From positions 1-61,980 of the forward strand of contig CACXQO010000002.1 of assembly GCA_902769815.1 (NCBI GenBank): 61,980 nucleotides of DNA, written 5' to 3'. The stretch comes from an uncultured Bacteroidia bacterium. Its GTDB lineage: Bacteria > Bacteroidota > Bacteroidia > Bacteroidales > F082. The notes under the pieces were generated by a model that saw nothing but the letters and a program-made list of their open reading frames with translations, did not search any database and had not been told where the DNA came from. Made by a program: the position numbers and the translations under genes. Shown one piece after another: positions 1-61,980 of the stretch (positions are counted from its first letter, which is position 1; each line of letters starts with the position of its first letter).

Positions 1-48
1 ACAGGCTATTGGCATTACCTCTACGCCAAGCCATAACAGATACCTCCA

Positions 49-1191
49 GTGGGCCGTTCGCGATTTGACGTTGGAAGGCGGAGACCATGTCTATGGCACG
101 CTCAGCGGCAACTACAAGGTATCACATGTGGTGACATCAGCATTACGGCAGGTATTGTGAATGCCACTGGCGGTCGTGGAGCTGCCGGCATAGGAAGCGG
201 TTTCGTAACATATAATGGTATACATAATACATGCGGCAATATCCGCATCACCGGCGGACAAGTTACAGCTACGGGTGGCGATGGCGGAGATCATGCCTAT
301 CCTGATATTATGAATGATGTAAGTTGGACATCTTATTCTTATAATGGAGGTGCGGGTATTGGAACTGGCTCTACTGTCAATGGTAGTGGCTCCAATGCAG
401 GCTCCAGCAGCTGCGGCTATATTAGCATCACCGGCGGACAAGTAACCGCCACCAAGGGCGGCGGCACCCATCCTGCCACCAACAGCATTGGCAAAAACCA
501 CAGCGATTATAACCACGGCACCTGCGGCACCATCACCATTGGCGGCACGGAGTATCCCAGCGGCGCAACGCCCAACCAGTCCGACGGATTGACGTTTGTT
601 TATCCTGTTCCGGCCCCTCCCACCGCTCCCGCAGGTGCCATCAACGGCCTCTTCTCGGTGAGCGCCACCCAGCAGGTCTGGTTCTCGCAGGGCAACCTGT
701 TGAACACCGGCTATTTCGCAGACAATCAGTATAACTATGGTGGTTTGCTTCAGTGGGCTGCGTCTTTTACCTCAAACTATTCCGGTGACTGGCGTGCGTT
801 AACTAGTGAAGAATGGAATTATCTCCTCACAGATAGAGCCAATGCGTCAAATTTGTGGGGATTTGCTAATGTCGAATCTTTTAATGGTATTATCCTCCTC
901 CCCGACGGCTCTTCATTAAGTATCAATACAAATCATTCTGCTTGGGACAACAATAGTATTGATAATACCACATGGTCGGAAATGGAGGCCAACGGCGCGG
1001 TGTTCCTGCCTGCTGCTGGCTACTTAGACGGCAGCTCGCCAGAGGACAATGGAAAGAAAGGCTACTACTGGTGTTCTACGAGTGGCGAATACGTGAGATT
1101 CGGCGGCTCCGGCAGCTCTTTCGAAGCCCCGACCTACTATGTCGGCGGCGGCGGTCGCCGCTCTGTGCGCCTCGTCATCAACGTGCAATAA
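49..1191 (+). CDS. Cell-surface repeat protein. The N-terminal part has repeats of the type CG-x-I-x-ITGG-x-VTATGG-x-GAAGIG. The C-terminal part is a Fibrobacter-major-paralogous/DUF1566-like domain. The 5' end is probably frameshifted or continues upstream of the window.
   Basis: Long ORF with at least 3 internal repeats (TCGDISITAGIVNATGG, TCGNIRITGGQVTATGG, SCGYISITGGQVTATKG). C-terminal motifs AVFLPAAGY and GYYWCST. The first ~20 residues of the track ORF look like out-of-frame junk, while the frame starting at position 3 is open from the window edge. Confidence 0.6.
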   Translation: MGRSRFDVGRRRPCLWHAQRQLQGITCGDISITAGIVNATGGRGAAGIGSGFVTYNGIHNTCGNIRITGGQVTATGGDGGDHAYPDIMNDVSWTSYSYNGGAGIGTGSTVNGSGSNAGSSSCGYISITGGQVTATKGGGTHPATNSIGKNHSDYNHGTCGTITIGGTEYPSGATPNQSDGLTFVYPVPAPPTAPAGAINGLFSVSATQQVWFSQGNLLNTGYFADNQYNYGGLLQWAASFTSNYSGDWRALTSEEWNYLLTDRANASNLWGFANVESFNGIILLPDGSSLSINTNHSAWDNNSIDNTTWSEMEANGAVFLPAAGYLDGSSPEDNGKKGYYWCSTSGEYVRFGGSGSSFEAPTYYVGGGGRRSVRLVINVQ

Positions 1192-1219
1192 TCTGATAGA
1201 CATCAAATAAAAACCAACG

Positions 1220-1255
1220 CAACAGGAGGCCTTCGGGTCGCCTGTTGTTTTTTAT
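1220..1255 (+). terminator. Rho-independent terminator-like hairpin followed by a T-run
   Basis: caacaggaggcc-ttcg-ggtcgcctgttg followed by ttttttatt, about 30 nt after the stop at 1191. Confidence 0.5.
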
Positions 1256-1590
1256 TGGATAGATGTCGATTATTTCATCATCAGTTTGACCCGTTCTTCC
1301 GAATTTGCAATTCGGAAGCTGTGAATATGAGCATTTGCAATGCGGGAATGATACCAACCTAATCAAATCCAGAAAAGGCGGCCTTCATTTTTGAGGGTCG
1401 CCTTGTTTTATCGTTTTCGTCAGGGAAGCATGTTTTCATTCCGTTGCAAGCAGGGACTGCCGTCGCCTGCTTGTGTTCGGGTCGTCCTTTCAGGACTTTG
1501 GCGGCATCATGGACCCCAACCAAAAAACCATAAAAAGCATTGCACCGAATCTGCAACATTTTTACTAATTTTACGGCCAAATTCAAAGGT

Positions 1591-3696
1591 ATGGCCAAGA
1601 AATTGGTGATTGTTTTCATTTTACTGATTTCCAGTTTATTAGGATTCCCACAAAGTCCCAATCAAGACAGCATTGCTCTAAAAAAGCCATCCCTCCCCCC
1701 TTCCCTGCCCATAGATTCCACCTTCGTCACTTACAACGCCTTCCAGTTCGACAGCATCTTCCTGAACAGTTCAAAAGTCATCGACACACTGACTTTCCAC
1801 ACTTCGGACTTTGAGGTTTTGGAACGCGAAAAAACCATCTACAGCACGCTCTCCAACACGGGACTTGCCCATAAGTCGATGAGATTCAACCATCTGCATC
1901 AAGCGGGATTCGACATGAGCCTTCCCTCATTCATCGTTTACATGCAAAACGAAAGCAAGATGGTTTCGTACCAGTCGGTCCTACCCTACTCCGAAATCCG
2001 CTATGTGATGACCACCGCCGACAAGGAGCAGCACCTCAACGTCAAGTTTGGGAGGCAGTTCTCCCCTCGCCTATTCGTTTCCTTCGCCTTCAACACCGAC
2101 TTTTCGCCCGGGACATTCAAGAACAGCAAAAGCCTCAACAACTATTTCTGGCTCAACGCGCATTATTTCACGAAAGACAACCGCTACGGCGTGATGGCCT
2201 ACTATTACCGCAACAAACTCGAAATGGGAGAAAACGGCGGCATCGTCAATGATGAAAGTTACATATCTCACACAGAATCAGACAATTCCGTCATCAATAT
2301 CAACCTTTCTTCCGCGACCAATTTCGTTGTTTCGAGCGGTATCGGTTTCGAGCATTACTTCAACCTCTTGCCACAAAAAACAGTGGTCAAGAAGCAAGAA
2401 AGCACCACCATCGAAAACGATTCCATCACCACGATTCCCTTTTCCAACGACAGTCTTTTGATGGACACATTGTCGATGGACACTTTGAGGATAGACACTT
2501 TATTGATAGACAGCATAAAAACCATTGAAAATCAAGATATTGCAATTCAAGAAACCAAGGTCAGGAAATTCACTTTGGGAAGGATTTGCCACAGTTTCAG
2601 TTACCTGAACAACAAACTCTACTACAACGAGTCCTCCCCCACTGCAGCCTTCTACCAACCTTACGACACTTTGCTCAACACAACGAAATCGACGGACACA
2701 ACCTTGGTGAGGGCTATAAGGAACTCGCTGAAATGGAGCAGTTTAGGCTACCAAAAATACAATGACGACATTCCATTTTACCTTTATGCGGGCCTCTCGC
2801 ACGGTTTCTATAAGGTGAAACTATTCGACTACCTTGAAGGCGAAACCTTACTTTCGCGCAACTATCAGCAACTCAGCGTGAACGGCGGCATCATCGTCAA
2901 TCTGTTCAAGTCGACGCGCATCACGGGGCAAGGCGAACTTGTCACCTTGGGCTACCAAATCGGCGATTTCGACCTCAGAGGGCAATGGAAACAGTTCCTC
3001 GGAACGAGCAGCAAAAACTGGGGTTTCGCCACCTTCGACGCGGAAATCAAGCGGCAGTCGGCCAACTGGTTCGAGGAGAGTTATTCGTCAAACCATTTCC
3101 GCTGGGAGAACGATTTCAAGGCCGCTACCTACCTGACTTTCAACCTGAAATACAACTACAAGACCTATTGCATCGGCGTGAGGCAGACCAGCATCGCCAA
3201 CCTGATTTATTTCGACACCGATGCGCGTCCCGCCCAAAACGAAGGCATGTTCAGCATCCGCGAGGCTTACCTCAGTTTCTACCAAAGCCTTTGGCGATTT
3301 GAGTTTGAGGGTTTTGCGAGTTTGCAAAAGTCGAGCAATGAAGAAGTTATGCACCTGCCTCTGCTTCAGGGCCGACTGAAAATCGGGTATTCGCAGCCCA
3401 TTTTCCGCAAGGCTGCCACACTGTATCCGAGCATTACGGTACGCTATTTCACCAAGTATTACGCCGATGCCTATATGCCCGCCACGCGGGTTTTCCACCT
3501 TCAGAACGAGGTCAAAATCGGGAATTTCCCCTTTATCGACATGTCGTTGGCCATCAAAGTAAAAAAAGCGCATATCTATTTGGTTTACAGCAATATGTTC
3601 CTACTTACGGGTAACTACAATTCGTTCATCGCCCCCCACTACCCCATGCGCGACAGCAGAATCTTTATCGGGGTCAATTGGAGATTGTTCAACTAA
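1591..3696 (+). CDS. Putative outer-membrane beta-barrel (porin-like) protein with a signal peptide
   Basis: ATG at 1591 gives MAKKLVIVFILLISSLLGFPQ (signal peptide). About 700 aa, aromatic/Gly/Asn-rich, with alternating beta-strand-like pattern and C-terminal ...GVNWRLFN. The family call is tentative. Confidence 0.6.
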   Translation: MAKKLVIVFILLISSLLGFPQSPNQDSIALKKPSLPPSLPIDSTFVTYNAFQFDSIFLNSSKVIDTLTFHTSDFEVLEREKTIYSTLSNTGLAHKSMRFNHLHQAGFDMSLPSFIVYMQNESKMVSYQSVLPYSEIRYVMTTADKEQHLNVKFGRQFSPRLFVSFAFNTDFSPGTFKNSKSLNNYFWLNAHYFTKDNRYGVMAYYYRNKLEMGENGGIVNDESYISHTESDNSVININLSSATNFVVSSGIGFEHYFNLLPQKTVVKKQESTTIENDSITTIPFSNDSLLMDTLSMDTLRIDTLLIDSIKTIENQDIAIQETKVRKFTLGRICHSFSYLNNKLYYNESSPTAAFYQPYDTLLNTTKSTDTTLVRAIRNSLKWSSLGYQKYNDDIPFYLYAGLSHGFYKVKLFDYLEGETLLSRNYQQLSVNGGIIVNLFKSTRITGQGELVTLGYQIGDFDLRGQWKQFLGTSSKNWGFATFDAEIKRQSANWFEESYSSNHFRWENDFKAATYLTFNLKYNYKTYCIGVRQTSIANLIYFDTDARPAQNEGMFSIREAYLSFYQSLWRFEFEGFASLQKSSNEEVMHLPLLQGRLKIGYSQPIFRKAATLYPSITVRYFTKYYADAYMPATRVFHLQNEVKIGNFPFIDMSLAIKVKKAHIYLVYSNMFLLTGNYNSFIAPHYPMRDSRIFIGVNWRLFN

Positions 3697-3708
3697 AACC
3701 ACGCAGCA

Positions 3709-5277
3709 ATGATTCAACCCGACCTGATACCCACAACCAACACATTGTCAAGACTTAACGATACCTTACCGCAACTCAGGGAGGCTTTCCCCCGACCTGA
3801 CCTCATCAACACAGTGGCGGAGCAGGCGGCCAGCGGTAGTTCGTCAAAAGACATCGGCCTGACCATTGCCATCATCGGTTTGCTCATTTTCACGGCTCAC
3901 CTTTTCAGCGAAATCTTCAGCCGCAAGCGCATCCCCGATGTGCTGTTTCTCATCATCATCGGCTTGCTCATCGGCCCCGTTTTCCATTGGGTTTCGCCCG
4001 AAAGTCTTGGAAACGCGGGCAGTCTATTTTCGGGCATCACATTGGTCACCATTCTTTTTGAAAGCGGTACACAACTGAGATTCAGTGCCTTAAAAGGCTC
4101 GTTTAGAGGAGCATTAAAACTCACCGCCTTGAATTTCGTGTTCTCCGCCATCGCTGTTTGGCTGGTGGGATGGCTGCTTTTGGACATCGACCCCGTCATT
4201 AGCATGATGCTTGGATGCGTGCTGGGCGGCACGGCCTCTGCCGTGGTGATTCCCATTGTGAGGCAGATGCGCATGTCGGAAAAACCCGCCACCATGCTCA
4301 TCCTTGAAGCCGCCATCGGCAATGTGTTCAGCATTGTCCTCGCCTTGGCCCTGATGCAAGCTATCCAGTCGCGACACGTGGTGTTTGGGGCCATCCTCGG
4401 CGACATTTTCTCCTCGTTTATCCTCGCCACGGTGATGGGACTGATTGGCGCCATCTTTTGGGCTTTGATTCTCGACCAAGTTCGCAACATCAAATACTCC
4501 ATCCTCACGACACCTGCCTTCGTCTTCATCATCTACGGACTCAACGAATGGATGGGCTTCAGCGGTGCCATCGCCGCCTTGGCTTTCGGCATCGGCATGG
4601 CCAACATCGACAGCATCTACAACACTTGGCTCAAGAAATTCATCAAGAAAGTGCCAGTCAACCTAAACGAAACCGAGCGTTCTTTGTTCTCGGAACTGGT
4701 GCTGCTGCTCAAGACCTTTTTCTTTATTTATGTGGGCATTTCCATCCAACTCAACCAATGGCATCCATTCGTTATCGGACTGGGAATCAGTGTATTGCTT
4801 TTCATCATCCGCATTCCAGCCGTCCGTTTTGCCATCTCGAAGAAAGAAGGCATCCCCGAGAAGGAAATCGTGTTCATGTCGGCCCTCAACCCCAAGGGAC
4901 TGACCGCCGCCGTACTTGCCACGCAAGCCCTCATTTACATTCCCGACGGAGAAATCGCTTTGTTTGTGAGGAACATCGTCTTTTCCGTCATCCTCTCCAC
5001 CATTGTCATCAATTCCATCCTTATTCCCTTGATTGACAAGGAGAAAGGACTATATCGCCTTTATCTGAAAATGTTGAGTTTCAACCAAAAAATGAAAAAC
5101 ATGGTGAACAAGACCAAGCATGAAGGCGAAGAATGGCACCACAAACATTCGAAGGCACATAATCTTGTCGGAGAAATGTTTCATTCTGAGGTGATTACGG
5201 AAATCATCGAACATCAGGACAAACCCGGAGCCGTAATCAACAAAGCTGAATCGGGAAACATGGACGTAGCAGACTAA
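3709..5277 (+). CDS. Cation:proton antiporter (Na+/H+ exchanger, CPA1-like)
   Basis: 522 aa with about 11-12 hydrophobic helices. Typical exchanger segments (LFLIIIGLLIGP, ITLVTILFESG, LGGTASAVVIP) and a hydrophilic C-terminal tail. Confidence 0.8.
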   Translation: MIQPDLIPTTNTLSRLNDTLPQLREAFPRPDLINTVAEQAASGSSSKDIGLTIAIIGLLIFTAHLFSEIFSRKRIPDVLFLIIIGLLIGPVFHWVSPESLGNAGSLFSGITLVTILFESGTQLRFSALKGSFRGALKLTALNFVFSAIAVWLVGWLLLDIDPVISMMLGCVLGGTASAVVIPIVRQMRMSEKPATMLILEAAIGNVFSIVLALALMQAIQSRHVVFGAILGDIFSSFILATVMGLIGAIFWALILDQVRNIKYSILTTPAFVFIIYGLNEWMGFSGAIAALAFGIGMANIDSIYNTWLKKFIKKVPVNLNETERSLFSELVLLLKTFFFIYVGISIQLNQWHPFVIGLGISVLLFIIRIPAVRFAISKKEGIPEKEIVFMSALNPKGLTAAVLATQALIYIPDGEIALFVRNIVFSVILSTIVINSILIPLIDKEKGLYRLYLKMLSFNQKMKNMVNKTKHEGEEWHHKHSKAHNLVGEMFHSEVITEIIEHQDKPGAVINKAESGNMDVAD

Positions 5278-5290
5278 AAAACTATAAACT

Positions 5291-5737
5291 ATGGAAAATC
5301 AAGCAGAAAAGAACGAGCAGAACCAAGTTGACGCATCGGTCAACACGAATCAGGAGCGAATCACTCCCGAAAAAGTCAACAAACTACACAACAACGAAAT
5401 CTTTGTATTCGGCAGCAATCTGCAAGGGATGCACGGCGGAGGCGCGGCGCGAATCGCTTTCCAACGCTATGGAGCCATCATGGGCCAAGGTGTTGGTTTA
5501 CAAGGGAAAAGTTATGCCATTCCCACCATGCAGGGCGACGCAAGCACCATCAAGCCCTACGTTGAAGAGTTCATCGATTTCGCCAAGCAACACCCTGAAA
5601 TGACTTTCCTCGTCACAAAAATCGGTTGTGGCATCGCAGGTTTCACACCCAAAGAAATCGCGCCGCTGTTCAAGAAAGCCGTCAAGGTACAAAACATTTA
5701 CCTGCCGATAGAATTTTGGGAGGAGTTGAAGCAGTAA
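5291..5737 (+). CDS. Conserved small protein of the FVFGSN..G.HGGGAA / YAIPT type (A1S_2505-like, macro-domain-like fold). Function unknown.
   Basis: Motifs NEIFVFGSNLQGMHGGGAARIA, GLQGKSYAIPT and VTKIGCGIAG, recognised from memory of this family. Not verified by search. Confidence 0.5.
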   Translation: MENQAEKNEQNQVDASVNTNQERITPEKVNKLHNNEIFVFGSNLQGMHGGGAARIAFQRYGAIMGQGVGLQGKSYAIPTMQGDASTIKPYVEEFIDFAKQHPEMTFLVTKIGCGIAGFTPKEIAPLFKKAVKVQNIYLPIEFWEELKQ

Positions 5738-5749
5738 CGGCCAATTGCA

Positions 5750-6880
5750 TCAAAACCGATAGACGAGCAATCCTTTCACCGTCCAATCGTGGAAGGCACC
5801 GCGAAAAGCGATGTCGTCTGCCTTATATTGGGTGTATGATTGGTCATTGAAGGCATCGCTGCTGCGGAAATAGGACCAGTTGTAGGTGAATTGCGTCGAG
5901 AAATAGAAACGGTTCAAAGTGAGGCTGATTGCCGCACTGCCGATGTAATTGGGCATGGGATAACACAAAATCTTGGTGACTTTTTCGCCGGTTTTTTGCC
6001 CGTCGTTATTCATTTCGTAGGCAGTGGTTTTCAGGTAGTTGAATACCGTCAGCACGGGCATGGCGGTCAAGTTGATGGTAAGGTTGCGAAGCCCTTTGTC
6101 GCGAGCATCGACGGGGTCTTTATGCCAAGGCACAAAGTTGACCGAATAGCCGCCACCCACCGAGGCTTGCATCGTGGCGAAACAGTCCAAGAGGTTGTAA
6201 GTGTTCCATGAGGCTTCGGGCGAGTTGTAGAGATTGCCTTGCATGAAACGTGCCGTCAGCATCCACGAACCGGCCGTGCGGCGTTGCACCAAACTCTTCT
6301 TGTAGGCTGCCGGATAGGCGAAACGCTTGTTATTGAAGACGTAATAGCCATCGATGGAAAGGCTTCGCAGTGATGCTTTTTCTTCTGTGATGAACTCGTC
6401 TTCAGAGGAAACCTTGCCATCTTCGTCAAAAAAAACAATTCCCGAAACGAATGGGTTGCTGATTTTGAAGTAATTCAGACGCAAGCCCCACGATTTTCCA
6501 AGGATATTGAAGGCAAAGGCACTCTTTTTCTCCGCACTTCGAGGCCCCACTTCGAGACCATAGCCTAAAACGACATTGCCATAGCCGACTTCAAGGCCAA
6601 TTTTCTTGCAAAGGCTTTCCCTAAGTCCGTAGGTCGAAATGCCTTTGAGCGAGTGTGTTTCGTCTAATTCGAGGTCGAAGTCCACACCCACATCGAAGCC
6701 CGCTTTTTGTCCAGTGGTGAACAAGCCCAAAGAAAAACCGGGGTTCGGTTGGTAAATGTGCGACGAGTCAACCACAGCGGGCTTGGTCAAAAAACGATTG
6801 ACCTTTCCCCAAAAGGTTTCTTGGGCATGAAGGGAAGCGAAGCAAAAAAACAGGGCAGTGACGACTATGAGTCTTTTCAT
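5750..6880 (-). CDS. Secreted/outer-membrane protein (DUF4421-like, tentative)
   Basis: The internal ATG at 6880 gives MKRLIVVTALFFCFASLHAQ (signal peptide). A TAnnTTTG box lies 18 nt upstream. Composition is beta-rich with C-terminal ...LLVYRF. Confidence 0.7.
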   Translation of the reverse strand: MKRLIVVTALFFCFASLHAQETFWGKVNRFLTKPAVVDSSHIYQPNPGFSLGLFTTGQKAGFDVGVDFDLELDETHSLKGISTYGLRESLCKKIGLEVGYGNVVLGYGLEVGPRSAEKKSAFAFNILGKSWGLRLNYFKISNPFVSGIVFFDEDGKVSSEDEFITEEKASLRSLSIDGYYVFNNKRFAYPAAYKKSLVQRRTAGSWMLTARFMQGNLYNSPEASWNTYNLLDCFATMQASVGGGYSVNFVPWHKDPVDARDKGLRNLTINLTAMPVLTVFNYLKTTAYEMNNDGQKTGEKVTKILCYPMPNYIGSAAISLTLNRFYFSTQFTYNWSYFRSSDAFNDQSYTQYKADDIAFRGAFHDWTVKGLLVYRF

Positions 6881-6897
6881 TGGTGTGGAATTTGGCG

Positions 6898-6905
6898 CAA
6901 AGGTA
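6898..6905 (-). promoter_or_regulatory. Bacteroidota -7 promoter box (TACCTTTG on the minus strand)
   Basis: Plus-strand caaaggta, located 18 nt upstream of the ATG at 6880. Confidence 0.5.
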
Positions 6906-6950
6906 AGTATTTTTCGCAATATGAGATATGTCGGCAATTGAATGTGAAAA

Positions 6951-7000
6951 TCCGTCCATAGCGTGCTTAGAACATTAATTTTTATGGTTCTAAGCACGAT
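6951..7000 (-). repeat. Hairpin module, copy 1 of a repeated terminator-like element
   Basis: tccgtccatagcgtgcttagaac-loop-gttctaagcacg. The first 22 nt closely match 8521-8542. Confidence 0.6.
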
Positions 7001-7066
7001 ATAAACTGAAAATTATTGTGATAAACATCAGAAAATATTGATTTAATAAATTGAAAATCAATTATT

Positions 7067-8479
7067 TTATTCTTTAAAAAGGTCTTCTATTGTAATTGTG
7101 CTTTGAACGCTATGTTGATACACATTCTGTTTTACTCCGAATGGTGTTATCAATGTCAGATGGATGGATTTGTGGGTCTTTTGCGATTCGATAAATCGGT
7201 GACGGAAGTCGGCATCGTCTTCGTTGTTGATGGCATATTCTTTTGTCGAAAACTTCATTTCGCATAGGTTGGTCACTCGGTCGGAGCGGTCGATGACCAT
7301 ATCGATCTGTGCTCCAGCACCATAGACAGGGTCTTTCAGCACTCGCCACGAAAACACCTGAGTGGAAACGCCTGCAATGCCCAACGCTTGTTTGATTTGC
7401 TTGAGATGCTCGAAGCAGACTCGCTCAAAGGCCAAGCCCTCCCAAGTGTTGCGGATGGGCGTGTTGGTGTTGACACTCCAAAAGGCTTCATCCGTTCCCG
7501 CCGTGTCGCGCAGGAATTGGTAATAAAACAAAGTGTAATTGTCAATGAGTTGGAAGATGGCGTTGTTTCGCTTGATGCCTTTGTAACTGTATTTTCTGAT
7601 GAAACCACAGGCTTCCAAATCCTGCAACACCCGCGTCAGTTGGCCATTGTTGTCGATATTCCCTTCGCTGATGAGTTCCTCGCGGGTCAGCCCCATACGC
7701 TTAGTGCCTAAAATGGAAACCACTTTCAGGTATGGTTCGGGATTTTTGAACAGCGAATCGTATAGTTCCTTGTATTCGTAATGCAGTTTACCGCGAGGCG
7801 AAAAAAACAGATTGTCAATGTTTTGAGCTGCACTTTTCCCTTGTTCTAACAGCGACCAATAATAAGGAACGCCACCCATCACCATATAGGTTTCCAAAAT
7901 TTCAAATCGGCTCATTTTCAGGTGGCGACTTTGGGCATATTGTTCACATTCATTGAGCGTAAAAGGTTGTAGGTGAATACGGTAAGTCACGCGATTGTGC
8001 AGGCCGCCGTGGTTGCGGAAAACATTGTTGATAATCCATGAGGTGGCCGAGCCGCAGATGATGAGCAGGATGTCTTTGTGGGCTGTGGCATAGGCGTTCC
8101 AAAAGTGTTCGAGTGCTGAAACGAAATTGGAGCGAGGCGCGTCCATCCACGGTAGTTCATCAATGAAAATCACTTTTTTGCCCTTCTTTTTTTGGTCAAG
8201 AAACTCCGAGAGGAGAAAAAAAGCATCGAACCAGTCGGTGGGAATGCGACATTTCTTCATGCCGCTTTTGATGAGCGACAACCTGAATTCCTTCAGTTGT
8301 TCCTTCGTTTTTTGGTTGGCCAAACCTGAGTGTTGGAAGGCGAATTTATACTTGAAAGTCTCCCTGACCAAGAAAGTCTTTCCCACGCGCCTACGACCCA
8401 TTATAGCGACAAATTCAGAATATTCGGAATCATACGCTTTCAATAATTCGGTTATCTCTGATTTTCTGCCTATTAACAT
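7067..8479 (-). CDS. AAA-family ATPase (archaeal-type ATPase + DUF234-like C-terminus)
   Basis: Walker A GRRRVGKTF, Walker B VIFIDELPW, 470 aa. This architecture is typical of the multi-copy ATP-binding proteins of Bacteroidales. Confidence 0.8.
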   Translation of the reverse strand: MLIGRKSEITELLKAYDSEYSEFVAIMGRRRVGKTFLVRETFKYKFAFQHSGLANQKTKEQLKEFRLSLIKSGMKKCRIPTDWFDAFFLLSEFLDQKKKGKKVIFIDELPWMDAPRSNFVSALEHFWNAYATAHKDILLIICGSATSWIINNVFRNHGGLHNRVTYRIHLQPFTLNECEQYAQSRHLKMSRFEILETYMVMGGVPYYWSLLEQGKSAAQNIDNLFFSPRGKLHYEYKELYDSLFKNPEPYLKVVSILGTKRMGLTREELISEGNIDNNGQLTRVLQDLEACGFIRKYSYKGIKRNNAIFQLIDNYTLFYYQFLRDTAGTDEAFWSVNTNTPIRNTWEGLAFERVCFEHLKQIKQALGIAGVSTQVFSWRVLKDPVYGAGAQIDMVIDRSDRVTNLCEMKFSTKEYAINNEDDADFRHRFIESQKTHKSIHLTLITPFGVKQNVYQHSVQSTITIEDLFKE

Positions 8480-8505
8480 GATTAAAAAGTGTATGTTTTC
8501 GGCTG

Positions 8506-8513
8506 CAAATTTA
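8506..8513 (-). promoter_or_regulatory. Bacteroidota -7 promoter box (TAAATTTG on the minus strand)
   Basis: Plus-strand caaattta, located 27 nt upstream of the ATG at 8479. Confidence 0.45.
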
Positions 8514-8520
8514 CAAAAAA

Positions 8521-8580
8521 TCCGTTTATAGCGTGCTTAAAATATGATTTTTTTGTGGTTTTAAGCACGCTATGAACGGA
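8521..8580 (-). repeat. Hairpin module, copy 2 (terminator-like; on the minus strand the stem is followed by TTTTTT)
   Basis: tccgtttatagcgtgcttaaaa-loop-ttttaagcacgctatgaacgga. 15-bp inner stem plus 6-bp outer stem. Confidence 0.6.
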
Positions 8581-8618
8581 AAAATCGCCCGCCGGAAAAC
8601 TTTCCAACGGGCGATTTT
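8581..8618 (-). terminator. Hairpin terminator downstream of the prolyl oligopeptidase gene
   Basis: aaaatcgcccg-16 nt-cgggcgatttt, an 11-bp perfect stem flanked by A/T runs (could act in both directions). Confidence 0.6.
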
Positions 8619-8636
8619 GTACCTGAAAGTCGGCAA

Positions 8637-10787
8637 TTATTTCGCCTCCTTCGGATAAGTCAATCCCATGTTATAAAGGATGAACGAATAAATATCAGCT
8701 TGCTCTTCCAAAACTTTGGAGATGGGCTTGCCGCCACCGTGACCGGCCTTGGTGTCGATGCGGATGATCTTGGGCTGGTCGCCGGTTTGGGCTGCTTGCA
8801 ATGCAGCTGCATACTTGAACGAGTGGGCGGGCACCACACGGTCGTCGTGGTCGGCAGTGGTGACCATGATGGCAGGATAGTGTACGTCGGCACCGCTCTT
8901 GATGGTGTGCAGCGGCGAGTAGGCATATAAGGCCTTGAACATGGCTTCGTCGTCCTCGCTGGTGCCGTAGTCACTGGCCCAGTTCCAGCCGATGGTGAAG
9001 AGGTGGTAGCGAAGCATGTCCATCACGCCGACTTGCGGCACGGCCACGGCGAAAAGGTCGGGACGCTGGTTCACTACCGCACCGACAAGCAGACCACCGT
9101 TGGAACCACCGTTCAAAGCCAAGTATTTCGGCGAGGTGTATTTATTATTAATAAGGTATTCAGCGCAGGCGATGCAGTCGTCGAATACGTTCTGCTTCTG
9201 CAACTTGGTTCCGGCGATGTGCCATTCCTCGCCGTACTCGTTGCCGCCGCGCAGGTTCATCTGGGCATAAATGCCGCCATTCTCGATGAAGGGCAGGCGC
9301 GAGGTGCTGAAGCCGGGATTGAGCGTCACGTTGAAGCCGCCGTAACCGTACAGGAAGGTCGGGTTGTTGCCATCTTTCTGCAAGCCAGCCTTGTAGGTCA
9401 GGAACATCGGGACTTTGGTACCATCCTTCGAGGTAACAAAGACTTGCTCCGTAACGTAGTCGTCCGACTTGAAGTCGATGGCGGGAGCGCGGAACACGGT
9501 GGAGGTGTTGTCGTCGATGTTGTACTGGTAAATCGTGGTCGGGAAGACGAAAGAGGTGAAGGCATAGAACACTTCGGGTTCTTTATATTCGCTGCTGAAA
9601 CCGACCGAACCGTAGGTGGGCAAAGCGATTTCGTGGAGCTGCTTGCCATCCATCGTGTAAACGTAAGCGTGGTTGGCGGCATCCTTGTCGTAGGTGACAA
9701 TCATCTTGCCCTTGGCGAGACTGATGCCTGAAATCACATTTTCGCACTCGGGAATCACATCCACCCAATTCGCCATCTGCGGGGACTTGGCCGAAACCTT
9801 ACAAATTCGACCCTTCGGCGCGTTGTAGTTGGTGAAGATGTACAAAGTGCCGTCAATCACGTCGATGGGGCTGTATTGGTAGTCCATGTCGTCGGCAATC
9901 TGTACAAACTTGCCCTTCGGGTCTTGCATGTCGCGAATCCACAGCGTGCTTCCCGCGCCTTGACCGCTCTCGAAGAGGAACATGTAATGCTCGTCTTCGG
10001 TGAGGTCCACTTGATGGAAGTAACGCGGCTGTGCGGGATTGGAATAGAAAAGCTCGTCCTGTTCCTGAGGCGTGCCGAGTTTGTGATAGTAAATCTTGTG
10101 GTTTTCATTCACATTGCTGAACTCCTTGCCGGCTTCGGGGCGGTCGTAGGCGGCATAGAAGAAGCCGTCCTTGTACCACGATGCGCCCGTGAACTTGGCC
10201 CATTCGATGTGGTCGGGGAGGAGTTCGAGGGTGGCCATATCCTTCACATAGATTTCAACCCAGTCGGAGCCGCTGCGTTGTATGGTGTAGGCCATGTATT
10301 TGCCGTCGTTGGAGAAACTGATGCCTCCGAGGGAAACGGTGCCGTCGTCGGAGAGTTTGTTGGGGTCGAGGAGGACGGTAGGTTCGCCGTCAAGTGTTTC
10401 TTGCATGTAAATGACGCTTTGGTTCTGGAGGCCGTCATTCTTCGAGTAGATGTAGCGGCCATGTTTCTTCGAGGGCATACTATAACGCTCGTAATTAACG
10501 ATTTGCGTCAAGCGGTCCTTGATGGCGTTGCGGAAGGGGATGTGGCTCAGGTAGTCTTGCGTGACTTCGTTCTGCGCCTTGACCCATTTCGCGGTCTCGG
10601 CGGAGGTGTCGTTTTCGAGCCAACGGTACGGGTCGGCGACTTTGGTTCCGAAGTAGTCGTCAACGACGGTTTCGTCCATGCGCGTCTCGGGGTAAGCCTT
10701 GACGGAATAGTGTTCAGGCTGCTTTGGTTGTTGATTGCAGCCGAAAAGGGTGATTGTGCCCATAACTAATAAGGTGAGTTTTTTCAT
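8637..10787 (-). CDS. Prolyl oligopeptidase (S9A serine peptidase), secreted or lipoprotein
   Basis: 716 aa. N-terminal MKKLTLLVMGTITLFGC (lipobox-like). Catalytic Ser motif GGSNGGLLVGA. Downstream DHDDRV and GHGGGKP. A beta-propeller region precedes the catalytic domain. Confidence 0.9.
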   Translation of the reverse strand: MKKLTLLVMGTITLFGCNQQPKQPEHYSVKAYPETRMDETVVDDYFGTKVADPYRWLENDTSAETAKWVKAQNEVTQDYLSHIPFRNAIKDRLTQIVNYERYSMPSKKHGRYIYSKNDGLQNQSVIYMQETLDGEPTVLLDPNKLSDDGTVSLGGISFSNDGKYMAYTIQRSGSDWVEIYVKDMATLELLPDHIEWAKFTGASWYKDGFFYAAYDRPEAGKEFSNVNENHKIYYHKLGTPQEQDELFYSNPAQPRYFHQVDLTEDEHYMFLFESGQGAGSTLWIRDMQDPKGKFVQIADDMDYQYSPIDVIDGTLYIFTNYNAPKGRICKVSAKSPQMANWVDVIPECENVISGISLAKGKMIVTYDKDAANHAYVYTMDGKQLHEIALPTYGSVGFSSEYKEPEVFYAFTSFVFPTTIYQYNIDDNTSTVFRAPAIDFKSDDYVTEQVFVTSKDGTKVPMFLTYKAGLQKDGNNPTFLYGYGGFNVTLNPGFSTSRLPFIENGGIYAQMNLRGGNEYGEEWHIAGTKLQKQNVFDDCIACAEYLINNKYTSPKYLALNGGSNGGLLVGAVVNQRPDLFAVAVPQVGVMDMLRYHLFTIGWNWASDYGTSEDDEAMFKALYAYSPLHTIKSGADVHYPAIMVTTADHDDRVVPAHSFKYAAALQAAQTGDQPKIIRIDTKAGHGGGKPISKVLEEQADIYSFILYNMGLTYPKEAK

Positions 10788-11005
10788 TATTGTGTTGATT
10801 TAAGATTGTTGGGGACAAAAGTACGATAATTTTGGGGAATGGGTGAATATTTATTACCAAAACGGAAACTTTGTGTGTCATTCCTCTATTTGTGAGTTTG
10901 GTTGTTCTAATCTATAAATTGTATTATTTCGTAGAGGATGATGGTGTTTACATCGCTTCGATTTGGGATTGCAGACAAGGAGGTGCAGCATTTTAAAAAA
11001 AGCAT

Positions 11006-11013
11006 TACCTTTG
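11006..11013 (+). promoter_or_regulatory. Bacteroidota -7 promoter box TACCTTTG
   Basis: Located 20 nt upstream of the ATG at 11033. Confidence 0.55.
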
Positions 11014-11032
11014 CGCTTCAAACGAACCGACA

Positions 11033-13348
11033 ATGATTGACCTACTGAAAGACTTGAACGAGCCTCAAAGAGAGGCCGTTACCACCATAGAAGGCCCCGT
11101 GATGGTCATCGCGGGCGCCGGCTCGGGAAAGACCCGCGCCCTCACCTATCGCGTCGCCTACATGATCCAGGAAGGCATCGACCCGTTCAGCATCATGGCA
11201 CTCACCTTCACCAACAAGGCCGCCCGCGAGATGAAGGAACGCATCATGCAACTCGTGAACGCCAGCGACGCACGCAACGTGTGGATGGGCACCTTCCACT
11301 CCATCTTCGCCCGAATCTTGCGCATTGAGGCGGAGAAAATCGGGTTCACGAGCAACTTCTCAATCTATGACACCGACGACTCGAAGGCTCTCATCACACA
11401 GATACTCAAGGATTTAAGCCTTGACACCAAGGTCTATCCAGCCAAGCAGGTGCTGTCGCGCATAAGCTCGGCCAAGTCGAGCCTGTTTTCGCCCGAAGAC
11501 TATGCCAACAACCCCGACATCCAAGAAACCGACCGCAAGTCGAACAAGCCACTGATGGCGCAACTCTTCAAGCTCTACAACGACCGCCTGCACCGCGCCA
11601 ACGCCATGGATTTCGATGATATTCTGTACTTTACGAACATCCTCCTGCGCGACAACCCCGATGTGCTCTACAAGTACCAGAACCACTTCAAATTCATCCT
11701 CGTCGATGAGTATCAGGACACCAATTATGCCCAATACCTCATCGTGAAGCGCATCGCGGCCCTGTTCGAGAACATCTGCGTGGTGGGCGACGACGCGCAA
11801 AGCATCTACGCCTTCCGTGGCGCGAACATCCAAAATATTTTGAATTTCAAGAACGACTACCCTGATTACAAGCTGATTAGATTGGAGCAGAACTACCGTT
11901 CCACACAGAATATCGTCAATGCGTCGAACAGCGTCATCGCGCACAACAAGGACCAAATCAAGAAAAAGGTGTGGAGCGACAAGGAAGCCGGCGAACTCAT
12001 CGGCCTCATCCACGCCAACAGCGACACCGAGGAAGGCACGATGGTGGCCAACAGCATCTTCGGCTACAAAATGACGCGCCATTTGGCCAACAAAGACTTC
12101 GCCATCCTCTACCGCACCAACGCCCAGAGCCGCTCGATGGAAGAAGCCCTGCGCAAGCAGAACATACCTTATAAAATATACGGCGGCCTCTCGTTCTACG
12201 ACCGCAAGGAAATCAAGGACCTGTTGGCCTATTTCCGCGTCGTCATCAACCCGGAGGACGAACAGGCCTTGCTTCGCATCATCAACTACCCCGCCCGAGG
12301 CATCGGCAAGACCTCAATCGAGCGCATGATGGTGACCGCCAACGAGCAACGCACCAGCATCTGGAAGTGCATGGAAAACAACGTGTTTCCGCAAGATTTC
12401 AACATGGGCACCGTGAACAAGTTCCGCGACTTCATGGTGATGATCAAGAGTTTCCAGAGCCTGCAAGCCAAGATGAACGCCTTCGAATTGGCCAAGCACA
12501 TCACCAACGCCATTGGATTGATAAAGGTGCTGAAGGAAGACGACTCGCCCGAGGGCGTTTCGAGGGTGGAGAACGTGGAGGAACTGCTCAACGCCATCAT
12601 GGAGTTCAGCGACCGCCAAGTCGATGAAACCACAGGCGAGACCGCCCGCGTGGACCTCGTGCAATTCATGGAAGACGTGGCCCTTCTCACCGACGCCGAA
12701 ATGAAAAAGGACGACGGCGACAACGACTTCGTCAGCCTGATGACCATCCACAGCGCGAAGGGCTTGGAGTTCCCGTATGTCTATGTCGTGGGCATGGAGG
12801 AAAATCTTTTCCCCGGCATCCTCAGCCTCAGCACCCGTGAGGAATTGGAGGAGGAACGCCGCCTGTTCTATGTGGCCATCACCCGCGCCATGACCAAACT
12901 CACCTTGAGTTACGCCGAGCAACGCTACCGCTACGGCAACCTCACCCTCAGCGAGCGGTCGCGCTTCGTCGACGAAATCGACGCCAACCTCATCGAGCAG
13001 ACGCAGAAGGCCTCGTTCAGAGGCACTTCGCCGATGGGCGGCAGAGGCAGCTTCGGAGGACGCTTTGGCAAGCCCATCGCCGAGCCGGAGCAACACGGTT
13101 TCCGCAAGATAGAGAACACGCCCACGGCAAGGCCGACATCCAGCCAACCCGCTGTGCCACAAAACTTTGAGCCTTCCAACCCCGACCTGCTTCAGGAAGG
13201 GATGCGCGTGATGCACGCCAAGTTCGGCGCAGGCACCATCCTCAGCATCGAAGGCGCAGGGGCCAACAAGAAAGCCTCCGTCAACTTCGACGCAGGCGGC
13301 GTGAAAATGCTGATGCTGAAGTTCGCAAGGCTGGGGATAATCAAATAA
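11033..13348 (+). CDS. UvrD/PcrA/Rep-family ATP-dependent DNA helicase (SF1)
   Basis: Motifs AGAGSGKT (Walker A), LVDEYQDTN, VGDDAQSIYAFRGA, LEQNYRST, TIHSAKGLEF and VAITRA. Confidence 0.92.
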   Translation: MIDLLKDLNEPQREAVTTIEGPVMVIAGAGSGKTRALTYRVAYMIQEGIDPFSIMALTFTNKAAREMKERIMQLVNASDARNVWMGTFHSIFARILRIEAEKIGFTSNFSIYDTDDSKALITQILKDLSLDTKVYPAKQVLSRISSAKSSLFSPEDYANNPDIQETDRKSNKPLMAQLFKLYNDRLHRANAMDFDDILYFTNILLRDNPDVLYKYQNHFKFILVDEYQDTNYAQYLIVKRIAALFENICVVGDDAQSIYAFRGANIQNILNFKNDYPDYKLIRLEQNYRSTQNIVNASNSVIAHNKDQIKKKVWSDKEAGELIGLIHANSDTEEGTMVANSIFGYKMTRHLANKDFAILYRTNAQSRSMEEALRKQNIPYKIYGGLSFYDRKEIKDLLAYFRVVINPEDEQALLRIINYPARGIGKTSIERMMVTANEQRTSIWKCMENNVFPQDFNMGTVNKFRDFMVMIKSFQSLQAKMNAFELAKHITNAIGLIKVLKEDDSPEGVSRVENVEELLNAIMEFSDRQVDETTGETARVDLVQFMEDVALLTDAEMKKDDGDNDFVSLMTIHSAKGLEFPYVYVVGMEENLFPGILSLSTREELEEERRLFYVAITRAMTKLTLSYAEQRYRYGNLTLSERSRFVDEIDANLIEQTQKASFRGTSPMGGRGSFGGRFGKPIAEPEQHGFRKIENTPTARPTSSQPAVPQNFEPSNPDLLQEGMRVMHAKFGAGTILSIEGAGANKKASVNFDAGGVKMLMLKFARLGIIK

Positions 13349-13385
13349 AACCAGGAAATCTTGCGCTTCATTCACGGAAAAGTCG

Positions 13386-13393
13386 TATCTTTG
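13386..13393 (+). promoter_or_regulatory. Bacteroidota -7 promoter box TATCTTTG
   Basis: Located 30 nt upstream of the ATG at 13423. Confidence 0.45.
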
Positions 13394-13422
13394 CCCTCAG
13401 AAACAACAAGCGAGAGCGAAAT

Positions 13423-13701
13423 ATGGCCACAGGACACGAGAAACGGAAGCCGCAGCAGCCCCAGATTGACAAACAACTTGAGGCGACTGAAGTACAGAAT
13501 AAGTTGGTAGAAAATCCGAGAAAAGATAAGTTTGCCGACTTTCTGATTGATGTGTCGAAATATGTATTTACAGGTGTGATAATCACGTCATTGTTCAATG
13601 ATGTGACTGACAGGACTTTCCTTTACATACTGGGCATGATTATTGTCTTTGTTACGCTTTTGTTAGGATTAAGATTAACCAATAATAGAAAGGACAAGTA
13701 A
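13423..13701 (+). CDS. Small membrane protein, function unknown
   Basis: 92 aa with a basic N-terminus followed by two hydrophobic helices (YVFTGVIITSLF, LYILGMIIVFVTLLLGL). Confidence 0.55.
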   Translation: MATGHEKRKPQQPQIDKQLEATEVQNKLVENPRKDKFADFLIDVSKYVFTGVIITSLFNDVTDRTFLYILGMIIVFVTLLLGLRLTNNRKDK

Positions 13702-13702
13702 T

Positions 13703-13813
13703 ATGGGAATGTATCTTGCTGCATTATTTGTGGGGTTGCCGTGCCTTGTTTTTCTCATCTTCACTTACACCCCCAAGGGCAAAGAATGGATGCGCCGCAA
13801 CGGTCTCCTATAG
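13703..13813 (+). CDS. Possible 36-aa single-helix membrane peptide
   Basis: ATG lies 2 nt after the preceding stop. Sequence MGMYLAALFVGLPCLVFLIFTYTPKGKEWMRRNGLL. Below the ORF-track cutoff and weakly supported. Confidence 0.3.
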   Translation: MGMYLAALFVGLPCLVFLIFTYTPKGKEWMRRNGLL

Positions 13814-13822
13814 GAAAAGGAA

Positions 13823-13862
13823 AAGGGGATTTCTCAAATTCTTGACAGCCAGAAATCCCCTT
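13823..13862 (+). terminator. 12-bp perfect hairpin after the small-protein genes
   Basis: aaggggatttct-16 nt-agaaatcccctt. There is no strong T-run. Confidence 0.35.
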
Positions 13863-14017
13863 AATGAACATTTCATGGATATTCATGGATAAATTGTTCC
13901 ATTTCTGGTACAATTTGCTGTTTTTTTACTACTTTTGCCGCCGTTTTTTTCAAAGTTTTTCTCGATAAACAGTTAATACATAATCGTTTCACATATTTAA
14001 TTCAAATCTAAAAAACA

Positions 14018-14602
14018 ATAAGAAAAGTTCTATTTACCCTACTCGCGTTGATGCTGGTCGGTTTGGGCTATGCACAAAGCCCCAAAACACCGAAACACCC
14101 AAGCATCAATCAACTCCTAGATGAAAGCCGGTTCCCATGCCAGTTCAATGGCCAAGGCAGTTGGGACGATGAAGAGAACTGGGCAAACAGCACGCTCCCA
14201 AATGAAGGAGACACCGTCGTCATCGCCCCAAGCGCCAAATGTTGGATGGATCCTGCGGATAGCCAAGTCCATTACAAGGCGATTTACATCATTGACGACG
14301 ACAACATCGAAGAACCGCTGAACCGTTGCGGACAACTGTTTCTTCCTCAAGATGCAGAAGTGCAGGCTACCTTCATGAAGAAAATCAGAGGCTGGAAAGA
14401 ACCATTCGTAGACTATGGCCAAAATGGCAACTGGTACCTGGTCTCCTTCCCCACGAATGTGGATGATTTGGGCGACACCCTATACATTCCCGACTTTAGG
14501 GGTGCCGGCATGATTACCGGGGGCAACACCTACGACCTCTACTTCTTCAAGTCATGTCCAGGATTCAATGGCGACCCAGAATCTGACGAACCTTACATGG
14601 GC
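14018..14602 (+). pseudogene. 5' fragment of a T9SS-sorted surface-protein gene interrupted by the integrated element
   Basis: In-frame signal-peptide-like (I)RKVLFTLLALMLVGLGYAQ begins at ATA 14018 with no ATG (the track ORF starts at TTG 14048). The fragment ends ...NTYDLYFFKSCPGFNGDPESDEPYMG. The matching 3' part resumes at 60369 (MGEWRNY...). Confidence 0.6.
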
Positions 14603-14652
14603 TACCCTTCAAGGCCTTAACTTGTTGAAAATCAGGTTAAGGCCTTTTCAAT

Positions 14653-14688
14653 TGCCCGAAAACTGCCCGAACATCGTATTTGCCCGAA
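14653..14688 (+). repeat. Three direct TGCCCGAA motifs at the left end of the element
   Basis: TGCCCGAA at 14653-14660, 14664-14671 and 14681-14688. The same 8-mer occurs twice at the right end (60218-60246). Confidence 0.6.
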
Positions 14689-14750
14689 ACGAAAAACCGC
14701 CTGCCCTGTCCAACTGTCATTATACCACTATTCCACAAAGCAAGGCACTA

Positions 14751-15107
14751 CTATGCTCTCCTTATTCTGCGCATAGCATCCTCAAGTTTTATCTCTATTC
14801 TTGTAAGCTCTCCGAGCCTTTGTTTCATCTCCTGAACTACAGTTTCTGACAACTTACCATTTTTAATACAGATATTAGCGTAGTGAGCCAATTGATTTAT
14901 ATTATTACCTGTCTTCTGCATTTCATAGATTTGCTTTTTATACACTTGTAGAAACTCAACTGCATTGATGGTGGCTCTCTCGCCGCCAAACAACTTGGCA
15001 CGGATGTATTCAGAAACATTCATACCGGAACTGGCGACCATTTTTTCAAGTTGGTCGTATTCTTTCTGTGTCAATCGAATTTCTTTTCTTCTTACCTTAT
15101 TATTCAT
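14751..15107 (-). CDS. mobC: MobC-type (ribbon-helix-helix) mobilization accessory protein
   Basis: N-terminal RKEIRLTQKEYDQLEKMVASSGMNVSEYIRAKLFG and later NNINQLAHYAN, typical of the Bacteroidales MobA/MobC-like relaxosome protein. No relaxase gene follows. Confidence 0.7.
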   Translation of the reverse strand: MNNKVRRKEIRLTQKEYDQLEKMVASSGMNVSEYIRAKLFGGERATINAVEFLQVYKKQIYEMQKTGNNINQLAHYANICIKNGKLSETVVQEMKQRLGELTRIEIKLEDAMRRIRRA

Positions 15108-15184
15108 TTTTCCCTGATGTTTAAAAATCTAAGTTGCGAGGATTTTTACCTTCCCAAAACCTCATCGGATTTTTGGGCAAAATT

Positions 15185-15206
15185 TGTTTTTGTACGTACA
15201 AAAACA
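15185..15206. promoter_or_regulatory. Perfect 22-bp palindrome upstream of mobC (candidate oriT or operator)
   Basis: TGTTTTTGTACGTACAAAAACA, located 78-99 nt upstream of the mobC start. Confidence 0.4.
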
Positions 15207-15482
15207 CATCTTGCAATTAAAACCCCCACGTAAAAAAATGCACTCTCTACAATCTTCATTTTCGAAATAATATTACCTTGTTTTGTTATTCCAAATTCAA
15301 CATCTCCTTCCCTTCAAAATCCCAAAGGCCGAAACAGGGACCTCCACCCGTTAATGCCCATGTCGGGCGACCATAAAAAACCGCCTGCCAATGGATTGAC
15401 AGACGGCTTTCAATATTAGTTTTCCATTTTTCAAACTAAAGAAAGAACCTCTTACGCATAATAGTAGCTTTGTGAAATGGAA

Positions 15483-17030
15483 TCAAAAGTCATAAGGCTT
15501 AAGTATGATGTCAGCAGATTTGCTCCCAACGAAACTATGGTTGGCTTTAACAGTCATTGTCAGCTTTACAGTTTCGAGGTCTTCCACATGGAAAGAAATG
15601 CTATATTCCTTTTTTTCTTTAGGGGCCAATATCTCTTCCTGAGTAAGATTGGAGACTATACGATTTTTTGTGCCTTCGGCAAAAGAGAGGGGCACGCTGA
15701 AAACTACTGAAATCTTGGCAGGCATATCAGTGAGGTTTGTTACGAAGGATTTGACCGTCAAAAGGTCGCTGGTGTTAGCATATTCGCTTGTCTTAGCAGG
15801 AATCCCAATTTCATAGAGCATACTGTTTTTCCGATTAACATTGAGAATAATCGTCTTTTCCCAGATTCGGAGACCATCCATGCTTGCATCAATTCTTATT
15901 GTGCAACTCTTTGCTTTTTTCTCAATAAAAGGCACAAAACTATAACCATTGTTTTCCAAAATGATGGGCATTAGGTAACTGCTGCCTTTGTCAAGCCTAA
16001 TTTGAAGATCAGAAGCCTTCATGTGGTCAGGGAAACTCAGTGTGAATTGAAACACCTTAGGCTTTCCCGCATGAAATGTGATGTCTTGGGAATCGAATGC
16101 GACGAAGAAGTCACCTGCTGTGAGTGTAATGATTCCATATTTACCATAAAGGCCGACAATGGCACAACCTTCAGAAAATTGATCAGCATGAGAGAATTGG
16201 ACAGGGACAATGGCTTTCGTTGCAGTCCTATAACCGAAAAGGCCATCGGATGAGAAAACTTCAATAGATGGGTCGAAAGCAGGCTTTTTGTTGCGCTGTG
16301 GTTCAAAGCCTATGTTTTCTTCATCAAAAGCGAAATCATAATCACGTACTGGGATCTGGCTGGTTTTACTATACTTTCTAACCACCTGTCCTCTTGTGTT
16401 GATAACGGCATAGTTGCTTTGACTAATTTTATTGGTGCAACAAACTAAAGCCTCTCCCTTTTCGTTAAAGCTTGTGCCTTGCGACAAATTACCAAAATGG
16501 AAACCATGTATGGTCAAAACGTTGTTGTTTCTATCGATATAAAGGGTTTTCCCCTTTTCATTAACCACCGAAGCCCAACCTTGAAGGATTGGGCGAGCTT
16601 TCTGATACAGACATTCAATAATACGTTCCCCTTTGCTGTTGAGATAGCCGTATTTTCCAGAATGGTCGGCCACCACAATGCAGCCTTCCGAAAAGTGGGA
16701 ATAATATGTGGCATAATAACCATTTCCAATTGCAGTGAAATAGTTTTCGGTGATGAGTCCTTTGATTTTCAGTTTTGTGTTTTCCCAATCGAGAACAAGG
16801 GCATAACCTTCCGAGAAGTCGGTGATTGAATCGGCAGTTTCAGGAAGTAGTGTTTTCCCTGATTTATTGATAAGTTGTATTTTGCCGTCTTTCACGCACT
16901 TGAAAAGATTGTTGCTATAATAGCAAATTGTGTCATATTGTGGCTTGACAAGCCATTTGGCTATACTGGCAGAAGCAGGAAGAACGATGAATGATAGTAT
17001 GACAAGTAATAATATGGAGAGTTTTTTCAT
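15483..17030 (-). CDS. WG-repeat (KWG-type) protein with a signal peptide. Last gene of the T6SS strand block.
   Basis: MKKLSILLLVILSFIVLPASA. Repeated FSEGYALV / FSEGCIVV..GKYGYLNSKGE / FSEGCAIVGLYGKYGII motifs. Confidence 0.7.
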   Translation of the reverse strand: MKKLSILLLVILSFIVLPASASIAKWLVKPQYDTICYYSNNLFKCVKDGKIQLINKSGKTLLPETADSITDFSEGYALVLDWENTKLKIKGLITENYFTAIGNGYYATYYSHFSEGCIVVADHSGKYGYLNSKGERIIECLYQKARPILQGWASVVNEKGKTLYIDRNNNVLTIHGFHFGNLSQGTSFNEKGEALVCCTNKISQSNYAVINTRGQVVRKYSKTSQIPVRDYDFAFDEENIGFEPQRNKKPAFDPSIEVFSSDGLFGYRTATKAIVPVQFSHADQFSEGCAIVGLYGKYGIITLTAGDFFVAFDSQDITFHAGKPKVFQFTLSFPDHMKASDLQIRLDKGSSYLMPIILENNGYSFVPFIEKKAKSCTIRIDASMDGLRIWEKTIILNVNRKNSMLYEIGIPAKTSEYANTSDLLTVKSFVTNLTDMPAKISVVFSVPLSFAEGTKNRIVSNLTQEEILAPKEKKEYSISFHVEDLETVKLTMTVKANHSFVGSKSADIILKPYDF

Positions 17031-17074
17031 ATTTAGTAAACAAACAGGTTGATCAACAATACTTTGGCAGCTTT

Positions 17075-18559
17075 TTATGGTTTTTGAGGAATAATGATAT
17101 TTGGGTTTTCTAAAATTCTTTGCTTTCTCTTGATTGCAGCTTCGCGATAGAGGTTAGCCACAGGACTTTCCGTGTTTTCAAGGAGCTTTTCTACCTGATT
17201 GAAGCACCAAAGTGCACAAGAGTCATTCCTGTCGCATCCCCGTCGTCCGCGTGCCATGAAATCGTTGCCGAGTTGATAAAGTAAAACATAATCGCTTTCA
17301 TTCAATCTGAAGGCTTGCATTAATAGATTATGGGCTTTTTTGTTATCGGGTTGAATGCCGCAATAAGAGCGCATCACTGCCCAAATTGGCTCAAAAAACA
17401 TAGTGTCGCGATAGTCAGAATTGTCAAAATAGAGTCGGCTCATGAGGAATGTGGCTTGGTAATCGTTTTTTGAAACCAAGGTATCAAGCATACGGAGACC
17501 TTCTGTAGCGGTTGTTTCATCTAATAGTAACCCCATTGCTTTGTCGTATGTGTATTCTTCTTCAACAATGGTTTCTGGCTTTTCATGTGTGCCGAAAAAA
17601 CCAATAACGCCGCCAATAACAAGGATTGAGGTAACGGCAATGATTATTGGCAAAACAAATCTCTTTTGTTTGGTGGTGAAACGTTTCTTTTGAGCCGCCT
17701 CTTTGATTTGTCGGGCCGAAGGTCGCTTTTCTGGGTCACTCTGAAGGCAGGCGCGAATAAGGTTCTTTACACTTGAAGGTACTTCTTTTAGTTCAGGCAT
17801 AGATACCTTCCCTTCTGATTGCGCTTTGCCCCCCTTTTCACCAAAAGGAACAATGCCAGTTAGTATTTCGCATAGTGTGGCACCAAAAGCCCAAATGTCG
17901 CTTTCTGGTATAGGTTTAGCATTTGGGGCAAAACACTCAGGAGCCATATAAGCTAATCTTCTGCTGGTTTTATCATCATAACAACCTTTATTCCCCATCA
18001 ATGGTTGACAACCGATGCCAAAGTCTGTAATGATAAAGTCGCCATTGTTGTCAATAAGAATATTGGTAGGTTTGATGTTCTGATGAACTATTTGAGGCTT
18101 ATTGGTGTGCAGTCTGTCGAGTCCAGAAGCCACATCGGAAATAAATTTCCATAATATGGCCTTAGACATCGTCTTGCCTATGTATTTCTCCGCTGACCCA
18201 GCTTCACAATATGGGAATACAAGATATGGGATGTTTTCGAAAATAGAAAAGCCAATAGGCTGTAACAAATTGACATGATGACAATCATGCATTATTCTAT
18301 AGTTGTCACGAAAACTCTGTTCACTTTCAATGTCAAGTGTTTTATAAGGATGATAGATTTTAATAACTACTTGAAGCCCTGATGACTCGTCTATGACATG
18401 ATTTCTATCCCCGTATTGGGAAAAATAATTGTCAATAGTATTCACATCAACGGCCAACCATACATCAGAAAAATCGCCTGCTGTATTCAAAGGCCGCAAC
18501 AATCTATAATGACCGTCAAACAAAGCCTCACCATTAGCAAATTCTTCGATATTTGTCAT
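17075..18559 (-). CDS. Hanks-type Ser/Thr protein kinase-like protein (HRD replaced by HQN), with one TM helix and a C-terminal helical-repeat domain
   Basis: VVIKIY (VAIK-like), IVHQNIKPTNILID (catalytic loop), ITDFGIG (DFG), YMAPE (APE), TM helix FVLPIIIAVTSILVIGGVIGFF. Confidence 0.8.
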   Translation of the reverse strand: MTNIEEFANGEALFDGHYRLLRPLNTAGDFSDVWLAVDVNTIDNYFSQYGDRNHVIDESSGLQVVIKIYHPYKTLDIESEQSFRDNYRIMHDCHHVNLLQPIGFSIFENIPYLVFPYCEAGSAEKYIGKTMSKAILWKFISDVASGLDRLHTNKPQIVHQNIKPTNILIDNNGDFIITDFGIGCQPLMGNKGCYDDKTSRRLAYMAPECFAPNAKPIPESDIWAFGATLCEILTGIVPFGEKGGKAQSEGKVSMPELKEVPSSVKNLIRACLQSDPEKRPSARQIKEAAQKKRFTTKQKRFVLPIIIAVTSILVIGGVIGFFGTHEKPETIVEEEYTYDKAMGLLLDETTATEGLRMLDTLVSKNDYQATFLMSRLYFDNSDYRDTMFFEPIWAVMRSYCGIQPDNKKAHNLLMQAFRLNESDYVLLYQLGNDFMARGRRGCDRNDSCALWCFNQVEKLLENTESPVANLYREAAIKRKQRILENPNIIIPQKP

Positions 18560-18589
18560 TTCAGCTATTCCCTAAATTAATAAAACGAG

Positions 18590-19597
18590 CTATTTCAACC
18601 TGACAAGCTCTCCTTCTGCTAATACTGTGGATGGAGTCATATGGTTCATTTTAGCAAGACGGTCTTTTTTGATGCCGAACTGCTGAGAAATCTCGTATAT
18701 CGTTTCTCCTTCCTTGGCACGATAGAAATCTAGTGCCCCATAATATTTTCTCTTCTTTTTTTGAAGATATACCACATCTCCTTCATCGATGTCAGATTCA
18801 GTGTCAGTTTCATTCAGTTTTAGTATCTCTCGTCTTGGAATGTCGTATTTCATAGCAATGGAGGAGAGCGTTTCGCCTGGATAGAGGATGGTGCATCTTA
18901 CTCCATTAATGAGAACCGCGTATTTATTGGTAATTTTCTTCACATCTTCCTCTTCTTCTGTTGCTACCGATTCGTCTATGACAAAGTCGCCTGACAGAGA
19001 GAGCTCTTCAGCGGTGATGGTCTTGGAGATAACCGTCTTTTTTCCTGGCTTTAACTTCACCCCACCATTGATGGTATATAGTTGGTAGGCATCAATATAG
19101 CCAATCAGAGCTTTGGCATATTCAGAGGCACTGGCGTAGCCTGCTTTTTGAAGGCCATACGCCCAACTTCGATAGTCATAAATGCTGTAGTTGAATAGTG
19201 ATTGATACCGACTGCCTTCCTTTAGTACCTTTGAGTGGTCTTCGTATGAAGCAGCGGCTGAACTATACACACGGAATCGGCTCTTTTGTACCTCATCATC
19301 CCATGCAAAATATACACCTCTCGACCATCCTCCAACAGCCTTGATTCCAAAATGATTATTGGCATTTGTGGCGAGTCCGCTTTTTCCAGCACCCGACTCA
19401 AGGATACCTTGTGCAAGGGTTATGGGAGCGGGTATACCATACAACCTTTCCTGCTCAAGTGCGATTGACTTGTATTGATGGATGTAGTCACGAATATCAG
19501 ACGAAGATTGGGCAAACGAGAAAGAATAACAACAAATGCTCAAAGCAATTGTTATTACTTTTAAGGCTATAACATGTTTTATTCCGATTATGTACAA
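18590..19597 (-). CDS. Secreted peptidoglycan hydrolase: glucosaminidase (FlgJ-like) domain plus two LysM domains
   Basis: Signal peptide. AQGILESGAGKSGLATNANNHFGIKA. LysM-like YPGETLSSIAMKYDIPRREILKLN and EGETIYEISQQFGIKKDRLAKMN. Confidence 0.85.
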   Translation of the reverse strand: MYIIGIKHVIALKVITIALSICCYSFSFAQSSSDIRDYIHQYKSIALEQERLYGIPAPITLAQGILESGAGKSGLATNANNHFGIKAVGGWSRGVYFAWDDEVQKSRFRVYSSAAASYEDHSKVLKEGSRYQSLFNYSIYDYRSWAYGLQKAGYASASEYAKALIGYIDAYQLYTINGGVKLKPGKKTVISKTITAEELSLSGDFVIDESVATEEEEDVKKITNKYAVLINGVRCTILYPGETLSSIAMKYDIPRREILKLNETDTESDIDEGDVVYLQKKKRKYYGALDFYRAKEGETIYEISQQFGIKKDRLAKMNHMTPSTVLAEGELVRLK

Positions 19598-19602
19598 AGA
19601 GA

Positions 19603-21480
19603 TTACTCCTCCATATTCCTAAGTTTCACAACAATTGGCATAGCGATACATGACTTATTGCAAATTCGTTGCTGCATCAGTTTGTCAAAAGCCATCTCGT
19701 TGGCATGTAAATAGTTTTTCTTATCCTTAAATTCGATGTCAATATACAATCCGCGTTCCAATCCTGTTTTACCCCCTATTCCCTCAACGTTTATCTTTAT
19801 CATAATGCGCTTAAACTCTTCCTTGCCAAATACATTCATAATCTCCTTACGCAAAAATGCGTCTATATCTTTCTTGGTATACAGTCTGTCATTAGTAAGA
19901 GCAAAATAACGCAGCAACTCAGAACGTTCATCGGGCGTAGCCTTATCACTTTTTTGGGTATATAATCTGTCATTAGTAAGGGTAGAATAACGCAGCAACT
20001 CAGAACGTTTATCGGGCGTAGCTTTATCGCTACCTCCTGAGGCAGGAACTAACACGCTCAATTTCTGTTCAATTGATGGCAACTTTTTATTTTCCATGAG
20101 TTCATCAACTTGTGGAGTGTTGCCGATTGCTCCTTGTGTGACAAGATAAGTCACTTTTGTTAATGTCGAAGATACACCATTTTTTATGTTCTTCATAACA
20201 TAAGTGCCACTATCGAACTTGAAAGTCTTATTCGGCACTTTAACTTCGCTGTTGTTGCCAATGCGATTGATGGTCTCACGCAAGCGTTTCAAGGTTTCAC
20301 CATCCTTAATGTCGTTATATTCAATAAAAGCGTAATAGTCATCAATAAAATGGTTGTATAGATTACGCACATCGCGGTATAAATCGCCATTATTGTAACG
20401 AGCAGCGTCAAAGTCGCGGACGATAATTTCGTCTGATGATGCGCCAAAACCTTGCTTTTGCGAGGCATTGCTGGTTTCAAGAATACGAAGAAAGAAGGAG
20501 TCGTCCTGTTTCTGTAGCTTGGCAATGGGCGACGATTGGCTAAGCGTGAGGGTACACACATCGACATTGACAACGGGAAAAGCATTAAGACAGATTGTAC
20601 AATTGTCCTGAACCGTGCAACCTTGCGGGAAATCAATTTTGAGCCATAATGTATTGGGCGAGAATCTATCCAACTCATTGTCTTCAAGCCACTGTCTGAA
20701 TTCACGAGGGTAAGCCTTGGGCTTGAAGATATCACGGTCTTTGGTCTTATCGGTGATGCATACCAATACTCCCTCCTTCATGTTGAGCAAACTGTCTTTC
20801 CAACTTTCGATAAAAGAGAAAAACTGCCCAGAGGCTTGCTGAGCATCAAATGGTTCTGCCATATTGATGTTTTCCATCTCGTTCATGGTGGCAAAATCAA
20901 GATTCCGATTGCCGATGCCTAAAGAAATGCGTTCTGGACTAATTCCTCTTGTTCCTTTAATGAACAGTGTCAATCCTTCAAGACACTTCACTTCTGTTTC
21001 TGTTGTAATGCCGACCCAAATGCGGTTAGGCTCACAGGCTAAAACAGACAACACCTCTGTGTCAAACTTCATCGTGGAGTGCGTCATCATAGACAAAGAC
21101 GAATGAGGCAAAGCCATGGTCTCAAACAAAGGAATGTAGTTAAGGGCTTGTTTGCGCAACGGGGTTTTGTAAGAAAAGCTGGAACCACTGCCTATTTTGA
21201 CAATTTCCGAGTTTTTGTTGGGCTTAAACGATGGCAAAAGCAGTGTTATCGCTGGAATAGGCTCCAATTGTTGCCATGGGATGAAATCGGTGCAATAGCG
21301 GTCTACAATCTGTCGGTCGATGCTGCCAATACGATCGTTTATTTTCTGTGTCTCGTTTAAAAGAGCTACCAGCATCATTTTTACGACTGGATCCATCTGT
21401 TGTAAGTCAATCTCTTCAACCGATAGCTGTTTCAATTGCTCAACAGCGTTTTTTAGCCTTTTTTCTAAATCAATATCCAT
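19603..21480 (-). CDS. tssF: T6SS baseplate protein TssF
   Basis: 625 aa. The N-terminal pattern DPVVKMMLVALLNETQKINDRIGSIDRQIVDRYCTDFIPWQQLEPIPAITLL fits the TssF N-terminus. Lies adjacent to tssE and tssK. Confidence 0.7.
   Translation of the reverse strand: MDIDLEKRLKNAVEQLKQLSVEEIDLQQMDPVVKMMLVALLNETQKINDRIGSIDRQIVDRYCTDFIPWQQLEPIPAITLLLPSFKPNKNSEIVKIGSGSSFSYKTPLRKQALNYIPLFETMALPHSSLSMMTHSTMKFDTEVLSVLACEPNRIWVGITTETEVKCLEGLTLFIKGTRGISPERISLGIGNRNLDFATMNEMENINMAEPFDAQQASGQFFSFIESWKDSLLNMKEGVLVCITDKTKDRDIFKPKAYPREFRQWLEDNELDRFSPNTLWLKIDFPQGCTVQDNCTICLNAFPVVNVDVCTLTLSQSSPIAKLQKQDDSFFLRILETSNASQKQGFGASSDEIIVRDFDAARYNNGDLYRDVRNLYNHFIDDYYAFIEYNDIKDGETLKRLRETINRIGNNSEVKVPNKTFKFDSGTYVMKNIKNGVSSTLTKVTYLVTQGAIGNTPQVDELMENKKLPSIEQKLSVLVPASGGSDKATPDKRSELLRYSTLTNDRLYTQKSDKATPDERSELLRYFALTNDRLYTKKDIDAFLRKEIMNVFGKEEFKRIMIKINVEGIGGKTGLERGLYIDIEFKDKKNYLHANEMAFDKLMQQRICNKSCIAMPIVVKLRNMEE
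19876..20037 (-). repeat. 81-bp in-frame tandem duplication (2 copies) inside tssF
   Basis: ggtatacagtctgtcattagtaag... (19876) matches ggtatataatctgtcattagtaag... (19957). Encodes SDKATPDKRSELLRYSTLTNDRLYTQK / SDKATPDERSELLRYFALTNDRLYTKK. Confidence 0.9.
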
Positions 21481-21518
21481 ACAAGTATTGTCTTTCTTGT
21501 TTTGATGGAACAGGGGGG

Positions 21519-22016
21519 TTAAATCGAACGTTTTATCGTAGGCTCCACGAAGAATACCACTTCTTTATTGTAAGGTTCCTCACAAATACCACTGTCGATG
21601 TCTCCTGTTACAAAAATAGAGACCAAATGCTTTGACTGAACCTTTTTGGTGTGTTGTTGTTTGATACCCGCAGGAATGAGTTTAACCGATACATTGACAT
21701 TTTTGAGTTGTGGAGCGTAAATGGACAAATTCCGTTTGATGCTCTCTTGACATTCATTTTTGGTGATTTCGCGATGTGCTCTTTCGGCCAAAGTGCTGGT
21801 TTGACCGTTATTGAAAGTATTGTATTGGATATTGACATACTCGTAATTCCAATACTCAAAACCAAACTCTGGATCGGCAGAGCAACTACCACGTGGGGTA
21901 TAAGCAATCAATTCAATTAGATTGTTGAGCATAGTCCTCAGCGATTTCAAATCGCGTTTCGGTTGGATGCTCAATAGATTGTCGTCAAAGTCTATCGGTG
22001 TGCTGATATAATTCAT
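21519..22016 (-). CDS. tssE: T6SS baseplate wedge protein TssE (GPW/gp25-like)
   Basis: 165 aa. LRTMLNNLIELIAYTPRGSCSADPEFGFEYWNYEY resembles the gp25 signature (NL..L..T..G.R...P.FG). Confidence 0.7.
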   Translation of the reverse strand: MNYISTPIDFDDNLLSIQPKRDLKSLRTMLNNLIELIAYTPRGSCSADPEFGFEYWNYEYVNIQYNTFNNGQTSTLAERAHREITKNECQESIKRNLSIYAPQLKNVNVSVKLIPAGIKQQHTKKVQSKHLVSIFVTGDIDSGICEEPYNKEVVFFVEPTIKRSI

Positions 22017-22022
22017 CGCATA

Positions 22023-23255
22023 TTAGATTATTATACCCTTCCAATTCTCATAGTCCTTACGCAGAGTCAGTGTATAGGTCTTGACCTCGCTACTCACACC
22101 GTTGGCAACAGCTTTTAATTTGATTTGTACGGTCATATCTGGCTCCGACACTCTTTTCGCATTGAACTTGCTTTCAATGGAGATTTTGTCGCCTACAAGT
22201 TTCTTTGTCGGATCACTCCCATCCGTTGAATAATATACAACAGCTTCTGGGATAGTATTGATAACAGAAACAGTAATGGTGCGTTTGCTACATCTTTGGT
22301 TTAGCTGGTCGGCTGGAATACATGGAGCAGCGATTTTTTCCTCTTTGACCGGCTCTTGATTCTCCTCCATCAGTCCAATCTTTTCCTTAATGGAGAAACA
22401 AATTTCCAAACCTTCCTTGATTTTGCGGTAAGCGTTCTTGAAGTCGTAGGGCGAAAGAGCGTAGTTTCTGAAAGTATTGGCATCGGATAGGGTTAACCTA
22501 TCATCAAGGTCGCAGGCTGTAGTGAAGGCTGCCACAAGCTTCTGGATCTGGGCAGTCAGTGTTATCGGGGTCATCAACTCCCGACCCTTATCGGTGTCTA
22601 TCAGGATTTGTACCAAATTGGGCCAGAATACTCGTATGACATCCCTTGTGTTCGACGGAAGTTGTCTCCTCACCAAGGTCTCTACCTCTGATAGAGTTTG
22701 CAAAAAGCGTTCATACAATTCTTGGCACTTGAAATGAGAGGCTACAAAAAGGCAAGGAGGCACAAAGTCTACATCATCAACGTGCCAACCGCCAATTTCA
22801 GTATCCACAAGCCGGGCAATGGGAACGACATTGTCTGTAATGGGACTGTTGGGTGACACAAGGTCGAAATGGTAGCAAGGCTCTTCAAAGCCGTCAATAG
22901 TCTCTACCCAGTGTTCAGGATCCATCCCGATGGTAAGCAGCAATTCTTTTCCAATCGCATTTTCAGGCAGTTTCACACTCGTTGAGAAATGACAGGAATA
23001 CTGTGTGTCAAAATTGATGTCAATTAAGTTTCCACCTTTGGTGAGAGCGAGGCAACATAGTGATTTAACCTCTATGTTATCCTTGATGATATCAACAGAG
23101 ATGCGGAACGGTTGATGGCAGGGGAGCAGACCAAAGCGTCCAACCGATGCCAGAATCAAAGCGTTTTTTACCCATTCGGCAATAGCCATATCTGAAGCTT
23201 TCATAACCTCATCGGTCAGCCTCATCCCTTTTTTCCAACTAATTCTTCTTTGCAT
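22023..23255 (-). CDS. tssK: T6SS baseplate protein TssK-like, with a C-terminal Ig/chitobiase-C-like module
   Basis: N-terminal RISWKKGMRLTDEVMKASD fits the TssK start (W..GM.L.P.H.Q..D). C-terminal ITVSVINTIPEAVVYYSTDGSDPT. Confidence 0.6.
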   Translation of the reverse strand: MQRRISWKKGMRLTDEVMKASDMAIAEWVKNALILASVGRFGLLPCHQPFRISVDIIKDNIEVKSLCCLALTKGGNLIDINFDTQYSCHFSTSVKLPENAIGKELLLTIGMDPEHWVETIDGFEEPCYHFDLVSPNSPITDNVVPIARLVDTEIGGWHVDDVDFVPPCLFVASHFKCQELYERFLQTLSEVETLVRRQLPSNTRDVIRVFWPNLVQILIDTDKGRELMTPITLTAQIQKLVAAFTTACDLDDRLTLSDANTFRNYALSPYDFKNAYRKIKEGLEICFSIKEKIGLMEENQEPVKEEKIAAPCIPADQLNQRCSKRTITVSVINTIPEAVVYYSTDGSDPTKKLVGDKISIESKFNAKRVSEPDMTVQIKLKAVANGVSSEVKTYTLTLRKDYENWKGIII

Positions 23256-23261
23256 GATGTT

Positions 23262-24140
23262 TTATAGATTCGTATTATAATTCAAATAATAATTTTTTTC
23301 CCCATCCGCAAGGTATATAGGATTATTTGTGCTGATGTCGAATCGTAAAATGTCGTCAATTGCCATGAAATAATCCTGAATGAAACACCGATAAGTTTCC
23401 ACTTCATCAACAAAATGAAGAAAATCCTTTTCCTTGTTGTTTTCTGGCCAAAAATGGATATCATAGATTGTTGATTGGGAATAATACTGGTTACCTACAT
23501 AGAGAGTATCCAAATGGCCGCCCACGCAGTTGTCGTATTTCGGATCTTGGTCAACAAACTCAATCGATTCGTTATGTTTTTTAATAGTTATCCCTTCTTG
23601 TGTAAATACCTTGCGCAACATCAAGGTAAGCAGGGTTTTATTGCCTCTGATGTACTTACATGAAGGAAGAAAAGGGATTGTCTGCCTAACGAATCGATTC
23701 TGAAGTTGCTCATTAGGAATCTCATCGCCAAGAATGTCTATCAATGCCTTGTTGATTTCGACGTAAGCGTTGATTTTTTTCCTGACATCAAGCCGGAGAC
23801 AAAGAAGCATCAAATCGACAGGCTCAAAGAAACGGCGAGCTTGTTTCTTCTCTCGTTCCTGAGCATCGTATTTTTCCTCAAACTTTTCCTTTTCTTCCTG
23901 CTTGGACAGGTTGTCGAATCGGTCTATAGGATGGAACATAAATTCCGGGAGAGTGTCGTAAATACCAGACCGTCCTAATGTGAGTTGCAGCGTTCCATCA
24001 TGCATCTCCTCAATGCCAATCAAGTCATTATAAGCATTACGCTTGTGTAATCCTCTGAACTGCACTTTGCAAGTGCCTTTCGGAAAGTACTCAAGCAGCA
24101 ACTCGGCATTAATATCGTCTGGTATGTTTTTCGGTATCAT
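23262..24140 (-). CDS. Putative T6SS baseplate protein TssG
   Basis: 292 aa. LQLTLGRSGIYDTLPEFMFHPI resembles the TssG GL.G..G.LP motif. Size and position next to tssK/E/F fit. Confidence 0.45.
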   Translation of the reverse strand: MIPKNIPDDINAELLLEYFPKGTCKVQFRGLHKRNAYNDLIGIEEMHDGTLQLTLGRSGIYDTLPEFMFHPIDRFDNLSKQEEKEKFEEKYDAQEREKKQARRFFEPVDLMLLCLRLDVRKKINAYVEINKALIDILGDEIPNEQLQNRFVRQTIPFLPSCKYIRGNKTLLTLMLRKVFTQEGITIKKHNESIEFVDQDPKYDNCVGGHLDTLYVGNQYYSQSTIYDIHFWPENNKEKDFLHFVDEVETYRCFIQDYFMAIDDILRFDISTNNPIYLADGEKNYYLNYNTNL

Positions 24141-24149
24141 AGTTCAAAG

Positions 24150-25373
24150 TCATAAGTACTGTTGGACATCGCCATCAAGTTCCACATAAAACTCACCTTG
24201 CTCTGTGCTGACATGTACCACATCAAATGGCGGTATACCAATTTGTTGCAATGAAAGTTCTTGATAAGGAAAGTACTCGTCTATATTTTCGAAAAACGAC
24301 TTGTGGAACAGTGTTCGATAGCTGAGTTTTCGCAGTTCAGCATCGGAGCTGATGAAAGCATCAAGTTTCGATTCAGGCAACATCACCTCGTATACCTTTT
24401 CAGGTCGGTCAGAGGTAATCTTGTCAACGAACTTGTTGTTACACATATTGATTTCGACCGATTTGACTTTAAGCAAGCATTTCAGTCCAGCAAGAACATC
24501 TTTTACTGACATAGTAGTTGACAGCTGTGGAGCGTTTATGACGGGTTCCCAACGCTCATGTGCAGGACAATTCTTCTTCCATGAAGCAAAACGAAAAATG
24601 TTGGTTGTGTTGGACATACCATCATAATGAAGCATCTTACCTTCAAGCGTTTGGAATTGCGTTTTTTCATCCACATGAATGACTTTCATGGCTTCTTGCA
24701 CCTGGATGGCTCCAATTATGGAAGAACTGATAGGTGTGGTAGCCACACGACCTGCCGAACTTTGACTGCGCATTACGTCAGCACAACCCGTGCGCAACAT
24801 GATTTGATTGAATTCCTCTCGCGAAAGGCCACATTCATAGCAACTGACACCTGGGGCATACACACGGGCTACACCCGTCAAGTTTTCAATACTGCCATCA
24901 ATCCAGGTCTTGCCTGCCCTCATGCACAAACGATTAAGTTGGTAACGTGCTATACGGCTATCAAGACAGCCTATGACCACATCAACTGAGCGATACAGGC
25001 CAAATCCCACCTCAGAGAAAAGATTGCCCACAATGGGTGTCACCTTGATTTGCGGGTTGATTTCCATTGCCCGCTTGGCAACGACGTCTGCTTTATAGGA
25101 ATGGTTGTACGCATCCTCTTCCCTGAACAGCACTGAGCGTGTGAGGTTTGAAATCTCTATTTGATCAAAATCAACCACAAAAATGTGTCCCACACCAAAT
25201 AAAGCCAAGTTTTTAACCACCTCGTTACCGAGTGCACCTGCACCAGCCACCAGAACCCGAGCGTTTTTCACTTTATCTTTCTTGAACCAAGAAAGCAGAG
25301 TAAATACACCCTCACCCCATTCGTATGCTCTTTGTTTTTCCATCAAGTTTTTTTCAAAATCAACATTCAACAT
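24150..25373 (-). CDS. E1-like ubiquitin-activating/adenylyltransferase (ThiF/MoeB/HesA family) with a C-terminal extension of about 170 aa
   Basis: VLVAGAGALGNEVVKNLALFGVGHIFVVDFDQIEISNLTRSVLF (Rossmann/ATP loop) and PGVSCYECG (Cys pair). Likely start at 25373 (MLNVDF) or 25343 (MEKQ). Confidence 0.85.
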   Translation of the reverse strand: MLNVDFEKNLMEKQRAYEWGEGVFTLLSWFKKDKVKNARVLVAGAGALGNEVVKNLALFGVGHIFVVDFDQIEISNLTRSVLFREEDAYNHSYKADVVAKRAMEINPQIKVTPIVGNLFSEVGFGLYRSVDVVIGCLDSRIARYQLNRLCMRAGKTWIDGSIENLTGVARVYAPGVSCYECGLSREEFNQIMLRTGCADVMRSQSSAGRVATTPISSSIIGAIQVQEAMKVIHVDEKTQFQTLEGKMLHYDGMSNTTNIFRFASWKKNCPAHERWEPVINAPQLSTTMSVKDVLAGLKCLLKVKSVEINMCNNKFVDKITSDRPEKVYEVMLPESKLDAFISSDAELRKLSYRTLFHKSFFENIDEYFPYQELSLQQIGIPPFDVVHVSTEQGEFYVELDGDVQQYL

Positions 25374-27777
25374 ATTGGAAAATAGTATCACCGATGGTAA
25401 TAGTATCGCCGTTGGAGAGCGGCACGGGCTTGTTGGTAGGCAATTCAGCGCGTGAATTGAATATGGTTTTCGTAGCCAATGGTTTAAGCATAGCTTGCGA
25501 TAAGGAGTGATCCACATAGAGCTGAGCTTGTTCTTTGGCCACCTTATTGCTCTTTTCCCATGTCATCTGAATCTCGCAACGTTCCGTCATGCCAATGGTG
25601 ACTATGTTGCCGCCCCCCGTAGCATTCATCCACTTGTGGATGGGAATGCGTTGTCCTTCTTTCACGCCGTTCTTGATGACCAGGAAGTATTTTTCAGCCA
25701 ACATTCTGACTGTGACCAAAGAGGCTCCCAAACCACCGCCATAAATGATGAAGTCAAGCAGCCTATTGAGCCACTCCCAACGTGGACTTGCTTTGCTTCG
25801 GCTTGATAGATAAAGAATGACGAATCCGATGACAGCCGACGCAATACCACCTAAGAGAGCACTTTTGACAGGGATACTCGACTTGATGGAAAGGCTAAGC
25901 GAAATGCAGATTGAGAACAGCATATAGGCGGGCAGTGAGCAGTACCACTGGATGGCATGTTCAGACACACTTGACTGCAACCAACAGAAGATGGCACCAC
26001 CCAATGCGAAGGAGGCCATACCGATGATTCCTGACAACAATGACAAGCCTAATACCTTCATTAACGATTTGCTGTCAGTTTTACGCACCCCATCGGTATA
26101 GCGGAACACTATCGACATGAAGAACCCAAGCAGCAAACCAATAGCGAAGAAGGAAGCCACCTTGGCCACGCAATCGTTGAAGATACTGTTTTGTGCTTCG
26201 CTAAGGCATTCATCAACAATGCCGCGTGCCAATCCCATAAAGACACGACCTCTACCGATAAGCTCATACACCAACCAGCTCACCAATCCAGCTACAATGC
26301 CTGCCATCGTTTGGTAACTGTCTCGCAACGTTCCTTTACTGAACAATTGTTTCCAATGTACATGATCCTGAAAACCGTCCTTGCAGTTTTGTCCGTATTC
26401 CGAGCAATGGTAGTTGTTTTGCTGCCAACACTCAACATGCATGATATGCTTGCACCGAGTCACTACCTTTTGTCCAGGAAGGATTTCCTTCCTACAGAAG
26501 TGGCAAACACGATGCGTCACGTTCTCTTCCTGCACATAGCGTTTGTAATACTTTGCCGAGAAAAGCAACGACTTAATCAAAGGGATAAGCCCTTTAATAA
26601 TGAACAAGTAACAAACGATGGTGAGAAGGGTAATCAGGAGTGCCATCAACAACTTTATCGTCCAATCAACAACATTGGGCTCGCGCTTGGGCCAAGGATC
26701 TTCCTCAGCTCCGATGGAATAAATACACTCTCCTTTGTATAAACCATCCCAAACGGCCTTATAGTTTACTCTGTTTCCCCTATAGCAGTTGTTTTCCGAA
26801 ACCCTATACGTGTAAGTGAAGTCCGCCATAGCGTTTCTGGCAGCCTGCTCCAAGCCCTCTTTCACATCTGCCATATCATTGGCAGGCAGATACTTACCTT
26901 TTCTTTCCATGATGACTGTTCCATCTTCGCGCCGAGGTTCGGTGATATTCTGTAATGTACGCGAGACCCTTTCATCTTCTCCATTACCCGTATGATAGAA
27001 GGCATACACCTGCGGAACCACTATGGAATCGTTATTCTGGTATTCGGTGACCTGAATAAAATTAATAACCTCCTCAACTTCAGGTTTCATGCTACCATCA
27101 GCGATGAGGAATAGCAAGTTCTTTCCGGGATGGTTGGCCGCTCGTACGGAAATAATTGTGTTTTGCTCGTACCCAGGCTCCTTATTGACATACTGGAGCA
27201 AATCCGAATTGGTATTGGTAAACTCAAACTCAGCCAGTTTTGCATACACGGCACCATAGAAATTCTTCGTCTGCGTACCTTGCTCAAATCGAGCGTCAAA
27301 GTCGGAGAAATTAGCCTTGGTGACCATCTCGCTCTTTGAAACCTGTTCACCATAGAATGAAAGGTAAACACAACTGTCGTGGGCACTTTCAACCAACTCG
27401 CCAATAACTTGACGTATCTGTCTCTTGCCGTCTTCGGGAATGTTGAGGTCAACCAATATGGAAATGGTATAGTCTGAAGGAATACGCTGGCCCGAAGTAA
27501 GCATTCGAATTGTTCGGCACTCGTTGGAAATCGTATCGCCGTCTTCAATGACAAGGAGATGCCGATTCATATCCTCCACGTCCAGTCCGAGCTCTTTTCT
27601 CTCGCCGTTGTCGATCTTCAGAAACAGGGTGAGGCTGTCATTCCCAATTCCATAGTCATATTGCTTATCAATGAATTGGATTCCATCCACAGTTTGGGCA
27701 CCAAGCGGCATTGCCCATACCATTAAAACCAAAAGTGCCAATAGTTTCGTGTAAGTTATCTTTTTCTTCTTGTCCAT
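25360..27777 (-). CDS. Polytopic membrane protein: signal peptide, periplasmic domain, TM, RING-H2-like zinc finger, six TM helices and a C-terminal FHA-like domain
   Basis: CHFCRKEILPGQKVVTRCKHIMHVECWQQNNYHCSEYGQNC = C-x2-C-x13-C-x-H-x2-H-x2-C-x7-C-x6-C. The C-terminal ...VTIGMTERCEIQM...LSNGDTITIGDTIFQYVEC has FHA topology. Confidence 0.7.
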   Translation of the reverse strand: MDKKKKITYTKLLALLVLMVWAMPLGAQTVDGIQFIDKQYDYGIGNDSLTLFLKIDNGERKELGLDVEDMNRHLLVIEDGDTISNECRTIRMLTSGQRIPSDYTISILVDLNIPEDGKRQIRQVIGELVESAHDSCVYLSFYGEQVSKSEMVTKANFSDFDARFEQGTQTKNFYGAVYAKLAEFEFTNTNSDLLQYVNKEPGYEQNTIISVRAANHPGKNLLFLIADGSMKPEVEEVINFIQVTEYQNNDSIVVPQVYAFYHTGNGEDERVSRTLQNITEPRREDGTVIMERKGKYLPANDMADVKEGLEQAARNAMADFTYTYRVSENNCYRGNRVNYKAVWDGLYKGECIYSIGAEEDPWPKREPNVVDWTIKLLMALLITLLTIVCYLFIIKGLIPLIKSLLFSAKYYKRYVQEENVTHRVCHFCRKEILPGQKVVTRCKHIMHVECWQQNNYHCSEYGQNCKDGFQDHVHWKQLFSKGTLRDSYQTMAGIVAGLVSWLVYELIGRGRVFMGLARGIVDECLSEAQNSIFNDCVAKVASFFAIGLLLGFFMSIVFRYTDGVRKTDSKSLMKVLGLSLLSGIIGMASFALGGAIFCWLQSSVSEHAIQWYCSLPAYMLFSICISLSLSIKSSIPVKSALLGGIASAVIGFVILYLSSRSKASPRWEWLNRLLDFIIYGGGLGASLVTVRMLAEKYFLVIKNGVKEGQRIPIHKWMNATGGGNIVTIGMTERCEIQMTWEKSNKVAKEQAQLYVDHSLSQAMLKPLATKTIFNSRAELPTNKPVPLSNGDTITIGDTIFQYVEC

Positions 27778-29381
27778 ATCTTCAAGTCTTCTAATTGTTG
27801 TTCACCATAATAGTTTTCGTCCGTGCAAAGGTTGCCATCAATGATGGGAATAGAGGTAAGAAGCCCATCGGAGGTGGAATAGACCAGCACGAACTTGATG
27901 TCGCCCAACTGTTGGGCAATGGCTTTCTTGACCGATGGAATGCTACAGTGCGTCACCATGACGAAAGCACCTATCGGATTGCAATCGACCACGTTCTCAT
28001 CATCGGTGACTTTGACAACGACATACTCCTTTACGTCTTTTCGTTCAATGGGATAGCCATAAACCGTTGAAACAAGTTCTCCGCTATGTTCGACAGCTAA
28101 CAGACCCATGTCGATGATAGCTCCATTGCTTAATTCAATACCATGGCAATTGTTACTACGCTGTTTTGCTCTTTCCAAACCGTTTCGATAATCCTCGGCG
28201 TTGAATGAATTGCGTTCCTGTTCCACCGCCCATTGATACCACTCTTCCAGCGAAAAGAGCTGTTTCATTTCAATGCGTGAGTTGATGGTACCGTCGTGTT
28301 TGAATGTAAACAATCCCATTTCTTGTTGGGGAGTAAGGATGTCGACCACAAGAGCCGTCAGGAAGTTAGGGTGCGATGGATGCTTCAGTAGGTTCTGCAC
28401 GCTACAGTCGTTGTTGCTGAAAAACACACCCAAGCCTGGATGCGAGTGTACCCAACAAGTCAAATCGTATTGTATATCAGTTTCCACTCGGAGTTTTTTC
28501 AGCTTCTCCCTTACATCCATCTTGATTTTTCCGCCAAAATTCAATTCATATTCCGTAAATACGGCATCGTTGCCCGGAAGCACAACGTGTTCCAAAGTGA
28601 CATAGTAATCGTTGGCTTTCTTGTCTTGAACCCAGCGACCCAACACCATGCAGCCGTCTTCCTTAGGATTTTCAGGATTACGGAGGTCATTAGCATACAT
28701 ATTATATATTTCTTTGATGCATGCTGTCTTGATGTAAACTTGTTTCACCGCCGAGTCATCGACAAAGCTATTACAGTCAATCTCCATATAATTGTCATTG
28801 CCAATTACATCGTCAATGTTTTGTTTACGCTGTATAGCAGTAGTCTTGTGGCGAATAACGATATTAGAATCATCAATATCTGTTTCTTTCCCTATTGTCT
28901 GTACCAGAGTTGGCTTTACTCTTTTCTTGCGTTTGCCGATGAAGACGAGGATAATGATAATAACTAACAAACCGACAACGCCAAGTCCTGCCAGCAAAAG
29001 AAGTCGTTTTATTTCCGCCTCATGCTTTCTTTGTTCTATCTCATTTCTGACCATAGTCTTCATCTCTATGCAGCAAAGCTCATTAGTTAGCCAATTATCT
29101 CCCTCCTTTACTATCTTGATTTCATCGCAGGAAGGGAAAATTTGCAAGAGAAAATTTACCACAAATGTATCTAGCTTTTTTTCTTTATCGGTATCAGATA
29201 GTGTATCGATATCAGGCAGTTGACCCACTGTGTCTAGGTATTTTTCAAAATTGGCGATGATAATTTCCTTATTCACCGATCCGTCTTCGTTTTTCTGTAG
29301 GTCAATTTGAGCCCATACACCACCCCAAAAGCCAAGGAATGTCAATAGGGCTATAATGGTTTTAATATGCTTTTTCATCAT
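27756..29381 (-). CDS. Membrane-anchored JAB/MPN (JAMM) metallopeptidase
   Basis: Signal peptide MMKKHIKTIIALLTFLGFWGGVWAQ. TM helix LLLLAGLGVVGLLVIIIILVFIG followed by KRKKR. JAMM motif WVHSHPGLGVFFSNNDCS (HxH-x7-S-xx-D). Confidence 0.8.
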   Translation of the reverse strand: MMKKHIKTIIALLTFLGFWGGVWAQIDLQKNEDGSVNKEIIIANFEKYLDTVGQLPDIDTLSDTDKEKKLDTFVVNFLLQIFPSCDEIKIVKEGDNWLTNELCCIEMKTMVRNEIEQRKHEAEIKRLLLLAGLGVVGLLVIIIILVFIGKRKKRVKPTLVQTIGKETDIDDSNIVIRHKTTAIQRKQNIDDVIGNDNYMEIDCNSFVDDSAVKQVYIKTACIKEIYNMYANDLRNPENPKEDGCMVLGRWVQDKKANDYYVTLEHVVLPGNDAVFTEYELNFGGKIKMDVREKLKKLRVETDIQYDLTCWVHSHPGLGVFFSNNDCSVQNLLKHPSHPNFLTALVVDILTPQQEMGLFTFKHDGTINSRIEMKQLFSLEEWYQWAVEQERNSFNAEDYRNGLERAKQRSNNCHGIELSNGAIIDMGLLAVEHSGELVSTVYGYPIERKDVKEYVVVKVTDDENVVDCNPIGAFVMVTHCSIPSVKKAIAQQLGDIKFVLVYSTSDGLLTSIPIIDGNLCTDENYYGEQQLEDLKIWTRRKR

Positions 29382-29384
29382 CTG

Positions 29385-30569
29385 TCAAATTGAGATTCTT
29401 TTATTACCTTTTTCTTTCATGGTCTTATCAACACTTTTCTGTAGGGCATTCTTGCCTTTTTGCTCCACGGAATTCATGGTTTGGTTGGTTTTGCTTTTAA
29501 TGGCTGACTGCGCTTTTCTTTTGGCTATACCTTCTGCTTGTTTTGCAGCATCTTGCTGCATCTGCATCATGCTGCGCTGGGTACGGCGGTTGCGTATGGT
29601 CTGCATCACTTGGCCACCCACAAAGAGTAACACCGCCAACAAAGCACCACCGATAAGCATCCACATGTTACGTTTCTTCTGTTCTTCTTCCTTAGCCTTG
29701 ACAGCCTGAGCCTCACGCTCCTGTTCCTTCTTTATCGAATCCTGAATGGCCTGTTGTTGCTGTTGAATCTTTTTATCGTATTCAGCTTTCATCGCCTTTT
29801 CTTTGACATCATATTGGGCGAGAATGTCATCTATCATCTTAACGATGTTGTCGTCCTTTACTTCGCTTCGCTGTTTTCTCAGTGCCCTCACCTCCTCTGT
29901 CAGATACTCCTCAAAAGGATATTCCTTCTGGCGTGACAACAACTCAACAATGTTATTGGCACGCTTGATGGCAATGGCATCAGTTTCCGAAAGGCTCTCG
30001 ACTTCTTCTTCAATAATCTCCACTGATGTTTGGGTTACAGTAGGCTGAACAGCCGTCGTCTTTGTTGCAGGAATTGGGTCTATCTTAACTTTCAACTCAC
30101 CACAACTGGCAAAAACCTTATAATGCAATTTCCTTTCATAGTGTGCCAAAAAAACGGGTATGGACAATATAGTACTCTCGTCATCTATCAGCTCAAACGA
30201 GATGGATGGCTGCTGCTGCACAAGATAATAGCCGTAGCTAGTTGACTTTCTCCGAAGGCTGGCTGGCACGGTGAAAGCCTTGATATCATCACCCTTAAAC
30301 ACGGTACCGTCGCTATAGACACCAATATGATCAAAAAACACCACGGCCACCTCTTCCAATTTGTTGTATTTGCGGGCATAAGTCGGTCCCAAGATCTTGC
30401 TTGCGCTACTAAAGTTAAGCACAGCTACACCGTCCTCTATGTTCACATCGTATGTGATGGTAACACGGTCGCCAGAAGGAGATTCAAGCGTTTCGGTGAC
30501 CTTGTTGGCCATTAATGTGCTGCATAGCATTAGTGCTATCCACAAACAAATGAATTTACCACTTTTCAT
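29385..30569 (-). CDS. Exported protein with a coiled-coil and a C-terminal TM anchor. Function unknown (membrane-complex candidate).
   Basis: Signal peptide MKSGKFICLWIALMLCSTLMA. Lys/Glu/Gln-rich coiled coil. TM helix MWMLIGGALLAVLLFVGGQVM followed by a basic tail. 4-nt overlap with the upstream gene. Confidence 0.6.
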   Translation of the reverse strand: MKSGKFICLWIALMLCSTLMANKVTETLESPSGDRVTITYDVNIEDGVAVLNFSSASKILGPTYARKYNKLEEVAVVFFDHIGVYSDGTVFKGDDIKAFTVPASLRRKSTSYGYYLVQQQPSISFELIDDESTILSIPVFLAHYERKLHYKVFASCGELKVKIDPIPATKTTAVQPTVTQTSVEIIEEEVESLSETDAIAIKRANNIVELLSRQKEYPFEEYLTEEVRALRKQRSEVKDDNIVKMIDDILAQYDVKEKAMKAEYDKKIQQQQQAIQDSIKKEQEREAQAVKAKEEEQKKRNMWMLIGGALLAVLLFVGGQVMQTIRNRRTQRSMMQMQQDAAKQAEGIAKRKAQSAIKSKTNQTMNSVEQKGKNALQKSVDKTMKEKGNKRISI

Positions 30570-31627
30570 TTCTGTGAATTGTAGTATTTCGTGATTCTGT
30601 CGTAGTAATCAATAATTCCGTCCTTATATTTGTTCTGTTTTTTCCATTCAGCTGCATGGCTCCTGCATGTTTTGTCAGTGCAACATTTATACATGGCTTT
30701 AACTTGCAGCATTTCTTCCTTGGTGAGTTCCTTTTTGGGATAGACTTTTTCCTGATACAAGTCATCAAATGCATCATAGATTTCCTCCAATGTCAGCTTG
30801 CAATATTTACAGTAATGGTTGAAAGTGTGTTCGTCAGGATTACCACAGTCGGCTTCTTTAAACTCGATGTCGTCGAGTTGTTGCTTCAATTCATTGTATT
30901 TTCTGTATTTGAAGCTTTTTGCTGGCCATTGTTGCAATTTCAAATTGATAGCAAGGCGGAGGTCACTCACCTCATTCTTATAAGGCTGTTCCCTTTCCTC
31001 CAACGAGGGTTTGTGCTTCGGGTTGTTGCAGAATGTCAGGTGTGATATGACCTCAGCAATGGAGTCGCACGACTTCTTTATGGCAGGATAGCCCTCATCA
31101 GGTGTAAGTTCAACGGAGATGATAAGTTTTTCAACATGCTTCTCCATCAATGCCGCTTTCTTGGAGCATTTCTTTATAGCCATATAGAAAGGCAGCTTGA
31201 TTTCGAGGGTCTCATCTTCTGTCATTTGCAGATGACTGATTCGATAGTTGGAGCTATTGGGAGCCAGTCCCACCACATCTCTGCCCAACTGCTCACAGTA
31301 GTCGGTGTAACGCGGTTTCTTCACGGGATAGTTCCAATCATAGACAACGCGGGGATTCTTAAGACCACGCAGTTGCTTTTCATCAAAAGAACGTCCAAAC
31401 AGAAAGAGCATATTGTTGGAGACCTCATTCGGATTTATCACTTCCACCATGATGTCCACCCTTCCTTGGGCATCCGGCTCACCCATAGTGACATTGATAT
31501 TGACATACCCTAATTCAAGGCTCTTTTGATTGTCGTCCTCATTGAGCACAATTTTGTATTCGCCATCAGCAAAGACAGAAAGTGCAGTAAGTAGGGTTAG
31601 CAGTATGGTAAAAATGGTTTTCCTCAT
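30566..31627 (-). CDS. Secreted protein of unknown function with a Cys-rich C-terminus
   Basis: Signal peptide MRKTIFTILLTLLTALSVFA. C-terminal CGNPDEHTFNHYCKYCK...YKCCTDKTCRSH. 4-nt overlaps with both neighbours. Confidence 0.6.
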   Translation of the reverse strand: MRKTIFTILLTLLTALSVFADGEYKIVLNEDDNQKSLELGYVNINVTMGEPDAQGRVDIMVEVINPNEVSNNMLFLFGRSFDEKQLRGLKNPRVVYDWNYPVKKPRYTDYCEQLGRDVVGLAPNSSNYRISHLQMTEDETLEIKLPFYMAIKKCSKKAALMEKHVEKLIISVELTPDEGYPAIKKSCDSIAEVISHLTFCNNPKHKPSLEEREQPYKNEVSDLRLAINLKLQQWPAKSFKYRKYNELKQQLDDIEFKEADCGNPDEHTFNHYCKYCKLTLEEIYDAFDDLYQEKVYPKKELTKEEMLQVKAMYKCCTDKTCRSHAAEWKKQNKYKDGIIDYYDRITKYYNSQK

Positions 31628-32289
31628 ATTACAAGTTTTTTGGGCAGTGTCTTTTTGGGCTTGGACGTATCTTGCTGTTCAATGACAGGCTCTTGGGGAT
31701 GTGGCTTGGGTTTGTCGGCTTCGACCTGTGCAAAGTGTGTCCAGCCATTTGGTTCAGCTTCTTCGCGTACCCATTCCGCTACATTCTGGTCTTCAGGATA
31801 AGGATAGGTGTTGGCAGCGTGGTAGAGCTTGTACTTCAGGTAACGCTCCACACGCAGAATAAGGTCTTTCAAGGAGGCCATCACGCCCATCTCCTTGATG
31901 GTGAGGCAGACATGACCCTTGAAACTGCCTGAATAGCGGATGTTGGGATGCCATACATTGGTAAGGAAAGTAAATATAGGATTACCATCAGCCGACGGGT
32001 AGTTGTTGGGCAGCACTATGCTCATTTTATGCAAAGTACCGAATACTGGCTTACGTGGTATGGTGGAGCCTTCCACACCGATGATAGACTTGACGCGATA
32101 CCAGATTTCGTATTCGGTGGGAATACCCAAGCTGTTCTTCTTGCGGATGATATAAGAAATGGAAGGCTCGCGGGGATTCGCTTCCTTGCGCTTGGCGCAG
32201 AGGGTGTCGATATCCTTCCACTCAATCCAGAGGCGGGCGTTGCGCCCTGTTAGCTCTTTTTGGTTGAAGTTATTTATTATTTCATTCAT
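31624..32289 (-). CDS. E2-like ubiquitin-conjugating enzyme (UBC fold)
   Basis: LPNNYPSADGNPIFTFLTNVWHPNIRYSGSFKGHVCLTIKE: HPN motif with the catalytic Cys at canonical UBC spacing. Likely start MNEIINNF at 32289. Confidence 0.85.
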   Translation of the reverse strand: MNEIINNFNQKELTGRNARLWIEWKDIDTLCAKRKEANPREPSISYIIRKKNSLGIPTEYEIWYRVKSIIGVEGSTIPRKPVFGTLHKMSIVLPNNYPSADGNPIFTFLTNVWHPNIRYSGSFKGHVCLTIKEMGVMASLKDLILRVERYLKYKLYHAANTYPYPEDQNVAEWVREEAEPNGWTHFAQVEADKPKPHPQEPVIEQQDTSKPKKTLPKKLVI

Positions 32290-32309
32290 AGCTGATATTA
32301 TTATGGGAT

Positions 32310-32636
32310 TCAACCCGCGATGGGAACCGAAACAAGGTGCAGGTGGTCGCCTGGACGGATGCCATAGTCCATGAGGCATTGCTCGCGACCGTTCTCATCC
32401 TCAAATTCCAGGATTTCCGACTCGCCACCTTCTTCCATCACCTGACCCAACAGATACTTCACGGGATTGCCGCCGCCATCTATCTTAGGCAGCTCAAATA
32501 CCTGCACAATGCTGTTGATTTGGTCGCGGATGGTCTTGTTGGGGTCGTTAACTTTCACTTCCACTTCCTCATACGAAGTGTTGTCGATAGTCAAATGAAT
32601 GATGAATTCCTCATCGAATACTTGTTCGTTTTCCAT
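32310..32636 (-). CDS. Ubiquitin-like beta-grasp protein (YukD/EsaB-like) ending in Gly
   Basis: 108 aa. ...CLMDYGIRPGDHLHLVSVPIAG-stop. The C-terminal Gly codon (GGT) was verified on the DNA immediately before the TGA. Confidence 0.65.
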   Translation of the reverse strand: MENEQVFDEEFIIHLTIDNTSYEEVEVKVNDPNKTIRDQINSIVQVFELPKIDGGGNPVKYLLGQVMEEGGESEILEFEDENGREQCLMDYGIRPGDHLHLVSVPIAG

Positions 32637-32683
32637 GATTATTGTATGTTTAATTGTTAATTGTTTAACTGTTTAATTGTTGT

Positions 32684-33745
32684 TTACCAGATCCACGCGC
32701 CGCGAGGTTGGTTATAGTTCGGGCTGCGATATTGTTCAAACTTGTTCTTGAAGACAATGAGTTGATAGGCATCTTCAGAGATGGGTTTCGGCTCGTTCAT
32801 TCCGTAGCGGTAGAGTGCCAATTCATATTTCTTCTTTTCTGGGTCAATATGGATGACAAAATCCGTTTTAGTATCGGGGTGGATGCCGTAAAACTTATCG
32901 AATACCGCACGAATGGCTTCGTCTTCAAACCAGAAGTAGGCTATATATTCCGACTTCTTGATGTGCCATTTCACCGCCAGCTTCTTTGGCTTGCCCGCTT
33001 CGTGGTAGTTGAGTAACCCACCATCGTGCAGCTTGTCATGAGTGCCATCGTAAAGAGTTTCCTCGATGTAGTCCAGTTCGGGCTTTGTCTCTTGTTCTTC
33101 CTCCGTGTATTGTTGCCACTTCTCTTCATCCTTGTCCCAATGTCTGAACATCGGTAAATAGCGGTAGGTGAACTGCTTCATATAGTTGTCGAAGAGGTCG
33201 CGGGGGGGGAGGCTGTTGGTGGAGAGGTTTTGTTTAGCCGATGGAATTTGTTCTATTAATTGGTTACAATATTGGTGAAGCGTTTGTCCTGAATAGAATG
33301 GTAAGAAATCCTCCATTTCGATTTCTGTTAAGATACCTTGTAAGCAATCTATAATTACGGATTTATTTCTGCCATGAAACCAAATGGCAACTTTTCCGTA
33401 TGGTGCCATACCGACTACAATGTGACTGAATGAAGTGTTTTCATCCATTTCATAATAGTTCCATTTCTGTATCATAAGGTCGACAGGTAAAGTTGCCTCG
33501 ACTTCATAGAACTTTTGTTCTGTTATAGCCAACCATAATAAGTTAAGTTTTGTCGGCATAGGAAAATCTTCACGCAAAGGCAGTACTTCAGAAATAACAT
33601 CTCCCCATTCACCGTAATACGGTAATGCCTTTGGTATTTCTATTGCCTCATTTTCAGAGTACCATAACAAGCCAAACAATGTGTCTGTTGGGTACAATTT
33701 TGGGGCGTTTCCAGAAACTTGGATTGTATATTCAGTATTATCCAT
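32684..33745 (-). CDS. Hypothetical protein downstream of the Tle1-like effector (immunity or accessory candidate). No signal peptide.
   Basis: 353 aa. 8-nt overlap with the effector gene stop. Trp/Tyr-rich. Contains a C8 run in the coding strand (33202-33209). Confidence 0.55.
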   Translation of the reverse strand: MDNTEYTIQVSGNAPKLYPTDTLFGLLWYSENEAIEIPKALPYYGEWGDVISEVLPLREDFPMPTKLNLLWLAITEQKFYEVEATLPVDLMIQKWNYYEMDENTSFSHIVVGMAPYGKVAIWFHGRNKSVIIDCLQGILTEIEMEDFLPFYSGQTLHQYCNQLIEQIPSAKQNLSTNSLPPRDLFDNYMKQFTYRYLPMFRHWDKDEEKWQQYTEEEQETKPELDYIEETLYDGTHDKLHDGGLLNYHEAGKPKKLAVKWHIKKSEYIAYFWFEDEAIRAVFDKFYGIHPDTKTDFVIHIDPEKKKYELALYRYGMNEPKPISEDAYQLIVFKNKFEQYRSPNYNQPRGAWIW

Positions 33746-35786
33746 TTATTTGGATTGATTTCGTTCCATATGCTGCCATCTCATACATATAGTGTACATT
33801 ATTCGTGTGGTCACCTGACAAAGTTTCATCTCCGTCATACATTATTCTACAAATATTGGCATCATTATCGTAATTACAGTTATTGCCAAAATTTCCCCAA
33901 TTCTTTTCCAATTTTGTGAAAGGAAACTTGCTGTCTTTATCTTCGTGAGATTTGTCTTCGTCAACCTTACTTCTAAAATGAAATATTTCACATGATGAAG
34001 TGAAATGAAGGTATTTCAGACGAAGTTTTCTATAAAAAGCTCCAGAATAACCACCATTGGGCATTAACCACACTCTTTGTCCAGCAGGTTTTTCAATTTT
34101 GCTAATCATGCTCTCTCCAAGTGTCTCTAAATCATCAGGGATACAATAAGGATCTGTTTTTTCTTTGAAAAGCCAATTGATACCGCAAGTCTCAACACTT
34201 TTTTTCATCATATTCAATGGAATATTACCATATCCACCTAAAGCATATCTTTTGAACTTGATTTCGTTTGGCCAATCTGCAACCCTTAAAGTATAAGGCT
34301 TCCCGTCTGGGGCAAGGTCCATAGTGTTATTTGAAGAACCATCAAACCATTCTTTTCCGACCCACCCTAATGTTGCTAAAGTATTAGGAGACAAAATCTC
34401 TTTTTGTCCTGCTTCGTTCATTGGATTATTAAGAAACATTTTTGCACGGTCTTTTGACTTTAAGTAAAAGAATCCCAAAACCTCGAATAATTTATTGCTT
34501 TTTATGAAATGTTCGAGTTTTCTTGGAATGAATTTATATAAAACAATGTCCATGTCTGTCTTGGTAACATAACCACCACCAACATCAGAATGGCAGCCAG
34601 GAATGATGATTTCCATAGCGTTTTCGGGCATTGTTTTTCCCAAATTTACCAAAGCGAAGTTTTCCCTAAACTCATCTGCAGCACATATATGGCAAGTATG
34701 AAGTACTCTTTTGTTGTGTGGGGAATACAATCCATAATCATGAGCATTCATATAATGGAAATTGCCATGATAATTGTTCCACCAAAAGCCTCTGTAAGCC
34801 AAACTTAATGCATTTGTCCATCCATCCTTTTGTTTGAGGAAACCAATAGATGCGACTGTGTCATAAATTCCTAAGAAATCGACCGTTACATTGTCTCTTT
34901 TAATATATACACCCTTCCCGTCTTTCACTAAAAATTCGGTTTCCATAAAAGGTAATCTTCCGCTTTTCTCATCGTATAATGCTTTGGCTTTGGAAGTTTC
35001 TTGTCCAAATTCTTTTTCTCTATCAAGTCTTTTGCCAATATCACGGGTTACCAATTCAGAAAACAAACGGGCGCAAGTAGAACCACGACTAAAACCAAAC
35101 ACATAGAAATGATATTTTGTATCATCTGAGAGAATGGAAGTGTTTGTCTTTAGATAAGAATAGATATGTTTTACGGCTTTACTTACAAGTGCTGTAACTC
35201 CCGTTTTTCCTAAGCCGAAACCTAAACCATTGATATTACCTTCATTATGCGTTTCTCCTTGTGATGTTTGTATATCATTGGCCCCGCTTCCTTCAATAAA
35301 TAAGTTATGGTATAGATTGTCACTGGTATTAAACTGATACTTTAACAGACTATGTAAAATTGCGACATTGGAATAACCATTTTCAGAGTCTGCATGCATA
35401 ACATTCGTGTTGATTTTGGTTTCCGCTTGAAACTTGTCTATTTTTTCATTGACTATTTCCAAGTCTTTCTGCATGGCAAGTATTTGTTCTGTCTGTATTG
35501 AATTAATATTCAAGCCATCAAAGGAACTTGTTGCCAAAGCAATTGCCGTCATTAATTCCTTCTGTCGTTGTAGTAATCCTGAAATATTCTCATAGTTCTT
35601 TTTTAGTGGCAGAGTTTTTTCTGACGATATTTTTTTGCTTTTATAGGTGTGAAAAAGCGCAGTTTGTATCATGTTGTTGTTTGTTCCGTCAAAGAATACA
35701 CCAATATGAACATCTTTTACTTTTTGAGTTTCAGAAGGATTCTGTTTTTCAGGCTCTTCTGCATCTACATAATTACTTGTACCCAT
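33738..35786 (-). CDS. T6SS phospholipase effector, Tle1/DUF2235-like alpha/beta hydrolase
   Basis: N-terminal HIGVFFDGTNNN and nucleophile elbow FGFSRGSTCAR (GxSxG), both DUF2235 hallmarks. 682 aa. Confidence 0.7.
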   Translation of the reverse strand: MGTSNYVDAEEPEKQNPSETQKVKDVHIGVFFDGTNNNMIQTALFHTYKSKKISSEKTLPLKKNYENISGLLQRQKELMTAIALATSSFDGLNINSIQTEQILAMQKDLEIVNEKIDKFQAETKINTNVMHADSENGYSNVAILHSLLKYQFNTSDNLYHNLFIEGSGANDIQTSQGETHNEGNINGLGFGLGKTGVTALVSKAVKHIYSYLKTNTSILSDDTKYHFYVFGFSRGSTCARLFSELVTRDIGKRLDREKEFGQETSKAKALYDEKSGRLPFMETEFLVKDGKGVYIKRDNVTVDFLGIYDTVASIGFLKQKDGWTNALSLAYRGFWWNNYHGNFHYMNAHDYGLYSPHNKRVLHTCHICAADEFRENFALVNLGKTMPENAMEIIIPGCHSDVGGGYVTKTDMDIVLYKFIPRKLEHFIKSNKLFEVLGFFYLKSKDRAKMFLNNPMNEAGQKEILSPNTLATLGWVGKEWFDGSSNNTMDLAPDGKPYTLRVADWPNEIKFKRYALGGYGNIPLNMMKKSVETCGINWLFKEKTDPYCIPDDLETLGESMISKIEKPAGQRVWLMPNGGYSGAFYRKLRLKYLHFTSSCEIFHFRSKVDEDKSHEDKDSKFPFTKLEKNWGNFGNNCNYDNDANICRIMYDGDETLSGDHTNNVHYMYEMAAYGTKSIQING

Positions 35787-35899
35787 ATCAAAACTTTACT
35801 GCCTCCATAAGAAAATTAGATTACTAAATTTGTCATAACTTTACGAAAAGTCCTGCATATTATTTGAGTTTCAGAAATCATGCTTATTTATAAATACCT

Positions 35900-36385
35900 T
35901 CAATTCAATAGTTTAACAAAAGGATTATTATTGTCATCTATCGAAATATCTAATTCACTATCATTTATAAAAGTAATCCTCATAAAACGATTCTCAAGTC
36001 TTACATCGGAGATTATTTCGATAAACATATATTCCTTTTCGATCTTTGAAATATCTAAATTGATTAATAGTATGTTTGTCTCGCAGATTACAATAACATA
36101 TCTTTCATAAACAATCATATACAAAAAAGGAGTATCTAAATCCCAACAATTAAAAACGCCATTATTTGAATTCAGTAAACAAAAATGTTGGTCTATTCCT
36201 ATTCCGTATATATTAGAATCCAATAATTCAATAGTTGGTTCGATTAAATTACTATTCCAAGAGAACTTATAATTATGTTCTCCAATTGTAATAAAACCAA
36301 AACAATTGTTACATCTGTTATCTTTCTCAGAAAACAATGTAGTGGCTTCTAACGAATAATACTCTTTTTCTGTTAGTCTTTGCAT
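35900..36385 (-). CDS. Candidate immunity protein for the PAAR-like toxin
   Basis: 161 aa. Starts 4 nt after the toxin gene stop. Very AT-rich. No recognisable family. Confidence 0.45.
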   Translation of the reverse strand: MQRLTEKEYYSLEATTLFSEKDNRCNNCFGFITIGEHNYKFSWNSNLIEPTIELLDSNIYGIGIDQHFCLLNSNNGVFNCWDLDTPFLYMIVYERYVIVICETNILLINLDISKIEKEYMFIEIISDVRLENRFMRITFINDSELDISIDDNNNPFVKLLN

Positions 36386-36389
36386 AATT

Positions 36390-37316
36390 TTATTTTTTGT
36401 TATATGTTTTAGGAATGACGCTTGTTACTTTAGGTATAGATTTCATATCGCCGTTAATATAAAAGAATCCAACTTCAATCCATCCAGACTCGCCTATTTC
36501 AACCTTTCTTACTTTAGTAATCCCTTCTTTGATTTTTTTCTCTTCAATTTCTTCTGTATTAATCGCTTGGTCAAATATATCCATCAGTTGTTGTTCATTT
36601 GTGATTCCCAATTTACTTAAAACCTCTTTGTTTTGTTTTGATCGAGCAGCATTTTTTTTGGATGAGGTAACTTTTCCAAAAAAGTAATTGAATTTATTTA
36701 TATCAACCGTGTAGTTTCCAGCATCTACAATGACAATGGTTCTCCCATCTTCTTCTATTTCTTTCAACTTATACTTTTTAGTATTTATTATTTGATTAAC
36801 ACTTGCATTATCAGATAACAATGAATCAGTTTGATTAGAATTTTTTGATGGAATCTCATTCGACTTTAATTCCACGAACTTCGTTGGACTGTAACCAAAA
36901 TCGTCCTTTCCTTTCTTATTAACATACCATGTCCCCTCACCCACCTGCCCATCCGTTACCAAGCTAATCGTCCCGCCCCACATACATTGACAAGTGCTTG
37001 ATTTTAACAAGGCGGGTTGCCCTTTGATGAGATAGTCCATCTTGCCACCCATCCATGGCATAGGGGTATTGTGCAAACATGGAGTAGGGGTAAGCGTACC
37101 CAATGCCGCAGCCGTAGCCGCTGCTGTCTGAGGAAAAGCCAAGGAGCGACAAAGACCAAAAGGAGCCAAATTGACCATCGTTTTATGGTCACTGATATTG
37201 GCCTGCGGCTGTCCTGTTAAGTTCATTGTTCTGGTAGGAAGCACGGTTAACTTAGCTGGGCTTGTACCCATCGTGCATTTCATCATCGCACCAGAACAAA
37301 CGTATGAGTCTGACAT
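36390..37316 (-). CDS. DUF4280 (PAAR-like) spike-tip protein with an uncharacterised C-terminal extension of about 180 aa (candidate toxin)
   Basis: MSDSYVCSGAMMKCTMGTSPAKLTVLP...LAPFGLCRS...STCQCMWGGTISLVTDGQ is the DUF4280 pattern. The C-terminal part has no motif I can name. Confidence 0.7.
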   Translation of the reverse strand: MSDSYVCSGAMMKCTMGTSPAKLTVLPTRTMNLTGQPQANISDHKTMVNLAPFGLCRSLAFPQTAAATAAALGTLTPTPCLHNTPMPWMGGKMDYLIKGQPALLKSSTCQCMWGGTISLVTDGQVGEGTWYVNKKGKDDFGYSPTKFVELKSNEIPSKNSNQTDSLLSDNASVNQIINTKKYKLKEIEEDGRTIVIVDAGNYTVDINKFNYFFGKVTSSKKNAARSKQNKEVLSKLGITNEQQLMDIFDQAINTEEIEEKKIKEGITKVRKVEIGESGWIEVGFFYINGDMKSIPKVTSVIPKTYNKK

Positions 37317-37317
37317 A

Positions 37318-38646
37318 TTACTTTAAAGAATAAACCAATCCAATCTCTACACTCGGAATAAACACTCTGCCGCCTGTATTCAACAAACCCGCCTTGCGCA
37401 ATGGCGTTCCTTCGAAGTGCCCGTTGTTCACCGTACCTAATGACAATATGGAATAGTCAAGCTTCAAGCCAGCAGTCAACAGCAAAGGCGTACCCTTAAA
37501 TGGCACATATACGCCAAAGGCAGCATTACCCCAGAGATTGAAACGACTGATGTCAGCAGCAGCGTTTTCATGATAGTCTCCGCCACCAAAACCTAACACG
37601 GGAATGTCTTCCAAGGTCACATCCCATTGAGGATAATATCCTTTTAAAGTATAAATGCCCGAGGAATTGAAGTTAGAAAGCAAATTGATAGAGGGTGTGA
37701 CACCTATCTTGAAATAGGCAGTCATACGGCCTTTGGCAGGTTGTCCAATACAAAGGCGGATTGGAATGTCAAGATAGGTCAACGTAAGTTGTTCTTTGAG
37801 ATCATTTGTAGACAAACTTGCTTGATAGGCATCGCCATCAATGTCGGTGCAGTCTGTTTTTTCAAAAGCCATATCCTGATGTGCCGCCATCGCAAACCTA
37901 CGCATACCCAAACCCGCTTCTATCGAGATTGGGAATAATTCGGCCAGGCGAGGTGTGCCATAATAAACGGCTACACGTCCACCTAATCGAGTGTCTTTTG
38001 CCCAACTATCGTCAACGCTGTTACCCATAAAGGTTGGACCCATTCCCAATTCCAAACCAACGACTGGTGTCTTTTCAGGCTGTTCACCAGCTTGAACTAC
38101 GACAACTTTCCGTTCTGGCTTTGGCTTGGCAAGCAAGGATAGCCGCTCATCTTCCAGAGATTGTTTTTCAGCCAACAATGACTGTTTTTCAGCCAGCAAT
38201 GATTGCTGCGCTGTAAGTAACGAGTCGTAACGAGTCTGCAATTCCAACCGTTGTGCATCAAGTTTGAGCAACTCACCATTGAGGCTGTCTTTCTGTTGGT
38301 TGAGACTGTTGATAGTGGCTGCTTTCTCGGCAATTTCTTGACGCAATTTCTTCACATCTGCATTACCTCCATTCACCTCGCTGCGTAATTGCTTAAGCTC
38401 GGCATTGGCAGCATCGAGACGGTTTTGTAAAGACTTAACATCAGACTGTAGAGAGTTAACTCTTGCTTGCATTTCATCAACAACTTGGTATTTCACCGAT
38501 TCAATCTGGTCGCTAATGGTGCCGTGATAGTATTTCACTTCCACCGTCTTGCCGTCGCGGGTCTTGCCCTTTACAGTTGACAGAGTCTGGGCCTGCACGA
38601 ATAAGGCAGTGCCTATCATAATGAGTGTCAAAAAGATTTTCTTCAT
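37318..38646 (-). CDS. Outer-membrane beta-barrel-like protein with an N-terminal coiled coil
   Basis: Signal peptide MKKIFLTLIMIGTALFVQAQ. Heptad-rich segment including the tandem LLAEKQS LLAEKQS (21-bp repeat at 38161-38202). Gly/aromatic beta-rich C-terminal half. Confidence 0.6.
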   Translation of the reverse strand: MKKIFLTLIMIGTALFVQAQTLSTVKGKTRDGKTVEVKYYHGTISDQIESVKYQVVDEMQARVNSLQSDVKSLQNRLDAANAELKQLRSEVNGGNADVKKLRQEIAEKAATINSLNQQKDSLNGELLKLDAQRLELQTRYDSLLTAQQSLLAEKQSLLAEKQSLEDERLSLLAKPKPERKVVVVQAGEQPEKTPVVGLELGMGPTFMGNSVDDSWAKDTRLGGRVAVYYGTPRLAELFPISIEAGLGMRRFAMAAHQDMAFEKTDCTDIDGDAYQASLSTNDLKEQLTLTYLDIPIRLCIGQPAKGRMTAYFKIGVTPSINLLSNFNSSGIYTLKGYYPQWDVTLEDIPVLGFGGGDYHENAAADISRFNLWGNAAFGVYVPFKGTPLLLTAGLKLDYSILSLGTVNNGHFEGTPLRKAGLLNTGGRVFIPSVEIGLVYSLK

Positions 38647-38658
38647 GTCATTATGGTT

Positions 38659-40896
38659 TTATTGGATGACGATTTTTTCAATTTTGCTGCCCCTGCTGTT
38701 GGTGAGGCGAATCACATAAATACCTTCCGGAAGGTTTAGGCTCAAAGATGCCTGATTGCCCACAATGGTTTGACTTTGAAGAAGCCGTCCGTCAAGGGCA
38801 TAGATGGTCAGCATGGCCTTTTCATTGTCGTTATTGACAACAGAGATGATCTCACCGATATGCGACGGGTTGGGATAGACTGACAAGGAAACAGGACTTT
38901 GACCATTGATAACGATTTCTTTGCTGAATGCTCCACAAAAAAGGTAGCCTTCTGTGTCCTCATTAAAACTAACATACACTTTGTAGCTGCCGTTGTCCAA
39001 ACCTCTAGCTTGATAATAATATTGATAATTGGCTCCTTCAATTCTATTTCCATCCTTGTACCATTGGTACTTATAGCTCTCTACAGGATTGGGATAAATG
39101 AGGATATAGTTGTCTTTCTTGACGATTTCATTGAGGGTGCTGGCATCAATAAAGGTATTAACGGTCACATCCATCTCCAGTTGGGTAAAACATCCTGTCA
39201 GAAAATCTGTCACTGACGCTAATATTTGGTGTTGTCCAGCGGTAGCCCATAACACCTTGATGTGGTCGTCTTCTATGGTCACGATAGCTGTGGAATCGGA
39301 GACTTGCCAAACAATAGAATCGTTTTCAATACCTGAAATAAAATACTCACTTTCTTGGTTTGTGCAGATGTCGTTATCACCTATCAAAGCAAATCCATCC
39401 ATATTATTGACTATTATCTGGACGGAATTACTATAACTGTTTCCCCAGAAATAGGACACCACGAAACGCAACCACCATCCGTTAAAGCTTGCATCCAACG
39501 GTTGGATTTCATATTCAATGAATTCTTCAAAATCGGGTTGTGCTGAGAGTTGCCACCCCTTATGCAATGCAAGCAAATGGTATTCATAATCAGGTTCAGT
39601 CAAATCAAGCACATCACCCGCACAAATTGGATTTGGTGTTTCAATGTCACCAACAGCCCCCTGCTTATGAACAAATATGGCTTTGACCATCACATCATAT
39701 GCAGGCATTTCAAAGGTGTTATTCTCTGAAATAAGAACCCAATCTGTCGAGTCATTTACATTATATGCCGACAGGGATTGTAGTTCGTAATCTTCATCAA
39801 TTTCAATAGTAATGCTGATGATAGTGTTTTCCTGTGCCATACTTGGTTCAACAGCCACACTTCCTCCATCGTTATATACGACTTCGATATTATATATAAT
39901 AGGGTCAGTCGTAAAACTCTTCTCTTCGCCGTATGCAATCCCTATACCGTTTATGGCGTATGCCCTGACATAATAGGTGGTTCCAGGTTGAAGATTTGTC
40001 ATATCTACTGTATAGCTGCCTGTTCCCGAGCCATTGCTCGAATAGGTATCGCCATCAATAGTCGGATTAGGACTCGTGCTCCAACAAATTCCGCGATCGG
40101 TCACATTTGCATTGCCATCGTGAATGACTTCACCCCCTCCTCTGGCACTTGTCATCCCAATATTCGTCACCTCTGATGTTATCACCGAAGGCAAGGTCTG
40201 TTCCTGAATGGTTGTAAATTCCATTACATCACTATATGCAATTCCTTCGCTGTTTCTCGCGTATGCTCTGACGAAATAAGTTGTGTTTGGATTGAGATAG
40301 AGAATGTTTACCTCGAATTCGCCTAAAGTTCCTGAACAACTCTGATGGACATCGTTTGGATATTGAGGTTCTCCTGTAGTATTCCAACAGACACCTCTTT
40401 TATTAATAGGAGTACCACCATCATCAGTCACTTTGCCAATAGCCTTGGCAGAAGTTTCATCGATATTGGTGATGCTGGTAAGAATTACTGTAGGCATGGT
40501 GGCCTCAACAAATCCCGACACCTGCACATCAAGAATTGCTCCGCCACCTTCATGGTGAATGATACCATGATAATCCCCTACGGGCAGTTCGGCCATTAGA
40601 CGAACATAAAGAGTTACGGGCTGATTGACAAGTGTATCTTCCGCAACAGATATCTCTATTGTTTGGGAATAATCGTTTCCGTTGACAGAGATTTCAAAAT
40701 TATTAGGCGCGTTCACAGTTACCTGTTCGCCCTCAAGTTCTTGCCCTGCCAAATTATATGTTTGAGCGATTGAAGGCTCTTGTCCAAAAATAGTGTTTAG
40801 ACCATTAATTTCATTTGGATAGGCCGTAAGTATCTGTGCTTTTGCCCAAACCGTTATCAGCAGTACAACAAAAAGTAATAGTAATTGCTTCTTCAT
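38659..40896 (-). CDS. T9SS-sorted (Por C-terminal domain) multi-domain surface protein
   Basis: Signal peptide. Repeated modules (...DDGGTPINKRGVCWNTTGEP / ...HDGNANVTDRGICWSTSPNP). C-terminal LSVYPNPS...IYALDGRLL...GIYVIRLTNSRGSKIEKIVIQ. Confidence 0.8.
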   Translation of the reverse strand: MKKQLLLLFVVLLITVWAKAQILTAYPNEINGLNTIFGQEPSIAQTYNLAGQELEGEQVTVNAPNNFEISVNGNDYSQTIEISVAEDTLVNQPVTLYVRLMAELPVGDYHGIIHHEGGGAILDVQVSGFVEATMPTVILTSITNIDETSAKAIGKVTDDGGTPINKRGVCWNTTGEPQYPNDVHQSCSGTLGEFEVNILYLNPNTTYFVRAYARNSEGIAYSDVMEFTTIQEQTLPSVITSEVTNIGMTSARGGGEVIHDGNANVTDRGICWSTSPNPTIDGDTYSSNGSGTGSYTVDMTNLQPGTTYYVRAYAINGIGIAYGEEKSFTTDPIIYNIEVVYNDGGSVAVEPSMAQENTIISITIEIDEDYELQSLSAYNVNDSTDWVLISENNTFEMPAYDVMVKAIFVHKQGAVGDIETPNPICAGDVLDLTEPDYEYHLLALHKGWQLSAQPDFEEFIEYEIQPLDASFNGWWLRFVVSYFWGNSYSNSVQIIVNNMDGFALIGDNDICTNQESEYFISGIENDSIVWQVSDSTAIVTIEDDHIKVLWATAGQHQILASVTDFLTGCFTQLEMDVTVNTFIDASTLNEIVKKDNYILIYPNPVESYKYQWYKDGNRIEGANYQYYYQARGLDNGSYKVYVSFNEDTEGYLFCGAFSKEIVINGQSPVSLSVYPNPSHIGEIISVVNNDNEKAMLTIYALDGRLLQSQTIVGNQASLSLNLPEGIYVIRLTNSRGSKIEKIVIQ

Positions 40897-40918
40897 TTGT
40901 TATTATGTTTGTTGATTA

Positions 40919-42976
40919 TTAATTCACTTTTACGATACCAGCCTTGATGTCAATCTTGGTGCTGGCATTAAGCGCCATCTCCTTATCAGCTTTGGCGTGG
41001 TGGGTCTTTGAGTATTCAAGCAGCTGGTCTTTGGCTTCTTCACGGATGTTCTCTGCCGTTATCTGCAACTTGTGGGCAATCTGCTCGTCCTTGTTGTCGT
41101 CTACCTTGATGAACTGGTTTTCACTCACGGTTAACGAATCATTACGATCGATGGTAGTATTGCGGTCGTTACCAGCATGTTCACGGATGTCATTGTCGGC
41201 GGTGCGCTGCATGTCGTGAGAGGCTGCAAGGAACATATCGTTATCGGCGGTTTCTGAAATGTCGTGGTCTGCTGTGGCAGTGATGTCATGACCTGCATGC
41301 ATGATGATGTCGTTTTTGGCATACAACTCAATATTTCCAGTCGATTCCAGTTTGATGAGTTTTTGATCGGTGGAGAAGGTCAGGATATAATTTTCCTTTT
41401 TATTATCGTAAATGCGGATGTAGCCGTTCTCCCCTTCATCATGTATTTCTATAGTATGTCCGTTACGGGTACGGATGGCTTTAATCTGGTTGTTGCTGTT
41501 GTTGTCAGGGAGCCAAGCTGCATCTGGGTTGCCTACTCCATTATATAAGGTGCCTTTAACATAAGGCCGCTCGGCATTACCACCCTCGAAATCTATCATA
41601 ACCTCCTCCCCTATTTCTGGGATGAAACTGAAGCCTTTGCCACCACCAGCGTAAGGTTGGGCGATACGGAGCCAAGGGGTCATCATGTTTTCATCCGACT
41701 GTGCCTGCCAATCGAACTGCACACGAATACGTCCCAAGTCCATCGGATCTTCGTTGTCGGTCACTTTGGCACGGCAAGAGGGGGCTACAGGATAAACATC
41801 ACTGTTGGCGTAAGGCGGATAGTCACATGCCGCTGAGATGCCAACGAAATGGTTGCTGTAGGTCTCGTCAGACGAGAAGGTATGTGTGATTTCCGTGATA
41901 AGGATTTCCTCTTGGTCTACATCGCTTTTGGCATTGGTACTGTCATCTGAGATGAAGTTGTCGACAATGACTAAAGTTGCTCCTATTTTTAACTTTGAGC
42001 AATAGGTATCCCCCGAATAGGTAAGCATTCCCGCTTTTTCACCTTGGGCCTGTGTTTTGGTCGACACGTTGAGTATAGTCTCACGCCCGTCTTGGTCTGC
42101 AAAGCCTCCGGAATGGAGATTTTGGAGCGTGGGCTTAGTAAAACTGTTTTGAGAGGCTTCGAATACGCTGTCACCTAAAGTGTTGAACGGCGTTTGCATC
42201 TGTTCAAGACCTTCTTTGCAAGTGGCATCGTAGGCATTGTAGGATGAGGTAATATGGCTAAAGGCCACATGTTTCATCTTTAATTCGACATTATAGGACG
42301 GAATGTCTTTGCTTGGATAATTGAGTTTCAGGACATCTTGATCTTGATTGACCAAGTTGCCAAACACCATTTGTTCACCATCGTTGTATAGCCATTCTCC
42401 ATATCGGCGGGCGAGCCGTTGCAAGAACTGGTAGTCTGTTTCGTTGTATTGCACGCAATAGGCGATGGTGTCGGTGAACCTTGCATCAACAATGGCTTCG
42501 ATACTGTTGTCATCATCGGTTTCTATAACATTGTTGACAATATCGTTGAGGGTCTTTTCCTCAAACGACTTGCAGTTGGGATTGTCATCGAGCAAGGCTT
42601 CCTTGCTCCTCGCTTCCACGTTGACGATGTATTGGGTTCCTTTCCTACTTCCCGAAGCCGACATGATGATGCCACGAAAACTAATTTCGGATGTCTTCTC
42701 ATTGTTGGTATTGAGCGAAAGGTTCTCAATATTGTCTGTATCTAACGAAAGGGTGATTTCCTTTCCTATGATTTGGCTACACAAGGTGAAACAGGCCTCT
42801 TTATCATCTTCCTTGGGGCCTTTGTGCATATTGAAACACAATGTGTTATAAGACAAAAGGCTTTGATGAAGGGTGAAATGGTCAAGACGCCATGTCTCGC
42901 CGTCAATAGTAAGGTTAAAACCAGACGACTTGGCACCATCAATGGTGACCGTTATGTTTTTTACTGAGATTGACAT
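40919..42976 (-). CDS. vgrG: T6SS spike protein VgrG (TssI)
   Basis: RIRVQFDWQ, PWLRIAQPYAGGGKGFSFIPEIGEEVMIDFEGGNAERPYVKGTLYNG (gp5 OB-fold), and a C-terminal HD/ND-rich beta-helix repeat region. Confidence 0.9.
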   Translation of the reverse strand: MSISVKNITVTIDGAKSSGFNLTIDGETWRLDHFTLHQSLLSYNTLCFNMHKGPKEDDKEACFTLCSQIIGKEITLSLDTDNIENLSLNTNNEKTSEISFRGIIMSASGSRKGTQYIVNVEARSKEALLDDNPNCKSFEEKTLNDIVNNVIETDDDNSIEAIVDARFTDTIAYCVQYNETDYQFLQRLARRYGEWLYNDGEQMVFGNLVNQDQDVLKLNYPSKDIPSYNVELKMKHVAFSHITSSYNAYDATCKEGLEQMQTPFNTLGDSVFEASQNSFTKPTLQNLHSGGFADQDGRETILNVSTKTQAQGEKAGMLTYSGDTYCSKLKIGATLVIVDNFISDDSTNAKSDVDQEEILITEITHTFSSDETYSNHFVGISAACDYPPYANSDVYPVAPSCRAKVTDNEDPMDLGRIRVQFDWQAQSDENMMTPWLRIAQPYAGGGKGFSFIPEIGEEVMIDFEGGNAERPYVKGTLYNGVGNPDAAWLPDNNSNNQIKAIRTRNGHTIEIHDEGENGYIRIYDNKKENYILTFSTDQKLIKLESTGNIELYAKNDIIMHAGHDITATADHDISETADNDMFLAASHDMQRTADNDIREHAGNDRNTTIDRNDSLTVSENQFIKVDDNKDEQIAHKLQITAENIREEAKDQLLEYSKTHHAKADKEMALNASTKIDIKAGIVKVN

Positions 42977-42979
42977 GGG

Positions 42980-43387
42980 TTAGGTCCATTCGTTTGTGAA
43001 TAAGACTCGGTCGCGCTTACCGATACGTATGATTTGAGCACTGATGGTGATGGTTGAATTCATCAATTTGCTGTCAGTGTTGTTGAAATTGTCTTTGAGC
43101 TCAATACAATAAGCATTCTCAAATTCCAGTGTTTTATAATACGGTTTGTTGTCGTTGGAATAGACGGTGAAGATGAAAACCCCAGATTGAACCTGAGTTT
43201 TGTTGAACATCCATTTGTAGAAAAAGAGGTCGTTATCATCAGTGGAAGGAGTCACAAAGGTGATTTTGCCACCTTGTGGACGTGAGACCGGCTTGCCTGT
43301 GTCGTCGATGGCTTGACGAAAATCGTAGGTGCATTCCAAGATGTTATATTCCTTGGAGTTTATGCTTAGTTTCGCTTGAATTGCCAT
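42980..43387 (-). CDS. Hcp/TssD tube protein paralogue 4 (most divergent)
   Basis: 135 aa. ECTYDFRQAIDDTGKPVSRPQGGKITF...FTNEWT parallels the other three TssD copies. Confidence 0.7.
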   Translation of the reverse strand: MAIQAKLSINSKEYNILECTYDFRQAIDDTGKPVSRPQGGKITFVTPSTDDNDLFFYKWMFNKTQVQSGVFIFTVYSNDNKPYYKTLEFENAYCIELKDNFNNTDSKLMNSTITISAQIIRIGKRDRVLFTNEWT

Positions 43388-43460
43388 GATTCAAATATGT
43401 TTATGTTAATAACTATGGTATAGCAGTAGCGTTCAAACCACAGTCATGCTATGATATCTA

Positions 43461-43853
43461 TTAAGCCCAGTCGTTGGTGAAATTAACAGGACCATTCTTG
43501 ATTTCACGGCATGACAAGATAATTTCTTCGTAGTGTCCCACATTGTCTTCCCACATCTCAACGAAATTGACACAAAAGGCATCGGTGAATTCGATTTTCT
43601 TCATTAGGCTGTTTGTCACGGTCTCGTGGAATTCAATGACGCCATGCATGGCGAGGTTGGGGTGAACCATCCAGTTAAAAAGGTCGGGATTGCCATCGTT
43701 CAAGGCCTTGACGCGAATCGTGATGTTACCTCCCCTCGGAATGCCGCTGGTCTGTCCTTCAATGGTGATGGCTTGGTTGAATGAATAAGTGACTTTTAAG
43801 ACCTCGCGTTCAGTGAGGCCGTCAACTTTCAATGTTACAGGTGTTTTTGCCAT
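43461..43853 (-). CDS. Hcp/TssD tube protein paralogue 3
   Basis: 130 aa. MAKTPVTLKVDG...VTYSFNQAITIEGQTSGIPRGGNITIRVKALNDG...FTNDWA. Roughly half identical by eye to 47169-47561. Confidence 0.85.
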   Translation of the reverse strand: MAKTPVTLKVDGLTEREVLKVTYSFNQAITIEGQTSGIPRGGNITIRVKALNDGNPDLFNWMVHPNLAMHGVIEFHETVTNSLMKKIEFTDAFCVNFVEMWEDNVGHYEEIILSCREIKNGPVNFTNDWA

Positions 43854-43890
43854 GATTATAAGGTTCGTTTTAGATTAATAAACCAGTGAA

Positions 43891-45672
43891 TTATTTAGAT
43901 TGCCCTTCTACCGAAGTGCTGGCACTCTGTTTTTTATCATTAGCTTCAAGCCTGATGACAAGATTCTTTGCAGCATAATATGGCGTGATGACAATCTCAA
44001 CAGTGACAATCTTTTTCCCTGGGTCTTGAGTGGGTTCGCCAAGCTTGTAATCGGAATATAAGAACTGGTAACCTCGATAATGGTCAAGGAAGGCATTGAT
44101 TTTGGTTTTCAGCTTGTCTGGTGACGTATAAGGATCCCAAGTCACGATGGCGATTTCGTGCATATAGTTCATTATAATTTTGTTCATCCAATCCAACACA
44201 CGAACAATAGGATACTCCTGCAAGCTGGAAGATGCGCCATTATATAACGTATGGTTGGAGAACGCGTATATACGCCCTTCGTTTTCAATCATGGGAACGA
44301 CACCTTTGTCAACAAGATTTGCAATTTCAGCTTTAAGCAACTTGAGACGAGTGCCTTTCACGCCATTCAACAAGCCGTAATCCTTACCTACCACACCTTG
44401 GGCTATGGAAACTTCCCTCGTATTGGCCATGCGTCCAGCAAGGGCTCCTGAACTCGGAATGTAAACATCGTCGTTTTCATTAGCCAATTCTGACCTCTTT
44501 CGACCGAGAAGATAATTACAAGTAATGACCACATTGGACAAAAATAAATCATTCCCTTGCAGGTTGGCTTTGCCTAACTCGTCTTCTAAATCCATAAAAT
44601 TTAGACAGTCCATGAAGTCAGTAATCATCAAGACTTTGTTATTGTGTGCCGTTTTTGCCCAATCTCTTAAAACAACTGCATCACCAAAATAACCCGGTAT
44701 CACAAACAGGCTATAGCTGTTCTTTAGGCTCAACACGTCATAATGCTTTTTCAATTCGTTTTGAACGGCAAGGGTGTCAGCCGAATTGGATAATGGCAGA
44801 TTCTCCTTGCTCACGTTGATTAAAGTGAGGCATTGAGTGCTATCATGGCCTGCATTGGCGAAAAAGGTTTCTAATGTACGGTAGGTGACCTCCAACGACT
44901 TGGTGTCTTCGTGGATTTGCAACAAATTGCTTTGCAGGTTGTACTCCGCTTCATTACGTTGTTCTATGCATGTTTTTACCAACTCGTCGAAGTCCTGTTT
45001 TCCTGTTTCAAGGATTGAAGCCCAAAGAAGGAGGTCATTCATGAGCTTTTTACGCGCACCAGCATAATACGATTCGCTTAAAAAGATGTCTCTTGCGGCC
45101 CTACAGGCAGGATCTATAGCCTCAATATGCCCAATGAGACCTTTAAGTATCAGAAAGTCTTCTTCTGGAATTGGATTCTCCGAAGCCTTTTTTTGTGACA
45201 GTTCGGTAATCAACGATGCAATGGAGTTTTTCAGACTGGTACAAGCTCCCCCGTCCATCAGCCTATTGCGAAGTGCCTTGTTTTTTTCAATTTGGTGGAT
45301 GAAGTCGTTGCAGAGGTCAATCTTGTGTCTCAAAGCCTTAAGAAAATCGCTTCGTTTAATAAGCTGCTCGTCTTCAAAATCGTCCAAGGAGTAAAATTGG
45401 AAGAGTTCAACGTCCCCATTAATAAGTTGGACTTTTATGGCTGGTTTGAAATAGTCGAATACACATTCCATGTCCACGTCTTGTCCGTTCTCGGATACAT
45501 CGTATATCATAAGACCTACATCCGAAAATTCATCGACATATAGCGTCCTGTTTTGAGGAAACTCTTTTATGCTCTCAAACTCGTCTTTTTCATCAAAAAA
45601 TCTCGAATTCATAGTATTTTTCTCCTCAAACAAATAGACATGACGAATTACTGTATCAAAGACAATTGACAT
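43891..45672 (-). CDS. Sheath protein: apparent TssB-TssC fusion (divergent second sheath module)
   Basis: Residues ~70-165 align by eye with the separate TssB (VFDYFKPAIKV vs VFEHFKPKVDV; IEKNKALRNRLMD vs IEQNRKLRDILKD). Residues ~200-593 align with TssC (YPIVRVLDWMNKIIMNYMHE vs YQIVRVFDWVKKVLMNYVHD). An alternative start at 45612 (MNSRFF) removes the 25-nt overlap. Confidence 0.75.
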   Translation of the reverse strand: MSIVFDTVIRHVYLFEEKNTMNSRFFDEKDEFESIKEFPQNRTLYVDEFSDVGLMIYDVSENGQDVDMECVFDYFKPAIKVQLINGDVELFQFYSLDDFEDEQLIKRSDFLKALRHKIDLCNDFIHQIEKNKALRNRLMDGGACTSLKNSIASLITELSQKKASENPIPEEDFLILKGLIGHIEAIDPACRAARDIFLSESYYAGARKKLMNDLLLWASILETGKQDFDELVKTCIEQRNEAEYNLQSNLLQIHEDTKSLEVTYRTLETFFANAGHDSTQCLTLINVSKENLPLSNSADTLAVQNELKKHYDVLSLKNSYSLFVIPGYFGDAVVLRDWAKTAHNNKVLMITDFMDCLNFMDLEDELGKANLQGNDLFLSNVVITCNYLLGRKRSELANENDDVYIPSSGALAGRMANTREVSIAQGVVGKDYGLLNGVKGTRLKLLKAEIANLVDKGVVPMIENEGRIYAFSNHTLYNGASSSLQEYPIVRVLDWMNKIIMNYMHEIAIVTWDPYTSPDKLKTKINAFLDHYRGYQFLYSDYKLGEPTQDPGKKIVTVEIVITPYYAAKNLVIRLEANDKKQSASTSVEGQSK

Positions 45673-46304
45673 GCAGGTACAAAAGCTATGGCAACAGCTG
45701 CCACACCGTCTAATTGAACCACCACCTTTTTGTTCTTGTTGATTCTTTTTATTACCCCTTCCACTCCAGAAAAGAAGCCATCGACAACCTTCACCCGCTG
45801 GCCGACTTTTTTGATAAACTCGTTGTTATCGAGGAATATCACACGATCGTCTTGCACGGATGCCACCCGCATAAAGTTGTTCATCTGTACATCGGGAACC
45901 TGAAGAATCTCGCTCTTAGCATCAGTAGAAAGAGAGCGTTTCATTATGTAGCGCATCGGGGCAAAATCGCCACGACACATCTTCAGGTTTGTTAGATATT
46001 CTTGAGTGGACCTGACGAAAACCAAATTATGAATAGCAGGTAAGAGCACACGCTTTTTACCGCCCGATTTTGTTTCCACCAGTTCATAGTGCATGGGGAG
46101 AAAACACTCTACACCCAACTCATCAAGCAAAGCCTTGATTTTCATTTCCCGATTATAAGTGACACGCATTGGAAACCAATGCAACACAGAATCCTCTTCA
46201 ATTGATTGGTTTGCAGTATGTTGATGCGATTTTGCAATAGAGAGGGACATCACCGTTTTTGACGTGATTCCAATAATATTTTCTTTGCTTAATAATCTGT
46301 TCAT
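45648..46304 (-). CDS. UpxY-family (NusG-like) transcription antiterminator
   Basis: WFPMRVTYNREMKIKALLDELGVECFLPMH...LLPAIHNLVFVRS (NGN domain) and C-terminal KOW-like VKVVDGFFSGVEGVIKRINKNKKVVVQL. Confidence 0.8.
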   Translation of the reverse strand: MNRLLSKENIIGITSKTVMSLSIAKSHQHTANQSIEEDSVLHWFPMRVTYNREMKIKALLDELGVECFLPMHYELVETKSGGKKRVLLPAIHNLVFVRSTQEYLTNLKMCRGDFAPMRYIMKRSLSTDAKSEILQVPDVQMNNFMRVASVQDDRVIFLDNNEFIKKVGQRVKVVDGFFSGVEGVIKRINKNKKVVVQLDGVAAVAIAFVPACQLSLIQ

Positions 46305-46378
46305 ATAGTGCTGATTTCCAGCTACATTGATGAAACGGATAATAACCTTGCCAAACTGTATGTGGCAATTATCGCTTG

Positions 46379-46386
46379 CAAAGGTA
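46379..46386 (-). promoter_or_regulatory. Bacteroidota -7 promoter box (TACCTTTG on the minus strand) upstream of the NusG-like gene
   Basis: Plus-strand caaaggta, about 75 nt upstream of the ATG at 46304. Confidence 0.45.
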
Positions 46387-46605
46387 AGATATTTTGAAAA
46401 ACAAACAATATGGAATATTAAAAAGATGAGGCTTTTATTCCATTCCTATTGTATTCCCCTCGAATGCCTGCTTAAGCAGTCGATAGAAACAAGTGTTTTT
46501 GTCATAATTCTCTTCGAGGAGGAAACACCTTGCTTTCAGGAAGAGCAGCAGTTGCGAGGGCGGTGACCACATCCAATATCGGTACTTGATGGCTCCACGC
46601 TGTTG

Positions 46606-46651
46606 GATGGAATCTAACCATCCGTCCGGAGGTCGCATGATGACCTCCGGA
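46606..46651 (-). terminator. Two adjacent hairpins between hcp and the NusG-like gene (possible terminator or attenuator)
   Basis: ggatgg-aatctaa-ccatcc, then tccggaggtc-gcatgat-gacctccgga (10-bp perfect stem). No T-run follows. Confidence 0.35.
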
Positions 46652-46737
46652 ACGAATAGTCACAATCTACAACTAAGTAATAGTTGGTGTAAAGATTGGC
46701 GTCGTTATCGCCGAATTGTTAAGTTGCAAAAATACCA

Positions 46738-47136
46738 TTATTTCCAAGGGTTCTCGAAGGACACGGGGCCGTTTTCGAGTTTCTGGCATACAATCTCTAT
46801 CTCCTCGAAGTGCTCCTGGCCGTCTTCCCATTTCTCCTTATAGTGGACGCAGTAGCAACCTGTGCCCTTCAGTTCCTTCATCTTCTTTCCGTCAACTGTG
46901 TTGAAGTAGGTGACGGTGAAGTCGCGTGGGTCGGTGGGTGCCAACATCCATTGCAACAGTTGATTGTTGCCATCGTTCATGGCTTTCACACGGATCGTGA
47001 CCTTACCGCCACGGGGAATGCCGGTAATCTGGCCTTCACGGTCAGTGGTCTGGTCGAACTTATAGTCTATCATGATGACCTCACGGGTCTCGAAATCTTT
47101 AACGGCTAATTGTACCGGTGTTACATTCACTGCCAT
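46738..47136 (-). CDS. Hcp/TssD tube protein paralogue 2
   Basis: 132 aa. IDYKFDQTTDREGQITGIPRGGKVTIRVKAMNDG...FENPWK. Confidence 0.85.
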   Translation of the reverse strand: MAVNVTPVQLAVKDFETREVIMIDYKFDQTTDREGQITGIPRGGKVTIRVKAMNDGNNQLLQWMLAPTDPRDFTVTYFNTVDGKKMKELKGTGCYCVHYKEKWEDGQEHFEEIEIVCQKLENGPVSFENPWK

Positions 47137-47168
47137 AACTTGTATAGTTTAATTGTTAAACACTCATT

Positions 47169-47561
47169 TTATGCCCAGTCGTTTTCATACACGACATTGC
47201 CAAACTCAATCTTCTTGCAGGTGATGACAATCTCCTCGTAGTGACCTTGTTTGTCTTCCCACTTCTCGTCGAAGTTGACGCAATAGCCATTGGTGAACTT
47301 GATGGTCTTCATATCCTTACCAGTCTTGGTCTCTTTAAAGGTGATGGTGCCGTTCTTGGGCAAGTTGCGTTCCACCATCCATGCCAAGAGGTCGGGAGTA
47401 CCGTCGTTGAGGGCTTTCACACGAACGGTGATTTTACCGCCACGGGGAATGCCAGACATCTGGCCTTCCACATCGGTGGCCTGGTCGAATTCGTAGGTTA
47501 CCATCAGGACTTCTCTTTCCTTGTAACCATCAATCTCAATTTTTACAGGTGTTTTTGCCAT
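47169..47561 (-). CDS. Hcp/TssD tube protein paralogue 1
   Basis: 130 aa. MAKTPVKIEIDG...VTYEFDQATDVEGQMSGIPRGGKITVRVKALNDG...YENDWA. Confidence 0.88.
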   Translation of the reverse strand: MAKTPVKIEIDGYKEREVLMVTYEFDQATDVEGQMSGIPRGGKITVRVKALNDGTPDLLAWMVERNLPKNGTITFKETKTGKDMKTIKFTNGYCVNFDEKWEDKQGHYEEIVITCKKIEFGNVVYENDWA

Positions 47562-47589
47562 AATATAAAATTTAAAGTTAAATGATGTA

Positions 47590-48960
47590 TTAGTTTTGTT
47601 CTTGTTCTAATGAGGCCACTTTGTCCTTATTGTCAGCGGCCACCTTGATGATGAAGTTCTTGGCGGCATAGAAGGGAGCCAAAGTGATGTCGCAAGTGAT
47701 TTGCTTTGTCCTGGGGTCTTGACGCGGCTCTTTAATCTCGTAATCTTTAAACAGTTTGCCGTAGCCCTTGTATTGGTTCAAGAAATCCTGTATCTTGGCC
47801 TTCAGATTCTTCGGGCTGTTGTAGGGATCCCAGCCCTCTAATACCACATCATGCACGTAGTTCATCAGTACTTTTTTCACCCAATCAAATACCCGTACGA
47901 TTTGATATTCCTTCATGGCATCAAGGTCGCCGTTGTAAAGGGTGTTGTTGTTATAAGCCATTACGCGGCCATCGCTGTAAACCATAGGGATGACCTGATT
48001 GTCCCACAGCGAAGCAATCTCCGACTTCAGCAAGTCGATCTCCACGCCTTTCACGCCGTCCAGTGTACCGTACTTCTTGCCGCCGGCAGCCTGTGCCATA
48101 TTGGCAGACTCATTATAGAGTTTGCCGCAAAGGGCTGCCGAGGGGGCAATGTAGAAGGCTTTTGTTTCTTCCTCGTTGGAAGAGAGTTTCTCAGCCTCGC
48201 GGCCAACAATCCAGTTAGCACACATCACCACGTTCATCAGTTCCTGGTCGCTGTCACGATAACCCTCGGTGTTGGCCTGCAGGTTATCGAAGTTGTACTC
48301 GTCAGCATGGTCGGTGAGCAGCATTACTTTATATTTAAATGCCATCTTGGCCCACTGTAACAGTTTCACCTTTTCGTTAAGTACGGCACCAGGGATGCAG
48401 ACAAGACTATATGCATCCTTTAAGCTCAGGCGGTCAAAGCCATCGCGGAGGATATCCTCCACCTTCTGAGCGAAACCAGAGTCAGGATCTGCGATGTCTT
48501 CCTTGTGAACATTGATGATGCGAAGGTTTTTCACCTTATCGGTGCCGCAGTTTTTAAAGAAGGAGTCAAGTTCGCGGTAGCTACGCTCCAAGTCTTGGGT
48601 AGCATAGAGAGCTTCTGTGATACCCTGTTTTAGCACGGCGGTATATTTGTCCTCTTCCTGTTTGCAGGCATCGGCATAGCCAGTAGCACCCTCAATGCCC
48701 TCTTGGTCAAGTAACTCAATCCAACGGGAGATCTCACGCTTCAGTCCTTCACGCTTGTTCTCGAAGCGTTTGTCTTTCAGGAACACTTCCTTTTGGGCTT
48801 TGCGTGAAGGATTCATGTTGTCGGCGTCAGGCATGAAGCCACGGATGGCGTTAAAGCCGCCAAACTGCGACAACATCTTGCTGACATCTTTACCTTGTTC
48901 TTGCAACTGGGCACTGGATTGTTCGATGGCCTGTGCTTTTTTCATTTCAGTTTCTGCCAT
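47590..48960 (-). CDS. tssC: T6SS sheath large subunit TssC (Bacteroidota type)
   Basis: 456 aa, immediately downstream of tssB. Size, position and similarity to the sheath paralogue at 43891-45672. Confidence 0.85.
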   Translation of the reverse strand: MAETEMKKAQAIEQSSAQLQEQGKDVSKMLSQFGGFNAIRGFMPDADNMNPSRKAQKEVFLKDKRFENKREGLKREISRWIELLDQEGIEGATGYADACKQEEDKYTAVLKQGITEALYATQDLERSYRELDSFFKNCGTDKVKNLRIINVHKEDIADPDSGFAQKVEDILRDGFDRLSLKDAYSLVCIPGAVLNEKVKLLQWAKMAFKYKVMLLTDHADEYNFDNLQANTEGYRDSDQELMNVVMCANWIVGREAEKLSSNEEETKAFYIAPSAALCGKLYNESANMAQAAGGKKYGTLDGVKGVEIDLLKSEIASLWDNQVIPMVYSDGRVMAYNNNTLYNGDLDAMKEYQIVRVFDWVKKVLMNYVHDVVLEGWDPYNSPKNLKAKIQDFLNQYKGYGKLFKDYEIKEPRQDPRTKQITCDITLAPFYAAKNFIIKVAADNKDKVASLEQEQN

Positions 48961-48980
48961 TGTATTAAGTGTTTGATTGT

Positions 48981-49445
48981 TTATGCATTATTCAGTTCGT
49001 CCAACATGGACTGCAGCATCTGTTTCAGTTCGTCGCGGCTGCCAACATCCTTTAGGATGTCACGCAGCTTGCGGTTCTGTTCGATGCTCTTGCGCACCTT
49101 CTGATTGGTCTCGATTTTCATCTTGACACCAGAAAGGAACTTGCTATTTTCCACTAAACGACCTTTGCCGCCATTGGCTTCGAAGTCGCGAAGTTCTCTA
49201 AAATTCAGCGTCTCGTCAACCGTACCACCTTCTTCATTGGTAAAGGTCACATCTACTTTCGGTTTAAAGTGCTCGAAAACACCGTTAATATTTTGGATAT
49301 TATCCTGCACAAATTCAGGATCGCCGGCTTCCACGTCTGTAGTGTACTGGTCAATAATGATGGTTTTGTTTTGGTCCAACAGGCTCACTTTCGCATTGCT
49401 CTCCTCATCTGGAGCATCCGAAATGAAGTTTTCTTTCATTGCCAT
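48981..49445 (-). CDS. tssB: T6SS sheath small subunit TssB
   Basis: 154 aa, acidic. Located between clpV and tssC. VFEHFKPKVDVTF...FRELRDFE pattern. Confidence 0.8.
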   Translation of the reverse strand: MAMKENFISDAPDEESNAKVSLLDQNKTIIIDQYTTDVEAGDPEFVQDNIQNINGVFEHFKPKVDVTFTNEEGGTVDETLNFRELRDFEANGGKGRLVENSKFLSGVKMKIETNQKVRKSIEQNRKLRDILKDVGSRDELKQMLQSMLDELNNA

Positions 49446-49470
49446 AATTTAGATGTTTTTAATTTTTACT

Positions 49471-51729
49471 TTATTGATTGTTAACTTTTAATCTTTCTTT
49501 AACCATTATTACTGGATTGCCGCTCTGGTCGATGTTTACCACAACGTGGTCGCCCGACTTTATTTTACCAGCAATCATCATCTTCGAAATAGGATGGCGT
49601 AACTCTTTGCGGATAATGCCGAGAATTGGACGCGCGCCATATTGCTGGTTGAAACCGCGCAAAGCAATGGCTTGTCTGGCTTCGGGAGACAGTTCCAGTG
49701 TGATGTCCTGTTCATTAAGTAGCTTCAGCAGTCCCTTCATATGAATGTCGAAGATAGCCGTAACCGTTTTTTCGGTTATAGGCGCGAAAGGCACTATTTC
49801 CGTCAAACGCGCCAAAAACTCGGGACGGAAATAGCTCTGCATGATGTCCATCAGCTCGTTATTTTCGGGTATCTCGCCATTATTGAACTTCGCCACAATG
49901 TCCTTGGCACCTATGTTAGATGTGAAGAGAATGAGAGAGTTGGAGAAATCACCCACACGCCCCAGACGGTCGTGCAACTTGCCTTCGTCCAAAATCTGCA
50001 AGAAGAGGTCAAACACAGATTTGTGTGCTTTTTCAATTTCATCGAAGAGCACCACACTATAAGGCGATTGACGAATTTTGTTCACCAACAGACCGCCCTC
50101 TTCGTAACCTACATAACCTGGAGGAGCTCCATAGAGCAGTGCCACAGAGTGTTCCTCCTTGAATTCAGACATATCGAAACGTAGCAAGGCACTCTCGTCA
50201 CCAAAGAGAAATTCGGCTAAAGCCTTGGAGAGTTCAGTCTTACCAGTACCCGTTGGTCCCAGAAAGAAGAACGAACCCATAGGCTGTCCCTTCTTATTGA
50301 GTCCCGAGCGAGCCTCAAAAACGGCGTCAAGCACCTTCTTCACAGCATGATCCTGACCAACGACACGTTTCTTCAGCTCTTCTTCGCCACCCATCAGACG
50401 CTCTCGCTCGCCCGTCTGCACCTTGCCAAGGGGAATACCCGTCTGCTTGGCGACGACGGCAGTGAGGTCGTCGGGCCGGAGGTCGGTATGTTTCTGTTCC
50501 TCGTTACCGAGGTCATTTTCCACCTTCACATGTGCCATAGTACGATCAATGAGGTCGATAGCCGAGGCGGGCAGAGACTTCTCGGTTAGGTAACGCTTGG
50601 CTAAGCGGATGGACTCATTCATCACTTCTTCATCCACCGTCAAGCCGTGGTACTCTTCGTAAGCTGGCATGATACCTTTCAGGATTTCCATCGTTTGGTC
50701 GGTGGTGGGTTCCTCGATGGAGATTTTCTCCAAATTGGAGACCATCTCCTTGTCAGTCTCAATATTTTTGGTGTAACCGTCGATACTTGATGTGCAAAGC
50801 AACTGCAAACGACCTTTGCTCAGTTCGTTCTTCAGAAGTGTCGAGCAACCAAAGAGCATACTTTGCTTGTCGAATAGCTTGTCAATCTTCTCAATGATGA
50901 GTACGGCGTTGGGTTGATTTTCCACCTCGTTAATGATATTCTTGAAGCGGTCCTCCACCTCGCCCTTGTATTGGGCGTCGCTTCCTAAAGCAGCCGTCTC
51001 TAACTCGTAGGCAACAGCACCACTGAGGAAACATGGTACATGGTCGGTAGCCAGTTCACGCACAAAACCATTCACTAGTGAAGTCTTGCCCACACCAGAC
51101 TCACCAGTGATGAGTAGGTTAGCTTTGGTTTTGCGCCCCATAATTTCATAGATGATGGAAATCTCATTTTCGAATCCGACGACATTGTCCAGATTGCCCG
51201 CTCGGGCAATGGCAGTCTTGTCAGTGCAGTATTTGGCAAGTGTGCCTTTACCTGTGGAAGGTGTGTTTTTCTTCAGTACGGTACTCTCCATGTAAGGAGC
51301 CTCCACGTTGGCCCCGCCCCCCATCTTGGCACTAATGTCCGATGGAGTCAACGGCAACGTCTTAAGCTGGTCGAAAGAAAAACCAACACCTGGTGTCACC
51401 AGCGAAGTAAGAATGCAGACTGGCGAAATCTCATCAAGGTTGAACTTCATCTTATAGTTCTCAGCCTCTTCCATAACCGCTACGCTTTCGTCGCTATACT
51501 CAAGGTCATGCATCGGACGGACAGCTTTGGGAGATAATTGCATCTGAACATCAGCCCAGTCTTGAAGATAGTAATAATCTTTGTCCAACTCAGTTTCAAT
51601 AAAGCGAACAAGCCCCGTTTCTTTATGAAGAACAGCTTTGAAAAGATGCGAAGGATAAATGGCATCACTGCAGTATTCCTCGGCAAAGGAACTGGCAATG
51701 GTTTTTATTTTTTCTATCATTTCGCTCAT
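49471..51729 (-). CDS. clpV: ClpV/TssH AAA+ ATPase (ClpB-like, two nucleotide-binding domains)
   Basis: Clp-N-like N-terminus. Walker A sites GESGVGKTS and GPTGTGKTE. VLFDEIEKAH (Walker B). 752 aa. Confidence 0.9.
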   Translation of the reverse strand: MSEMIEKIKTIASSFAEEYCSDAIYPSHLFKAVLHKETGLVRFIETELDKDYYYLQDWADVQMQLSPKAVRPMHDLEYSDESVAVMEEAENYKMKFNLDEISPVCILTSLVTPGVGFSFDQLKTLPLTPSDISAKMGGGANVEAPYMESTVLKKNTPSTGKGTLAKYCTDKTAIARAGNLDNVVGFENEISIIYEIMGRKTKANLLITGESGVGKTSLVNGFVRELATDHVPCFLSGAVAYELETAALGSDAQYKGEVEDRFKNIINEVENQPNAVLIIEKIDKLFDKQSMLFGCSTLLKNELSKGRLQLLCTSSIDGYTKNIETDKEMVSNLEKISIEEPTTDQTMEILKGIMPAYEEYHGLTVDEEVMNESIRLAKRYLTEKSLPASAIDLIDRTMAHVKVENDLGNEEQKHTDLRPDDLTAVVAKQTGIPLGKVQTGERERLMGGEEELKKRVVGQDHAVKKVLDAVFEARSGLNKKGQPMGSFFFLGPTGTGKTELSKALAEFLFGDESALLRFDMSEFKEEHSVALLYGAPPGYVGYEEGGLLVNKIRQSPYSVVLFDEIEKAHKSVFDLFLQILDEGKLHDRLGRVGDFSNSLILFTSNIGAKDIVAKFNNGEIPENNELMDIMQSYFRPEFLARLTEIVPFAPITEKTVTAIFDIHMKGLLKLLNEQDITLELSPEARQAIALRGFNQQYGARPILGIIRKELRHPISKMMIAGKIKSGDHVVVNIDQSGNPVIMVKERLKVNNQ

Positions 51730-51759
51730 ATTCGGAGAATTGAAAAATGAACTATCTTT

Positions 51760-51999
51760 TCACAGATTATTTGCCGCCAAAAGTACAAAAGAATTTGTAA
51801 ATAGCAAAAAAAATGATAAAAATCTGGTGCAACTATAATCATCAAATGTGTCCTCTATGAAGTTTATTAATCCTGCGGTCTTATGCATGAGAGCACTAAG
51901 CAAGTGAGCTGGTTCGATTTTGGGCAACTTGTTATCGTTGGCATACGATTGCAATATGTGTAATAAGTCAAAAGGAAGGTTATAGTTTGAAATACTTGT
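51760..51999 (-). pseudogene. Remnant of a second clpV 5' end (Clp-N-like fragment)
   Basis: LPKIEPAHLLSALMHKTAGLINFIEDTFDDY parallels DAIYPSHLFKAVLHKETGLVRFIETELDKDY of the intact ClpV. After that it runs into nonsense sequence and a stop. Confidence 0.5.
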
Positions 52000-52014
52000 C
52001 CGTATCAGTTGCGT

Positions 52015-52636
52015 TTATAAAAGTTTCAAACAATTTGCTGGAACAAAGGCAATGGCCACAGCTGCAACGCCTTCACTTTGTACCACTACACGCTTGTTTT
52101 TGTTGATTCGCTTAATGGTGCCCTCAATTCCTTCAAAAAACGTCAATGATTCTAGCAGGTCTGCCAATGTTGTTTCGAAATTAGTTGTAATCCAAAAACA
52201 TGACGCTGTCGTCTTATATGGATGCCTCACGCATGAAATTATTCATTTGCCCATCAGAAACGTGAATGATTTCCTTCTTTTCGTTAGGAGAAGCAGTCCA
52301 TTTCATGATATATCTCACGGGTGTAAAAGTCTATCTCGTCATCTTCAGCTGGGTCAAACACTCTTGTGTCGATCTAACGAAAATCAGATTATGAATGGCA
52401 GGCAGCAGCATACGCTTCCTCCCTCCATTTTTCGTTTCCACCACTTCCCAATGCATTGGCATAAAACTCTCAACACCCATCTCGTCAAGCAAAGCTTTGA
52501 TTTTCATTTCCCTATGATAAGTGATACGCATAGGAAACCAATGCACCAAGGCTTCTTTTCTAATTACTTGATTTACAGTGTCTTGTCTGGGGGGGGGGGG
52601 GGGGGGGGGGAAAAAATTGCGTGGTTTCATTTGCAT
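52015..52636 (-). pseudogene. Decayed UpxY/NusG-like antiterminator gene (paralogue of 45648-46304)
   Basis: VHWFPMRITYHREMKIKALLDEMGVESFMPMH...LLPAIHNLIFVRS, then an in-frame TAG (52331-52333), two in-frame TAA codons and one frameshift before ...EGIEGTIKRINKNKRVVVQ. The conserved 5' leader catattgcgctgatttccagctaca matches 46303-46326. Confidence 0.8.
52589..52610. repeat. Homopolymer: 22 consecutive G (C22 on the coding strand of the decayed NusG-like gene)
   Basis: Counted directly, and consistent with F + 7 x Pro in the ORF translation. Confidence 0.95.
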
Positions 52637-53142
52637 TTGTTTTAGTATAAAAGCTATTCATATTGCGCTGATTTCCAGCTACACAAATAAATAACTACTT
52701 ATTCCATGCCTTACTTCAAAGAAATAAGACCATAATTTGACTGCAAATATAGGTATTATTCTTTCTCCTAATAAAACCAAATTAAAAAAAGTTTAAAACC
52801 GACCAACTTTGTCTTGATATAAACCATATACGTATAATATAAGTGGAATATAAAAACACCAAAAACCGCAATGTAGATGGTTTCTTGAATGTGAATCCGA
52901 TTGAAGTGGATTGCTGCGTGGAGACATGGCAATATCCACCCATACCCACCGATAAACGATATGTGGACAAATTGTCGTTGGCCTTATCGCTTCGAGATAA
53001 CCACGACCCACGGGTGGAAAAAGAAGTTGAACTAATGATTGAACAATTATGGTAAAAGGATTGGAAATTTAAAGGTTTATCGAAATCTTTTAGAGTTTTT
53101 ATTGACGGAATTCCATGTACCAACCAACACTAATATACTATT

Positions 53143-54512
53143 CTAAAACGAATCGATAATTTCCCAATGACCGCCTTTATCTGGACCAACACGACGGATT
53201 TGGCCAATAGCACGTAAATTACGAAGAATCTTTTTTACCCCACTTTCTGAAAGTCCAGTCATCTCTTGAAGTTCTTTGATTGTAATTACAGAATTCTTTG
53301 CTATCGCTTCCAATATTTTCTGGTTACTTTTCTGGTTACTCTCAGTTTCCTTTGTAGTTTTCTGATGTCGGCACCACTACCTGCTTTCTCTCCAACACCC
53401 ACAAAAACGAACATTTTCTGAAGCAGAGGATTGCGACATACACTATAACCACCCTCCCAAAAATTCTCCATACTGACAAGCATCGTTCCTGGATTCGACA
53501 TTATAATGCGGTCATCGTAACGGTCAATCACGATGTTACCCATCACTGTGTAAGCGCAATGAATCAGACAGTTCCCAAAAGCTTCCCTTAATGAAGTATG
53601 AGCTGATGTGGTGTCTTTACGTCGTTGGTTCTCGTCTAATTTGAAAGGCACAGGAAGTGCGTGCTGCAACATCGGAAGCACTCTACTATAAAATTGGTAG
53701 AGATTGGCTTCCCATGTGCCATCAGGATAAACACGGTTCGTCCAGCGCACATCCTTACCGTCGCCAAGATGTTCTCGATAGTCAGGGAAGAAGTTAGGGC
53801 AACATTCAGGGTCGGTAATGCTGCTGTACTTTCCAAACATCAGCATCCCAGCCACTGTATAACCTTCTTGTCCAGTAGCCCTGTCTTTGCGATAGGCACC
53901 GACACTCTCCAAGAAACGCTGGTCGTCAAAGTCATTCCACGGGTGGTTCTCATGTCTATCCTTATATGCCTGCCGATAGTTCCGTAGCGTCGCAATATCA
54001 ATGTCATCAAAGCTATAGCCTGTCAATATGCGTGAGTCTGCCGAGTGCTGCACATTGTTCGCATCTGAGAACATCTGCCGCACTTCATCGTCGGAGCAAA
54101 CATAATCGCCTTCGTGATAACGCTTATAGGTGTGTCCAAACGGATTGAGCGTTAAATAGACAGGACACAGGTAGTATGGAGCCTTGGAAATACTAAACAC
54201 CAACAGCCTTACACCGTCTTCCATCACATGCTCTTCCACATCCCTTTCTGTCAGCAGTGGGATACTCACGCAGCTTTTGTTATGCGCGTTGTCCCAAAAC
54301 GACTTTTTATACGTGGCAATTTGTTCCTCCGTCAGTCCGTCAGGCGTAAACTTTCCATTCTTTTCCTTCACTCCCAATACAATCACGCCACCCTGAGTAT
54401 TTGCAAAAGCCGAAAAGGTCTCCCAAAAAGACCCAGGGAATCCACCTTTCGCCGACTTGTATTCCACTTCGGTTTCTTCCTTCAACTTCAGAAATTTCGC
54501 TATATTTTTCAT
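53143..54512 (-). pseudogene. AlbA_2/Schlafen-like ATP-binding transcriptional regulator (RecG-like annotation family), frameshifted before its C-terminal winged HTH
   Basis: N-terminal EVEYKSAKGGFPGSFWETFSAFANTQGGVIVLGV. After ...GSGADI the frame breaks. In another frame ...KILEAIAKNSVITIKELQEMTGLSESGVKKILRNLRAIGQIRRVGPDKGGHWEIIDSF-stop (stop at 53143). Confidence 0.6.
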
Positions 54513-54638
54513 TTTTCGTATTCCTTATAAGGTTATAAGCAGGTGCAAAGATACAACAAAGGCAGAAATGTTGCAAGAAACAGAAAGATTATCGGTTCGT
54601 CTTGTTCATTCACCCAATGCTACTGCAATGGATAAACA

Positions 54639-54842
54639 CGTGGATTTTGTGGATTTGTGGAAACATCTCTTTTTCAGCGTTTTGCAATAGTATTTATCGT
54701 CCACAATATCCACATGGCATTTATAGGAATCTCTTAACATTATCATTCCCAGCGTTTTCCACATTTTCCACTTGTGGATGGATAATTGTGGACTTACAAC
54801 ACATTGATTATTAAATATATCCACAATTTCCACAAATCCACA
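54639..54842. repeat. Cluster of about 11 TGTGGA/TCCACA hexamers (DnaA-box-like 9-mers) between the primase-helicase and AlbA_2 genes
   Basis: cGTGGA at 54639. TGTGGA at 54648, 54656, 54773 and 54787. TCCACA at 54700, 54709, 54758, 54820, 54829 and 54837. Several sit in TTATCCACA-like contexts (ATATCCACA, TTTTCCACA, AAATCCACA). Confidence 0.7.
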
Positions 54843-54843
54843 A

Positions 54844-57081
54844 TCACTTTTCGGAATTTTCATTTTCCCTCTCCTCTATCTGTTTCTTCAAGTCATTGTA
54901 ATCCTCTTCATTGAGCCAGTTTTTCGCATGGAAGATATAGATTCTCGACTTGCCCTGTTGCGTTTCCTTACCGTCAAAATACACAAAAGTGGTATTCTCA
55001 CCCTTGGCCAAAACACCTTTTTTAACCGACTCGTTCAAGTATCTTCTAATCTCGTACTTGTCGGCATCCCTTGTCTGTTTTTTCGTAAGCTCAAACAGCA
55101 CTTCCACCGACAGTCTGACTACGATTTGATTCAATGTGAAGAATTGCGTTAGCAGTACGTCTTTCACATTCTTAATCAGCGGGGGCTCGCTGGCCTCAAT
55201 CACCGCGTTCAATGCCGGTGTCTGGAAAAGGTTGTCATCAAAATAGAGACGGCCAGACTTGGGATAGTGGAGTTCGCGGTTCTTCAGGTAATGGAGAAAA
55301 GCGGGGATCTCATCCTTCATCTTCTCCTCTATCTCGGTATCTTCTGCGCCTTCAAACGGAGAGACCTTAATCACCCAAAAACGGGTATCGGCTGAGGTAA
55401 GCGGCGCAAATCCAGTCTCGTTGTTCGTGCAGAGGACAAACTTGGCGAAGCACTTCCCTCTTCTCGCGTCTTTTCCTTTAGGCTCGTAGGGCAACTCATC
55501 AGAAGTGGTGGCCATCTTCATAAAGTCGACGGAGTTCAAGTCAATGGCTGTAGCTTCGTCAACAAGCACCAGCTCTTTTCCTTCCAGCATGGCATTGAAC
55601 TTGTTGTTCAGCCTTACAGTATCCATGCAAACCGAATTTTCTTGGAACAAAAAATTCAGGAAATGCAACAGGGTGGATTTCCCCGTCTTTTGTTCCCAAC
55701 TCACCAAACAGAGAATCGGTAACCTTTGTTTTGGATGGGCGAACAGTAATTGGAAGTAATCCAACGCCATCTCATAGAGCAATTCCCCGTCATTGTTTGG
55801 ATAATCAAAAATGTGGTGAAGCACCTTATTGATATTGTCCCAACTGCCTTCTTTAGGAATGTGCGTGAGTTTGGCAAACCTGTTGTAAAGCACAGACCGG
55901 ATACCTGATTTTTCGTATTGAGGTGCAGGATTGTATTTTTCAGGATCGTTTTCAGGTTCGTATGCGAAGCCGTCATATTTCGGAATCTGTCGAATGAACT
56001 CCTGTGGCTGGGGATAATCCGCTTTGATTCTGAAATAGGTTGTTTTTTCCAGAACCAAATTGTTCAGGTCGTCCACGGTTTGCTTATACAAGTCTGGACC
56101 CACCATCGCATATCGAAACAAATCATCGGCGAAGGTAGGTTTAATCTTGCCCATGTCGTCCCGGTAGTATCGCGTATGGTTGTATGTCCATTCACGGTCA
56201 CCGATGTCGTCCTGGTAACGCTCATAAAACGACCTGAAACTATCAAGGCCAAAATACTTCCTTATCTGGTTCGTTCCGGCAATCTTTTCAACCGCAATGT
56301 AAGTGCCTTGTGCATTTTTCTTAACTGCCTGCAACTCAGCGAGGCATTTCTGTTGGTCGCATTGCCCGTTGAAAAGCAAGTCGTCAATGCCTTTGCCTCC
56401 CACATCGCGCAGAATATGCTCGTAAAAAACATCGCCTTGGAACACTTTCGATTCCCTAAGATAGTCGTAGAACTTAATCAGCGATTCGGAGAATTGTCTC
56501 GGGCGTTCCGTGGCTTCTTTTGCCTCGTCAAAGTTTTTCAGTTGGAGTGCATCGGCATCATGCAAGACAACGATTTCCCTTGGGCTGGTCTTTTCGATGA
56601 AATCCGCCAAGTCTGTATGCAGCTTCAGCTTGTCTTTGGCGGTGAAATTGTATATACCGCCGATTCCAATGGCACAAAGCCCGAATTTCGACAACACAAA
56701 CGCCTTTATTTCACCTTCCACGATGAACAACGTGTTGACCTTCTCCTTAGACTTGTATGCTTCAATCGCCTTGGGCGTGAAAAAGGGGAATGTTTCGGTT
56801 CCTTTAGGCTGCTTGTACTTTTGTTTTGGGTCTTTGGGATTCTTCAGCCTGGTTCTGACAAAAGCCCGGATACTGCGGCCTTCGTTTTTGGATCTGTCTT
56901 CGTATTCAAGAATGCGCCCATTAGGAGTAAGGTAATTGATAACAAGATTGTCGTTGTCGTCAGAGGTGAAGTAACGGAACTCTTTGATACCGAGGACGCC
57001 CTCAGCGTCTGTCACGCCTTTGAAACGGTTCTCTTCGTCAGTAATTCCAACGGCAGAAAGCCTTCGTTCACAATAACACAT
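54844..57081 (-). CDS. Primase-helicase: Toprim domain plus a C-terminal P-loop (P4/D5-type SF3 helicase-like)
   Basis: LFIVEGEIKAFVLSKFGLCAIGIGGIYNF...VVLHDAD (Toprim) and WEQKTGKSTLLHFLNFLF (Walker A). 745 aa. Typical of Bacteroidales mobilizable elements. Confidence 0.75.
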   Translation of the reverse strand: MCYCERRLSAVGITDEENRFKGVTDAEGVLGIKEFRYFTSDDNDNLVINYLTPNGRILEYEDRSKNEGRSIRAFVRTRLKNPKDPKQKYKQPKGTETFPFFTPKAIEAYKSKEKVNTLFIVEGEIKAFVLSKFGLCAIGIGGIYNFTAKDKLKLHTDLADFIEKTSPREIVVLHDADALQLKNFDEAKEATERPRQFSESLIKFYDYLRESKVFQGDVFYEHILRDVGGKGIDDLLFNGQCDQQKCLAELQAVKKNAQGTYIAVEKIAGTNQIRKYFGLDSFRSFYERYQDDIGDREWTYNHTRYYRDDMGKIKPTFADDLFRYAMVGPDLYKQTVDDLNNLVLEKTTYFRIKADYPQPQEFIRQIPKYDGFAYEPENDPEKYNPAPQYEKSGIRSVLYNRFAKLTHIPKEGSWDNINKVLHHIFDYPNNDGELLYEMALDYFQLLFAHPKQRLPILCLVSWEQKTGKSTLLHFLNFLFQENSVCMDTVRLNNKFNAMLEGKELVLVDEATAIDLNSVDFMKMATTSDELPYEPKGKDARRGKCFAKFVLCTNNETGFAPLTSADTRFWVIKVSPFEGAEDTEIEEKMKDEIPAFLHYLKNRELHYPKSGRLYFDDNLFQTPALNAVIEASEPPLIKNVKDVLLTQFFTLNQIVVRLSVEVLFELTKKQTRDADKYEIRRYLNESVKKGVLAKGENTTFVYFDGKETQQGKSRIYIFHAKNWLNEEDYNDLKKQIEERENENSEK

Positions 57082-57140
57082 CTCAACTTAATACTTCTTC
57101 CATAATACAATAATGAATTTAATTATGGCGGCAAAGCTAT

Positions 57141-57590
57141 TTATATTAAGAACACTTTTTTCTTACTATTATAAGCATCACTCCAATTCTGTAATGTGGT
57201 AACATTATAACCGAGTTTCTTCAAAGCATAATAAAGCGGGGGTTGAGATTCTTCTTCATAAATCATCTGTAATTCAATTGCAGCCTTCACACGGTGAACG
57301 ATGGCCGTACCGCTCAGACCTTGAATGTTTTTCAGAAACTTTTGCATATTGCTTTTGTTGCCGTGAAAGATTCGCAGCAATTCTTCGTTGCTTTCATATT
57401 CTATTTTCTTTTGAAAAATCATTTTATCACTCATTAGTCTGACTTTTTCCGCACATAAATCAAGGTAAACCAACATGTCATTGTCTTTCTTGTCCCATTC
57501 ACGGCTCACTTCTATATAGTCCATCTTCGCGTCATTCAAGATGAAATCCATCCATTCCATGCCATTGATTTCAACCAAATAAGAAAACAA
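57141..57590 (-). CDS. Hypothetical protein of the element backbone
   Basis: 149-aa ORF. Its 5' end overlaps the upstream gene by 55 nt, so a start at 57524 (MDYIEV) is more likely. Confidence 0.5.
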   Translation of the reverse strand: MFSYLVEINGMEWMDFILNDAKMDYIEVSREWDKKDNDMLVYLDLCAEKVRLMSDKMIFQKKIEYESNEELLRIFHGNKSNMQKFLKNIQGLSGTAIVHRVKAAIELQMIYEEESQPPLYYALKKLGYNVTTLQNWSDAYNSKKKVFLI

Positions 57591-58099
57591 TCAGTGACAT
57601 CATAAGGAGACCAGTACATTTTCATCAATTCCTGATGTCGCTTTTCTTGAAATCCATAGAGATGGTAAAAACTTTCCATTTCTTTTATTGCCTCTTCGAC
57701 ACATCCTTCCTTAATCATCTCTTGACATATCTCTTCTTTTGTTTTTTCTTCAAAAAGAGAACTCATAATGCATATATAACGTGAAGTCTCATCTATGAGA
57801 ATATCATTGCAAAACCTTTTCACCTTTTGGGTGAAACCCCGACCTTCTTTGTTTTCATCAATATGCCAGGTCATAGTATAACTAGGGTTATTTCTTATTT
57901 GTTGAATGTGTTGTTCCCATTCATTTAATCCGATAAAAAGCAGATGCATTACTTTATAGTCTTTCATTCCAAGGAAGCCTTTTTCCTCAGATATTTGCGC
58001 CACTTTTTCATAATACCCTTCAAATCCATCAAACACATACAGACCGAGATCGTTATCTGAATAAACAGGGAATAGATTGTTATTTGTGTTGTCATTCAT
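57536..58099 (-). CDS. Hypothetical protein of the element backbone
   Basis: 187-aa ORF in the same strand block as the integrase, HTH and primase genes. No family recognised. Confidence 0.5.
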   Translation of the reverse strand: MNDNTNNNLFPVYSDNDLGLYVFDGFEGYYEKVAQISEEKGFLGMKDYKVMHLLFIGLNEWEQHIQQIRNNPSYTMTWHIDENKEGRGFTQKVKRFCNDILIDETSRYICIMSSLFEEKTKEEICQEMIKEGCVEEAIKEMESFYHLYGFQEKRHQELMKMYWSPYDVTDCFLIWLKSMAWNGWISS

Positions 58100-58225
58100 T
58101 TTACTTCGTGTTTTATAGTTGTTTTATTCTTCAATCATTCTAATTGCACAACAGATTCCTTCTTTACATCGTCATCAAAATCATGATAACTGCAATCGGT
58201 TCGGATATTGCTTTTGCTTTTGTGG

Positions 58226-58504
58226 TCATGCCATTTCCTCCAATACCTTATTAACATCGCTTTCTTTATAGCGGACTTTGTTGCCCACTTTCACCCTTTT
58301 AAGAACCCCTTCTTTGTTCCACCTCCAAAGGGTCGGCTCTGTCACTCCTAACAGTTCCGCCACTTGTTTAATGGTCAAAAGCTTTTCTTCTTTGGGTTTG
58401 GTGTACTCCGTAATCAGATCAAGCATTTTTTCGATTCTCTCGAATTGTTCCGGGGTCATCTGAATTGAAATAACCGCCTGTTGGGTTGTTGGTTGTTTAA
58501 ACAT
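58226..58504 (-). CDS. Excisionase-like helix-turn-helix (MerR-superfamily) DNA-binding protein
   Basis: LTIKQVAELLGVTEPTLWRWNKEGVLKRVKVGNKVRYKESDV. Likely start MFKQPT at 58504. Confidence 0.7.
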   Translation of the reverse strand: MFKQPTTQQAVISIQMTPEQFERIEKMLDLITEYTKPKEEKLLTIKQVAELLGVTEPTLWRWNKEGVLKRVKVGNKVRYKESDVNKVLEEMA

Positions 58505-58569
58505 GTCTTTGTCGTTTTTAATGAAATATGATGCAAAAGTAATACAATGAAATATTGCATTATAAATAA

Positions 58570-58625
58570 TCAACCTATTCAACATTTTTTCAACATTTTT
58601 TCAACTTATTGTTTAAAATTTCAAC
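58570..58625. promoter_or_regulatory. Five TCAAC repeats, three of them phased at 11 bp, upstream of the HTH gene
   Basis: TCAAC at 58570, 58579, 58590, 58601 and 58621 (ttcaacatttt ttcaacatttt ttcaactt). Confidence 0.4.
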
Positions 58626-58657
58626 AAAAAGAAACACGGCTTTTTATACCGTGTTTC
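58625..58657 (-). terminator. Intrinsic terminator downstream of the integrase gene
   Basis: On the minus strand: gaaacacgg-tataaaaag-ccgtgtttc followed by TTTTTGTTG. Confidence 0.55.
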
Positions 58658-58699
58658 CCATTCCCTATTACGAATAATCCAACCGCCGTTCAATGATTC

Positions 58700-60196
58700 T
58701 TACCTCGTCGGCCAATTCTGTATCTTGGTTGATGGCTTCATTTTTCTCATAATGCTTCCATCAATTACATTCAACGATTTATCCACTTTGTATTCAGGTT
58801 GCCCAAAGGCGAAACACATCAATTTGAATTTGTCGGACAATTCAAGTCTGGTGTACCTATTCACGGCATCAGACCCAATTCGATGAAGTCCAGCCGCATA
58901 GAGATTGACTTGCGCCTTATTCATAATATCAACATGGGTTTTCCTGCAAAGTTTACTACTGGCCAACTCATATAAAGGTTTATACTCGTTATCTTCTATT
59001 TCTTCGTTGTAGACATTGCATTTCCTATCAATCCTGCACTTCTGCAACAATTGTCTGATTTTGGCATTGTACCCCCATTCCCCGCTCACATAATGGAGAA
59101 TGTGGAAATTGAACTTGTATTTTTTCACAATATCCAAAGCGTAACGAATTATCGGGGTTTCGATTTCGGAATTGTCGCGCTGCTCTTTTTTCGTCTTATT
59201 CGGCAAATAATGTATGTATGGAATGCCGTTTTTATCCACGCCGACATTGGCCATCGTTAGTTTCTGAAAGTCGGCCACACGGCAACCAAAAGCGCATTGG
59301 AGCAAAAAAGCGTCCTTTGTTTCCCTATGGCTTTCGGGAACATCGGTATTCATCACGGTCATGAACTCCTCGAAATGGAGAAAAACTGGTTCGTCGTAGC
59401 GTTCTTTTGTTGCCATCTTTACACGGTCTTTGCCCAACTTGCGGAATGGCGACTTTGCGATTTCGTCATCATCTTCCAAAGCACTGAAAAACGCCTTTAA
59501 TTGCTTCACGCGGGTTGCAGCCGTGTTTTGGTTTCTTGGTTCGTTTGGAATGTGTCTTGAGGGTTCGTTTGCGTATAACTTTGGCCATTTCTTCACATAC
59601 TTGTATTCATCAACGATGAATTGGCGGTATTCCATTACGTCATTTGGGGTGAAGTCCGAGGGAGTCATGGCGGTTCTACCTTTCACGGTCAAGAATCGTT
59701 CTACCTCTTTGGCGACAAGTTTATAAAGTGAGTATCGGCTTTCACCCCAAACGCCTTGTTTATATGAATCCTCAATGAATGCATTGAGGCGTTCCGACAA
59801 AGTGACGGTTTTGCTTGGCTCGGATTGTTCGGGGTGAAGCTCCCTAAACACCATTTCGTAAAACACTTTGCTTGTCATGTCGTAACCGCCTTGTTTCATT
59901 GCTGAATAGGCTCTTTTCATCGCGTCAATTTCATTGGCAATCTGTTTAACCAAAACAGGGTCGTAAATCTTCGTTCCCGCTTTCAGTGTACCATCATTGT
60001 TGAACTTTGCCAAATCCTTCAAGTCGGCTACAATTTCACTCCTATAAGAGAAATCGGCTTTCTTGCTGTCATAGAATCTGAATCTTAATCTTACATTGCC
60101 ACTCGTTTTCTTTGTGTGTTTAGTGGACTTTTTTGTTTTGCCATCGTTTTCATCGTCTTTGAAAGTCCCGATGGTCAGAATTGTAATGCGTTCCAT
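58700..60196 (-). CDS. int: Tyrosine site-specific integrase (Bacteroidales arm-binding-domain type)
   Basis: Start MERITILT at 60196. N-terminal arm-type domain, SAM-like core-binding domain, and catalytic region with ...FGCRVADFQKL..., ...KLCRKTHVDIM... and ...AGLHRIGSDAVNRYTRL (R...H..R...Y pattern). Confidence 0.85.
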   Translation of the reverse strand: MERITILTIGTFKDDENDGKTKKSTKHTKKTSGNVRLRFRFYDSKKADFSYRSEIVADLKDLAKFNNDGTLKAGTKIYDPVLVKQIANEIDAMKRAYSAMKQGGYDMTSKVFYEMVFRELHPEQSEPSKTVTLSERLNAFIEDSYKQGVWGESRYSLYKLVAKEVERFLTVKGRTAMTPSDFTPNDVMEYRQFIVDEYKYVKKWPKLYANEPSRHIPNEPRNQNTAATRVKQLKAFFSALEDDDEIAKSPFRKLGKDRVKMATKERYDEPVFLHFEEFMTVMNTDVPESHRETKDAFLLQCAFGCRVADFQKLTMANVGVDKNGIPYIHYLPNKTKKEQRDNSEIETPIIRYALDIVKKYKFNFHILHYVSGEWGYNAKIRQLLQKCRIDRKCNVYNEEIEDNEYKPLYELASSKLCRKTHVDIMNKAQVNLYAAGLHRIGSDAVNRYTRLELSDKFKLMCFAFGQPEYKVDKSLNVIDGSIMRKMKPSTKIQNWPTR

Positions 60197-60217
60197 AATG
60201 AAAATGTGTGTGTTAGT

Positions 60218-60246
60218 TTCGGGCAAAAATAGTAAAAATGCCCGAA
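60218..60246. repeat. Inverted pair of the TGCCCGAA motif at the right end of the element
   Basis: TTCGGGCA at 60218-60225 and TGCCCGAA at 60239-60246, just upstream of the integrase start. Confidence 0.6.
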
Positions 60247-60326
60247 AGAAATGCAATATAGCATAATAATCTTATTATCCGATTTAAGAATTTATATGAT
60301 ATATAATTGAATATCAATAATATTAA

Positions 60327-61475
60327 ATGATAGAATTATTTCAGCGAAATAAGATTTACGATTCCGCTATGGGCGAATGGAGAAACTATAGGTACTATTT
60401 GGCTAATGAATTGCAGTATTTCAGGGCTGATTTTAACGGTTATTTGTATGCCAACTATAATGACACCGACTTGCATTTCACCGGTGATTTGTTCGCTCAA
60501 CCTTCAATGGAATACCAACTTTCTGCTGAATCCACATCCCTTGCCGGGGATGAGTAACCGGATCAAAATGGTGTACACCTGGTGGGTAATCCTTATCCTT
60601 CCAATGCCAGAATAGATTTTTCAACAGAAGACATCATTAAGAATGGTTTATATATGATGAATCCGGTAGATGCCGCAAGAAACGATGTGGTGTGCTACGA
60701 CACGTATGAATACGAACAAGAGGAAGACGTCGCCATCGTCATTGCTCCGGCGACTGCTGTGTTTTTTAAAGCCGAAGAGAGAGATGAAGCCTTTTTTACC
60801 ACCGTCACTTTTACTCCTTACGATGGAGACTTAACACCGAATGATGATTATATCAGAGGCGGGGAAAGGAATCTGAATAGGATTGTCATTGAATTATGTG
60901 AAGATGGCGTGATGAGAGACAGGGCGTATGTGAGGCCTGACGAAGGCAAGAATTGCACCAAGTTCAGCATCAACAAAAACACCCCCAAGATCTTCATTCC
61001 CAAGAACAACAAGGATTATGCTATTGCCAGTACTGAGGGCGCCAAGGTGATGCCCCTGTGCTTCACCACCAAAGAAAGCGGCATCTACACGCTGAACTTC
61101 AACACGAAGAAGATGAACTACAGCTACCTGCACCTCATCGACAACGCGACGGGCATGGACATCGACATGCTTCAGACCCCGAGCTACACCTTCGACTCGA
61201 AGGACTGCGGCTATGCCACCCGCTTCAAGCTCGTGTTCGTTGAAGATGCCACCAATGAAATCGCCGAGAGCTTCGCTTACGTCAGCAACGGCCAGCTTAT
61301 GATCAACAACAACGGCAATGCCACCCTGCAAGTGATGGACATCACCGGCCGCATCCTGAGCACCGACGACATCCAAAACAGCTACAGCAAGAGCCTCAAC
61401 CTGAGCGCTGGTGTGTATGTGGTTCGCCTCAGCAACGGCAACGACGTGAAAACCCAAAAGATTGTGGTTGAATAA
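60327..61475 (+). pseudogene. 3' part of the interrupted T9SS-sorted surface-protein gene. It also carries an in-frame TAA.
   Basis: ...MGEWRNYRYY...FNGYLYANYNDTDLHFTG...LAGDE-TAA(60555-60557)-PDQNGVHLVGNPYPSNARIDF, all in one frame (60327 and 60582 share a phase). C-terminal T9SS domain NGNATLQVMDITGRIL...GVYVVRLSNGNDVKTQKIVVE. Confidence 0.7.
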
Positions 61476-61520
61476 ATCGAGTAAGTAATTGAATTATTAA
61501 CGAATTAAAACACACAAAAT

Positions 61521-61814
61521 ATGAAAAAACTTGTTTTGACAGCAGCAATTCTGACGGGTTTCGCAATGAGTACCTACGCTCATAATAGCTATTCCGAAAG
61601 TAATCCAACCACAGGTGGTGGTCTTTTCAATCGTGGAAACGTCTCTGAAAACTATATGAGGGGAGATGACATAGGGCTTTGGTTTCCCACCCACAATACC
61701 CCCGGTAACTGGGATGCCGAAGATGAACCCGAGGTTCCTCTCGGCGAAGGCGCGCTATTGCTCATCGGCTTTGGCGCGGCTTACGCCATGACGAGGAGAA
61801 AGAAGGAGGACTAA
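61521..61814 (+). CDS. Small secreted protein with a C-terminal tripartite sorting-signal-like tail
   Basis: Signal peptide MKKLVLTAAILTGFAMSTYA. C-terminal PLGEG-ALLLIGFGAAYAM-TRRKKED. Confidence 0.6.
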   Translation: MKKLVLTAAILTGFAMSTYAHNSYSESNPTTGGGLFNRGNVSENYMRGDDIGLWFPTHNTPGNWDAEDEPEVPLGEGALLLIGFGAAYAMTRRKKED

Positions 61815-61840
61815 ACCATTAAACGCTCAAAACCTAAGAA

Positions 61841-61873
61841 AGCTGTACCGCAACTTGCGGTGCAGCTTTTTTT
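61841..61873 (+). terminator. Rho-independent terminator
   Basis: agctgtaccgc-aactt-gcggtgcagct followed by TTTTTTT. Confidence 0.7.
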
Positions 61874-61905
61874 GATGTACGCTTCTTGGTGTGGATATTT
61901 TTCCG

Positions 61906-61913
61906 TACCTTTG
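61906..61913 (+). promoter_or_regulatory. Bacteroidota -7 promoter box TACCTTTG
   Basis: Located 19 nt upstream of the ATG at 61932. Confidence 0.5.
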
Positions 61914-61931
61914 CAAAAATTTTAAGACAAG

Positions 61932-61980
61932 ATGGACAAAATCGGATTAACCTACAATACTGAGAAAGAGCAGATTGTGA
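61932..61980 (+). CDS. 5' end of an unidentified gene running off the window
   Basis: ATG preceded by the -7 box. MDKIGLTYNTEKEQIV... stays open to the window edge. Confidence 0.4.
   Translation, partial: MDKIGLTYNTEKEQIV

Follow-up and report, generated by a model that had tools for sequence, protein, structure and literature searches.

The insertion of a mobile element at a secondary attachment site, with interruption of a host gene, is a well-documented and ordinary type of event, and secondary att sites are known for phage lambda. The mobilizable elements NBU1 and NBU2 of Bacteroides are about 10-12 kb in size and carry both a relaxase gene and a defined oriT. Among tRNA-targeting elements, secondary-site insertions have been described for ICEBs1 of Bacillus subtilis (PMC3715440) and for SGI1 (PMC2297512). 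In gut Bacteroidales, the GA2 T6SS ICEs possess a tyrosine integrase, target a tRNA 3' end and duplicate about 19-22 bp, and the integrases of the GA1 (CTnBST-family) elements are sequence selective for tTnCcAA and insert throughout genomes (PMC8102008).

In the window analyzed here (the whole stretch of 61,980 nucleotides from an uncultured Bacteroidia bacterium), a tRNA-Glu-specific island with a divergent tyrosine integrase has very probably integrated at a secondary site inside a surface-protein gene. The island spans 14603-60374, which is 45,772 bp (45.8 kb) counting one copy of the core, and has a GC content of 0.422 versus 0.496 in the left flank. It resembles the secondary insertions of ICEBs1, SGI1 and lambda in having a site-specific tyrosine integrase and an attP that copies a tRNA 3' end, in a pseudo-attB with only a short stretch in common with the primary site, in the interruption of a host gene, and in impaired excision, which is here expected by analogy. 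It differs from them in that its primary site is tRNA-Glu(CTC) of rumen Bacteroidales, that its integrase clade has no Pfam catalytic-domain match, and that the insertion recurs across many metagenome samples rather than in a laboratory isolate. Like GA2, it is a Bacteroidales T6SS cluster on a tyrosine-integrase element that targets a tRNA 3' end and forms tandem arrays at the tRNA; unlike GA2, it is 45.8 kb long, has no detected relaxase or T4SS genes, uses tRNA-Glu(CTC) and lies here at a non-tRNA site. As in the GA1 T6SS ICEs, a T6SS element interrupts a host gene and is flanked by a short direct repeat (7 bp in GA1), but here the short repeat is the exception in a tRNA-specific family. 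NBU1 and NBU2 likewise combine an integrase and mobilization-accessory functions with tRNA 3'-end targets and have no conjugation apparatus of their own, whereas the present island carries only a NikA/MobC-like accessory protein and a full T6SS as cargo.

The interrupted gene encodes a T9SS-sorted surface protein. Its 5' fragment (14018-14602, forward strand) is colinear with homologs and reads IRKVLFTLLALMLVGLGYAQ...DEPYMG with a signal peptide at the start, and its 3' fragment (60375-61475, forward strand) runs from EWRNYRYY... through a Por_Secre_tail C-terminal domain (CTD). Translated from 60369, the right fragment begins MGEWRNYRYY..., and the T9SS C-terminal domain finishes at 61475. 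PF18962 matches the called product of the right fragment and also the homologs in a Pfam scan, and the N-terminus of the uninterrupted ortholog, MRKVLFTLLALMLVGLGYAQ, is signal-peptide-like; a signal-peptide-like N-terminus with a C-terminal Por_Secre_tail (PF18962) marks the protein as a T9SS cargo protein of the type A CTD class. The initial annotation proposed that the fragments are the two halves of one gene, and this is supported by eleven aligned homologs that are colinear through ...G-EWRNY..., with E196-Y200 invariant among them; those that are single ORFs, of 610-631 aa, run straight through the junction. Position 14602 joined to 60375 is in frame, and the sequence joined in silico confirmed that removal of the element plus one hexamer restores the reading frame. 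This deletion would restore the frame and not the gene, and function would stay lost, because an ATA start and an in-frame TAA persist. Both lesions had been noted before: the ATA at 14018 is a lost start codon, since the syntenic ortholog has ATG and is otherwise identical over the surrounding 70 bp, and the TAA at 60555-60557 is seen in the translation of the right fragment. The left fragment now finishes MGYPSRP (stop) and is followed by an element-borne hairpin, the truncated host ORF being terminated by a TAA at 14618-14620 inside that hairpin. The right fragment is now cut off from its promoter and signal peptide, and the interrupted gene may have decayed afterwards (ATG to ATA, and the TAA) or may already have been decaying before.

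An uninterrupted allele, which the initial annotation suggested looking for in relatives, is present in a related lineage (L012-L015), where the locus order is UvrD helicase, DUF6722 and then the uninterrupted gene. This syntenic copy aligns straight across the junction with 82-84% nucleotide identity, from position 1 of the joined sequence to 2397-2702 with the junction at position 1602. The junction reads CTTAC GAGGAC GAATGG in the ortholog and CTTAC ATGGGC GAATGG in the joined model. Host homology ends at 14596/14602 and resumes at 60369/60375, with no host sequence lost or gained at the junction. No pre-insertion allele of the window's own lineage was found; the nearest ortholog has GAGGAC at this position, and we infer that the pre-insertion site already read ATGGGC. 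The ortholog is itself decayed, with one TAA and one frameshift. An empty site with its junction elsewhere had been named as evidence against the proposed crossover; the sole "empty" allele with such a junction (L020-L022) lacks about 1.5 kb of the gene and belongs to a diverged haplotype, and it was rejected as an excision product in favor of a gene deletion. Contigs carrying one of two identical flank proteins number 37, the compared loci match exactly, and across many samples the contigs show both junctions with 100% identity.

ATGGGC is present at 14597-14602 and at 60369-60374, as originally described. The left copy (forward strand) constitutes the attL crossover region and corresponds to tRNA-Glu(CTC) nt 66-71. 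The repeat is exactly 6 bp, as both the preceding bases (C versus T) and the following bases (T versus G) differ. Alignment of the element ends with those of other elements, a comparison also suggested at the outset, placed the boundary at the same point: in six related elements with integrases 70-100% identical, homology to the window stops exactly at 60374, and all of them carry (A/G)ATTCCGCT ATGGGC TAC. Between the pseudo-attB and the primary site only ATGGGC is shared, the 10 bases to its left matching at 4 positions, which is near chance. Identity is limited to the crossover region and the junctions lie at the canonical core in both host and element alignments, as in a secondary-site insertion. 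IntDOT tolerates heterology in the overlap, and the overlap could reach beyond the hexamer on one side if the present integrase does likewise.

The normal target of the island appears to be tRNA-Glu(CTC). ATGGGC lies in the 3' acceptor-stem strand of this tRNA, and ATGGGCT forms the acceptor 3' strand in the ARAGORN fold. The tRNA 3' end as carried by the element, CGATTCCGCT followed by ATGGGC (60359-60374, forward strand), covers the T-loop/T-stem and the acceptor strand; its final 6 bp form the core copy on the right, which is the attR crossover region. The reconstructed attP and tRNA-Glu(CTC) have 19 bp in common, CGATTCCGCTATGGGCTAC, which start in the T-loop and extend beyond the discriminator, and this block is kept in L026-L031, L095 and L101. 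Such an attP copy of a tRNA 3' end is the hallmark of a tRNA-targeting element. In attP the tRNA 3'-end copy precedes a second copied feature, the terminator hairpin of the tRNA, and therefore the tRNA is rebuilt at attL. The left arm (P'; 14603-14705, forward strand) comprises TAC, which is the tRNA discriminator region, a hairpin at 14611-14646 (14-bp stem, folding at -29.2 kcal/mol, z = -5.8), the T-run that follows it, and TGCCCGAA as three direct repeats (14653-14688). The right (P) arm contains two TGCCCGAA motifs at 60218-60246, one inverted and one direct, which are candidate arm-type integrase sites. Matches to TGCCCGAA number 7 where 2 are expected, and 5 of the 7 are at the element ends, in both arms.

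A pattern scan of metagenome contigs yielded 37 sites with the core plus hairpin. The tRNA-Glu 3'-end sequence (GGTTCGA[AT]TCCGCT) was directly upstream in 29 and the P arm of another element in 8, and other host DNA was upstream in none of the 37, so that all host junctions (29/29) are at tRNA-Glu. ARAGORN called tRNA-Glu(CTC) in each of the 12 sites scanned from among the 29. In two contigs (L058, L063) tRNA-Glu(CTC) continues at ATGGGCTAC into a sequence that matches window positions 14597-14705 with 98% identity, showing the left arm of the element joined to the tRNA gene elsewhere. None of the contigs examined contained a complete element of the integrase clade bounded by tRNA-Glu on one side and by the integrase on the opposite side; the attP sequence and the shared left arm are what point to tRNA-Glu as the canonical site. 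In elements with more distant integrases (54-56% identity), the corresponding position holds different sequences that resemble tRNA 3' ends, again with a hairpin.

In the proposed event, the integrase would have recombined attP with a gene-internal pseudo-attB, ...GAACCTTAC ATGGGC GAATGG..., that matches the tRNA core over ATGGGC only. Because the match is limited to ATGGGC, both strand exchanges would have occurred within the hexamer or at its edges, leaving one ATGGGC copy at each junction. Since just one half-site of the core would be cognate in attL and likewise in attR, inefficient excision is expected by analogy with ICEBs1 (PMC3715440), and the island may be effectively trapped at the secondary site. 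Exact-protein look-ups, which were not capable of revealing such products, showed neither a precise empty site nor a circular junction.

A rival reading takes the hexamer as a target-site duplication from the staggered cut of a transposase and the element as a transposon without sequence specificity. A short direct repeat does flank the insert exactly, and the Bacteroides GA1 T6SS ICEs integrate at minimal sites of 7 bp, interrupting genes as they do so (PMC8102008). Against this, the same hexamer, within a conserved 18-19-bp block that matches the tRNA-Glu 3' end exactly, terminates all related elements and does not vary between copies, the only recombinase has a tyrosine-recombinase fold, Pfam scans of the element proteins contain no transposase, comparison by eye reveals no inverted-repeat similarity of the two ends, and the scanned host junctions are without exception at tRNA-Glu. 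A transposon is thus largely refuted and very improbable, the apparent duplication being a conserved sequence of all family members. Hardly more credible is illegitimate or homologous recombination independent of the integrase, with a coincidental 6-bp match, although ATGGGC alone is uninformative (30 copies on both strands of the 62-kb window) and a shared 6-mer is expected by chance between two loose 100-bp junction zones, the caveat raised when the crossover was first proposed. The boundaries are not loose, however: two separate lines, one from aligning the ortholog and one from aligning the ends of related elements, place them at the hexamer to the base, and the host/element boundaries coincide with those of the conserved core of the family on both sides. 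With the register fixed, the chance of identity between the two hexamer copies is about 1/4096. The lack of any loss or gain of host sequence and the complete att arms at both element ends also argue against a coincidence, so that the caveat is settled in favor of ATGGGC as the conserved crossover core of the element family, and the match appears, from these alignments, not to be coincidental.

Some metagenome contigs (L003, L007-L010, L036-L040) break near the junctions, as would be expected if the arrangement were an assembly chimera, but long contigs (L001, L002, L004, L016-L019) that come from different samples and were built by different assemblers span both junctions at 100% identity. 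Nor are the fragments likely to be separate neighboring genes, as each homolog, like the ortholog, is one colinear gene; the probability of either artifact is negligible. The suggestion that the element inserted into an existing pseudogene, which would make the insertion neutral rather than inactivating, is a good deal more plausible, with a likelihood somewhat short of even. The locus has decayed independently in relatives (the TAA and frameshift of the ortholog, and the 1.5 kb missing from L020-L022), and the window copy has two extra lesions, but all element-bearing contigs share both lesions (ATA and TAA), which fits either order of events. This alternative concerns history and not mechanism, and it is compatible with secondary-site integration of a tRNA-Glu-specific island.

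The integrase (58700-60196, reverse strand) is a tyrosine recombinase of divergent sequence, with a length of 498 aa when the ATG at 60196 is taken as the start. R306, K334, K415, R418, H438 and Y448 are invariant across 23 homologs of 48-88% identity, giving the C-terminal domain the catalytic residues of a tyrosine recombinase, with roles assigned by pattern and spacing rather than structure superposition. Where His-II usually stands, the integrase has K415, giving KxxR in place of HxxR. The AF2 model (mean pLDDT 80.8) has the two-domain fold of a core-binding and a catalytic domain. The top 40+ Foldseek matches in the PDB are all tyrosine recombinases, including Tn1549 Int, Cre, lambda Int, XerH and Flp (probability 0.95-1.0, with the first four at 1.0); the low global TM (0.2-0.35) is in line with the flexibility of such two-domain proteins. 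A Pfam scan gave no PF00589 match, and sequence and profile searches against the PDB returned none; the only profile matches are weak, namely the SAM-like PF13102 (SAM_5), which scores 22.2 bits against a cut-off of 22.3, and XerD with E = 6e-4. The clade comprises 864 homologs, almost all unnamed, which share the absence of a PF00589 match and the Lys in place of the usual His-II, and by sequence it is divergent.

Next to the integrase gene is a candidate Xis (58226-58585, reverse strand), an HTH_17/excisionase-family DNA-binding protein (PF12728 at 7e-14; TIGR01764 excise domain at 1.9e-11, above cut-off). A DUF3854-DUF5906 primase-like protein (54844-57081, reverse strand; Pfam scan) forms an element maintenance module that is kept beside related integrases in L027-L029 and L116. 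At the left end, a gene at 14751-15107 (reverse strand) encodes a NikA/MobC-like relaxosome accessory protein of the ribbon-helix-helix type (PF21983, 1.7e-13; PF05713, 1.9e-10; NCBIfam MbpA/MobA-like matches below cut-off) and is not followed by a relaxase gene. In Pfam and NCBIfam scans that covered nearly all ORFs of 100 aa or more between 14603 and 60368, no relaxase, coupling protein or T4SS (tra) genes were detected, and by its lack of conjugation genes the island is not an ICE. Of the features of an IME it has the integrase and the Xis-like and NikA/MobC-like proteins, with no relaxase found and no oriT identified.

None of these findings overturns current understanding; what is uncharacterised is the clade to which the integrase belongs, together with the compact, T6SS-bearing island without conjugation genes. 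We tentatively suggest, at a little under even probability, that the integrase belongs to a large uncharacterised clade of rumen/gut Bacteroidales tyrosine recombinases whose members may each copy a different tRNA 3' end together with the terminator hairpin of that tRNA, that the secondary insertion narrows strand exchange to six acceptor-stem bases, and that the island is lineage-fixed because it is trapped. The locus is a worked example of a tRNA-specific island able to inactivate an unrelated gene, and of a crossover region mappable from a secondary-site insertion, which canonical sites cannot provide because 19 bp are common to both partners. The 3' end of tRNA-Glu(CTC) is an integration hot spot for several element types in rumen Bacteroidales, and the integrase clade escapes standard profile annotation. 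In practice, the 19-bp block and TAC-hairpin signature can serve to mark the limits of islands of this type in metagenome-assembled genomes.

The cargo (15483-51729, reverse strand; Pfam and NCBIfam scans) comprises type VI secretion genes and others associated with them, a complete T6SS cluster on an island of about 46 kb without conjugation genes, in contrast to the large GA1/GA2 ICEs of human-gut Bacteroides. It includes VgrG, Hcp paralogs, TssC and a ClpV-like ATPase, along with a Tle1-like effector, a DUF4280 (PAAR-like) protein and a T9SS-CTD protein. A ThiF E1, a UQ_con E2, a WG-repeat protein, a Ser/Thr kinase and a glucosaminidase-LysM protein are also encoded, and there are weak TssK-like and TssE(gp25)-like matches.

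The island that splits the surface-protein gene lies between two tRNA-derived copies of the hexamer ATGGGC, and its boundaries are exact to the base in comparisons of both host and element DNA. The two copies reported in the initial annotation, at 14597-14602 and 60369-60374, are present in the window sequence, and the repeat is exactly 6 bp long because the flanking bases differ on either side. In translation, the left frame (14018-14602) reads IRKVLFTLLALMLVGLGYAQ...DEPYMG and then continues as YPSRP*, and the right frame runs from 60369 as MGEWRNYRYY... through a T9SS C-terminal sorting domain to its end at 61475; the called product of the right fragment matches PF18962. The two fragments are, as had been proposed, halves of one gene: homologs are colinear and free of gaps across the junction, and an uninterrupted syntenic ortholog aligns across it. 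The joined protein used as a query retrieves 336 relatives, many of which carry PF18962 in a single ORF of 610-631 aa (approximately 50% identity, 93-99% coverage), and the first residues of the right fragment, E196-W-R-N-Y200, are invariant in the homolog alignment. The closest relative, P0024 (69% identical by BLASTP, 73% in the alignment), shares the locus of the window, in which a UvrD-type helicase is followed by a DUF6722 protein and then the gene.

An uninterrupted allele matching the joined sequence exists in this relative. A joined DNA model (13001-14602 plus 60375-61980, with the junction at joined position 1602) is continuous over the junction in three of the four P0024 loci: L012 (span 1-2397, 84.4% identity), L014 (1-2571, 82.8%), and L015 (1-2702, 81.9%). 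At the junction the relative reads GCTTAC GAGGAC GAATGGAG and the joined model reads CCTTAC ATGGGC GAATGGAG; thus, host homology stops and restarts exactly at the hexamer. In the ortholog alignment, host DNA at the insertion site has neither lost nor gained bases.

Removal of the element together with one hexamer returns the reading frame of the host gene, as predicted. Both lesions described for the gene are also real. The start codon at 14018 is lost (ATA, where the ortholog has ATG and is otherwise identical across the surrounding 70 bp), and the right fragment contains one in-frame stop, the TAA at 60555-60557. Gene function would not return on excision, since every element-bearing contig compared keeps both the ATA start and the TAA. 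The uninterrupted ortholog (L012-L015) is a pseudogene as well, in which an in-frame TAA follows ...DVVC and the frame shifts ahead of the C-terminal domain. The ATA and TAA lesions may have arisen before or after the insertion. In a third allele (L020-L022), whose flanks are 92-97% identical, the DNA corresponding to window 13916-61181 is absent. This "empty" allele was considered as an excision product and rejected, since all of 13916-61181 is missing and the remnant C-terminal domain is only 76% identical. The host-gene locus is evidently dispensable and decays repeatedly. Just 3' of the split gene, a 97-aa secreted protein (61521-61814, plus strand) has a C-terminal hydrophobic segment followed by RRKKED and weakly matches a PID-CTERM-like sorting signal (E = 0.009, below the cut-off).

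The origin of the hexamer is seen in related elements. The 498-aa integrase ORF (58700-60196, minus strand) that adjoins the right end is found at six loci among species-representative genomes. Alignment of element ends, which had been suggested as a check, places the limit of homology to the window exactly at 60374 in four of these six (integrase 95-100% identical). Those four and two loci at 70% integrase identity read (A/G)ATTCCGCT ATGGGC TAC at the element end. In all six, the core is followed by a short spacer, then a hairpin and a T-run, then short direct repeats, an architecture shared with the left end of the window (14597-14690). When metagenome contigs were scanned for ATGGGCTAC together with the conserved features of the hairpin, 75 contigs gave 76 matches. 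In 29 of these, ...GGTTCGA(A/T)TCCGCT lies directly upstream, marking tRNA junctions; in eight, the right arm of another element (a P arm) is directly upstream; none has other host DNA upstream, and the remaining 39 are random-looking matches that lack the hairpin context. The sequence upstream of the core is tRNA-Glu(CTC), usually following tRNA-Arg(ACG), and was called by ARAGORN in 12 of 12 loci scanned among the 29. ATGGGCT forms the acceptor-stem 3' strand of the cloverleaf, paired with the 5'-end GGCCCAT, and the window hexamer therefore corresponds to tRNA nt 66-71. The reconstructed attP (60331-60374 joined to 14603 onward) has 19 bp in common with the tRNA (CGATTCCGCTATGGGCTAC). In two metagenome loci, L058 (JAEEGJ010004590.1) and L063 (JAEEGI010002231.1), tRNA-Glu(CTC) is joined at ATGGGCTAC to a stretch that is 98% identical to window 14597-14705 and spans the hairpin and three TGCCCGAA repeats. 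ARAGORN found no tRNA or tmRNA in the window, and the core and hairpin pattern had zero matches in viral_contigs. Rumen-type metagenomes (L043-L111) have an integration hot spot at the 3' end of tRNA-Glu(CTC), downstream of tRNA-Arg(ACG); at least five P-arm types use it, and tandem arrays are also present.

Other accounts of the element ends were considered. In one of them, the left arm would have given a new 3' end to a protein-coding target that terminates in MGY...*; this idea was dropped because the upstream sequence turned out to be tRNA-Glu. A conserved small ORF across attP was rejected as its frame is not kept in L030 and L031, two related elements whose flanks contain mobile-element and defence genes. 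The left-arm-like 85 bp past the core in the related elements L026-L031 could be taken for a native repeated intergenic element, but metagenome locus L107 provides a better account. At 1137-7574 (reverse strand) it carries a complete, different 6.4-kb element in the canonical layout (tRNA-Glu, core, element, P arm, core, native hairpin) with an 18-bp repeat at its bounds. Given this layout, the left-arm-like DNA is read as either the displaced downstream region of the tRNA or a resident tandem element's left arm.

Secondary-site insertion is well known for lambda. It is likewise well known for tRNA-specific integrases, including those of ICEBs1 (PMC3715440) and SGI1 (PMC2297512). The integrase of the island would have recombined attP with a pseudo-attB inside the surface-protein gene. 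The pseudo-attB shares only ATGGGC with the 19-bp primary core, and the ten bases to the left of its hexamer match the core at 4/10 positions, near chance. If homology is required for strand swapping, the two exchange points would fall inside the hexamer or at its edges; if the integrase tolerates heterology, as IntDOT does (PMC2817482), the overlap could reach past the hexamer on one side. In attL, host-type sequence lies left of the hexamer and element-type sequence right of it, with the reverse in attR, a pattern with which a one-sided wider overlap is compatible. attL and attR each have one cognate and one foreign core half, and for this reason excision from the present site should be impaired, by analogy with ICEBs1 secondary sites (PMC3715440).

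Identical copies of the right-flank 97-aa protein occur in 18 contigs and of a left-flank 92-aa protein in 19. The contigs compared have the element at this site at 100% identity, have the deletion allele, or are too short to classify, and the junctions are accordingly taken as real. Samples in which the locus occurs include ERZ28613046, ERZ28614040, ERZ919346, and JGI 3300037400. A precise empty site was not found among them, which is weak evidence of absence because the look-ups were exact-protein only and the protein search also missed the window's own fragments. An exact 25-mer of the element right end had no match in metagenome_contigs; the JGI sample with the window sequence is apparently outside that collection, and L101 differs by C/T within the 25-mer. 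At 14705/14706 the window is missing 100 bp of left arm present in all other copies (L016, L034, L058, and others), and L018 is without 33 bp at the same spot; the left arm is therefore polymorphic for deletions at a point just inside attL and beyond the TGCCCGAA repeats.

The integrase falls just short of PF13102 (22.2 bits, cut-off 22.3), matches XerD at E = 6e-4, and has no PF00589 match; phmmer and profile searches of PDB sequences returned nothing meaningful. Its 864 relatives are almost all unnamed. R306, K334, K415, R418, H438, and Y448 are invariant among 23 relatives, with the spacing of the tyrosine-recombinase catalytic set, and the predicted fold (AF2, mean pLDDT 80.8) resembles this family in that the leading Foldseek PDB matches are all tyrosine recombinases (Tn1549 Int, Cre, lambda Int, and XerH; probability about 1). 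The adjoining 119-aa protein carries an excisionase-family HTH domain. The left arm has three copies of TGCCCGAA in direct order and the right arm has two (seven in the window vs two expected), and these repeats fit candidate arm-type binding sites. Integrases at 54-56% identity have other tRNA-3'-end-like sequences and a hairpin at the equivalent place, and the clade seems habitually to target tRNA 3' ends. At the loci of the more distant integrases P0148 and P0145 there is no tRNA within 10 kb, and the P-arm end bears other tRNA-3'-end-like sequences.

The element-borne hairpin is very stable on folding (-29.2 kcal/mol, z = -5.8) and, with its T-run, now sits after the truncated left ORF. 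An Rfam search of 13700-15200 (E <= 10) gave noise only; thus, the hairpin is not among described RNA families. A simple terminator scan missed it because the T-run is one T below the scan threshold.

The element including one core copy is 45,772 bp, with a GC content of 0.422 vs 0.496 in the left flank. It encodes a DUF3854-DUF5906 primase-like protein, a Schlafen/AlbA_2 protein, a Ser/Thr kinase, and, at the left end, a NikA/MobC-like protein with no relaxase. The T6SS cluster includes a ClpV-like ATPase, TssC, Hcp paralogs, VgrG, a DUF4280/PAAR-like protein, and a Tle1-like effector, along with weak TssK and gp25 matches. Inside it is a ubiquitin-like conjugation set (24150-32636, all minus strand) composed of a ThiF E1 (24150-25517), an 805-aa membrane protein that weakly matches RING and FHA (25360-27777), a 541-aa protein bearing a JAMM-like motif, HSHP...S..D (27756-29381), a UQ_con E2 (31624-32379), and a 108-aa possible Ubl (32310-32636). 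Neither conjugation genes nor an internal att-like site pointing to a composite of two elements was found within the island. T6SS loci on Bacteroidales integrative elements are already known, and GA1 ICEs have 7-bp insertion sites and interrupt host genes (PMC8102008). What is new here is a tRNA target that differs from known cases, a divergent integrase clade that lacks annotation, a compact island without conjugation genes, and an insertion site atypical for the element.

Also encoded on the island is a 745-aa protein (38659-40896, minus strand) that has fn3 repeats and a C-terminal T9SS sorting domain, so one T9SS cargo gene was brought in and another interrupted. A truncated UpxY/NusG-like ORF (52331-52636), 69% identical to the N-terminal half of a full-length paralog (45648-46304), has a run of 22 C at its 5' end (about 52589-52610, minus strand); this tract may be prone to slippage, or it may be an artefact of assembly. 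Within a 625-aa TssF-like ORF, an 81-bp (27-aa) tandem duplication (19870-20031; SDKATPD(K/E)RSELLRY...) is 88% identical between its copies.

Follow-up and report, generated by a model that had tools for sequence, protein, structure and literature searches.

The question raised by this locus is why a type VI secretion system (T6SS), a bacterial "nano-harpoon", should carry among its genes what appears to be a complete ubiquitin-like (Ubl) conjugation set, comprising the tag, an E1, an E2, a RING ligase and a de-tagging peptidase. The locus lies in a window of 61,980 nucleotides of an uncultured Bacteroidia bacterium (order Bacteroidales, F082; assembly GCA_902769815.1, contig CACXQO010000002.1). 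The initial annotation, made from the sequence alone, described seven consecutive minus-strand genes encoding such a set and proposed that they might regulate the assembly or turnover of the T6SS, or modify or load its cargo. The arrangement does not appear in the T6SS literature that was searched, and it was found here as a fixed part of the core genes of a T6SS present in many gut and rumen Bacteroidales.

Seven consecutive genes within a T6SS locus

A first step was to examine whether the genes exist as described, and this observation was confirmed exactly. Each of the seven open reading frames has an ATG start, a stop codon and no internal stops, and the motifs previously pointed out (...PIAG-stop, WHPNIRYSGSFKGHVCL, HSHPGLGVFFSNND, AGAGALGNEV and CYEC) are all present. 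The genes of the block and of its surroundings are the following:

32684..51729 (-), upstream T6SS genes: DUF2931, Tle1-like effector, DUF4280/PAAR-like, a 442-aa protein with an OMP-barrel-like C-half, a T9SS-tail protein, VgrG, four Hcp, a TssB-TssC fusion, UpxY/NusG-like, TssC, TssB and ClpV
32310..32636 (-), Ubl, 108 aa, ending ...SVPIAG-stop with a free C-terminal Gly108
31624..32289 (-), UBC-type E2, 221 aa, with an HPN motif (H114-P-N116) and the catalytic Cys128
30566..31627 (-), 353-aa protein of unknown family, predicted periplasmic, with an N-terminal signal peptide or anchor (hydrophobic segment 4-22) and a conserved Cys/His cluster
29385..30569 (-), 394-aa bitopic membrane protein of unknown family: signal peptide, periplasmic domain, coiled coil, TM 304-322 and basic cytoplasmic tail
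27756..29381 (-), membrane-anchored JAMM/MPN+ peptidase, 541 aa: signal peptide, TM 128-146 and cytoplasmic JAB domain (E241, H312, H314, S322, D325)
25360..27777 (-), 805-aa polytopic protein: signal peptide, periplasmic vWA-like domain (~100-330), TM (369-410), cytoplasmic RING-H2-like finger (C425 C428 C442 H444 H447 C450 C458 C465), six long helices (481-694) and C-terminal FHA-fold domain (697-804)
24150..25373 (-), ThiF/E1-like activating enzyme, 407 aa: GxGxxG 44-49, D138, C178xxC181 with C269xxH272 as the predicted Zn site by analogy with MoeB/ThiF, crossover-loop Cys197 as the predicted catalytic Cys, and a conserved C-terminal ~130 aa of unknown fold
19603..24140 (-), baseplate genes directly downstream: a 292-aa protein in the TssG position (unassigned), TssK (22023-23255), TssE/gp25-like (21519-22016) and a 625-aa protein in the TssF position
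15483..19597 (-), conserved tail of the locus: glucosaminidase/LysM peptidoglycan hydrolase (18590-19597), Ser/Thr protein kinase (17075-18559) and WG-repeat protein (15483-17030)

The junctions are tight, with a 47-nt gap upstream of the Ubl, a 20-nt gap between Ubl and E2, 4-nt overlaps between E2 and the 353-aa gene and between the latter and the 394-aa gene, a 3-nt gap before JAB, overlaps of 22 nt (JAB/RING) and 14 nt (RING/E1), and a gap of 9 nt to the next gene. Co-transcription is inferred from this spacing and not shown. The longest possible frames for E2 (to 32379) and E1 (to 25517) run further upstream, but the shorter starts agree with the orthologue alignments. Two points of the initial annotation had to be refined: the 394-aa protein is a bitopic membrane protein and not simply exported, and the neighbor labelled "tssG?" could not be assigned to any family. 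The baseplate assignments rest on weak VasE/TIGR03353 and gp25 hits, whereas the genes of the conserved tail were identified with Pfam. In the related loci the baseplate genes always follow the E1 gene.

Family assignments and conserved residues

The domain calls of the initial annotation hold, although with unequal strength. The E1 is a strong ThiF match (6.2e-52), and its best PDB matches are the eukaryotic UBA7/UBA6/UBA3/SAE2, ahead of MoeB/ThiF. The E2, the JAMM peptidase and the RING finger match only weakly in profile searches, but their catalytic or zinc-binding residues are strongly conserved. The E2 reached 26.7 bits with Pfam UQ_con, against a cut-off of 27, whereas PF00179 is precomputed on 117 of the 120 listed homologs; profile hits were obtained to eukaryotic E2-25K and others in the PDB, and the HPN/Cys128 motif is present in 83/84 orthologs. 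The JAB protein shows the exact JAMM motif, HxHx7Sx2D, in 79/79 orthologs, together with an invariant Glu, its best PDB matches are the Caldiarchaeum Rpn11-like protein (6fjv), CSN5 and Rpn11, and 36/36 members hit Prok-JAB. The RING-H2-like ligand pattern is present in 78/78 orthologs, with RCHY1 RING-H2 as the best PDB sequence match, and the invariant residues listed above support the E1. For the 353-aa protein no Pfam, NCBIfam or PDB match was found.

The architecture of the 805-aa protein was derived from an AF2 model (pLDDT 76), in which Foldseek detected similarity to integrin I/VWF-A domains and to the FHA domains of DgcB, EmbR and GarA. However, the FHA-fold domain has lost the canonical GR / SxxH / NG phosphothreonine-binding residues, so that an otherwise attractive link between this domain and the kinase encoded in the locus is doubtful. 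RING, JAB and the FHA fold lie on the cytoplasmic side of membrane proteins that also carry periplasmic domains.

The weakest assignment is that of the Ubl. The protein ends in IAG, with an exposed Gly, in 81/82 orthologs, and divergent lineages end in IAG-SHP, IPG or TAG, so that the Gly is kept in every lineage seen. Its C-terminal segment aligns to ubiquitin DGRTLSDYNIQKESTLHLV, and some members give weak Pfam ubiquitin and YukD hits. In contrast, the beta-grasp fold is only weakly supported, because the AF2 model has low confidence (pLDDT 39.5), hhalign gave a probability of 54% on 19 columns, and Foldseek returned no significant hit, with EccD among the non-significant fold matches. Ubl, E2 and E1 are the best-conserved proteins of the locus, with a median identity of 70-75%, compared to 43-63% for TssK, VgrG and ClpV.

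Linkage to the T6SS and comparison with known systems

Gene neighborhoods were surveyed for the linkage of the module to the T6SS. The block was found between the effector region and the baseplate genes in all 84 genome and metagenome loci, from about 80 Bacteroidales species, with identical gene order and no rearrangement, which indicates that the arrangement is not due to chance; the 353-aa protein (about 30% identity) was present in 81/84 and the 394-aa protein in 80/84 of these loci. When the survey started from the baseplate side, 66/66 metagenome loci had the E1 upstream, with RING in 58/58 and JAB in 57/57, while the glucosaminidase and the kinase were found in 47/51 and 43/45, respectively. 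The tail genes occur in close and distant relatives. Cultured carriers of the module include Xylanibacter muris PMUR and Bacteroides hominis Tbg-374. Overall, strict synteny was observed in about 170 loci surveyed from both directions, and the module is retained inside three more divergent T6SS architectures. The initial interpretation, as regards both the domains and their embedding in the T6SS, is therefore supported, although its functional proposal remains an untested inference.

The locus shares with the Bacteroidota T6SS-iii (Coyne 2016, PMC4714493; Bongiovanni 2024, PMC10781749) ClpV, TssB, a T6SS-iii-type TssC (PF17541), Hcp/TssD (called from size and paralogy, with PF17642 hits on the Hcp genes of related loci), VgrG, PAAR-like, TssE and TssK. 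It also carries envelope proteins of unknown family with single TM helices and one with a vWA domain, and TssR has a vWA-like domain as well. However, nothing lies between the TssG-position gene and tssK (a 6-nt gap), where tssN normally sits (Bongiovanni 2024), and no gene of the locus matched a T6SS membrane-complex family in Pfam or NCBIfam, so that TssNQOPR homologs were not detected. This absence rests on the failure of sequence profiles, given that Pfam holds TssN/TssO/TssR models; remote homology of the 353-aa and 394-aa proteins to TssO/Q/P, or of the vWA domain to TssR, is not excluded, and the search did not extend to the rest of the genomes. Instead, the locus has Ubl, E1, E2, a RING E3, a JAMM peptidase, a Ser/Thr kinase and a peptidoglycan hydrolase. 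The statement in the initial annotation that described T6SS-iii loci are not defined as containing such a set agrees with Coyne 2016 and Bongiovanni 2024, neither of which mentions ThiF, JAB or FHA.

The same five components are found in the eukaryote-like operon of Candidatus Caldiarchaeum subterraneum (Ub, E1, E2, small RING protein and Rpn11-like JAMM), described by Nunoura 2011, Hennell James 2017 and Fuchs 2018. As mentioned above, the best solved relative of the JAB profile is the Caldiarchaeum protein and E1 and E2 resemble eukaryotic enzymes most closely, while one lineage has a Ubl with a short tail after the Gly, implying JAMM maturation. In contrast, here the RING and JAMM proteins are integral membrane proteins with periplasmic domains, the RING is fused to vWA and FHA-fold domains, the Ubl ends in AG and not GG, and the whole set is embedded in a secretion-system locus. 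The nearest non-T6SS relative found is a free-standing operon, designated L093, which encodes vWA, a ThiF E1 (43.5% identical), a small RING protein, a YukD-like Ubl ending in TAG, an E2 (43.5% identical) and two JAB proteins. Operons of this class, which were predicted by Burroughs, Iyer and Aravind (Mol Biosyst 2011), a work that may already describe part of what is presented here, are probably the evolutionary source of the module. L093 has no T6SS genes, its RING and vWA are separate small proteins and it is associated with a CHAT protease gene, whereas in the window the vWA, RING, TM and FHA-fold parts are fused and the operon is wired into a T6SS.

Two other secretion systems offer partial parallels. 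The Pseudomonas aeruginosa H1-T6SS is controlled by threonine phosphorylation (PpkA kinase, Fha1, PppA, TagQRST), and the present locus likewise combines a conserved Ser/Thr kinase with an FHA-fold domain on a T6SS-linked membrane protein, which would represent post-translational control of assembly; yet the Arg/Ser/Asn phosphothreonine-binding residues are lacking, no phosphatase gene was seen, and the main post-translational chemistry encoded is Ubl conjugation. Type VII secretion loci also encode small ubiquitin-like parts (YukD/EsaB, EccD cytoplasmic domain), but YukD/EsaB have no E1, E2 or JAB partners and are not known to be conjugated, while here a full conjugation set is present.

Possible roles of the module

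Among the alternatives to a conjugation cascade acting on the T6SS itself, a purely structural role survives best, although it is considered unlikely. In this view, the membrane proteins would be an alternative membrane complex and the Ubl would act non-covalently as a scaffold or docking piece, like YukD/EsaB or the ubiquitin-like cytoplasmic domain of TssN, without protein conjugation mattering. TssN docks the baseplate through such a domain and was not detected here, some Ubl members hit YukD weakly, and the four envelope proteins have topologies like those of membrane-complex subunits. However, the catalytic Cys of E2, the adenylation and Cys residues of E1, the full JAMM motif and the RING ligands are invariant or nearly so, and the C-terminal Gly is kept even in the lineage with a removable tail, a conservation that is hard to explain without catalysis.

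Somewhat less likely is a role directed to the cargo, raised in the initial annotation, in which effectors, VgrG/PAAR or Hcp would be tagged for loading, or the Ubl or its conjugates would themselves be delivered to target cells. The block does begin 47 nt downstream of the effector/immunity genes, and a RING E3 could select cargo. Nevertheless, it lies in the conserved part of the locus while the adjacent effector genes vary, the enzymes are membrane-tethered next to the baseplate genes, and the stronger conservation of Ubl, E2 and E1 relative to any structural gene is unlike effectors, although it does not exclude a loading function.

An independent anti-phage or conflict system (Bil-, Bub- or CBASS Cap2/Cap3-like) merely traveling with the T6SS island is very unlikely. 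Known bacterial E1/E2/JAB/Ubl sets are defense systems, more distant E2 relatives occur with an EAD11 domain or with CHAT and vWA genes outside T6SS loci, and the E1 adenylation domain matches CBASS "E1-E2" models weakly. But the module was never separated from the T6SS genes in the about 170 loci or the three divergent architectures, its junctions with both flanks are tight, and PADLOC gave no hits for Ubl, E2, JAB or RING. Bil, Bub and CBASS systems are cytosolic, have no RING E3, often carry fused E1 and E2 and are not T6SS-linked, and the membrane anchoring and RING E3 are unlike Bil or CBASS. Finally, a sulfur-carrier or biosynthetic ThiS/MoaD-ThiF pathway can be practically dismissed, since the E1 also matches ThiF and MoeB models but all equivalog scores are far below their cut-offs, eukaryotic E1s score higher, an E2, a RING and a JAMM peptidase are present, and sulfurtransferase or cofactor genes are absent.

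All these observations could be best integrated, with moderate confidence, by assuming that the seven genes are a fixed core module of a distinct lineage of Bacteroidales T6SS, in effect a fourth genetic architecture beside GA1-3, without detectable TssNQOPR genes, and that they encode an enzymatically intact, eukaryote-like cascade tethered to the inner membrane. While the gene content, the conserved catalytic residues, the topology and the strict linkage to the T6SS are demonstrated by this analysis, the enzymatic activity, the membrane-complex role, the substrates and the regulatory purpose are inferred, and conjugation, substrates and any effect on secretion have not been tested by experiment. 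In the proposed mechanism, which derives from family knowledge, the soluble E1 would adenylate Gly108 of the Ubl and take it onto Cys197, and the Ubl would then pass to Cys128 of the E2. The RING finger, on the cytoplasmic face of the vWA-RING-FHA-fold protein, would recruit E2~Ubl and direct transfer to lysines of proteins at the T6SS assembly site, whereas the JAMM peptidase would remove the tag and, in lineages whose Ubl carries a short tail after the Gly, would also mature the precursor. The 353-aa, 394-aa, JAB and RING proteins probably form, or belong to, the envelope-spanning anchor of this T6SS. In this model, reversible Ubl tagging most likely controls the docking, assembly or turnover of the baseplate and membrane complex, and it may act together with the conserved Ser/Thr kinase and peptidoglycan hydrolase encoded at the end of the locus.

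The seven-gene block and the surrounding locus

The observation made in the initial annotation, a block of seven consecutive minus-strand ORFs encoding a putative ubiquitin-like conjugation set within a T6SS locus, held in full, since the ORFs, their lengths, their start and stop codons and every junction reported there were found to be correct. The upstream DUF2931 gene lies 47 nt from the Ubl gene, and 20 nt separate Ubl from E2. The E2 gene and that for the 353-aa protein, as well as the genes for the 353-aa and 394-aa proteins, overlap by 4 nt, while a 3-nt gap separates the 394-aa protein gene from JAB. Finally, JAB and RING overlap by 22 nt, RING and E1 by 14 nt, and the next gene lies 9 nt away. 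The longest ORFs for E2 and E1 extend further upstream, but orthologue alignments support the shorter starts chosen in the initial annotation. The block lies in a T6SS locus that runs on the minus strand from about 51.7 kb to 15.5 kb and contains, in this order:

ClpV, TssB (48981-49445) and TssC (47590-48960)
Two Hcp genes
A UpxY/NusG-like antiterminator gene (45648-46304)
A TssB-TssC fusion ORF of 593 aa (the UpxY/NusG-like gene and this ORF together span 43891-46304)
Two more Hcp genes, followed by VgrG (the four Hcp genes lie within 42980-43853 and 46738-47561)
A T9SS-sorted protein (38659-40896) and a 442-aa coiled-coil protein (37318-38646)
A DUF4280/PAAR-like protein, a 161-aa ORF of unknown family (35900-36385), a Tle1-like effector and DUF2931
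The seven-gene block
A 292-aa protein, TssK, a TssE/gp25-like protein and a 625-aa protein
A glucosaminidase/LysM peptidoglycan hydrolase, a Ser/Thr kinase and a WG-repeat protein (15483-19597)

The 593-aa ORF fuses a TssB-like part (residues 40-159, 32% identical to TssB) to a TssC-like part (residues 173-589, 37% identical to TssC), and looks like a second, fused sheath paralogue. Of the four Hcp/TssD paralogues (130-135 aa), three are 45-62% identical to each other, whereas the one next to VgrG is only 26-28% identical to the others. GC content is about 0.50 in the left flank (positions 1-14000), which holds housekeeping genes (porin, Na/H exchanger, prolyl oligopeptidase, UvrD), and 0.35-0.47 across the T6SS region. 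Beyond ClpV lie a Schlafen/AlbA_2 gene (53301-54512) and a DUF3854/DUF5906 primase-like gene (54844-57081). No tRNA gene was found as an island boundary, and a sigma-70 promoter and terminator scan, which is not suited to Bacteroidota, gave results no different from shuffled sequence and hence no conclusion on transcription units. The T6SS probably sits on an acquired or mobile island.

Family assignment of the encoded proteins

A failure of profile or structure searches to place the ORFs in the UBC, ThiF/E1, JAMM and beta-grasp families had been set out in advance as grounds for discarding the proposal. The outcome differed among the proteins, the E1 being a secure assignment and the Ubl the weakest. 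The E1 is a ThiF-family enzyme (PF00899, 6.2e-52, 176.6 bits against a cut-off of 28.1), and a profile of 32 orthologues hits eukaryotic UBA7, UBA6, UBA3, SAE2 and UBA1 ahead of MoeB, MccB and ThiF. The GxGxxG nucleotide loop (G44/G46/G49), D138, C178xxC181, C269xxH272 and the crossover-loop C197 are invariant in the 32 aligned orthologues, the roles of the Cys and His residues in Zn binding and thioester formation being inferred by analogy with MoeB/ThiF. The E2 scores 26.7 bits on UQ_con, 0.3 below the cut-off of 27, although 117 of the 120 listed homologues carry a precomputed PF00179 hit. Its fold was not modelled, but its profile finds only eukaryotic E2s in the PDB (E2-25K and others, E = 0.0015), and the HPN motif with the downstream catalytic Cys128 (WHPNI...G.VCL) is present in 83/84 orthologues.

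The JAB protein carries a signal peptide and one TM helix in front of the JAB domain. Pfam scores are below the gathering cut-off, but the exact JAMM signature (E241, H312-x-H314-x7-S322-x2-D325) is found in 79/79 orthologues, and its closest solved relatives are the Caldiarchaeum Rpn11-like protein, CSN5 and Rpn11.

The 805-aa protein was modelled with AF2 at a mean pLDDT of 76. The model shows a signal peptide, a periplasmic alpha/beta domain, a long TM helix, a small zinc-finger region, six long helices and a C-terminal beta domain. Foldseek matches the periplasmic domain to integrin I and VWF-A domains. The eight ligands of the RING-like finger (C425-x2-C428-x13-C442-x-H444-x2-H447-x2-C450-x7-C458-x6-C465) are invariant in 78/78 orthologues, with the last pair spaced x6 rather than x2. 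Pfam RING families score below their cut-offs, the best PDB match being RCHY1 RING-H2 at E = 0.016, and neither binding of E2~Ubl nor stimulation of transfer was assayed. In Foldseek, the C-terminal domain matches FHA domains of DgcB, GarA and CEP170 at TM (target) 0.58-0.70, and EmbR, whose full-length chain gives about 0.2, all with probability 0.99-1.0. Pfam FHA scores 20.1 bits against a cut-off of 20.7, and local pLDDT is only 41-76. However, the canonical phosphothreonine-binding residues (GR, SxxH, NG) are absent: hhalign to GarA and Rad53 FHA1 places G-M for G-R and A-K-E-H(Q) for S-R-x-H, with no NG(T), and these substitutions are conserved family-wide. Phosphothreonine binding is therefore doubtful, which weakens the idea of a phospho-relay from the kinase to the FHA-fold domain.

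In the case of the Ubl, no Pfam hit exists for the window protein. An AF2 model built from a 36-sequence alignment reached a pLDDT of only 39.5, because the family is too uniform, although it shows a strand-strand-helix-then-strands order. Foldseek on this model gave nothing significant, with beta-grasp domains in the top ranks. In hhalign, the probability against ubiquitin/NEDD8 is 54% on the last 19 columns, compared with 0.6% for a control. Single-domain ubiquitin hits in the PDB have E = 0.18-1.3, and among 14 members two hit Pfam ubiquitin and one YukD, weakly. Taken together, these data neither establish nor exclude a beta-grasp fold, and the claim stays weak. In its favour, the C-terminal stretch GRE.ALIDYNIQPGDHLHLISVPIAG resembles ubiquitin's DGRTLSDYNIQKESTLHLV, and the protein ends in an exposed Gly, available for adenylation (...IAG-stop), in 81/82 orthologues. 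Divergent lineages end IPG, TAG or IAG-SHP. Two variants (L059:9641-9976 and L088:9649-9942, in related loci) carry short tails after the conserved IAG (AG-GSKK and IAG-SHP), being precursor forms that would need C-terminal processing. This is the pattern expected of a conjugated modifier that is sometimes made as a precursor.

The 353-aa and 394-aa proteins have no detectable relatives of known function. Profile searches of both, and of the 292-aa protein, against PDB sequences and Pfam found nothing, so that they are left here without a family and the 292-aa protein is referred to by its TssG position only. By hydrophobicity, the 353-aa protein (30566-31627, minus strand) is periplasmic, and its conserved Cys/His cluster (C200, H205, C261, C273, C276, C315) suggests disulfides or a metal site in the periplasm. 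The 394-aa protein is bitopic, with a basic cytoplasmic tail.

Linkage of the block to the T6SS

A survey of gene neighbourhoods had been put forward beforehand as a test of the association. A search with the E2 found 413 close homologues, and a scan of one genome per species found 95 carriers, including Muribaculaceae, Prevotellaceae, Alistipes, Barnesiella, Paraprevotella, Xylanibacter muris and a complete Bacteroides hominis genome. In all 84 loci examined, the order is the T6SS sheath, spike and effector genes, then Ubl, E2, 353, 394, JAB, RING, E1, the 292-aa protein and TssK, without rearrangement and with absences only at contig ends. The converse survey, started from the baseplate side with the 292-aa protein as a query on metagenome contigs and counting only loci with enough flank, gave the following counts.

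Presence of each gene in metagenome loci (loci with the gene / loci with enough flank)
E1: 66/66
RING protein: 58/58
JAB: 57/57
E2: 48/49
TssK: 66/66
TssE: 63/63
TssF-position protein: 54/54
Glucosaminidase: 47/51
Ser/Thr kinase: 43/45

The glucosaminidase/LysM hydrolase and the Ser/Thr kinase, which follow the baseplate genes, are conserved across this T6SS lineage. In addition, Ubl, E2 and E1 are the most conserved proteins of the locus, with a median identity of 70-75%, against 43-63% for TssK, VgrG and ClpV.

A full HMMER search with the E2 profile found 237 clusters. Three more distant relatives (loci L088/L089, L090 and L092) are again inside T6SS loci, but with a different layout: Ubl, E2, one or more unknown proteins, a roughly 1000-aa JAB protein, a vWA/RING/FHA protein, an outer-membrane beta-barrel protein and then E1. 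The C-terminal half of the 442-aa protein of the window is homologous to these OMP_b-brl_2 barrel proteins (L088:17995-18963, L090:20057-21025, L092:17508-18470), being a candidate outer-membrane part of the apparatus. Likewise, a protein with a T9SS C-terminal sorting domain (Por_Secre_tail) lies next to VgrG in the window and in the divergent T6SS loci (L088:7580-9619, L090:8675-9607, L092:6941-8956), which hints at a recurring T6SS/T9SS connection. A still more distant relative, L093 (L093:3032-13892), is a free-standing operon holding a CHAT protease, two unknown proteins, vWA, E1 (43.5% identity), a small RING protein, a YukD-like Ubl ending TAG, E2 and two JAB proteins, next to a Bacteroidota-type hybrid two-component regulator, and it is the closest non-T6SS relative of the module that was found. 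Another, L091, is an E2 fused to an EAD11 domain. Thus, the T6SS appears to have captured a pre-existing bacterial ubiquitin-like operon and then fused the vWA and RING parts into a polytopic membrane protein.

Described Bacteroidota T6SS-iii systems depend on TssNQOPR, with tssN located between tssK and tssG, and TssN uses a ubiquitin-like cytoplasmic domain to dock the baseplate (PMC10781749). All three Bacteroidales architectures carry these genes (PMC4714493). In the window, TssB, TssC (PF17541), Hcp/TssD, ClpV, VgrG, TssE and TssK are present, while the TssF- and TssG-position proteins are unassigned. In contrast, only 6 nt separate the TssG-position gene from tssK, and no gene of the locus hits a T6SS membrane-complex family, with no TssN/O/R Pfam hit even at E <= 1 for the seven proteins, although TssC and TssD models do hit. 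Pfam holds TssN, TssO and TssR models, but this negative is at the sequence level and covers the locus, not whole genomes. The four envelope proteins of the block have the topologies one would expect of membrane-complex parts, and TssR also has a vWA-like domain.

A proposed membrane-anchored conjugation cascade

The interpretation offered in the initial annotation, that of a ubiquitin-like conjugation set belonging to a T6SS, was supported by these data. The best-supported reading is an active E1-E2-RING cascade with a JAMM eraser, held at the cytoplasmic face of the inner membrane and built into the T6SS envelope complex, which would reversibly tag T6SS components. Gene content, residue conservation, topology and linkage come directly from the analysis, whereas the chemistry, the membrane-complex role, the substrates and the purpose are inferred. 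The conserved kinase suggests a second regulatory layer, but the FHA fold cannot be assumed to read phosphothreonine.

Among the alternatives, a cargo-loading role is not excluded. A purely structural role is contradicted by the invariant catalytic residues. A hitch-hiking defence system of the Bil or CBASS Cap2-Cap3 type was rejected, as it is contradicted by the unbroken linkage (the context is always a T6SS) and by PADLOC, in which only the E1 adenylation domain hits 'E1-E2' models (<= 54 bits), and Ubl, E2, JAB and RING give nothing. A sulfur-carrier pathway is contradicted by the scores and the gene content.

A bolder and doubtful possibility, although not ruled out, is that in this T6SS lineage covalent and reversible attachment of a free ubiquitin-like protein replaces the built-in ubiquitin-like docking domain of TssN. 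In this view, the membrane RING E3 would tag a membrane-complex or baseplate subunit to license baseplate docking and firing, the membrane JAMM peptidase would reset the site, and ClpV might handle tagged components much as Cdc48/p97 handles ubiquitylated proteins. That would be the first bacterial secretion machine whose assembly cycle is run by a ubiquitination-type cascade, and also a tractable bacterial model of E1-E2-RING-DUB signalling at a membrane.

Both T6SS-iii and prokaryotic ubiquitin-like systems are known, but the coupling between them appears undescribed and is experimentally tractable. Full-text searches found no paper linking a T6SS with an E1/E2/Ubl/JAB/RING set, and the papers most likely to mention it, such as Zhang 2012 and Iyer 2011, do not. 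However, Burroughs, Iyer and Aravind 2011 (PMC5938088) predicted prokaryotic RING/E2/E1/JAB/YukD-like Ubl operons, and the Pfam note on Prok-RING_1 states that the bacterial versions have TM helices. Some of these proteins may have been seen before. T6SS surveys of gut Bacteroidales use the three known architectures, GA1-3, as queries, and one such survey found no T6SS in Segatella or Hoylesella (PMC10942478). The fourth type considered here, which those surveys would miss, occurs in at least 95 species representatives and in hundreds of gut and rumen metagenome contigs, among them Prevotellaceae, Muribaculaceae, Alistipes, Barnesiella and Bacteroides.

This system offers a case in which a complete E1-E2-RING-DUB cascade with eukaryote-like enzymes can be tested in a bacterium, with a clear readout (Hcp secretion, killing) and in cultured hosts (Xylanibacter muris, Bacteroides hominis). 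It bears on what anchors T6SS-iii variants that lack TssNQOPR, and also on what prokaryotic ubiquitin-like systems did before eukaryotes.

Follow-up and report, generated by a model that had tools for sequence, protein, structure and literature searches.

FHA and RING domains are joined in one polypeptide in RNF8, CHFR, and Dma1/2, which are soluble, carry the FHA domain before the RING, and retain the canonical phosphothreonine (pThr)-binding residues. FHA-like domains are also known from YscD/PrgH and EssC, and these are not known to carry the canonical phosphopeptide-binding residues. Burroughs, Iyer, and Aravind reportedly predicted, in 2011 (Mol Biosyst 7:2261), bacterial operons that combine a ubiquitin-like protein (Ubl) with an E1, an E2, a membrane RING protein, and a JAB peptidase. 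Prokaryotic RINGs are described as typically having more residues between their last two ligands (PMC11354881). In the Bacteroidota type VI secretion system (T6SS), T6SS(iii), TssN is the hub of the membrane complex TssNQOPR (Bongiovanni et al. 2024, PMC10781749); it has about 283 aa, five transmembrane (TM) helices, and a built-in EccD/YukD-like domain (PMC10781749).

In the window (the whole 61,980-nucleotide stretch of DNA analysed here), an open reading frame (ORF) of the ORF listing, at 25360..27777 on the minus strand, runs from ATG to stop and encodes an 805-aa protein. It consists, in order, of a signal peptide, a periplasmic vWA-fold domain, a first TM helix (TM1), a RING-H2-type finger, six further TM helices, and an FHA-fold domain. 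The first-pass annotation had described this ORF with its domain layout, finger, helices, and C-terminal fold, all of which were borne out. Since the gene lies beside genes for a Ubl, an E1, an E2, and a T6SS baseplate, this RING-FHA protein probably works as a ubiquitin-type ligase in the membrane and forms part of a bacterial machine that injects toxins. A link between a membrane RING/Ubl system and T6SS appears to be undescribed. The RING-FHA ORF is translationally coupled to both neighbours, with an overlap of 22 nt between its start and the stop of the upstream JAB gene and one of 14 nt between its 3' end and the likely E1 start (ATG at 25373). Full-length homologues number 626, and the family comprises 394 clusters (50% identity, E<=1e-3). 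Close-clade conservation was judged in sets of 24 and 56 homologues, and family-wide conservation in an alignment of representatives (105 sequences, with 104 representatives) reaching 18% identity. Pfam was scanned over 56 diverse family members, and synteny was counted in 53 related Bacteroidales loci with full flanks. All features described below lie on the minus strand.

The protein starts with MDKKKK, a hydrophobic stretch, and then GAQ/T. Its signal peptide (aa 1-27, 27697..27777) has a KKKK n-region, a hydrophobic core (hydropathy peak aa 7-31), and a GA/Q site whose A27-Q28 pair does not vary among 56 homologues; exported Bacteroidota proteins typically have a Gln following the cleavage site. 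The AlphaFold model of the following domain (aa ~30-365, 26683..27690) has a vWA fold, with Foldseek matches to ITIH1 (6fpy, E 2e-7), integrin I domains, Bacteroides thetaiotaomicron BatB (3ibs), and ArnB (8s05), and Pfam VWA matches 11 of the 56 diverse relatives (best E 4.6e-12). The MIDAS motif is incomplete, reading D110-L-N-I-P in the window protein and DLSIP in the clade consensus, in keeping with the initial description of a vWA-like extracytoplasmic domain without a clear DxSxS.

As modelled, the 805-aa protein is a Sec-exported seven-TM inner-membrane protein. TM1 (aa ~369-394, 26596..26673; hydropathy 2.9, AlphaFold2 helix 369-410) leads into a Lys/Arg-rich cytoplasmic linker (aa 395-424, mean K+R 7.9). 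The six helices that had been noticed after the finger form a TM bundle (aa 481-694, 25696..26337) delineated by hydropathy, loop charge, and the AlphaFold2 helices 481-506, 527-561, 569-603, 611-628, 637-660, and 665-694; a short helix at 511-524 does not span the membrane. Mean K+R values are 7.9, 5.5, 2.0, and 6.3 in the predicted cytoplasmic loops and 2.2, 0.1, and 1.1 in the predicted periplasmic ones. Because of this positive-inside asymmetry (21.7 versus 3.4 in the close clade, 16.7 versus 2.9 family-wide), the RING and FHA domains likely face the cytoplasm and the vWA-fold domain the periplasm. The cytoplasmic placement first proposed for the finger and FHA domain agrees with these charges, which give no indication of a periplasmic finger.

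The finger (aa 421-470, 26368..26517) is identified by ligand conservation, Pfam, PDB, and Foldseek. It has the pattern C425-x2-C428-x13-C442-x-H444-x2-H447-x2-C450-x7-C458-x6-C465, the RING-H2 spacing originally read from the sequence, including the long last pair. All eight putative Zn ligands and W451 are invariant in both the 24 and the 56 close homologues, and each ligand is kept in 90-105 of the 105 family-wide sequences (86-100%, down to 18% identity). Judged by sequence, this conservation cannot be chance, since the complete motif occurs in 84 of 105 sequences, 73 of them with identical spacing. The Trp immediately after the sixth ligand had been counted towards the RING-H2 match; it is present and invariant, but canonical RING-H2 fingers have their Trp about four residues after this ligand.

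Profile matches of the window finger itself are weak: eight Pfam RING models are hit, the best at 16.8 bits against a curated cutoff of 27.3, and the protein falls under the curated cutoff for every RING model, including Prok-RING_1 (11.7 versus 29.1 bits). Among the 56 diverse relatives, zf-RING_2 matches 29 and Prok-RING_1 matches 15 (best E 7e-6), the latter also being precomputed on homologue P0046. PDB sequence matches to the finger are exclusively RING-H2 E3s, among them Hrd1/synoviolin (6a3z). The AlphaFold model is of RING type, and its best 19 PDB matches in Foldseek are all RING-H2 E3 domains, with RNF13 (5zc4/5zbu) and RMR1 (7bvw) among the best at 12-24% identity; taken by itself, the finger gives weak E-values (0.02-0.3). 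Its last two ligands are spaced C-x6-C instead of C-x2-C, and this portion of the model has pLDDT <50. Several positions that we take, from RING-E2 interfaces, to be of the E2-contact type are kept: an aromatic or aliphatic residue in the C1-C2 gap, Pro after C7 in 78 of 105 sequences, and Lys after C8 in 46 of 105. The window clade has Ser, Ala, or Val after C7 instead of the E2-contacting Pro.

The genes around the finger protein include a complement for Ubl conjugation. A 108-aa Ubl ending in VPIAG-stop (32310..32636, from the translation; 53/53 loci) has the C-terminus -IAG in 69 of 70 loci, and its distant-clade orthologue matches Rad60-SLD, ubiquitin, and YukD weakly. The UBC-type E2 with an HPN...C motif (31624..32289; Pfam UQ_con E 6e-6; 53/53) has an ORF extending to 32379 with a likely start at M31, and its PDB matches to UBE2K, UBE2N, and other E2s align across HPN and the catalytic Cys. 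Then follow a 353-aa exported protein (30566..31627; signal peptide, N-terminal hydrophobic segment), a conserved partner in 50/53 loci with a 382-aa positional analogue in the distant clade, and a 394-aa protein (29385..30569; 51/53) that carries a signal peptide, a coiled coil, and, at aa 304-322, a C-terminal TM anchor, and whose distant positional analogue has 280 aa. The membrane-anchored JAB/JAMM peptidase (27756..29381; Prok-JAB E 0.035; 53/53) has a signal peptide, a TM at aa 128-146, and a cytoplasmic HSHPG...S..D motif, the JAMM motif over which Rpn11 and CSN5 align. On the other side of the RING-FHA gene lies a ThiF-type E1 (24150..25373; Pfam ThiF E 8e-52; 53/53), the ORF of which extends to 25517 with a likely start at 25373 and which is 47% identical to the E1 of a distant cassette. 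Ubl, E2, ThiF E1, and JAB genes are thus found beside the RING-FHA gene in 53/53 related Bacteroidales loci, and this strict co-occurrence, with the -IAG terminus (69/70) and HPN-Cys E2, strengthens the case for the candidate membrane E3 first suggested for the protein.

The protein could instead be a purely structural subunit that anchors the baseplate, with the finger and FHA domain as interaction or stability modules and a Ubl cascade that needs no E3, like those of Bil and type II CBASS. The last Zn site is indeed atypical and poorly modelled, and conservation in the protein peaks, with invariant columns, at TM7 (IYGGGLGAS...) and where it joins the FHA domain, rather than at the finger. 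The protein is also the sole polytopic membrane protein of the locus, and ligation in the characterised bacterial Ubl systems (Bil, CBASS Cap2) proceeds without a RING (PMC10557695). However, eight ligands are kept family-wide in fixed RING-H2 order and spacing, and the best sequence and structure matches are all catalytic RING-H2 E3s. A finger unrelated to the cascade is, moreover, hard to explain, because E2 and Ubl co-occur with the gene in every examined locus, the minimal distant cassette included. We consider a purely structural role unlikely.

The C-terminal domain (aa 697-805, 25363..25689) faces the cytoplasm in the predicted topology and has the FHA fold that its layout had suggested. 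Pfam FHA covers the full model at E 8.8e-4 (20.1 bits, cutoff 20.7) in the window protein and matches 26 of the 56 diverse relatives (best E 1.4e-9). Foldseek aligns the domain with the DgcB FHA domain (6hc0/6hc1; target-normalised TM-score 0.77-0.80, rmsd 2.2-2.9 A) and with CEP170, Rad53, MDC1, and MEK1. Yop-YscD_cpl, the Pfam model of the T3SS YscD cytoplasmic FHA-like domain, matches eight of the 56. The pThr pocket is degenerate, with Met730 for Arg, Ala747 for Ser, and Gln750 for His; G729 precedes Met730, and N774 is kept. The remark that a pThr signature is not obvious was therefore correct.

This bears on the possibility that the FHA domain reads Thr phosphorylation by a kinase of the locus, gating the RING and T6SS firing upon a periplasmic signal sensed by the vWA domain. 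Phosphorylation directs eukaryotic FHA-RING ligases such as RNF8 and CHFR, Foldseek shows the FHA fold to be genuine, and in 46/53 close loci the operon also encodes a bitopic receptor-type Ser/Thr kinase (17075..18559; domain aa 50-287, TM aa 301-319, Pkinase E 1.6e-37). Moreover, T6SS(i) has an established TagE(PpkA)-TagH(Fha1) pathway (PMC13584744). However, the pThr-contacting Arg and Ser are both substituted in the window clade, just 4 of 105 representatives have the canonical R..S..H triad, and 9 of 105 have Ser747. None of the four distant-clade loci examined contains the kinase, and no operon protein scanned against Pfam matched a phosphatase. The Yop-YscD_cpl matches also count against phospho-reading, as that domain class is not known to bind phosphopeptides. 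The Fha1/PpkA-style phospho-gating drawn on by the first-pass annotation is consequently a weak analogy as far as the residues tell, since the pThr-binding Arg and Ser are replaced and the triad is so rare, and a phospho-switch is quite improbable.

The baseplate block (19603..24140), recognised by profiles and position, encodes a TssG-like protein of 292 aa, TssK, TssE (gp25), and a TssF-like protein of 625 aa. TssK matches VasE (E 7e-4) and TIGR03353 (E 3e-5), and TssE matches gp25 (E 0.0099). The 625-aa and 292-aa proteins are presumed, by position, to be TssF and TssG, and have no Pfam, NCBIfam, or PDB matches. TssK, TssE, and the two presumed baseplate genes that flank them occur in 52/53 loci and also in the distant cassette. 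The window cassette belongs to one strand-continuous operon with ClpV, TssB/C, four Hcp, VgrG, a PAAR-like protein, and a Tle1-like effector; Pfam TssC (PF17541) and TssD (PF17642) match its sheath and tube genes strongly. None of the operon proteins scanned matched the T6SS membrane-complex models of Pfam and NCBIfam.

The distant clade (~18-24% identity) accounts for 55 of 110 representatives. The four of its loci that were examined have the order E1, TssG-like, TssK, TssE, TssF-like, Ubl, E2, two exported proteins, RING-FHA, and in all four the Ubl ends in Gly. The three annotated on both sides are compact cassettes between housekeeping genes. Sheath, Hcp, and VgrG genes are missing within 10 kb of the distant cassettes, so only in the gut Bacteroidales clade is a connection with a complete T6SS demonstrated. 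The RING-FHA protein is a signature component of a conserved module of Ubl and baseplate genes (TssE/K and presumed F/G). This, and its being the operon's sole polytopic membrane protein, had both been overlooked; together they point to a structural role as a membrane dock, alongside or instead of signalling.

The window island lies on a mobile element, with an integrase, an excisionase-type HTH protein, and MobC/NikA.

A further reading places the Ubl genes in a defence or stress system (Bil-like or Bub-like) that lies near contractile-machine genes by chance, with the RING targeting the proteins of invaders. The other characterised bacterial Ubl operons do act in anti-phage immunity (PMC10557695, PMC11601596), and the mobile location of the window island and the missing sheath and tube genes near distant cassettes would fit. 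Against this, none of the PADLOC defence models is matched by RING-FHA, E2, Ubl, or JAB, the only match being that of the generic E1 adenylation domain to CBASS E1-E2 models. In all clades the conserved cassette itself includes TssK, TssE, and the two presumed baseplate genes, and the window cassette shares one operon with ClpV, TssB/C, Hcp, VgrG, PAAR-like, and Tle1-like genes. A role outside secretion is accordingly very improbable.

On balance, we favor a RING-FHA protein that is both a membrane-embedded RING E3, an activity we infer, and the membrane dock of a divergent T6SS(iii). As the RING-type E3, it would serve as the E2~Ubl adaptor of a cascade encoded beside it, made up of the ThiF E1, the HPN-Cys E2, and the 108-aa Ubl, the last with a predicted free -Ala-Gly C-terminus, and in gut Bacteroidales the membrane-tethered JAB peptidase could reverse the ligation. 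The protein may dock the baseplate at the membrane, because the baseplate genes adjoin it (52/53) and it is the sole polytopic membrane protein of the locus; in that case Ubl would be ligated where the baseplate faces the membrane. Either a T6SS component or the membrane proteins themselves would be modified, with assembly, anchoring, or turnover being controlled as a result. Rather than a classical pThr reader, the FHA fold would be a docking module that binds independently of pThr or non-canonically. Zn binding, E2 recruitment, ligase activity, a substrate, and an effect on secretion are thus putative attributes of a protein whose architecture, folds, ligand conservation, likely topology, and synteny are documented.

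Among known systems, Prok-RING_1 (PF14446) is similar in being a binuclear RING-type finger of a transmembrane bacterial protein beside Ubl, E1, E2, and JAB, but the window protein, at 11.7 bits, is under its 29.1-bit cutoff. PA-TM-RING ligases (RNF13, RMR1) and Hrd1/synoviolin share the succession of a lumenal or extracytoplasmic domain, a TM, and a cytosolic RING-H2. The likeness is one of fold and ligand pattern (12-24% identity) and does not amount to family membership; the RING-FHA protein differs in its last pair (x6, not x2), in the six TM helices and FHA domain after the finger, and in its partners, which are a bacterial Ubl, E1, and E2. Like RNF8, CHFR, and Dma1/2, it joins FHA and RING, but in the order RING then FHA, with a six-TM bundle between them and a degenerate pThr pocket. 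The PpkA/TagE-Fha1/TagH system likewise has an FHA-fold protein and a bitopic Ser/Thr kinase in one T6SS locus (PMC13584744), whereas TagH is a soluble FHA protein without a RING or TM helices, and in the RING-FHA family the pThr residues are not conserved and the kinase is outside the family-wide core. T3SS YscD/PrgH and T7SS EssC also fuse an FHA fold to an inner-membrane component of a secretion machine, but with another membrane topology, in another machine, and without a RING or vWA domain. The T6SS(iii) membrane complex TssN/O/P/Q/R is compared here by description only. Like TssN, the RING-FHA protein is a polytopic inner-membrane protein encoded beside tssK, with a cytoplasmic domain toward the baseplate and a ubiquitin-like fold involved; by that description it differs in having seven TM helices, a RING, an FHA, and a vWA domain, and a separate, predicted conjugatable Ubl with its own E1 and E2.

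The protein under study has a vWA-TM-RING-6TM-FHA architecture with three recognizable folds and a RING-H2-type ligand set that is family-wide. Its ORF (25360-27777, minus strand) runs from ATG to stop, encodes 805 aa, and lies in a minus-strand gene array that extends from ~51.7 kb to 15.5 kb. The 3' end of the upstream ORF (27756-29381) reaches 22 nt into it, and the most plausible start of the ThiF ORF is at 25373, 14 nt before its stop. Because of these overlapping ends, the upstream ORF, the RING-FHA gene, and the ThiF E1 gene look like a translationally coupled trio. A 90%-clustered protein collection contains 626 detectable homologues, nearly all of ~800 aa, and the few that are named (from Muribaculaceae, Prevotella, and Phocaeicola) are called 'FHA domain-containing protein' or 'hypothetical'. 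The layout was derived from hydropathy and from an AlphaFold2 model (mean pLDDT 77) that draws on 56 homologues. A signal peptide (aa 1-27, with A27-Q28 invariant among the homologues aligned) precedes a domain of mixed alpha/beta structure (aa ~30-365) and a long helix (aa 369-410), which is hydrophobic at 372-394 (TM1). Next come a small module rich in beta structure (aa 411-470), then six long helices (481-506, 527-561, 569-603, 611-628, 637-660, and 665-694), and then a beta-sandwich (aa 697-804); a short helix at aa 511-524 does not span the membrane. Among the PDB matches listed for the whole model, the significant Foldseek matches fall into two classes, vWA for the N-terminal domain and FHA for the C-terminal domain. 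No fold match to the 6-TM bundle appears among the 50 PDB matches that were listed for the complete model, and the protein itself has no match in NCBIfam, PHROGs, or PADLOC. When 56 diverse relatives were scanned with Pfam, zf-RING_2 was matched in 29 (E<0.01, best E 1.2e-4), FHA in 26 (1.4e-9), Prok-RING_1 in 15 (E<0.01, best 7e-6), VWA in 11 (4.6e-12), and Yop-YscD_cpl, the model for the T3SS YscD cytoplasmic FHA-like domain, in 8 (5.3e-6).

The cleavable signal peptide implies that the vWA domain is periplasmic, and that TM1 then brings the chain back to the cytoplasm. In the close clade, the predicted cytoplasmic loops carry on average 7.9, 5.5, 2.0, and 6.3 K+R, versus 2.2, 0.1, and 1.1 for the predicted periplasmic loops, and the same asymmetry is seen in the family-wide loop totals (16.7 versus 2.9). 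Together, the signal peptide and loop charges place both the RING and the FHA domain, with good probability, in the cytoplasm, on the same side as E1, E2, and the JAB catalytic domain; on the same grounds, a RING in the periplasm is rejected. The predicted periplasmic domain has a vWA (Rossmann-like) fold, with Foldseek matches to ITIH1 (E 2e-7), integrin I domains, VWF A1, BatB of B. thetaiotaomicron, and archaeal ArnB. It does not have an intact MIDAS motif (DxSxS), the residues at this position being D110-L-N-I-P in the window, D-L-S-I-P in the clade consensus, and D-L-T-L-P in the distant clade.

The finger reads C425-HF-C428-x13-C442-K-H444-IM-H447-VE-C450-W451-x6-C458-SEYGQN-C465, with the ligand order C3H2C3. 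Compared with the cross-brace RING-H2 spacing (C-x2-C-x9-39-C-x1-3-H-x2-3-H-x2-C-x4-48-C-x2-C), the first six ligands and their loop lengths are an exact fit, and the last pair departs from it, with C-x6-C in place of C-x2-C. Prokaryotic RINGs typically have more residues inserted between their two last ligands (PMC11354881). W451 and the full set of eight ligands do not vary among 24, or among 56, homologues (53-96% identity). In an alignment with 104 full-length representatives, down to 18% identity, the ligands are retained in 90-105 of the 105 sequences, and C442, W451, and C458 in every one; a regular-expression search for the complete motif finds it in 84/105, with identical spacing in 73 of these. 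This conservation rules out a chance Cys/His cluster. Eight Pfam RING families match the protein weakly over aa 421-465, led by zf-RING_2 (PF13639) at 16.8 bits (E 0.0085), below its gathering threshold of 27.3, with the other seven weaker still. Prok-RING_1 (PF14446) scores 11.7 bits (E 0.25) on the protein and 17.1 bits on one homologue (P0046), neither reaching the threshold of 29.1; judged by these profiles, the family is a mostly sub-threshold relative of Prok-RING_1 rather than a scored member.

Comparisons with known structures point the same way. A sequence profile search of the PDB returned six weak matches only, all to RING-H2 E3 ligases (RCHY1/Pirh2, synoviolin/Hrd1, and ARK2C/RNF165) and aligned on the ligands. 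A separate AlphaFold2 model of the finger (aa 408-482) has a core pLDDT of ~80, with the segment of the last ligand pair poorly modelled (<50). Apart from this segment, the model shows a RING (binuclear treble-clef) fold, its 19 best PDB neighbours in Foldseek all being RING-H2 E3 domains (TM 0.40-0.63, prob 0.69-1.0, E 0.02-0.17). These include RNF38, RNF12, Ark2C/RNF165, and RNF13, with RMR1 just below and C1, LIM, and PHD fingers after. The E-values are weak (0.02-0.3), which is to be expected with a query of 75 residues, but the ranking is uniform. A PHD, LIM, or C1 finger is ruled out by the C3H2C3 ligand order and by the rank of those folds under the RING-H2 matches. In RING-E2 interfaces, the E2 is contacted by the residue between C1 and C2 and by the residues after C7 and C8. 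Several of these positions have residues that suit E2 contact across the family: the first holds an aromatic or aliphatic residue, C7 is followed by Pro in 78/105 sequences (Ser in the window protein), and C8 by Lys in 46/105. The finger would bind two Zn ions and recruit E2~Ubl, which would make the protein a membrane RING E3.

The FHA fold is an 11-stranded beta-sandwich, and the C-terminal domain matches the FHA domain of Bdellovibrio DgcB in Foldseek (target-normalised TM-score 0.77-0.80, rmsd 2.2-2.9 A), as well as those of CEP170, MDC1, MEK1, and Rad53 FHA1 (E 1e-5 to 1e-3). Pfam FHA (PF00498) matches over its full model (1-67) at 20.1 bits (E 8.8e-4), short of the gathering threshold of 20.7; relatives do exceed this threshold, and PF00498 is precomputed on many of them. 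The residues that bind phosphothreonine in FHA domains (Gly-Arg, Ser-x-x-His, and Asn) are largely replaced: the window protein has G729-M730 and A747-K-E-Q750, and keeps N774. At position 730, 50 of the 105 sequences have K, 29 have R, and 5 have M; at position 747, 57 have A and 9 have S. The full R..S..H triad occurs in 4. Best conserved instead are the TM7 motif IYGGGLGAS, the K715-W716 junction, W740, G796-x-T798, and E804. The most conserved stretch of the whole protein is TM7 with the first FHA strands, not the finger. The glycine-rich TM7 motif F676-x-IYGGGLGAS-x2-TVR (25696-25800, aa ~660-694) and the first FHA strands, with IPIHKWMN (25600-25690, aa ~697-725), are both very strongly conserved, and K715-W716 is nearly invariant down to 18% identity. 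FHA domains of a docking type are found in T3SS YscD/PrgH and T7SS EssC; by analogy, the domain looks like one of these and not like a phosphothreonine reader, and would serve as a docking surface. Membership in TagH/Fha1 is ruled out by the seven TM helices, the RING, the vWA domain, and the degenerate pocket. TagH/Fha1 is a soluble cytoplasmic FHA protein with a canonical phosphothreonine pocket and a PpkA partner.

Genes of the surrounding operon were identified by Pfam, NCBIfam, and PDB searches and are listed in order of transcription (minus strand). The operon starts with ClpV, TssB, TssC, two Hcp, a NusG-like protein, a second TssC, two Hcp, and VgrG, followed by an fn3 protein with a T9SS sorting tail, a coiled-coil protein, a DUF4280 (PAAR-like) protein, a 161-aa protein, a Tle1-like phospholipase, and a DUF2931 protein. 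Then come the Ubl (32310-32636; 108 aa, ending ...VPIAG-stop), a UBC-type E2 (31624-32289; UQ_con E 6e-6) that aligns with UBE2K and UBE2N across HPN...Cys, a 353-aa exported protein (30566-31627), a 394-aa protein (29385-30569) that has a C-terminal TM in addition to its signal peptide, and a 541-aa JAB protein (27756-29381). The latter has a signal peptide, a single TM, and, on the cytoplasmic side, the JAMM motif HSHPG...S..D, and it aligns with Rpn11 and CSN5. The RING-FHA gene is next, followed by the ThiF E1 (24150-25373; E 8e-52), a baseplate block (19603-24140) of a 292-aa protein, TssK, TssE (gp25), and a 625-aa protein, and finally a glucosaminidase-LysM enzyme, a Ser/Thr kinase with one TM (17075-18559), and a WG-repeat protein. 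The RING-FHA protein is the sole polytopic membrane protein of the operon. No Pfam or NCBIfam model of a T6SS membrane-complex protein matched among the operon proteins scanned, and no NCBIfam T6SS-protein model matched the RING-FHA protein or its three membrane-protein neighbours. PDB sequence searches did not confirm TssF and TssG as the identities of the 625-aa and 292-aa neighbours, nor a beta-grasp fold for the window Ubl.

Several other features of the locus were observed. The JAB protein is membrane-anchored, with a signal peptide (...VWA|Q), a periplasmic segment of ~100 aa, a TM at aa 128-146, a KRKKR stop-transfer sequence, and a cytoplasmic catalytic domain. The kinase has a receptor-kinase layout, with its single TM at aa 301-319 and an extracytoplasmic C-terminal region of ~175 aa that has no domain match. 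Of the two TssC paralogues (593 and 456 aa; 43891-45672 and 47590-48960), the longer has an N-terminal extension of ~170 aa, and the NusG/KOW-like gene (45648-46304) is embedded between the four Hcp paralogues (42980-43853 and 46738-47561). The fn3/Ig-repeat protein (38659-40896; 745 aa, T9SS Por_Secre_tail) is encoded between VgrG and the PAAR-like gene, and its type IX secretion signal is odd in a type VI locus. The island is bordered on one side by integrase, excisionase-type HTH, and DUF3854/DUF5906 genes and on the other by MobC/NikA, and there is a step in GC content, from 0.51 down to 0.42, at ~14 kb, its left boundary. Apparently, all of the T6SS/Ubl island is carried by an integrative mobile element. 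The genes at its ends are MobC/NikA (14751-15107), DUF3854/DUF5906 (primase-like; 54844-57081), excisionase-type HTH_17 (58226-58585), and a tyrosine-integrase-like gene (58700-60256). A Schlafen AlbA_2/HATPase_c_4 protein, maybe of a defence type, is encoded between the T6SS operon and the mobile-element genes (53301-54512).

A scan of one genome per species identified the family in 98 species-level genomes, and the best 80 loci were kept. They are nearly all labelled Bacteroidales (Prevotellaceae, Muribaculaceae, Bacteroidaceae, Alistipes, Barnesiella, and Porphyromonadaceae). Two of the 80 (L031 and L035), on short contigs of 9.5 and 13 kb, are recorded under Firmicutes MAGs (a Lachnospiraceae and a Bacilli bacterium), which most likely reflects binning contamination and not true hosts. 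The same gene order is present in the cultured carriers Bacteroides hominis Tbg-374 (locus L047), Xylanibacter muris, and Palleniella intestinalis. Using tblastn of the window neighbours in the 53 loci that have full 10-kb flanks, we found Ubl, E2, JAB, and E1 in all 53, the 292-aa protein, TssK, TssE, and the 625-aa protein in 52, the glucosaminidase and the 394-aa protein each in 51, the 353-aa protein in 50, and the Ser/Thr kinase in 46. The RING-FHA protein co-occurs obligately with E1, E2, a Ubl predicted to be competent for conjugation, and baseplate genes. The Ubl ends in a free -IAG in 69/70 loci, and in one has a short AG-GSKK extension. Given this free -Ile-Ala-Gly end, most Ubl copies need no processing, though JAB is always present in the gut Bacteroidales clade. 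That the RING-FHA protein is a purely structural subunit with a non-catalytic finger is doubtful, being hard to reconcile with this strict linkage to E2 and Ubl and with similarity exclusively to catalytic RING-H2 domains.

The family extends far beyond the gut clade. A profile search of 1.84 billion representatives recovered 394 clusters at 50% identity (E<=1e-3), most of them 750-840 aa and of the same architecture. When 110 full-length representatives were clustered, the window protein fell into a small group, and the largest group held 55/110. The context of this distant clade was obtained from four loci of the largest group (L081-L084). Each contains a compact 10-gene cassette (for example, L082:1606-12403) of E1, TssG-like, TssK, TssE, TssF-like, Ubl, E2, two exported proteins, and RING-FHA last. 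The ThiF E1 and the E2 share 47% and 42% identity with those of the window, a ~265-aa and a ~565-aa protein are related to the window 292-aa and 625-aa proteins, and the Ubl (105 aa, ending ...PFPG) has weak Rad60-SLD, ubiquitin, and YukD matches. The cassette is flanked by unrelated housekeeping genes in L082-L084, and on the downstream side in L081. A gene for a PEGA-domain protein lies just upstream of it in L082-L084. No JAB, kinase, sheath, tube, or spike genes are present within the flanks recovered for these four loci. Their content suggests that the family-wide core consists of E1, E2, Ubl, RING-FHA, two exported partners, and four baseplate-type genes; what characterizes the gut Bacteroidales clade is JAB, the kinase, and a physical link with the remaining T6SS genes.

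The first-pass annotation had drawn on the precedent of Fha1/PpkA, in which phosphorylation gates the T6SS, and this analogy finds no support in a family with the R..S..H triad in so few members and no kinase in the four distant loci. A phospho-switch read from the kinase is, more generally, quite unlikely, given the degenerate phosphothreonine pocket and patchy kinase distribution. In PADLOC (Bil, type II CBASS, and other families), the RING-FHA protein, E2, Ubl, JAB, and the two exported proteins have no match, and E1 matches only over the adenylation domain that it shares with CBASS E1-E2. On the absence of PADLOC matches for RING-FHA, E2, Ubl, and JAB, a known defence system is rejected. 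A defence-type Ubl system unrelated to secretion is also very improbable, since only the generic E1 domain is matched and baseplate genes are inside the core cassette.

The architecture described in the first-pass annotation is borne out, with conserved RING-H2-type ligands, modelled RING and FHA folds, and a predicted cytoplasmic location for both, and sequence, structure prediction, and synteny support its reading of the protein as a membrane E3 to the extent that such evidence can. We lean towards a combined model in which the protein is both a membrane RING E3 and the membrane dock of the baseplate. The module encodes no other multi-pass membrane protein, and this one would dock the baseplate in a T6SS variant without a recognizable membrane-complex gene. 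More tentatively, the cassette (E1, E2, Ubl with free C-terminal Gly, RING-FHA, two exported partners, and TssE/F/G/K) might represent an unrecognized T6SS subtype with an integral, membrane-embedded Ubl ligation cascade, in which RING-FHA replaces TssJLM or TssNQOPR as baseplate dock and covalent Ubl attachment controls the apparatus. Such attachment would act on assembly, anchoring, or recycling, and the membrane JAB would reverse it in gut Bacteroidales. Since cultured carriers exist, the hypothesis is directly testable.

It was not until 2024 that the membrane complex of Bacteroidota T6SS was defined, in B. fragilis GA3 (PMC10781749). The same T6SS(iii) study uses 'ubiquitin' only for the fold of the TssN cytoplasmic domain, and by its description the published architecture of TssN differs from that of the RING-FHA protein (PMC10781749). 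The terms ubiquitin, ThiF, FHA, and kinase do not occur in a 2016 survey of GA1-3 T6SS, and ubiquitin is nowhere mentioned in a 2026 review of T6SS accessory factors. The T6SS literature searched yielded no link to ubiquitin, ThiF, JAB, or RING, no 'GA4', and nothing relevant on Muribaculaceae or Prevotella subtypes. In a 2011 comparative genomics study, prokaryotic RING fingers were reportedly predicted in Ubl/E1/E2/JAB operons, and Pfam Prok-RING_1 is said to derive from it. The family is a variant of this predicted, uncharacterized kind, a prokaryotic membrane RING in a Ubl operon, and its architecture may conceivably already figure in that prediction. The roles of other bacterial Ubl operon families 'remain unknown' (PMC11601603).

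The RING-FHA family is widespread and joins the fields of bacterial ubiquitin and T6SS, both of which would be surprised by a Ubl cascade embedded in a secretion-machine module. Protein conjugation by bacterial E1/E2/Ubl systems has been shown only recently. To our knowledge, all those characterized act in phage defence and without a RING, and RING E3s of bacteria are to date known only as predictions. The RING-FHA protein functionally resembles the eukaryotic membrane RING-H2 ligases (PA-TM-RING proteins and Hrd1) and the eukaryotic FHA+RING ligases (RNF8 and CHFR), but is not a member of either. If the subtype reading is correct, it would provide a physiological role for a bacterial RING E3 and, for the first time in bacteria, a secretion nanomachine that an endogenous E1-E2-E3 system operates.
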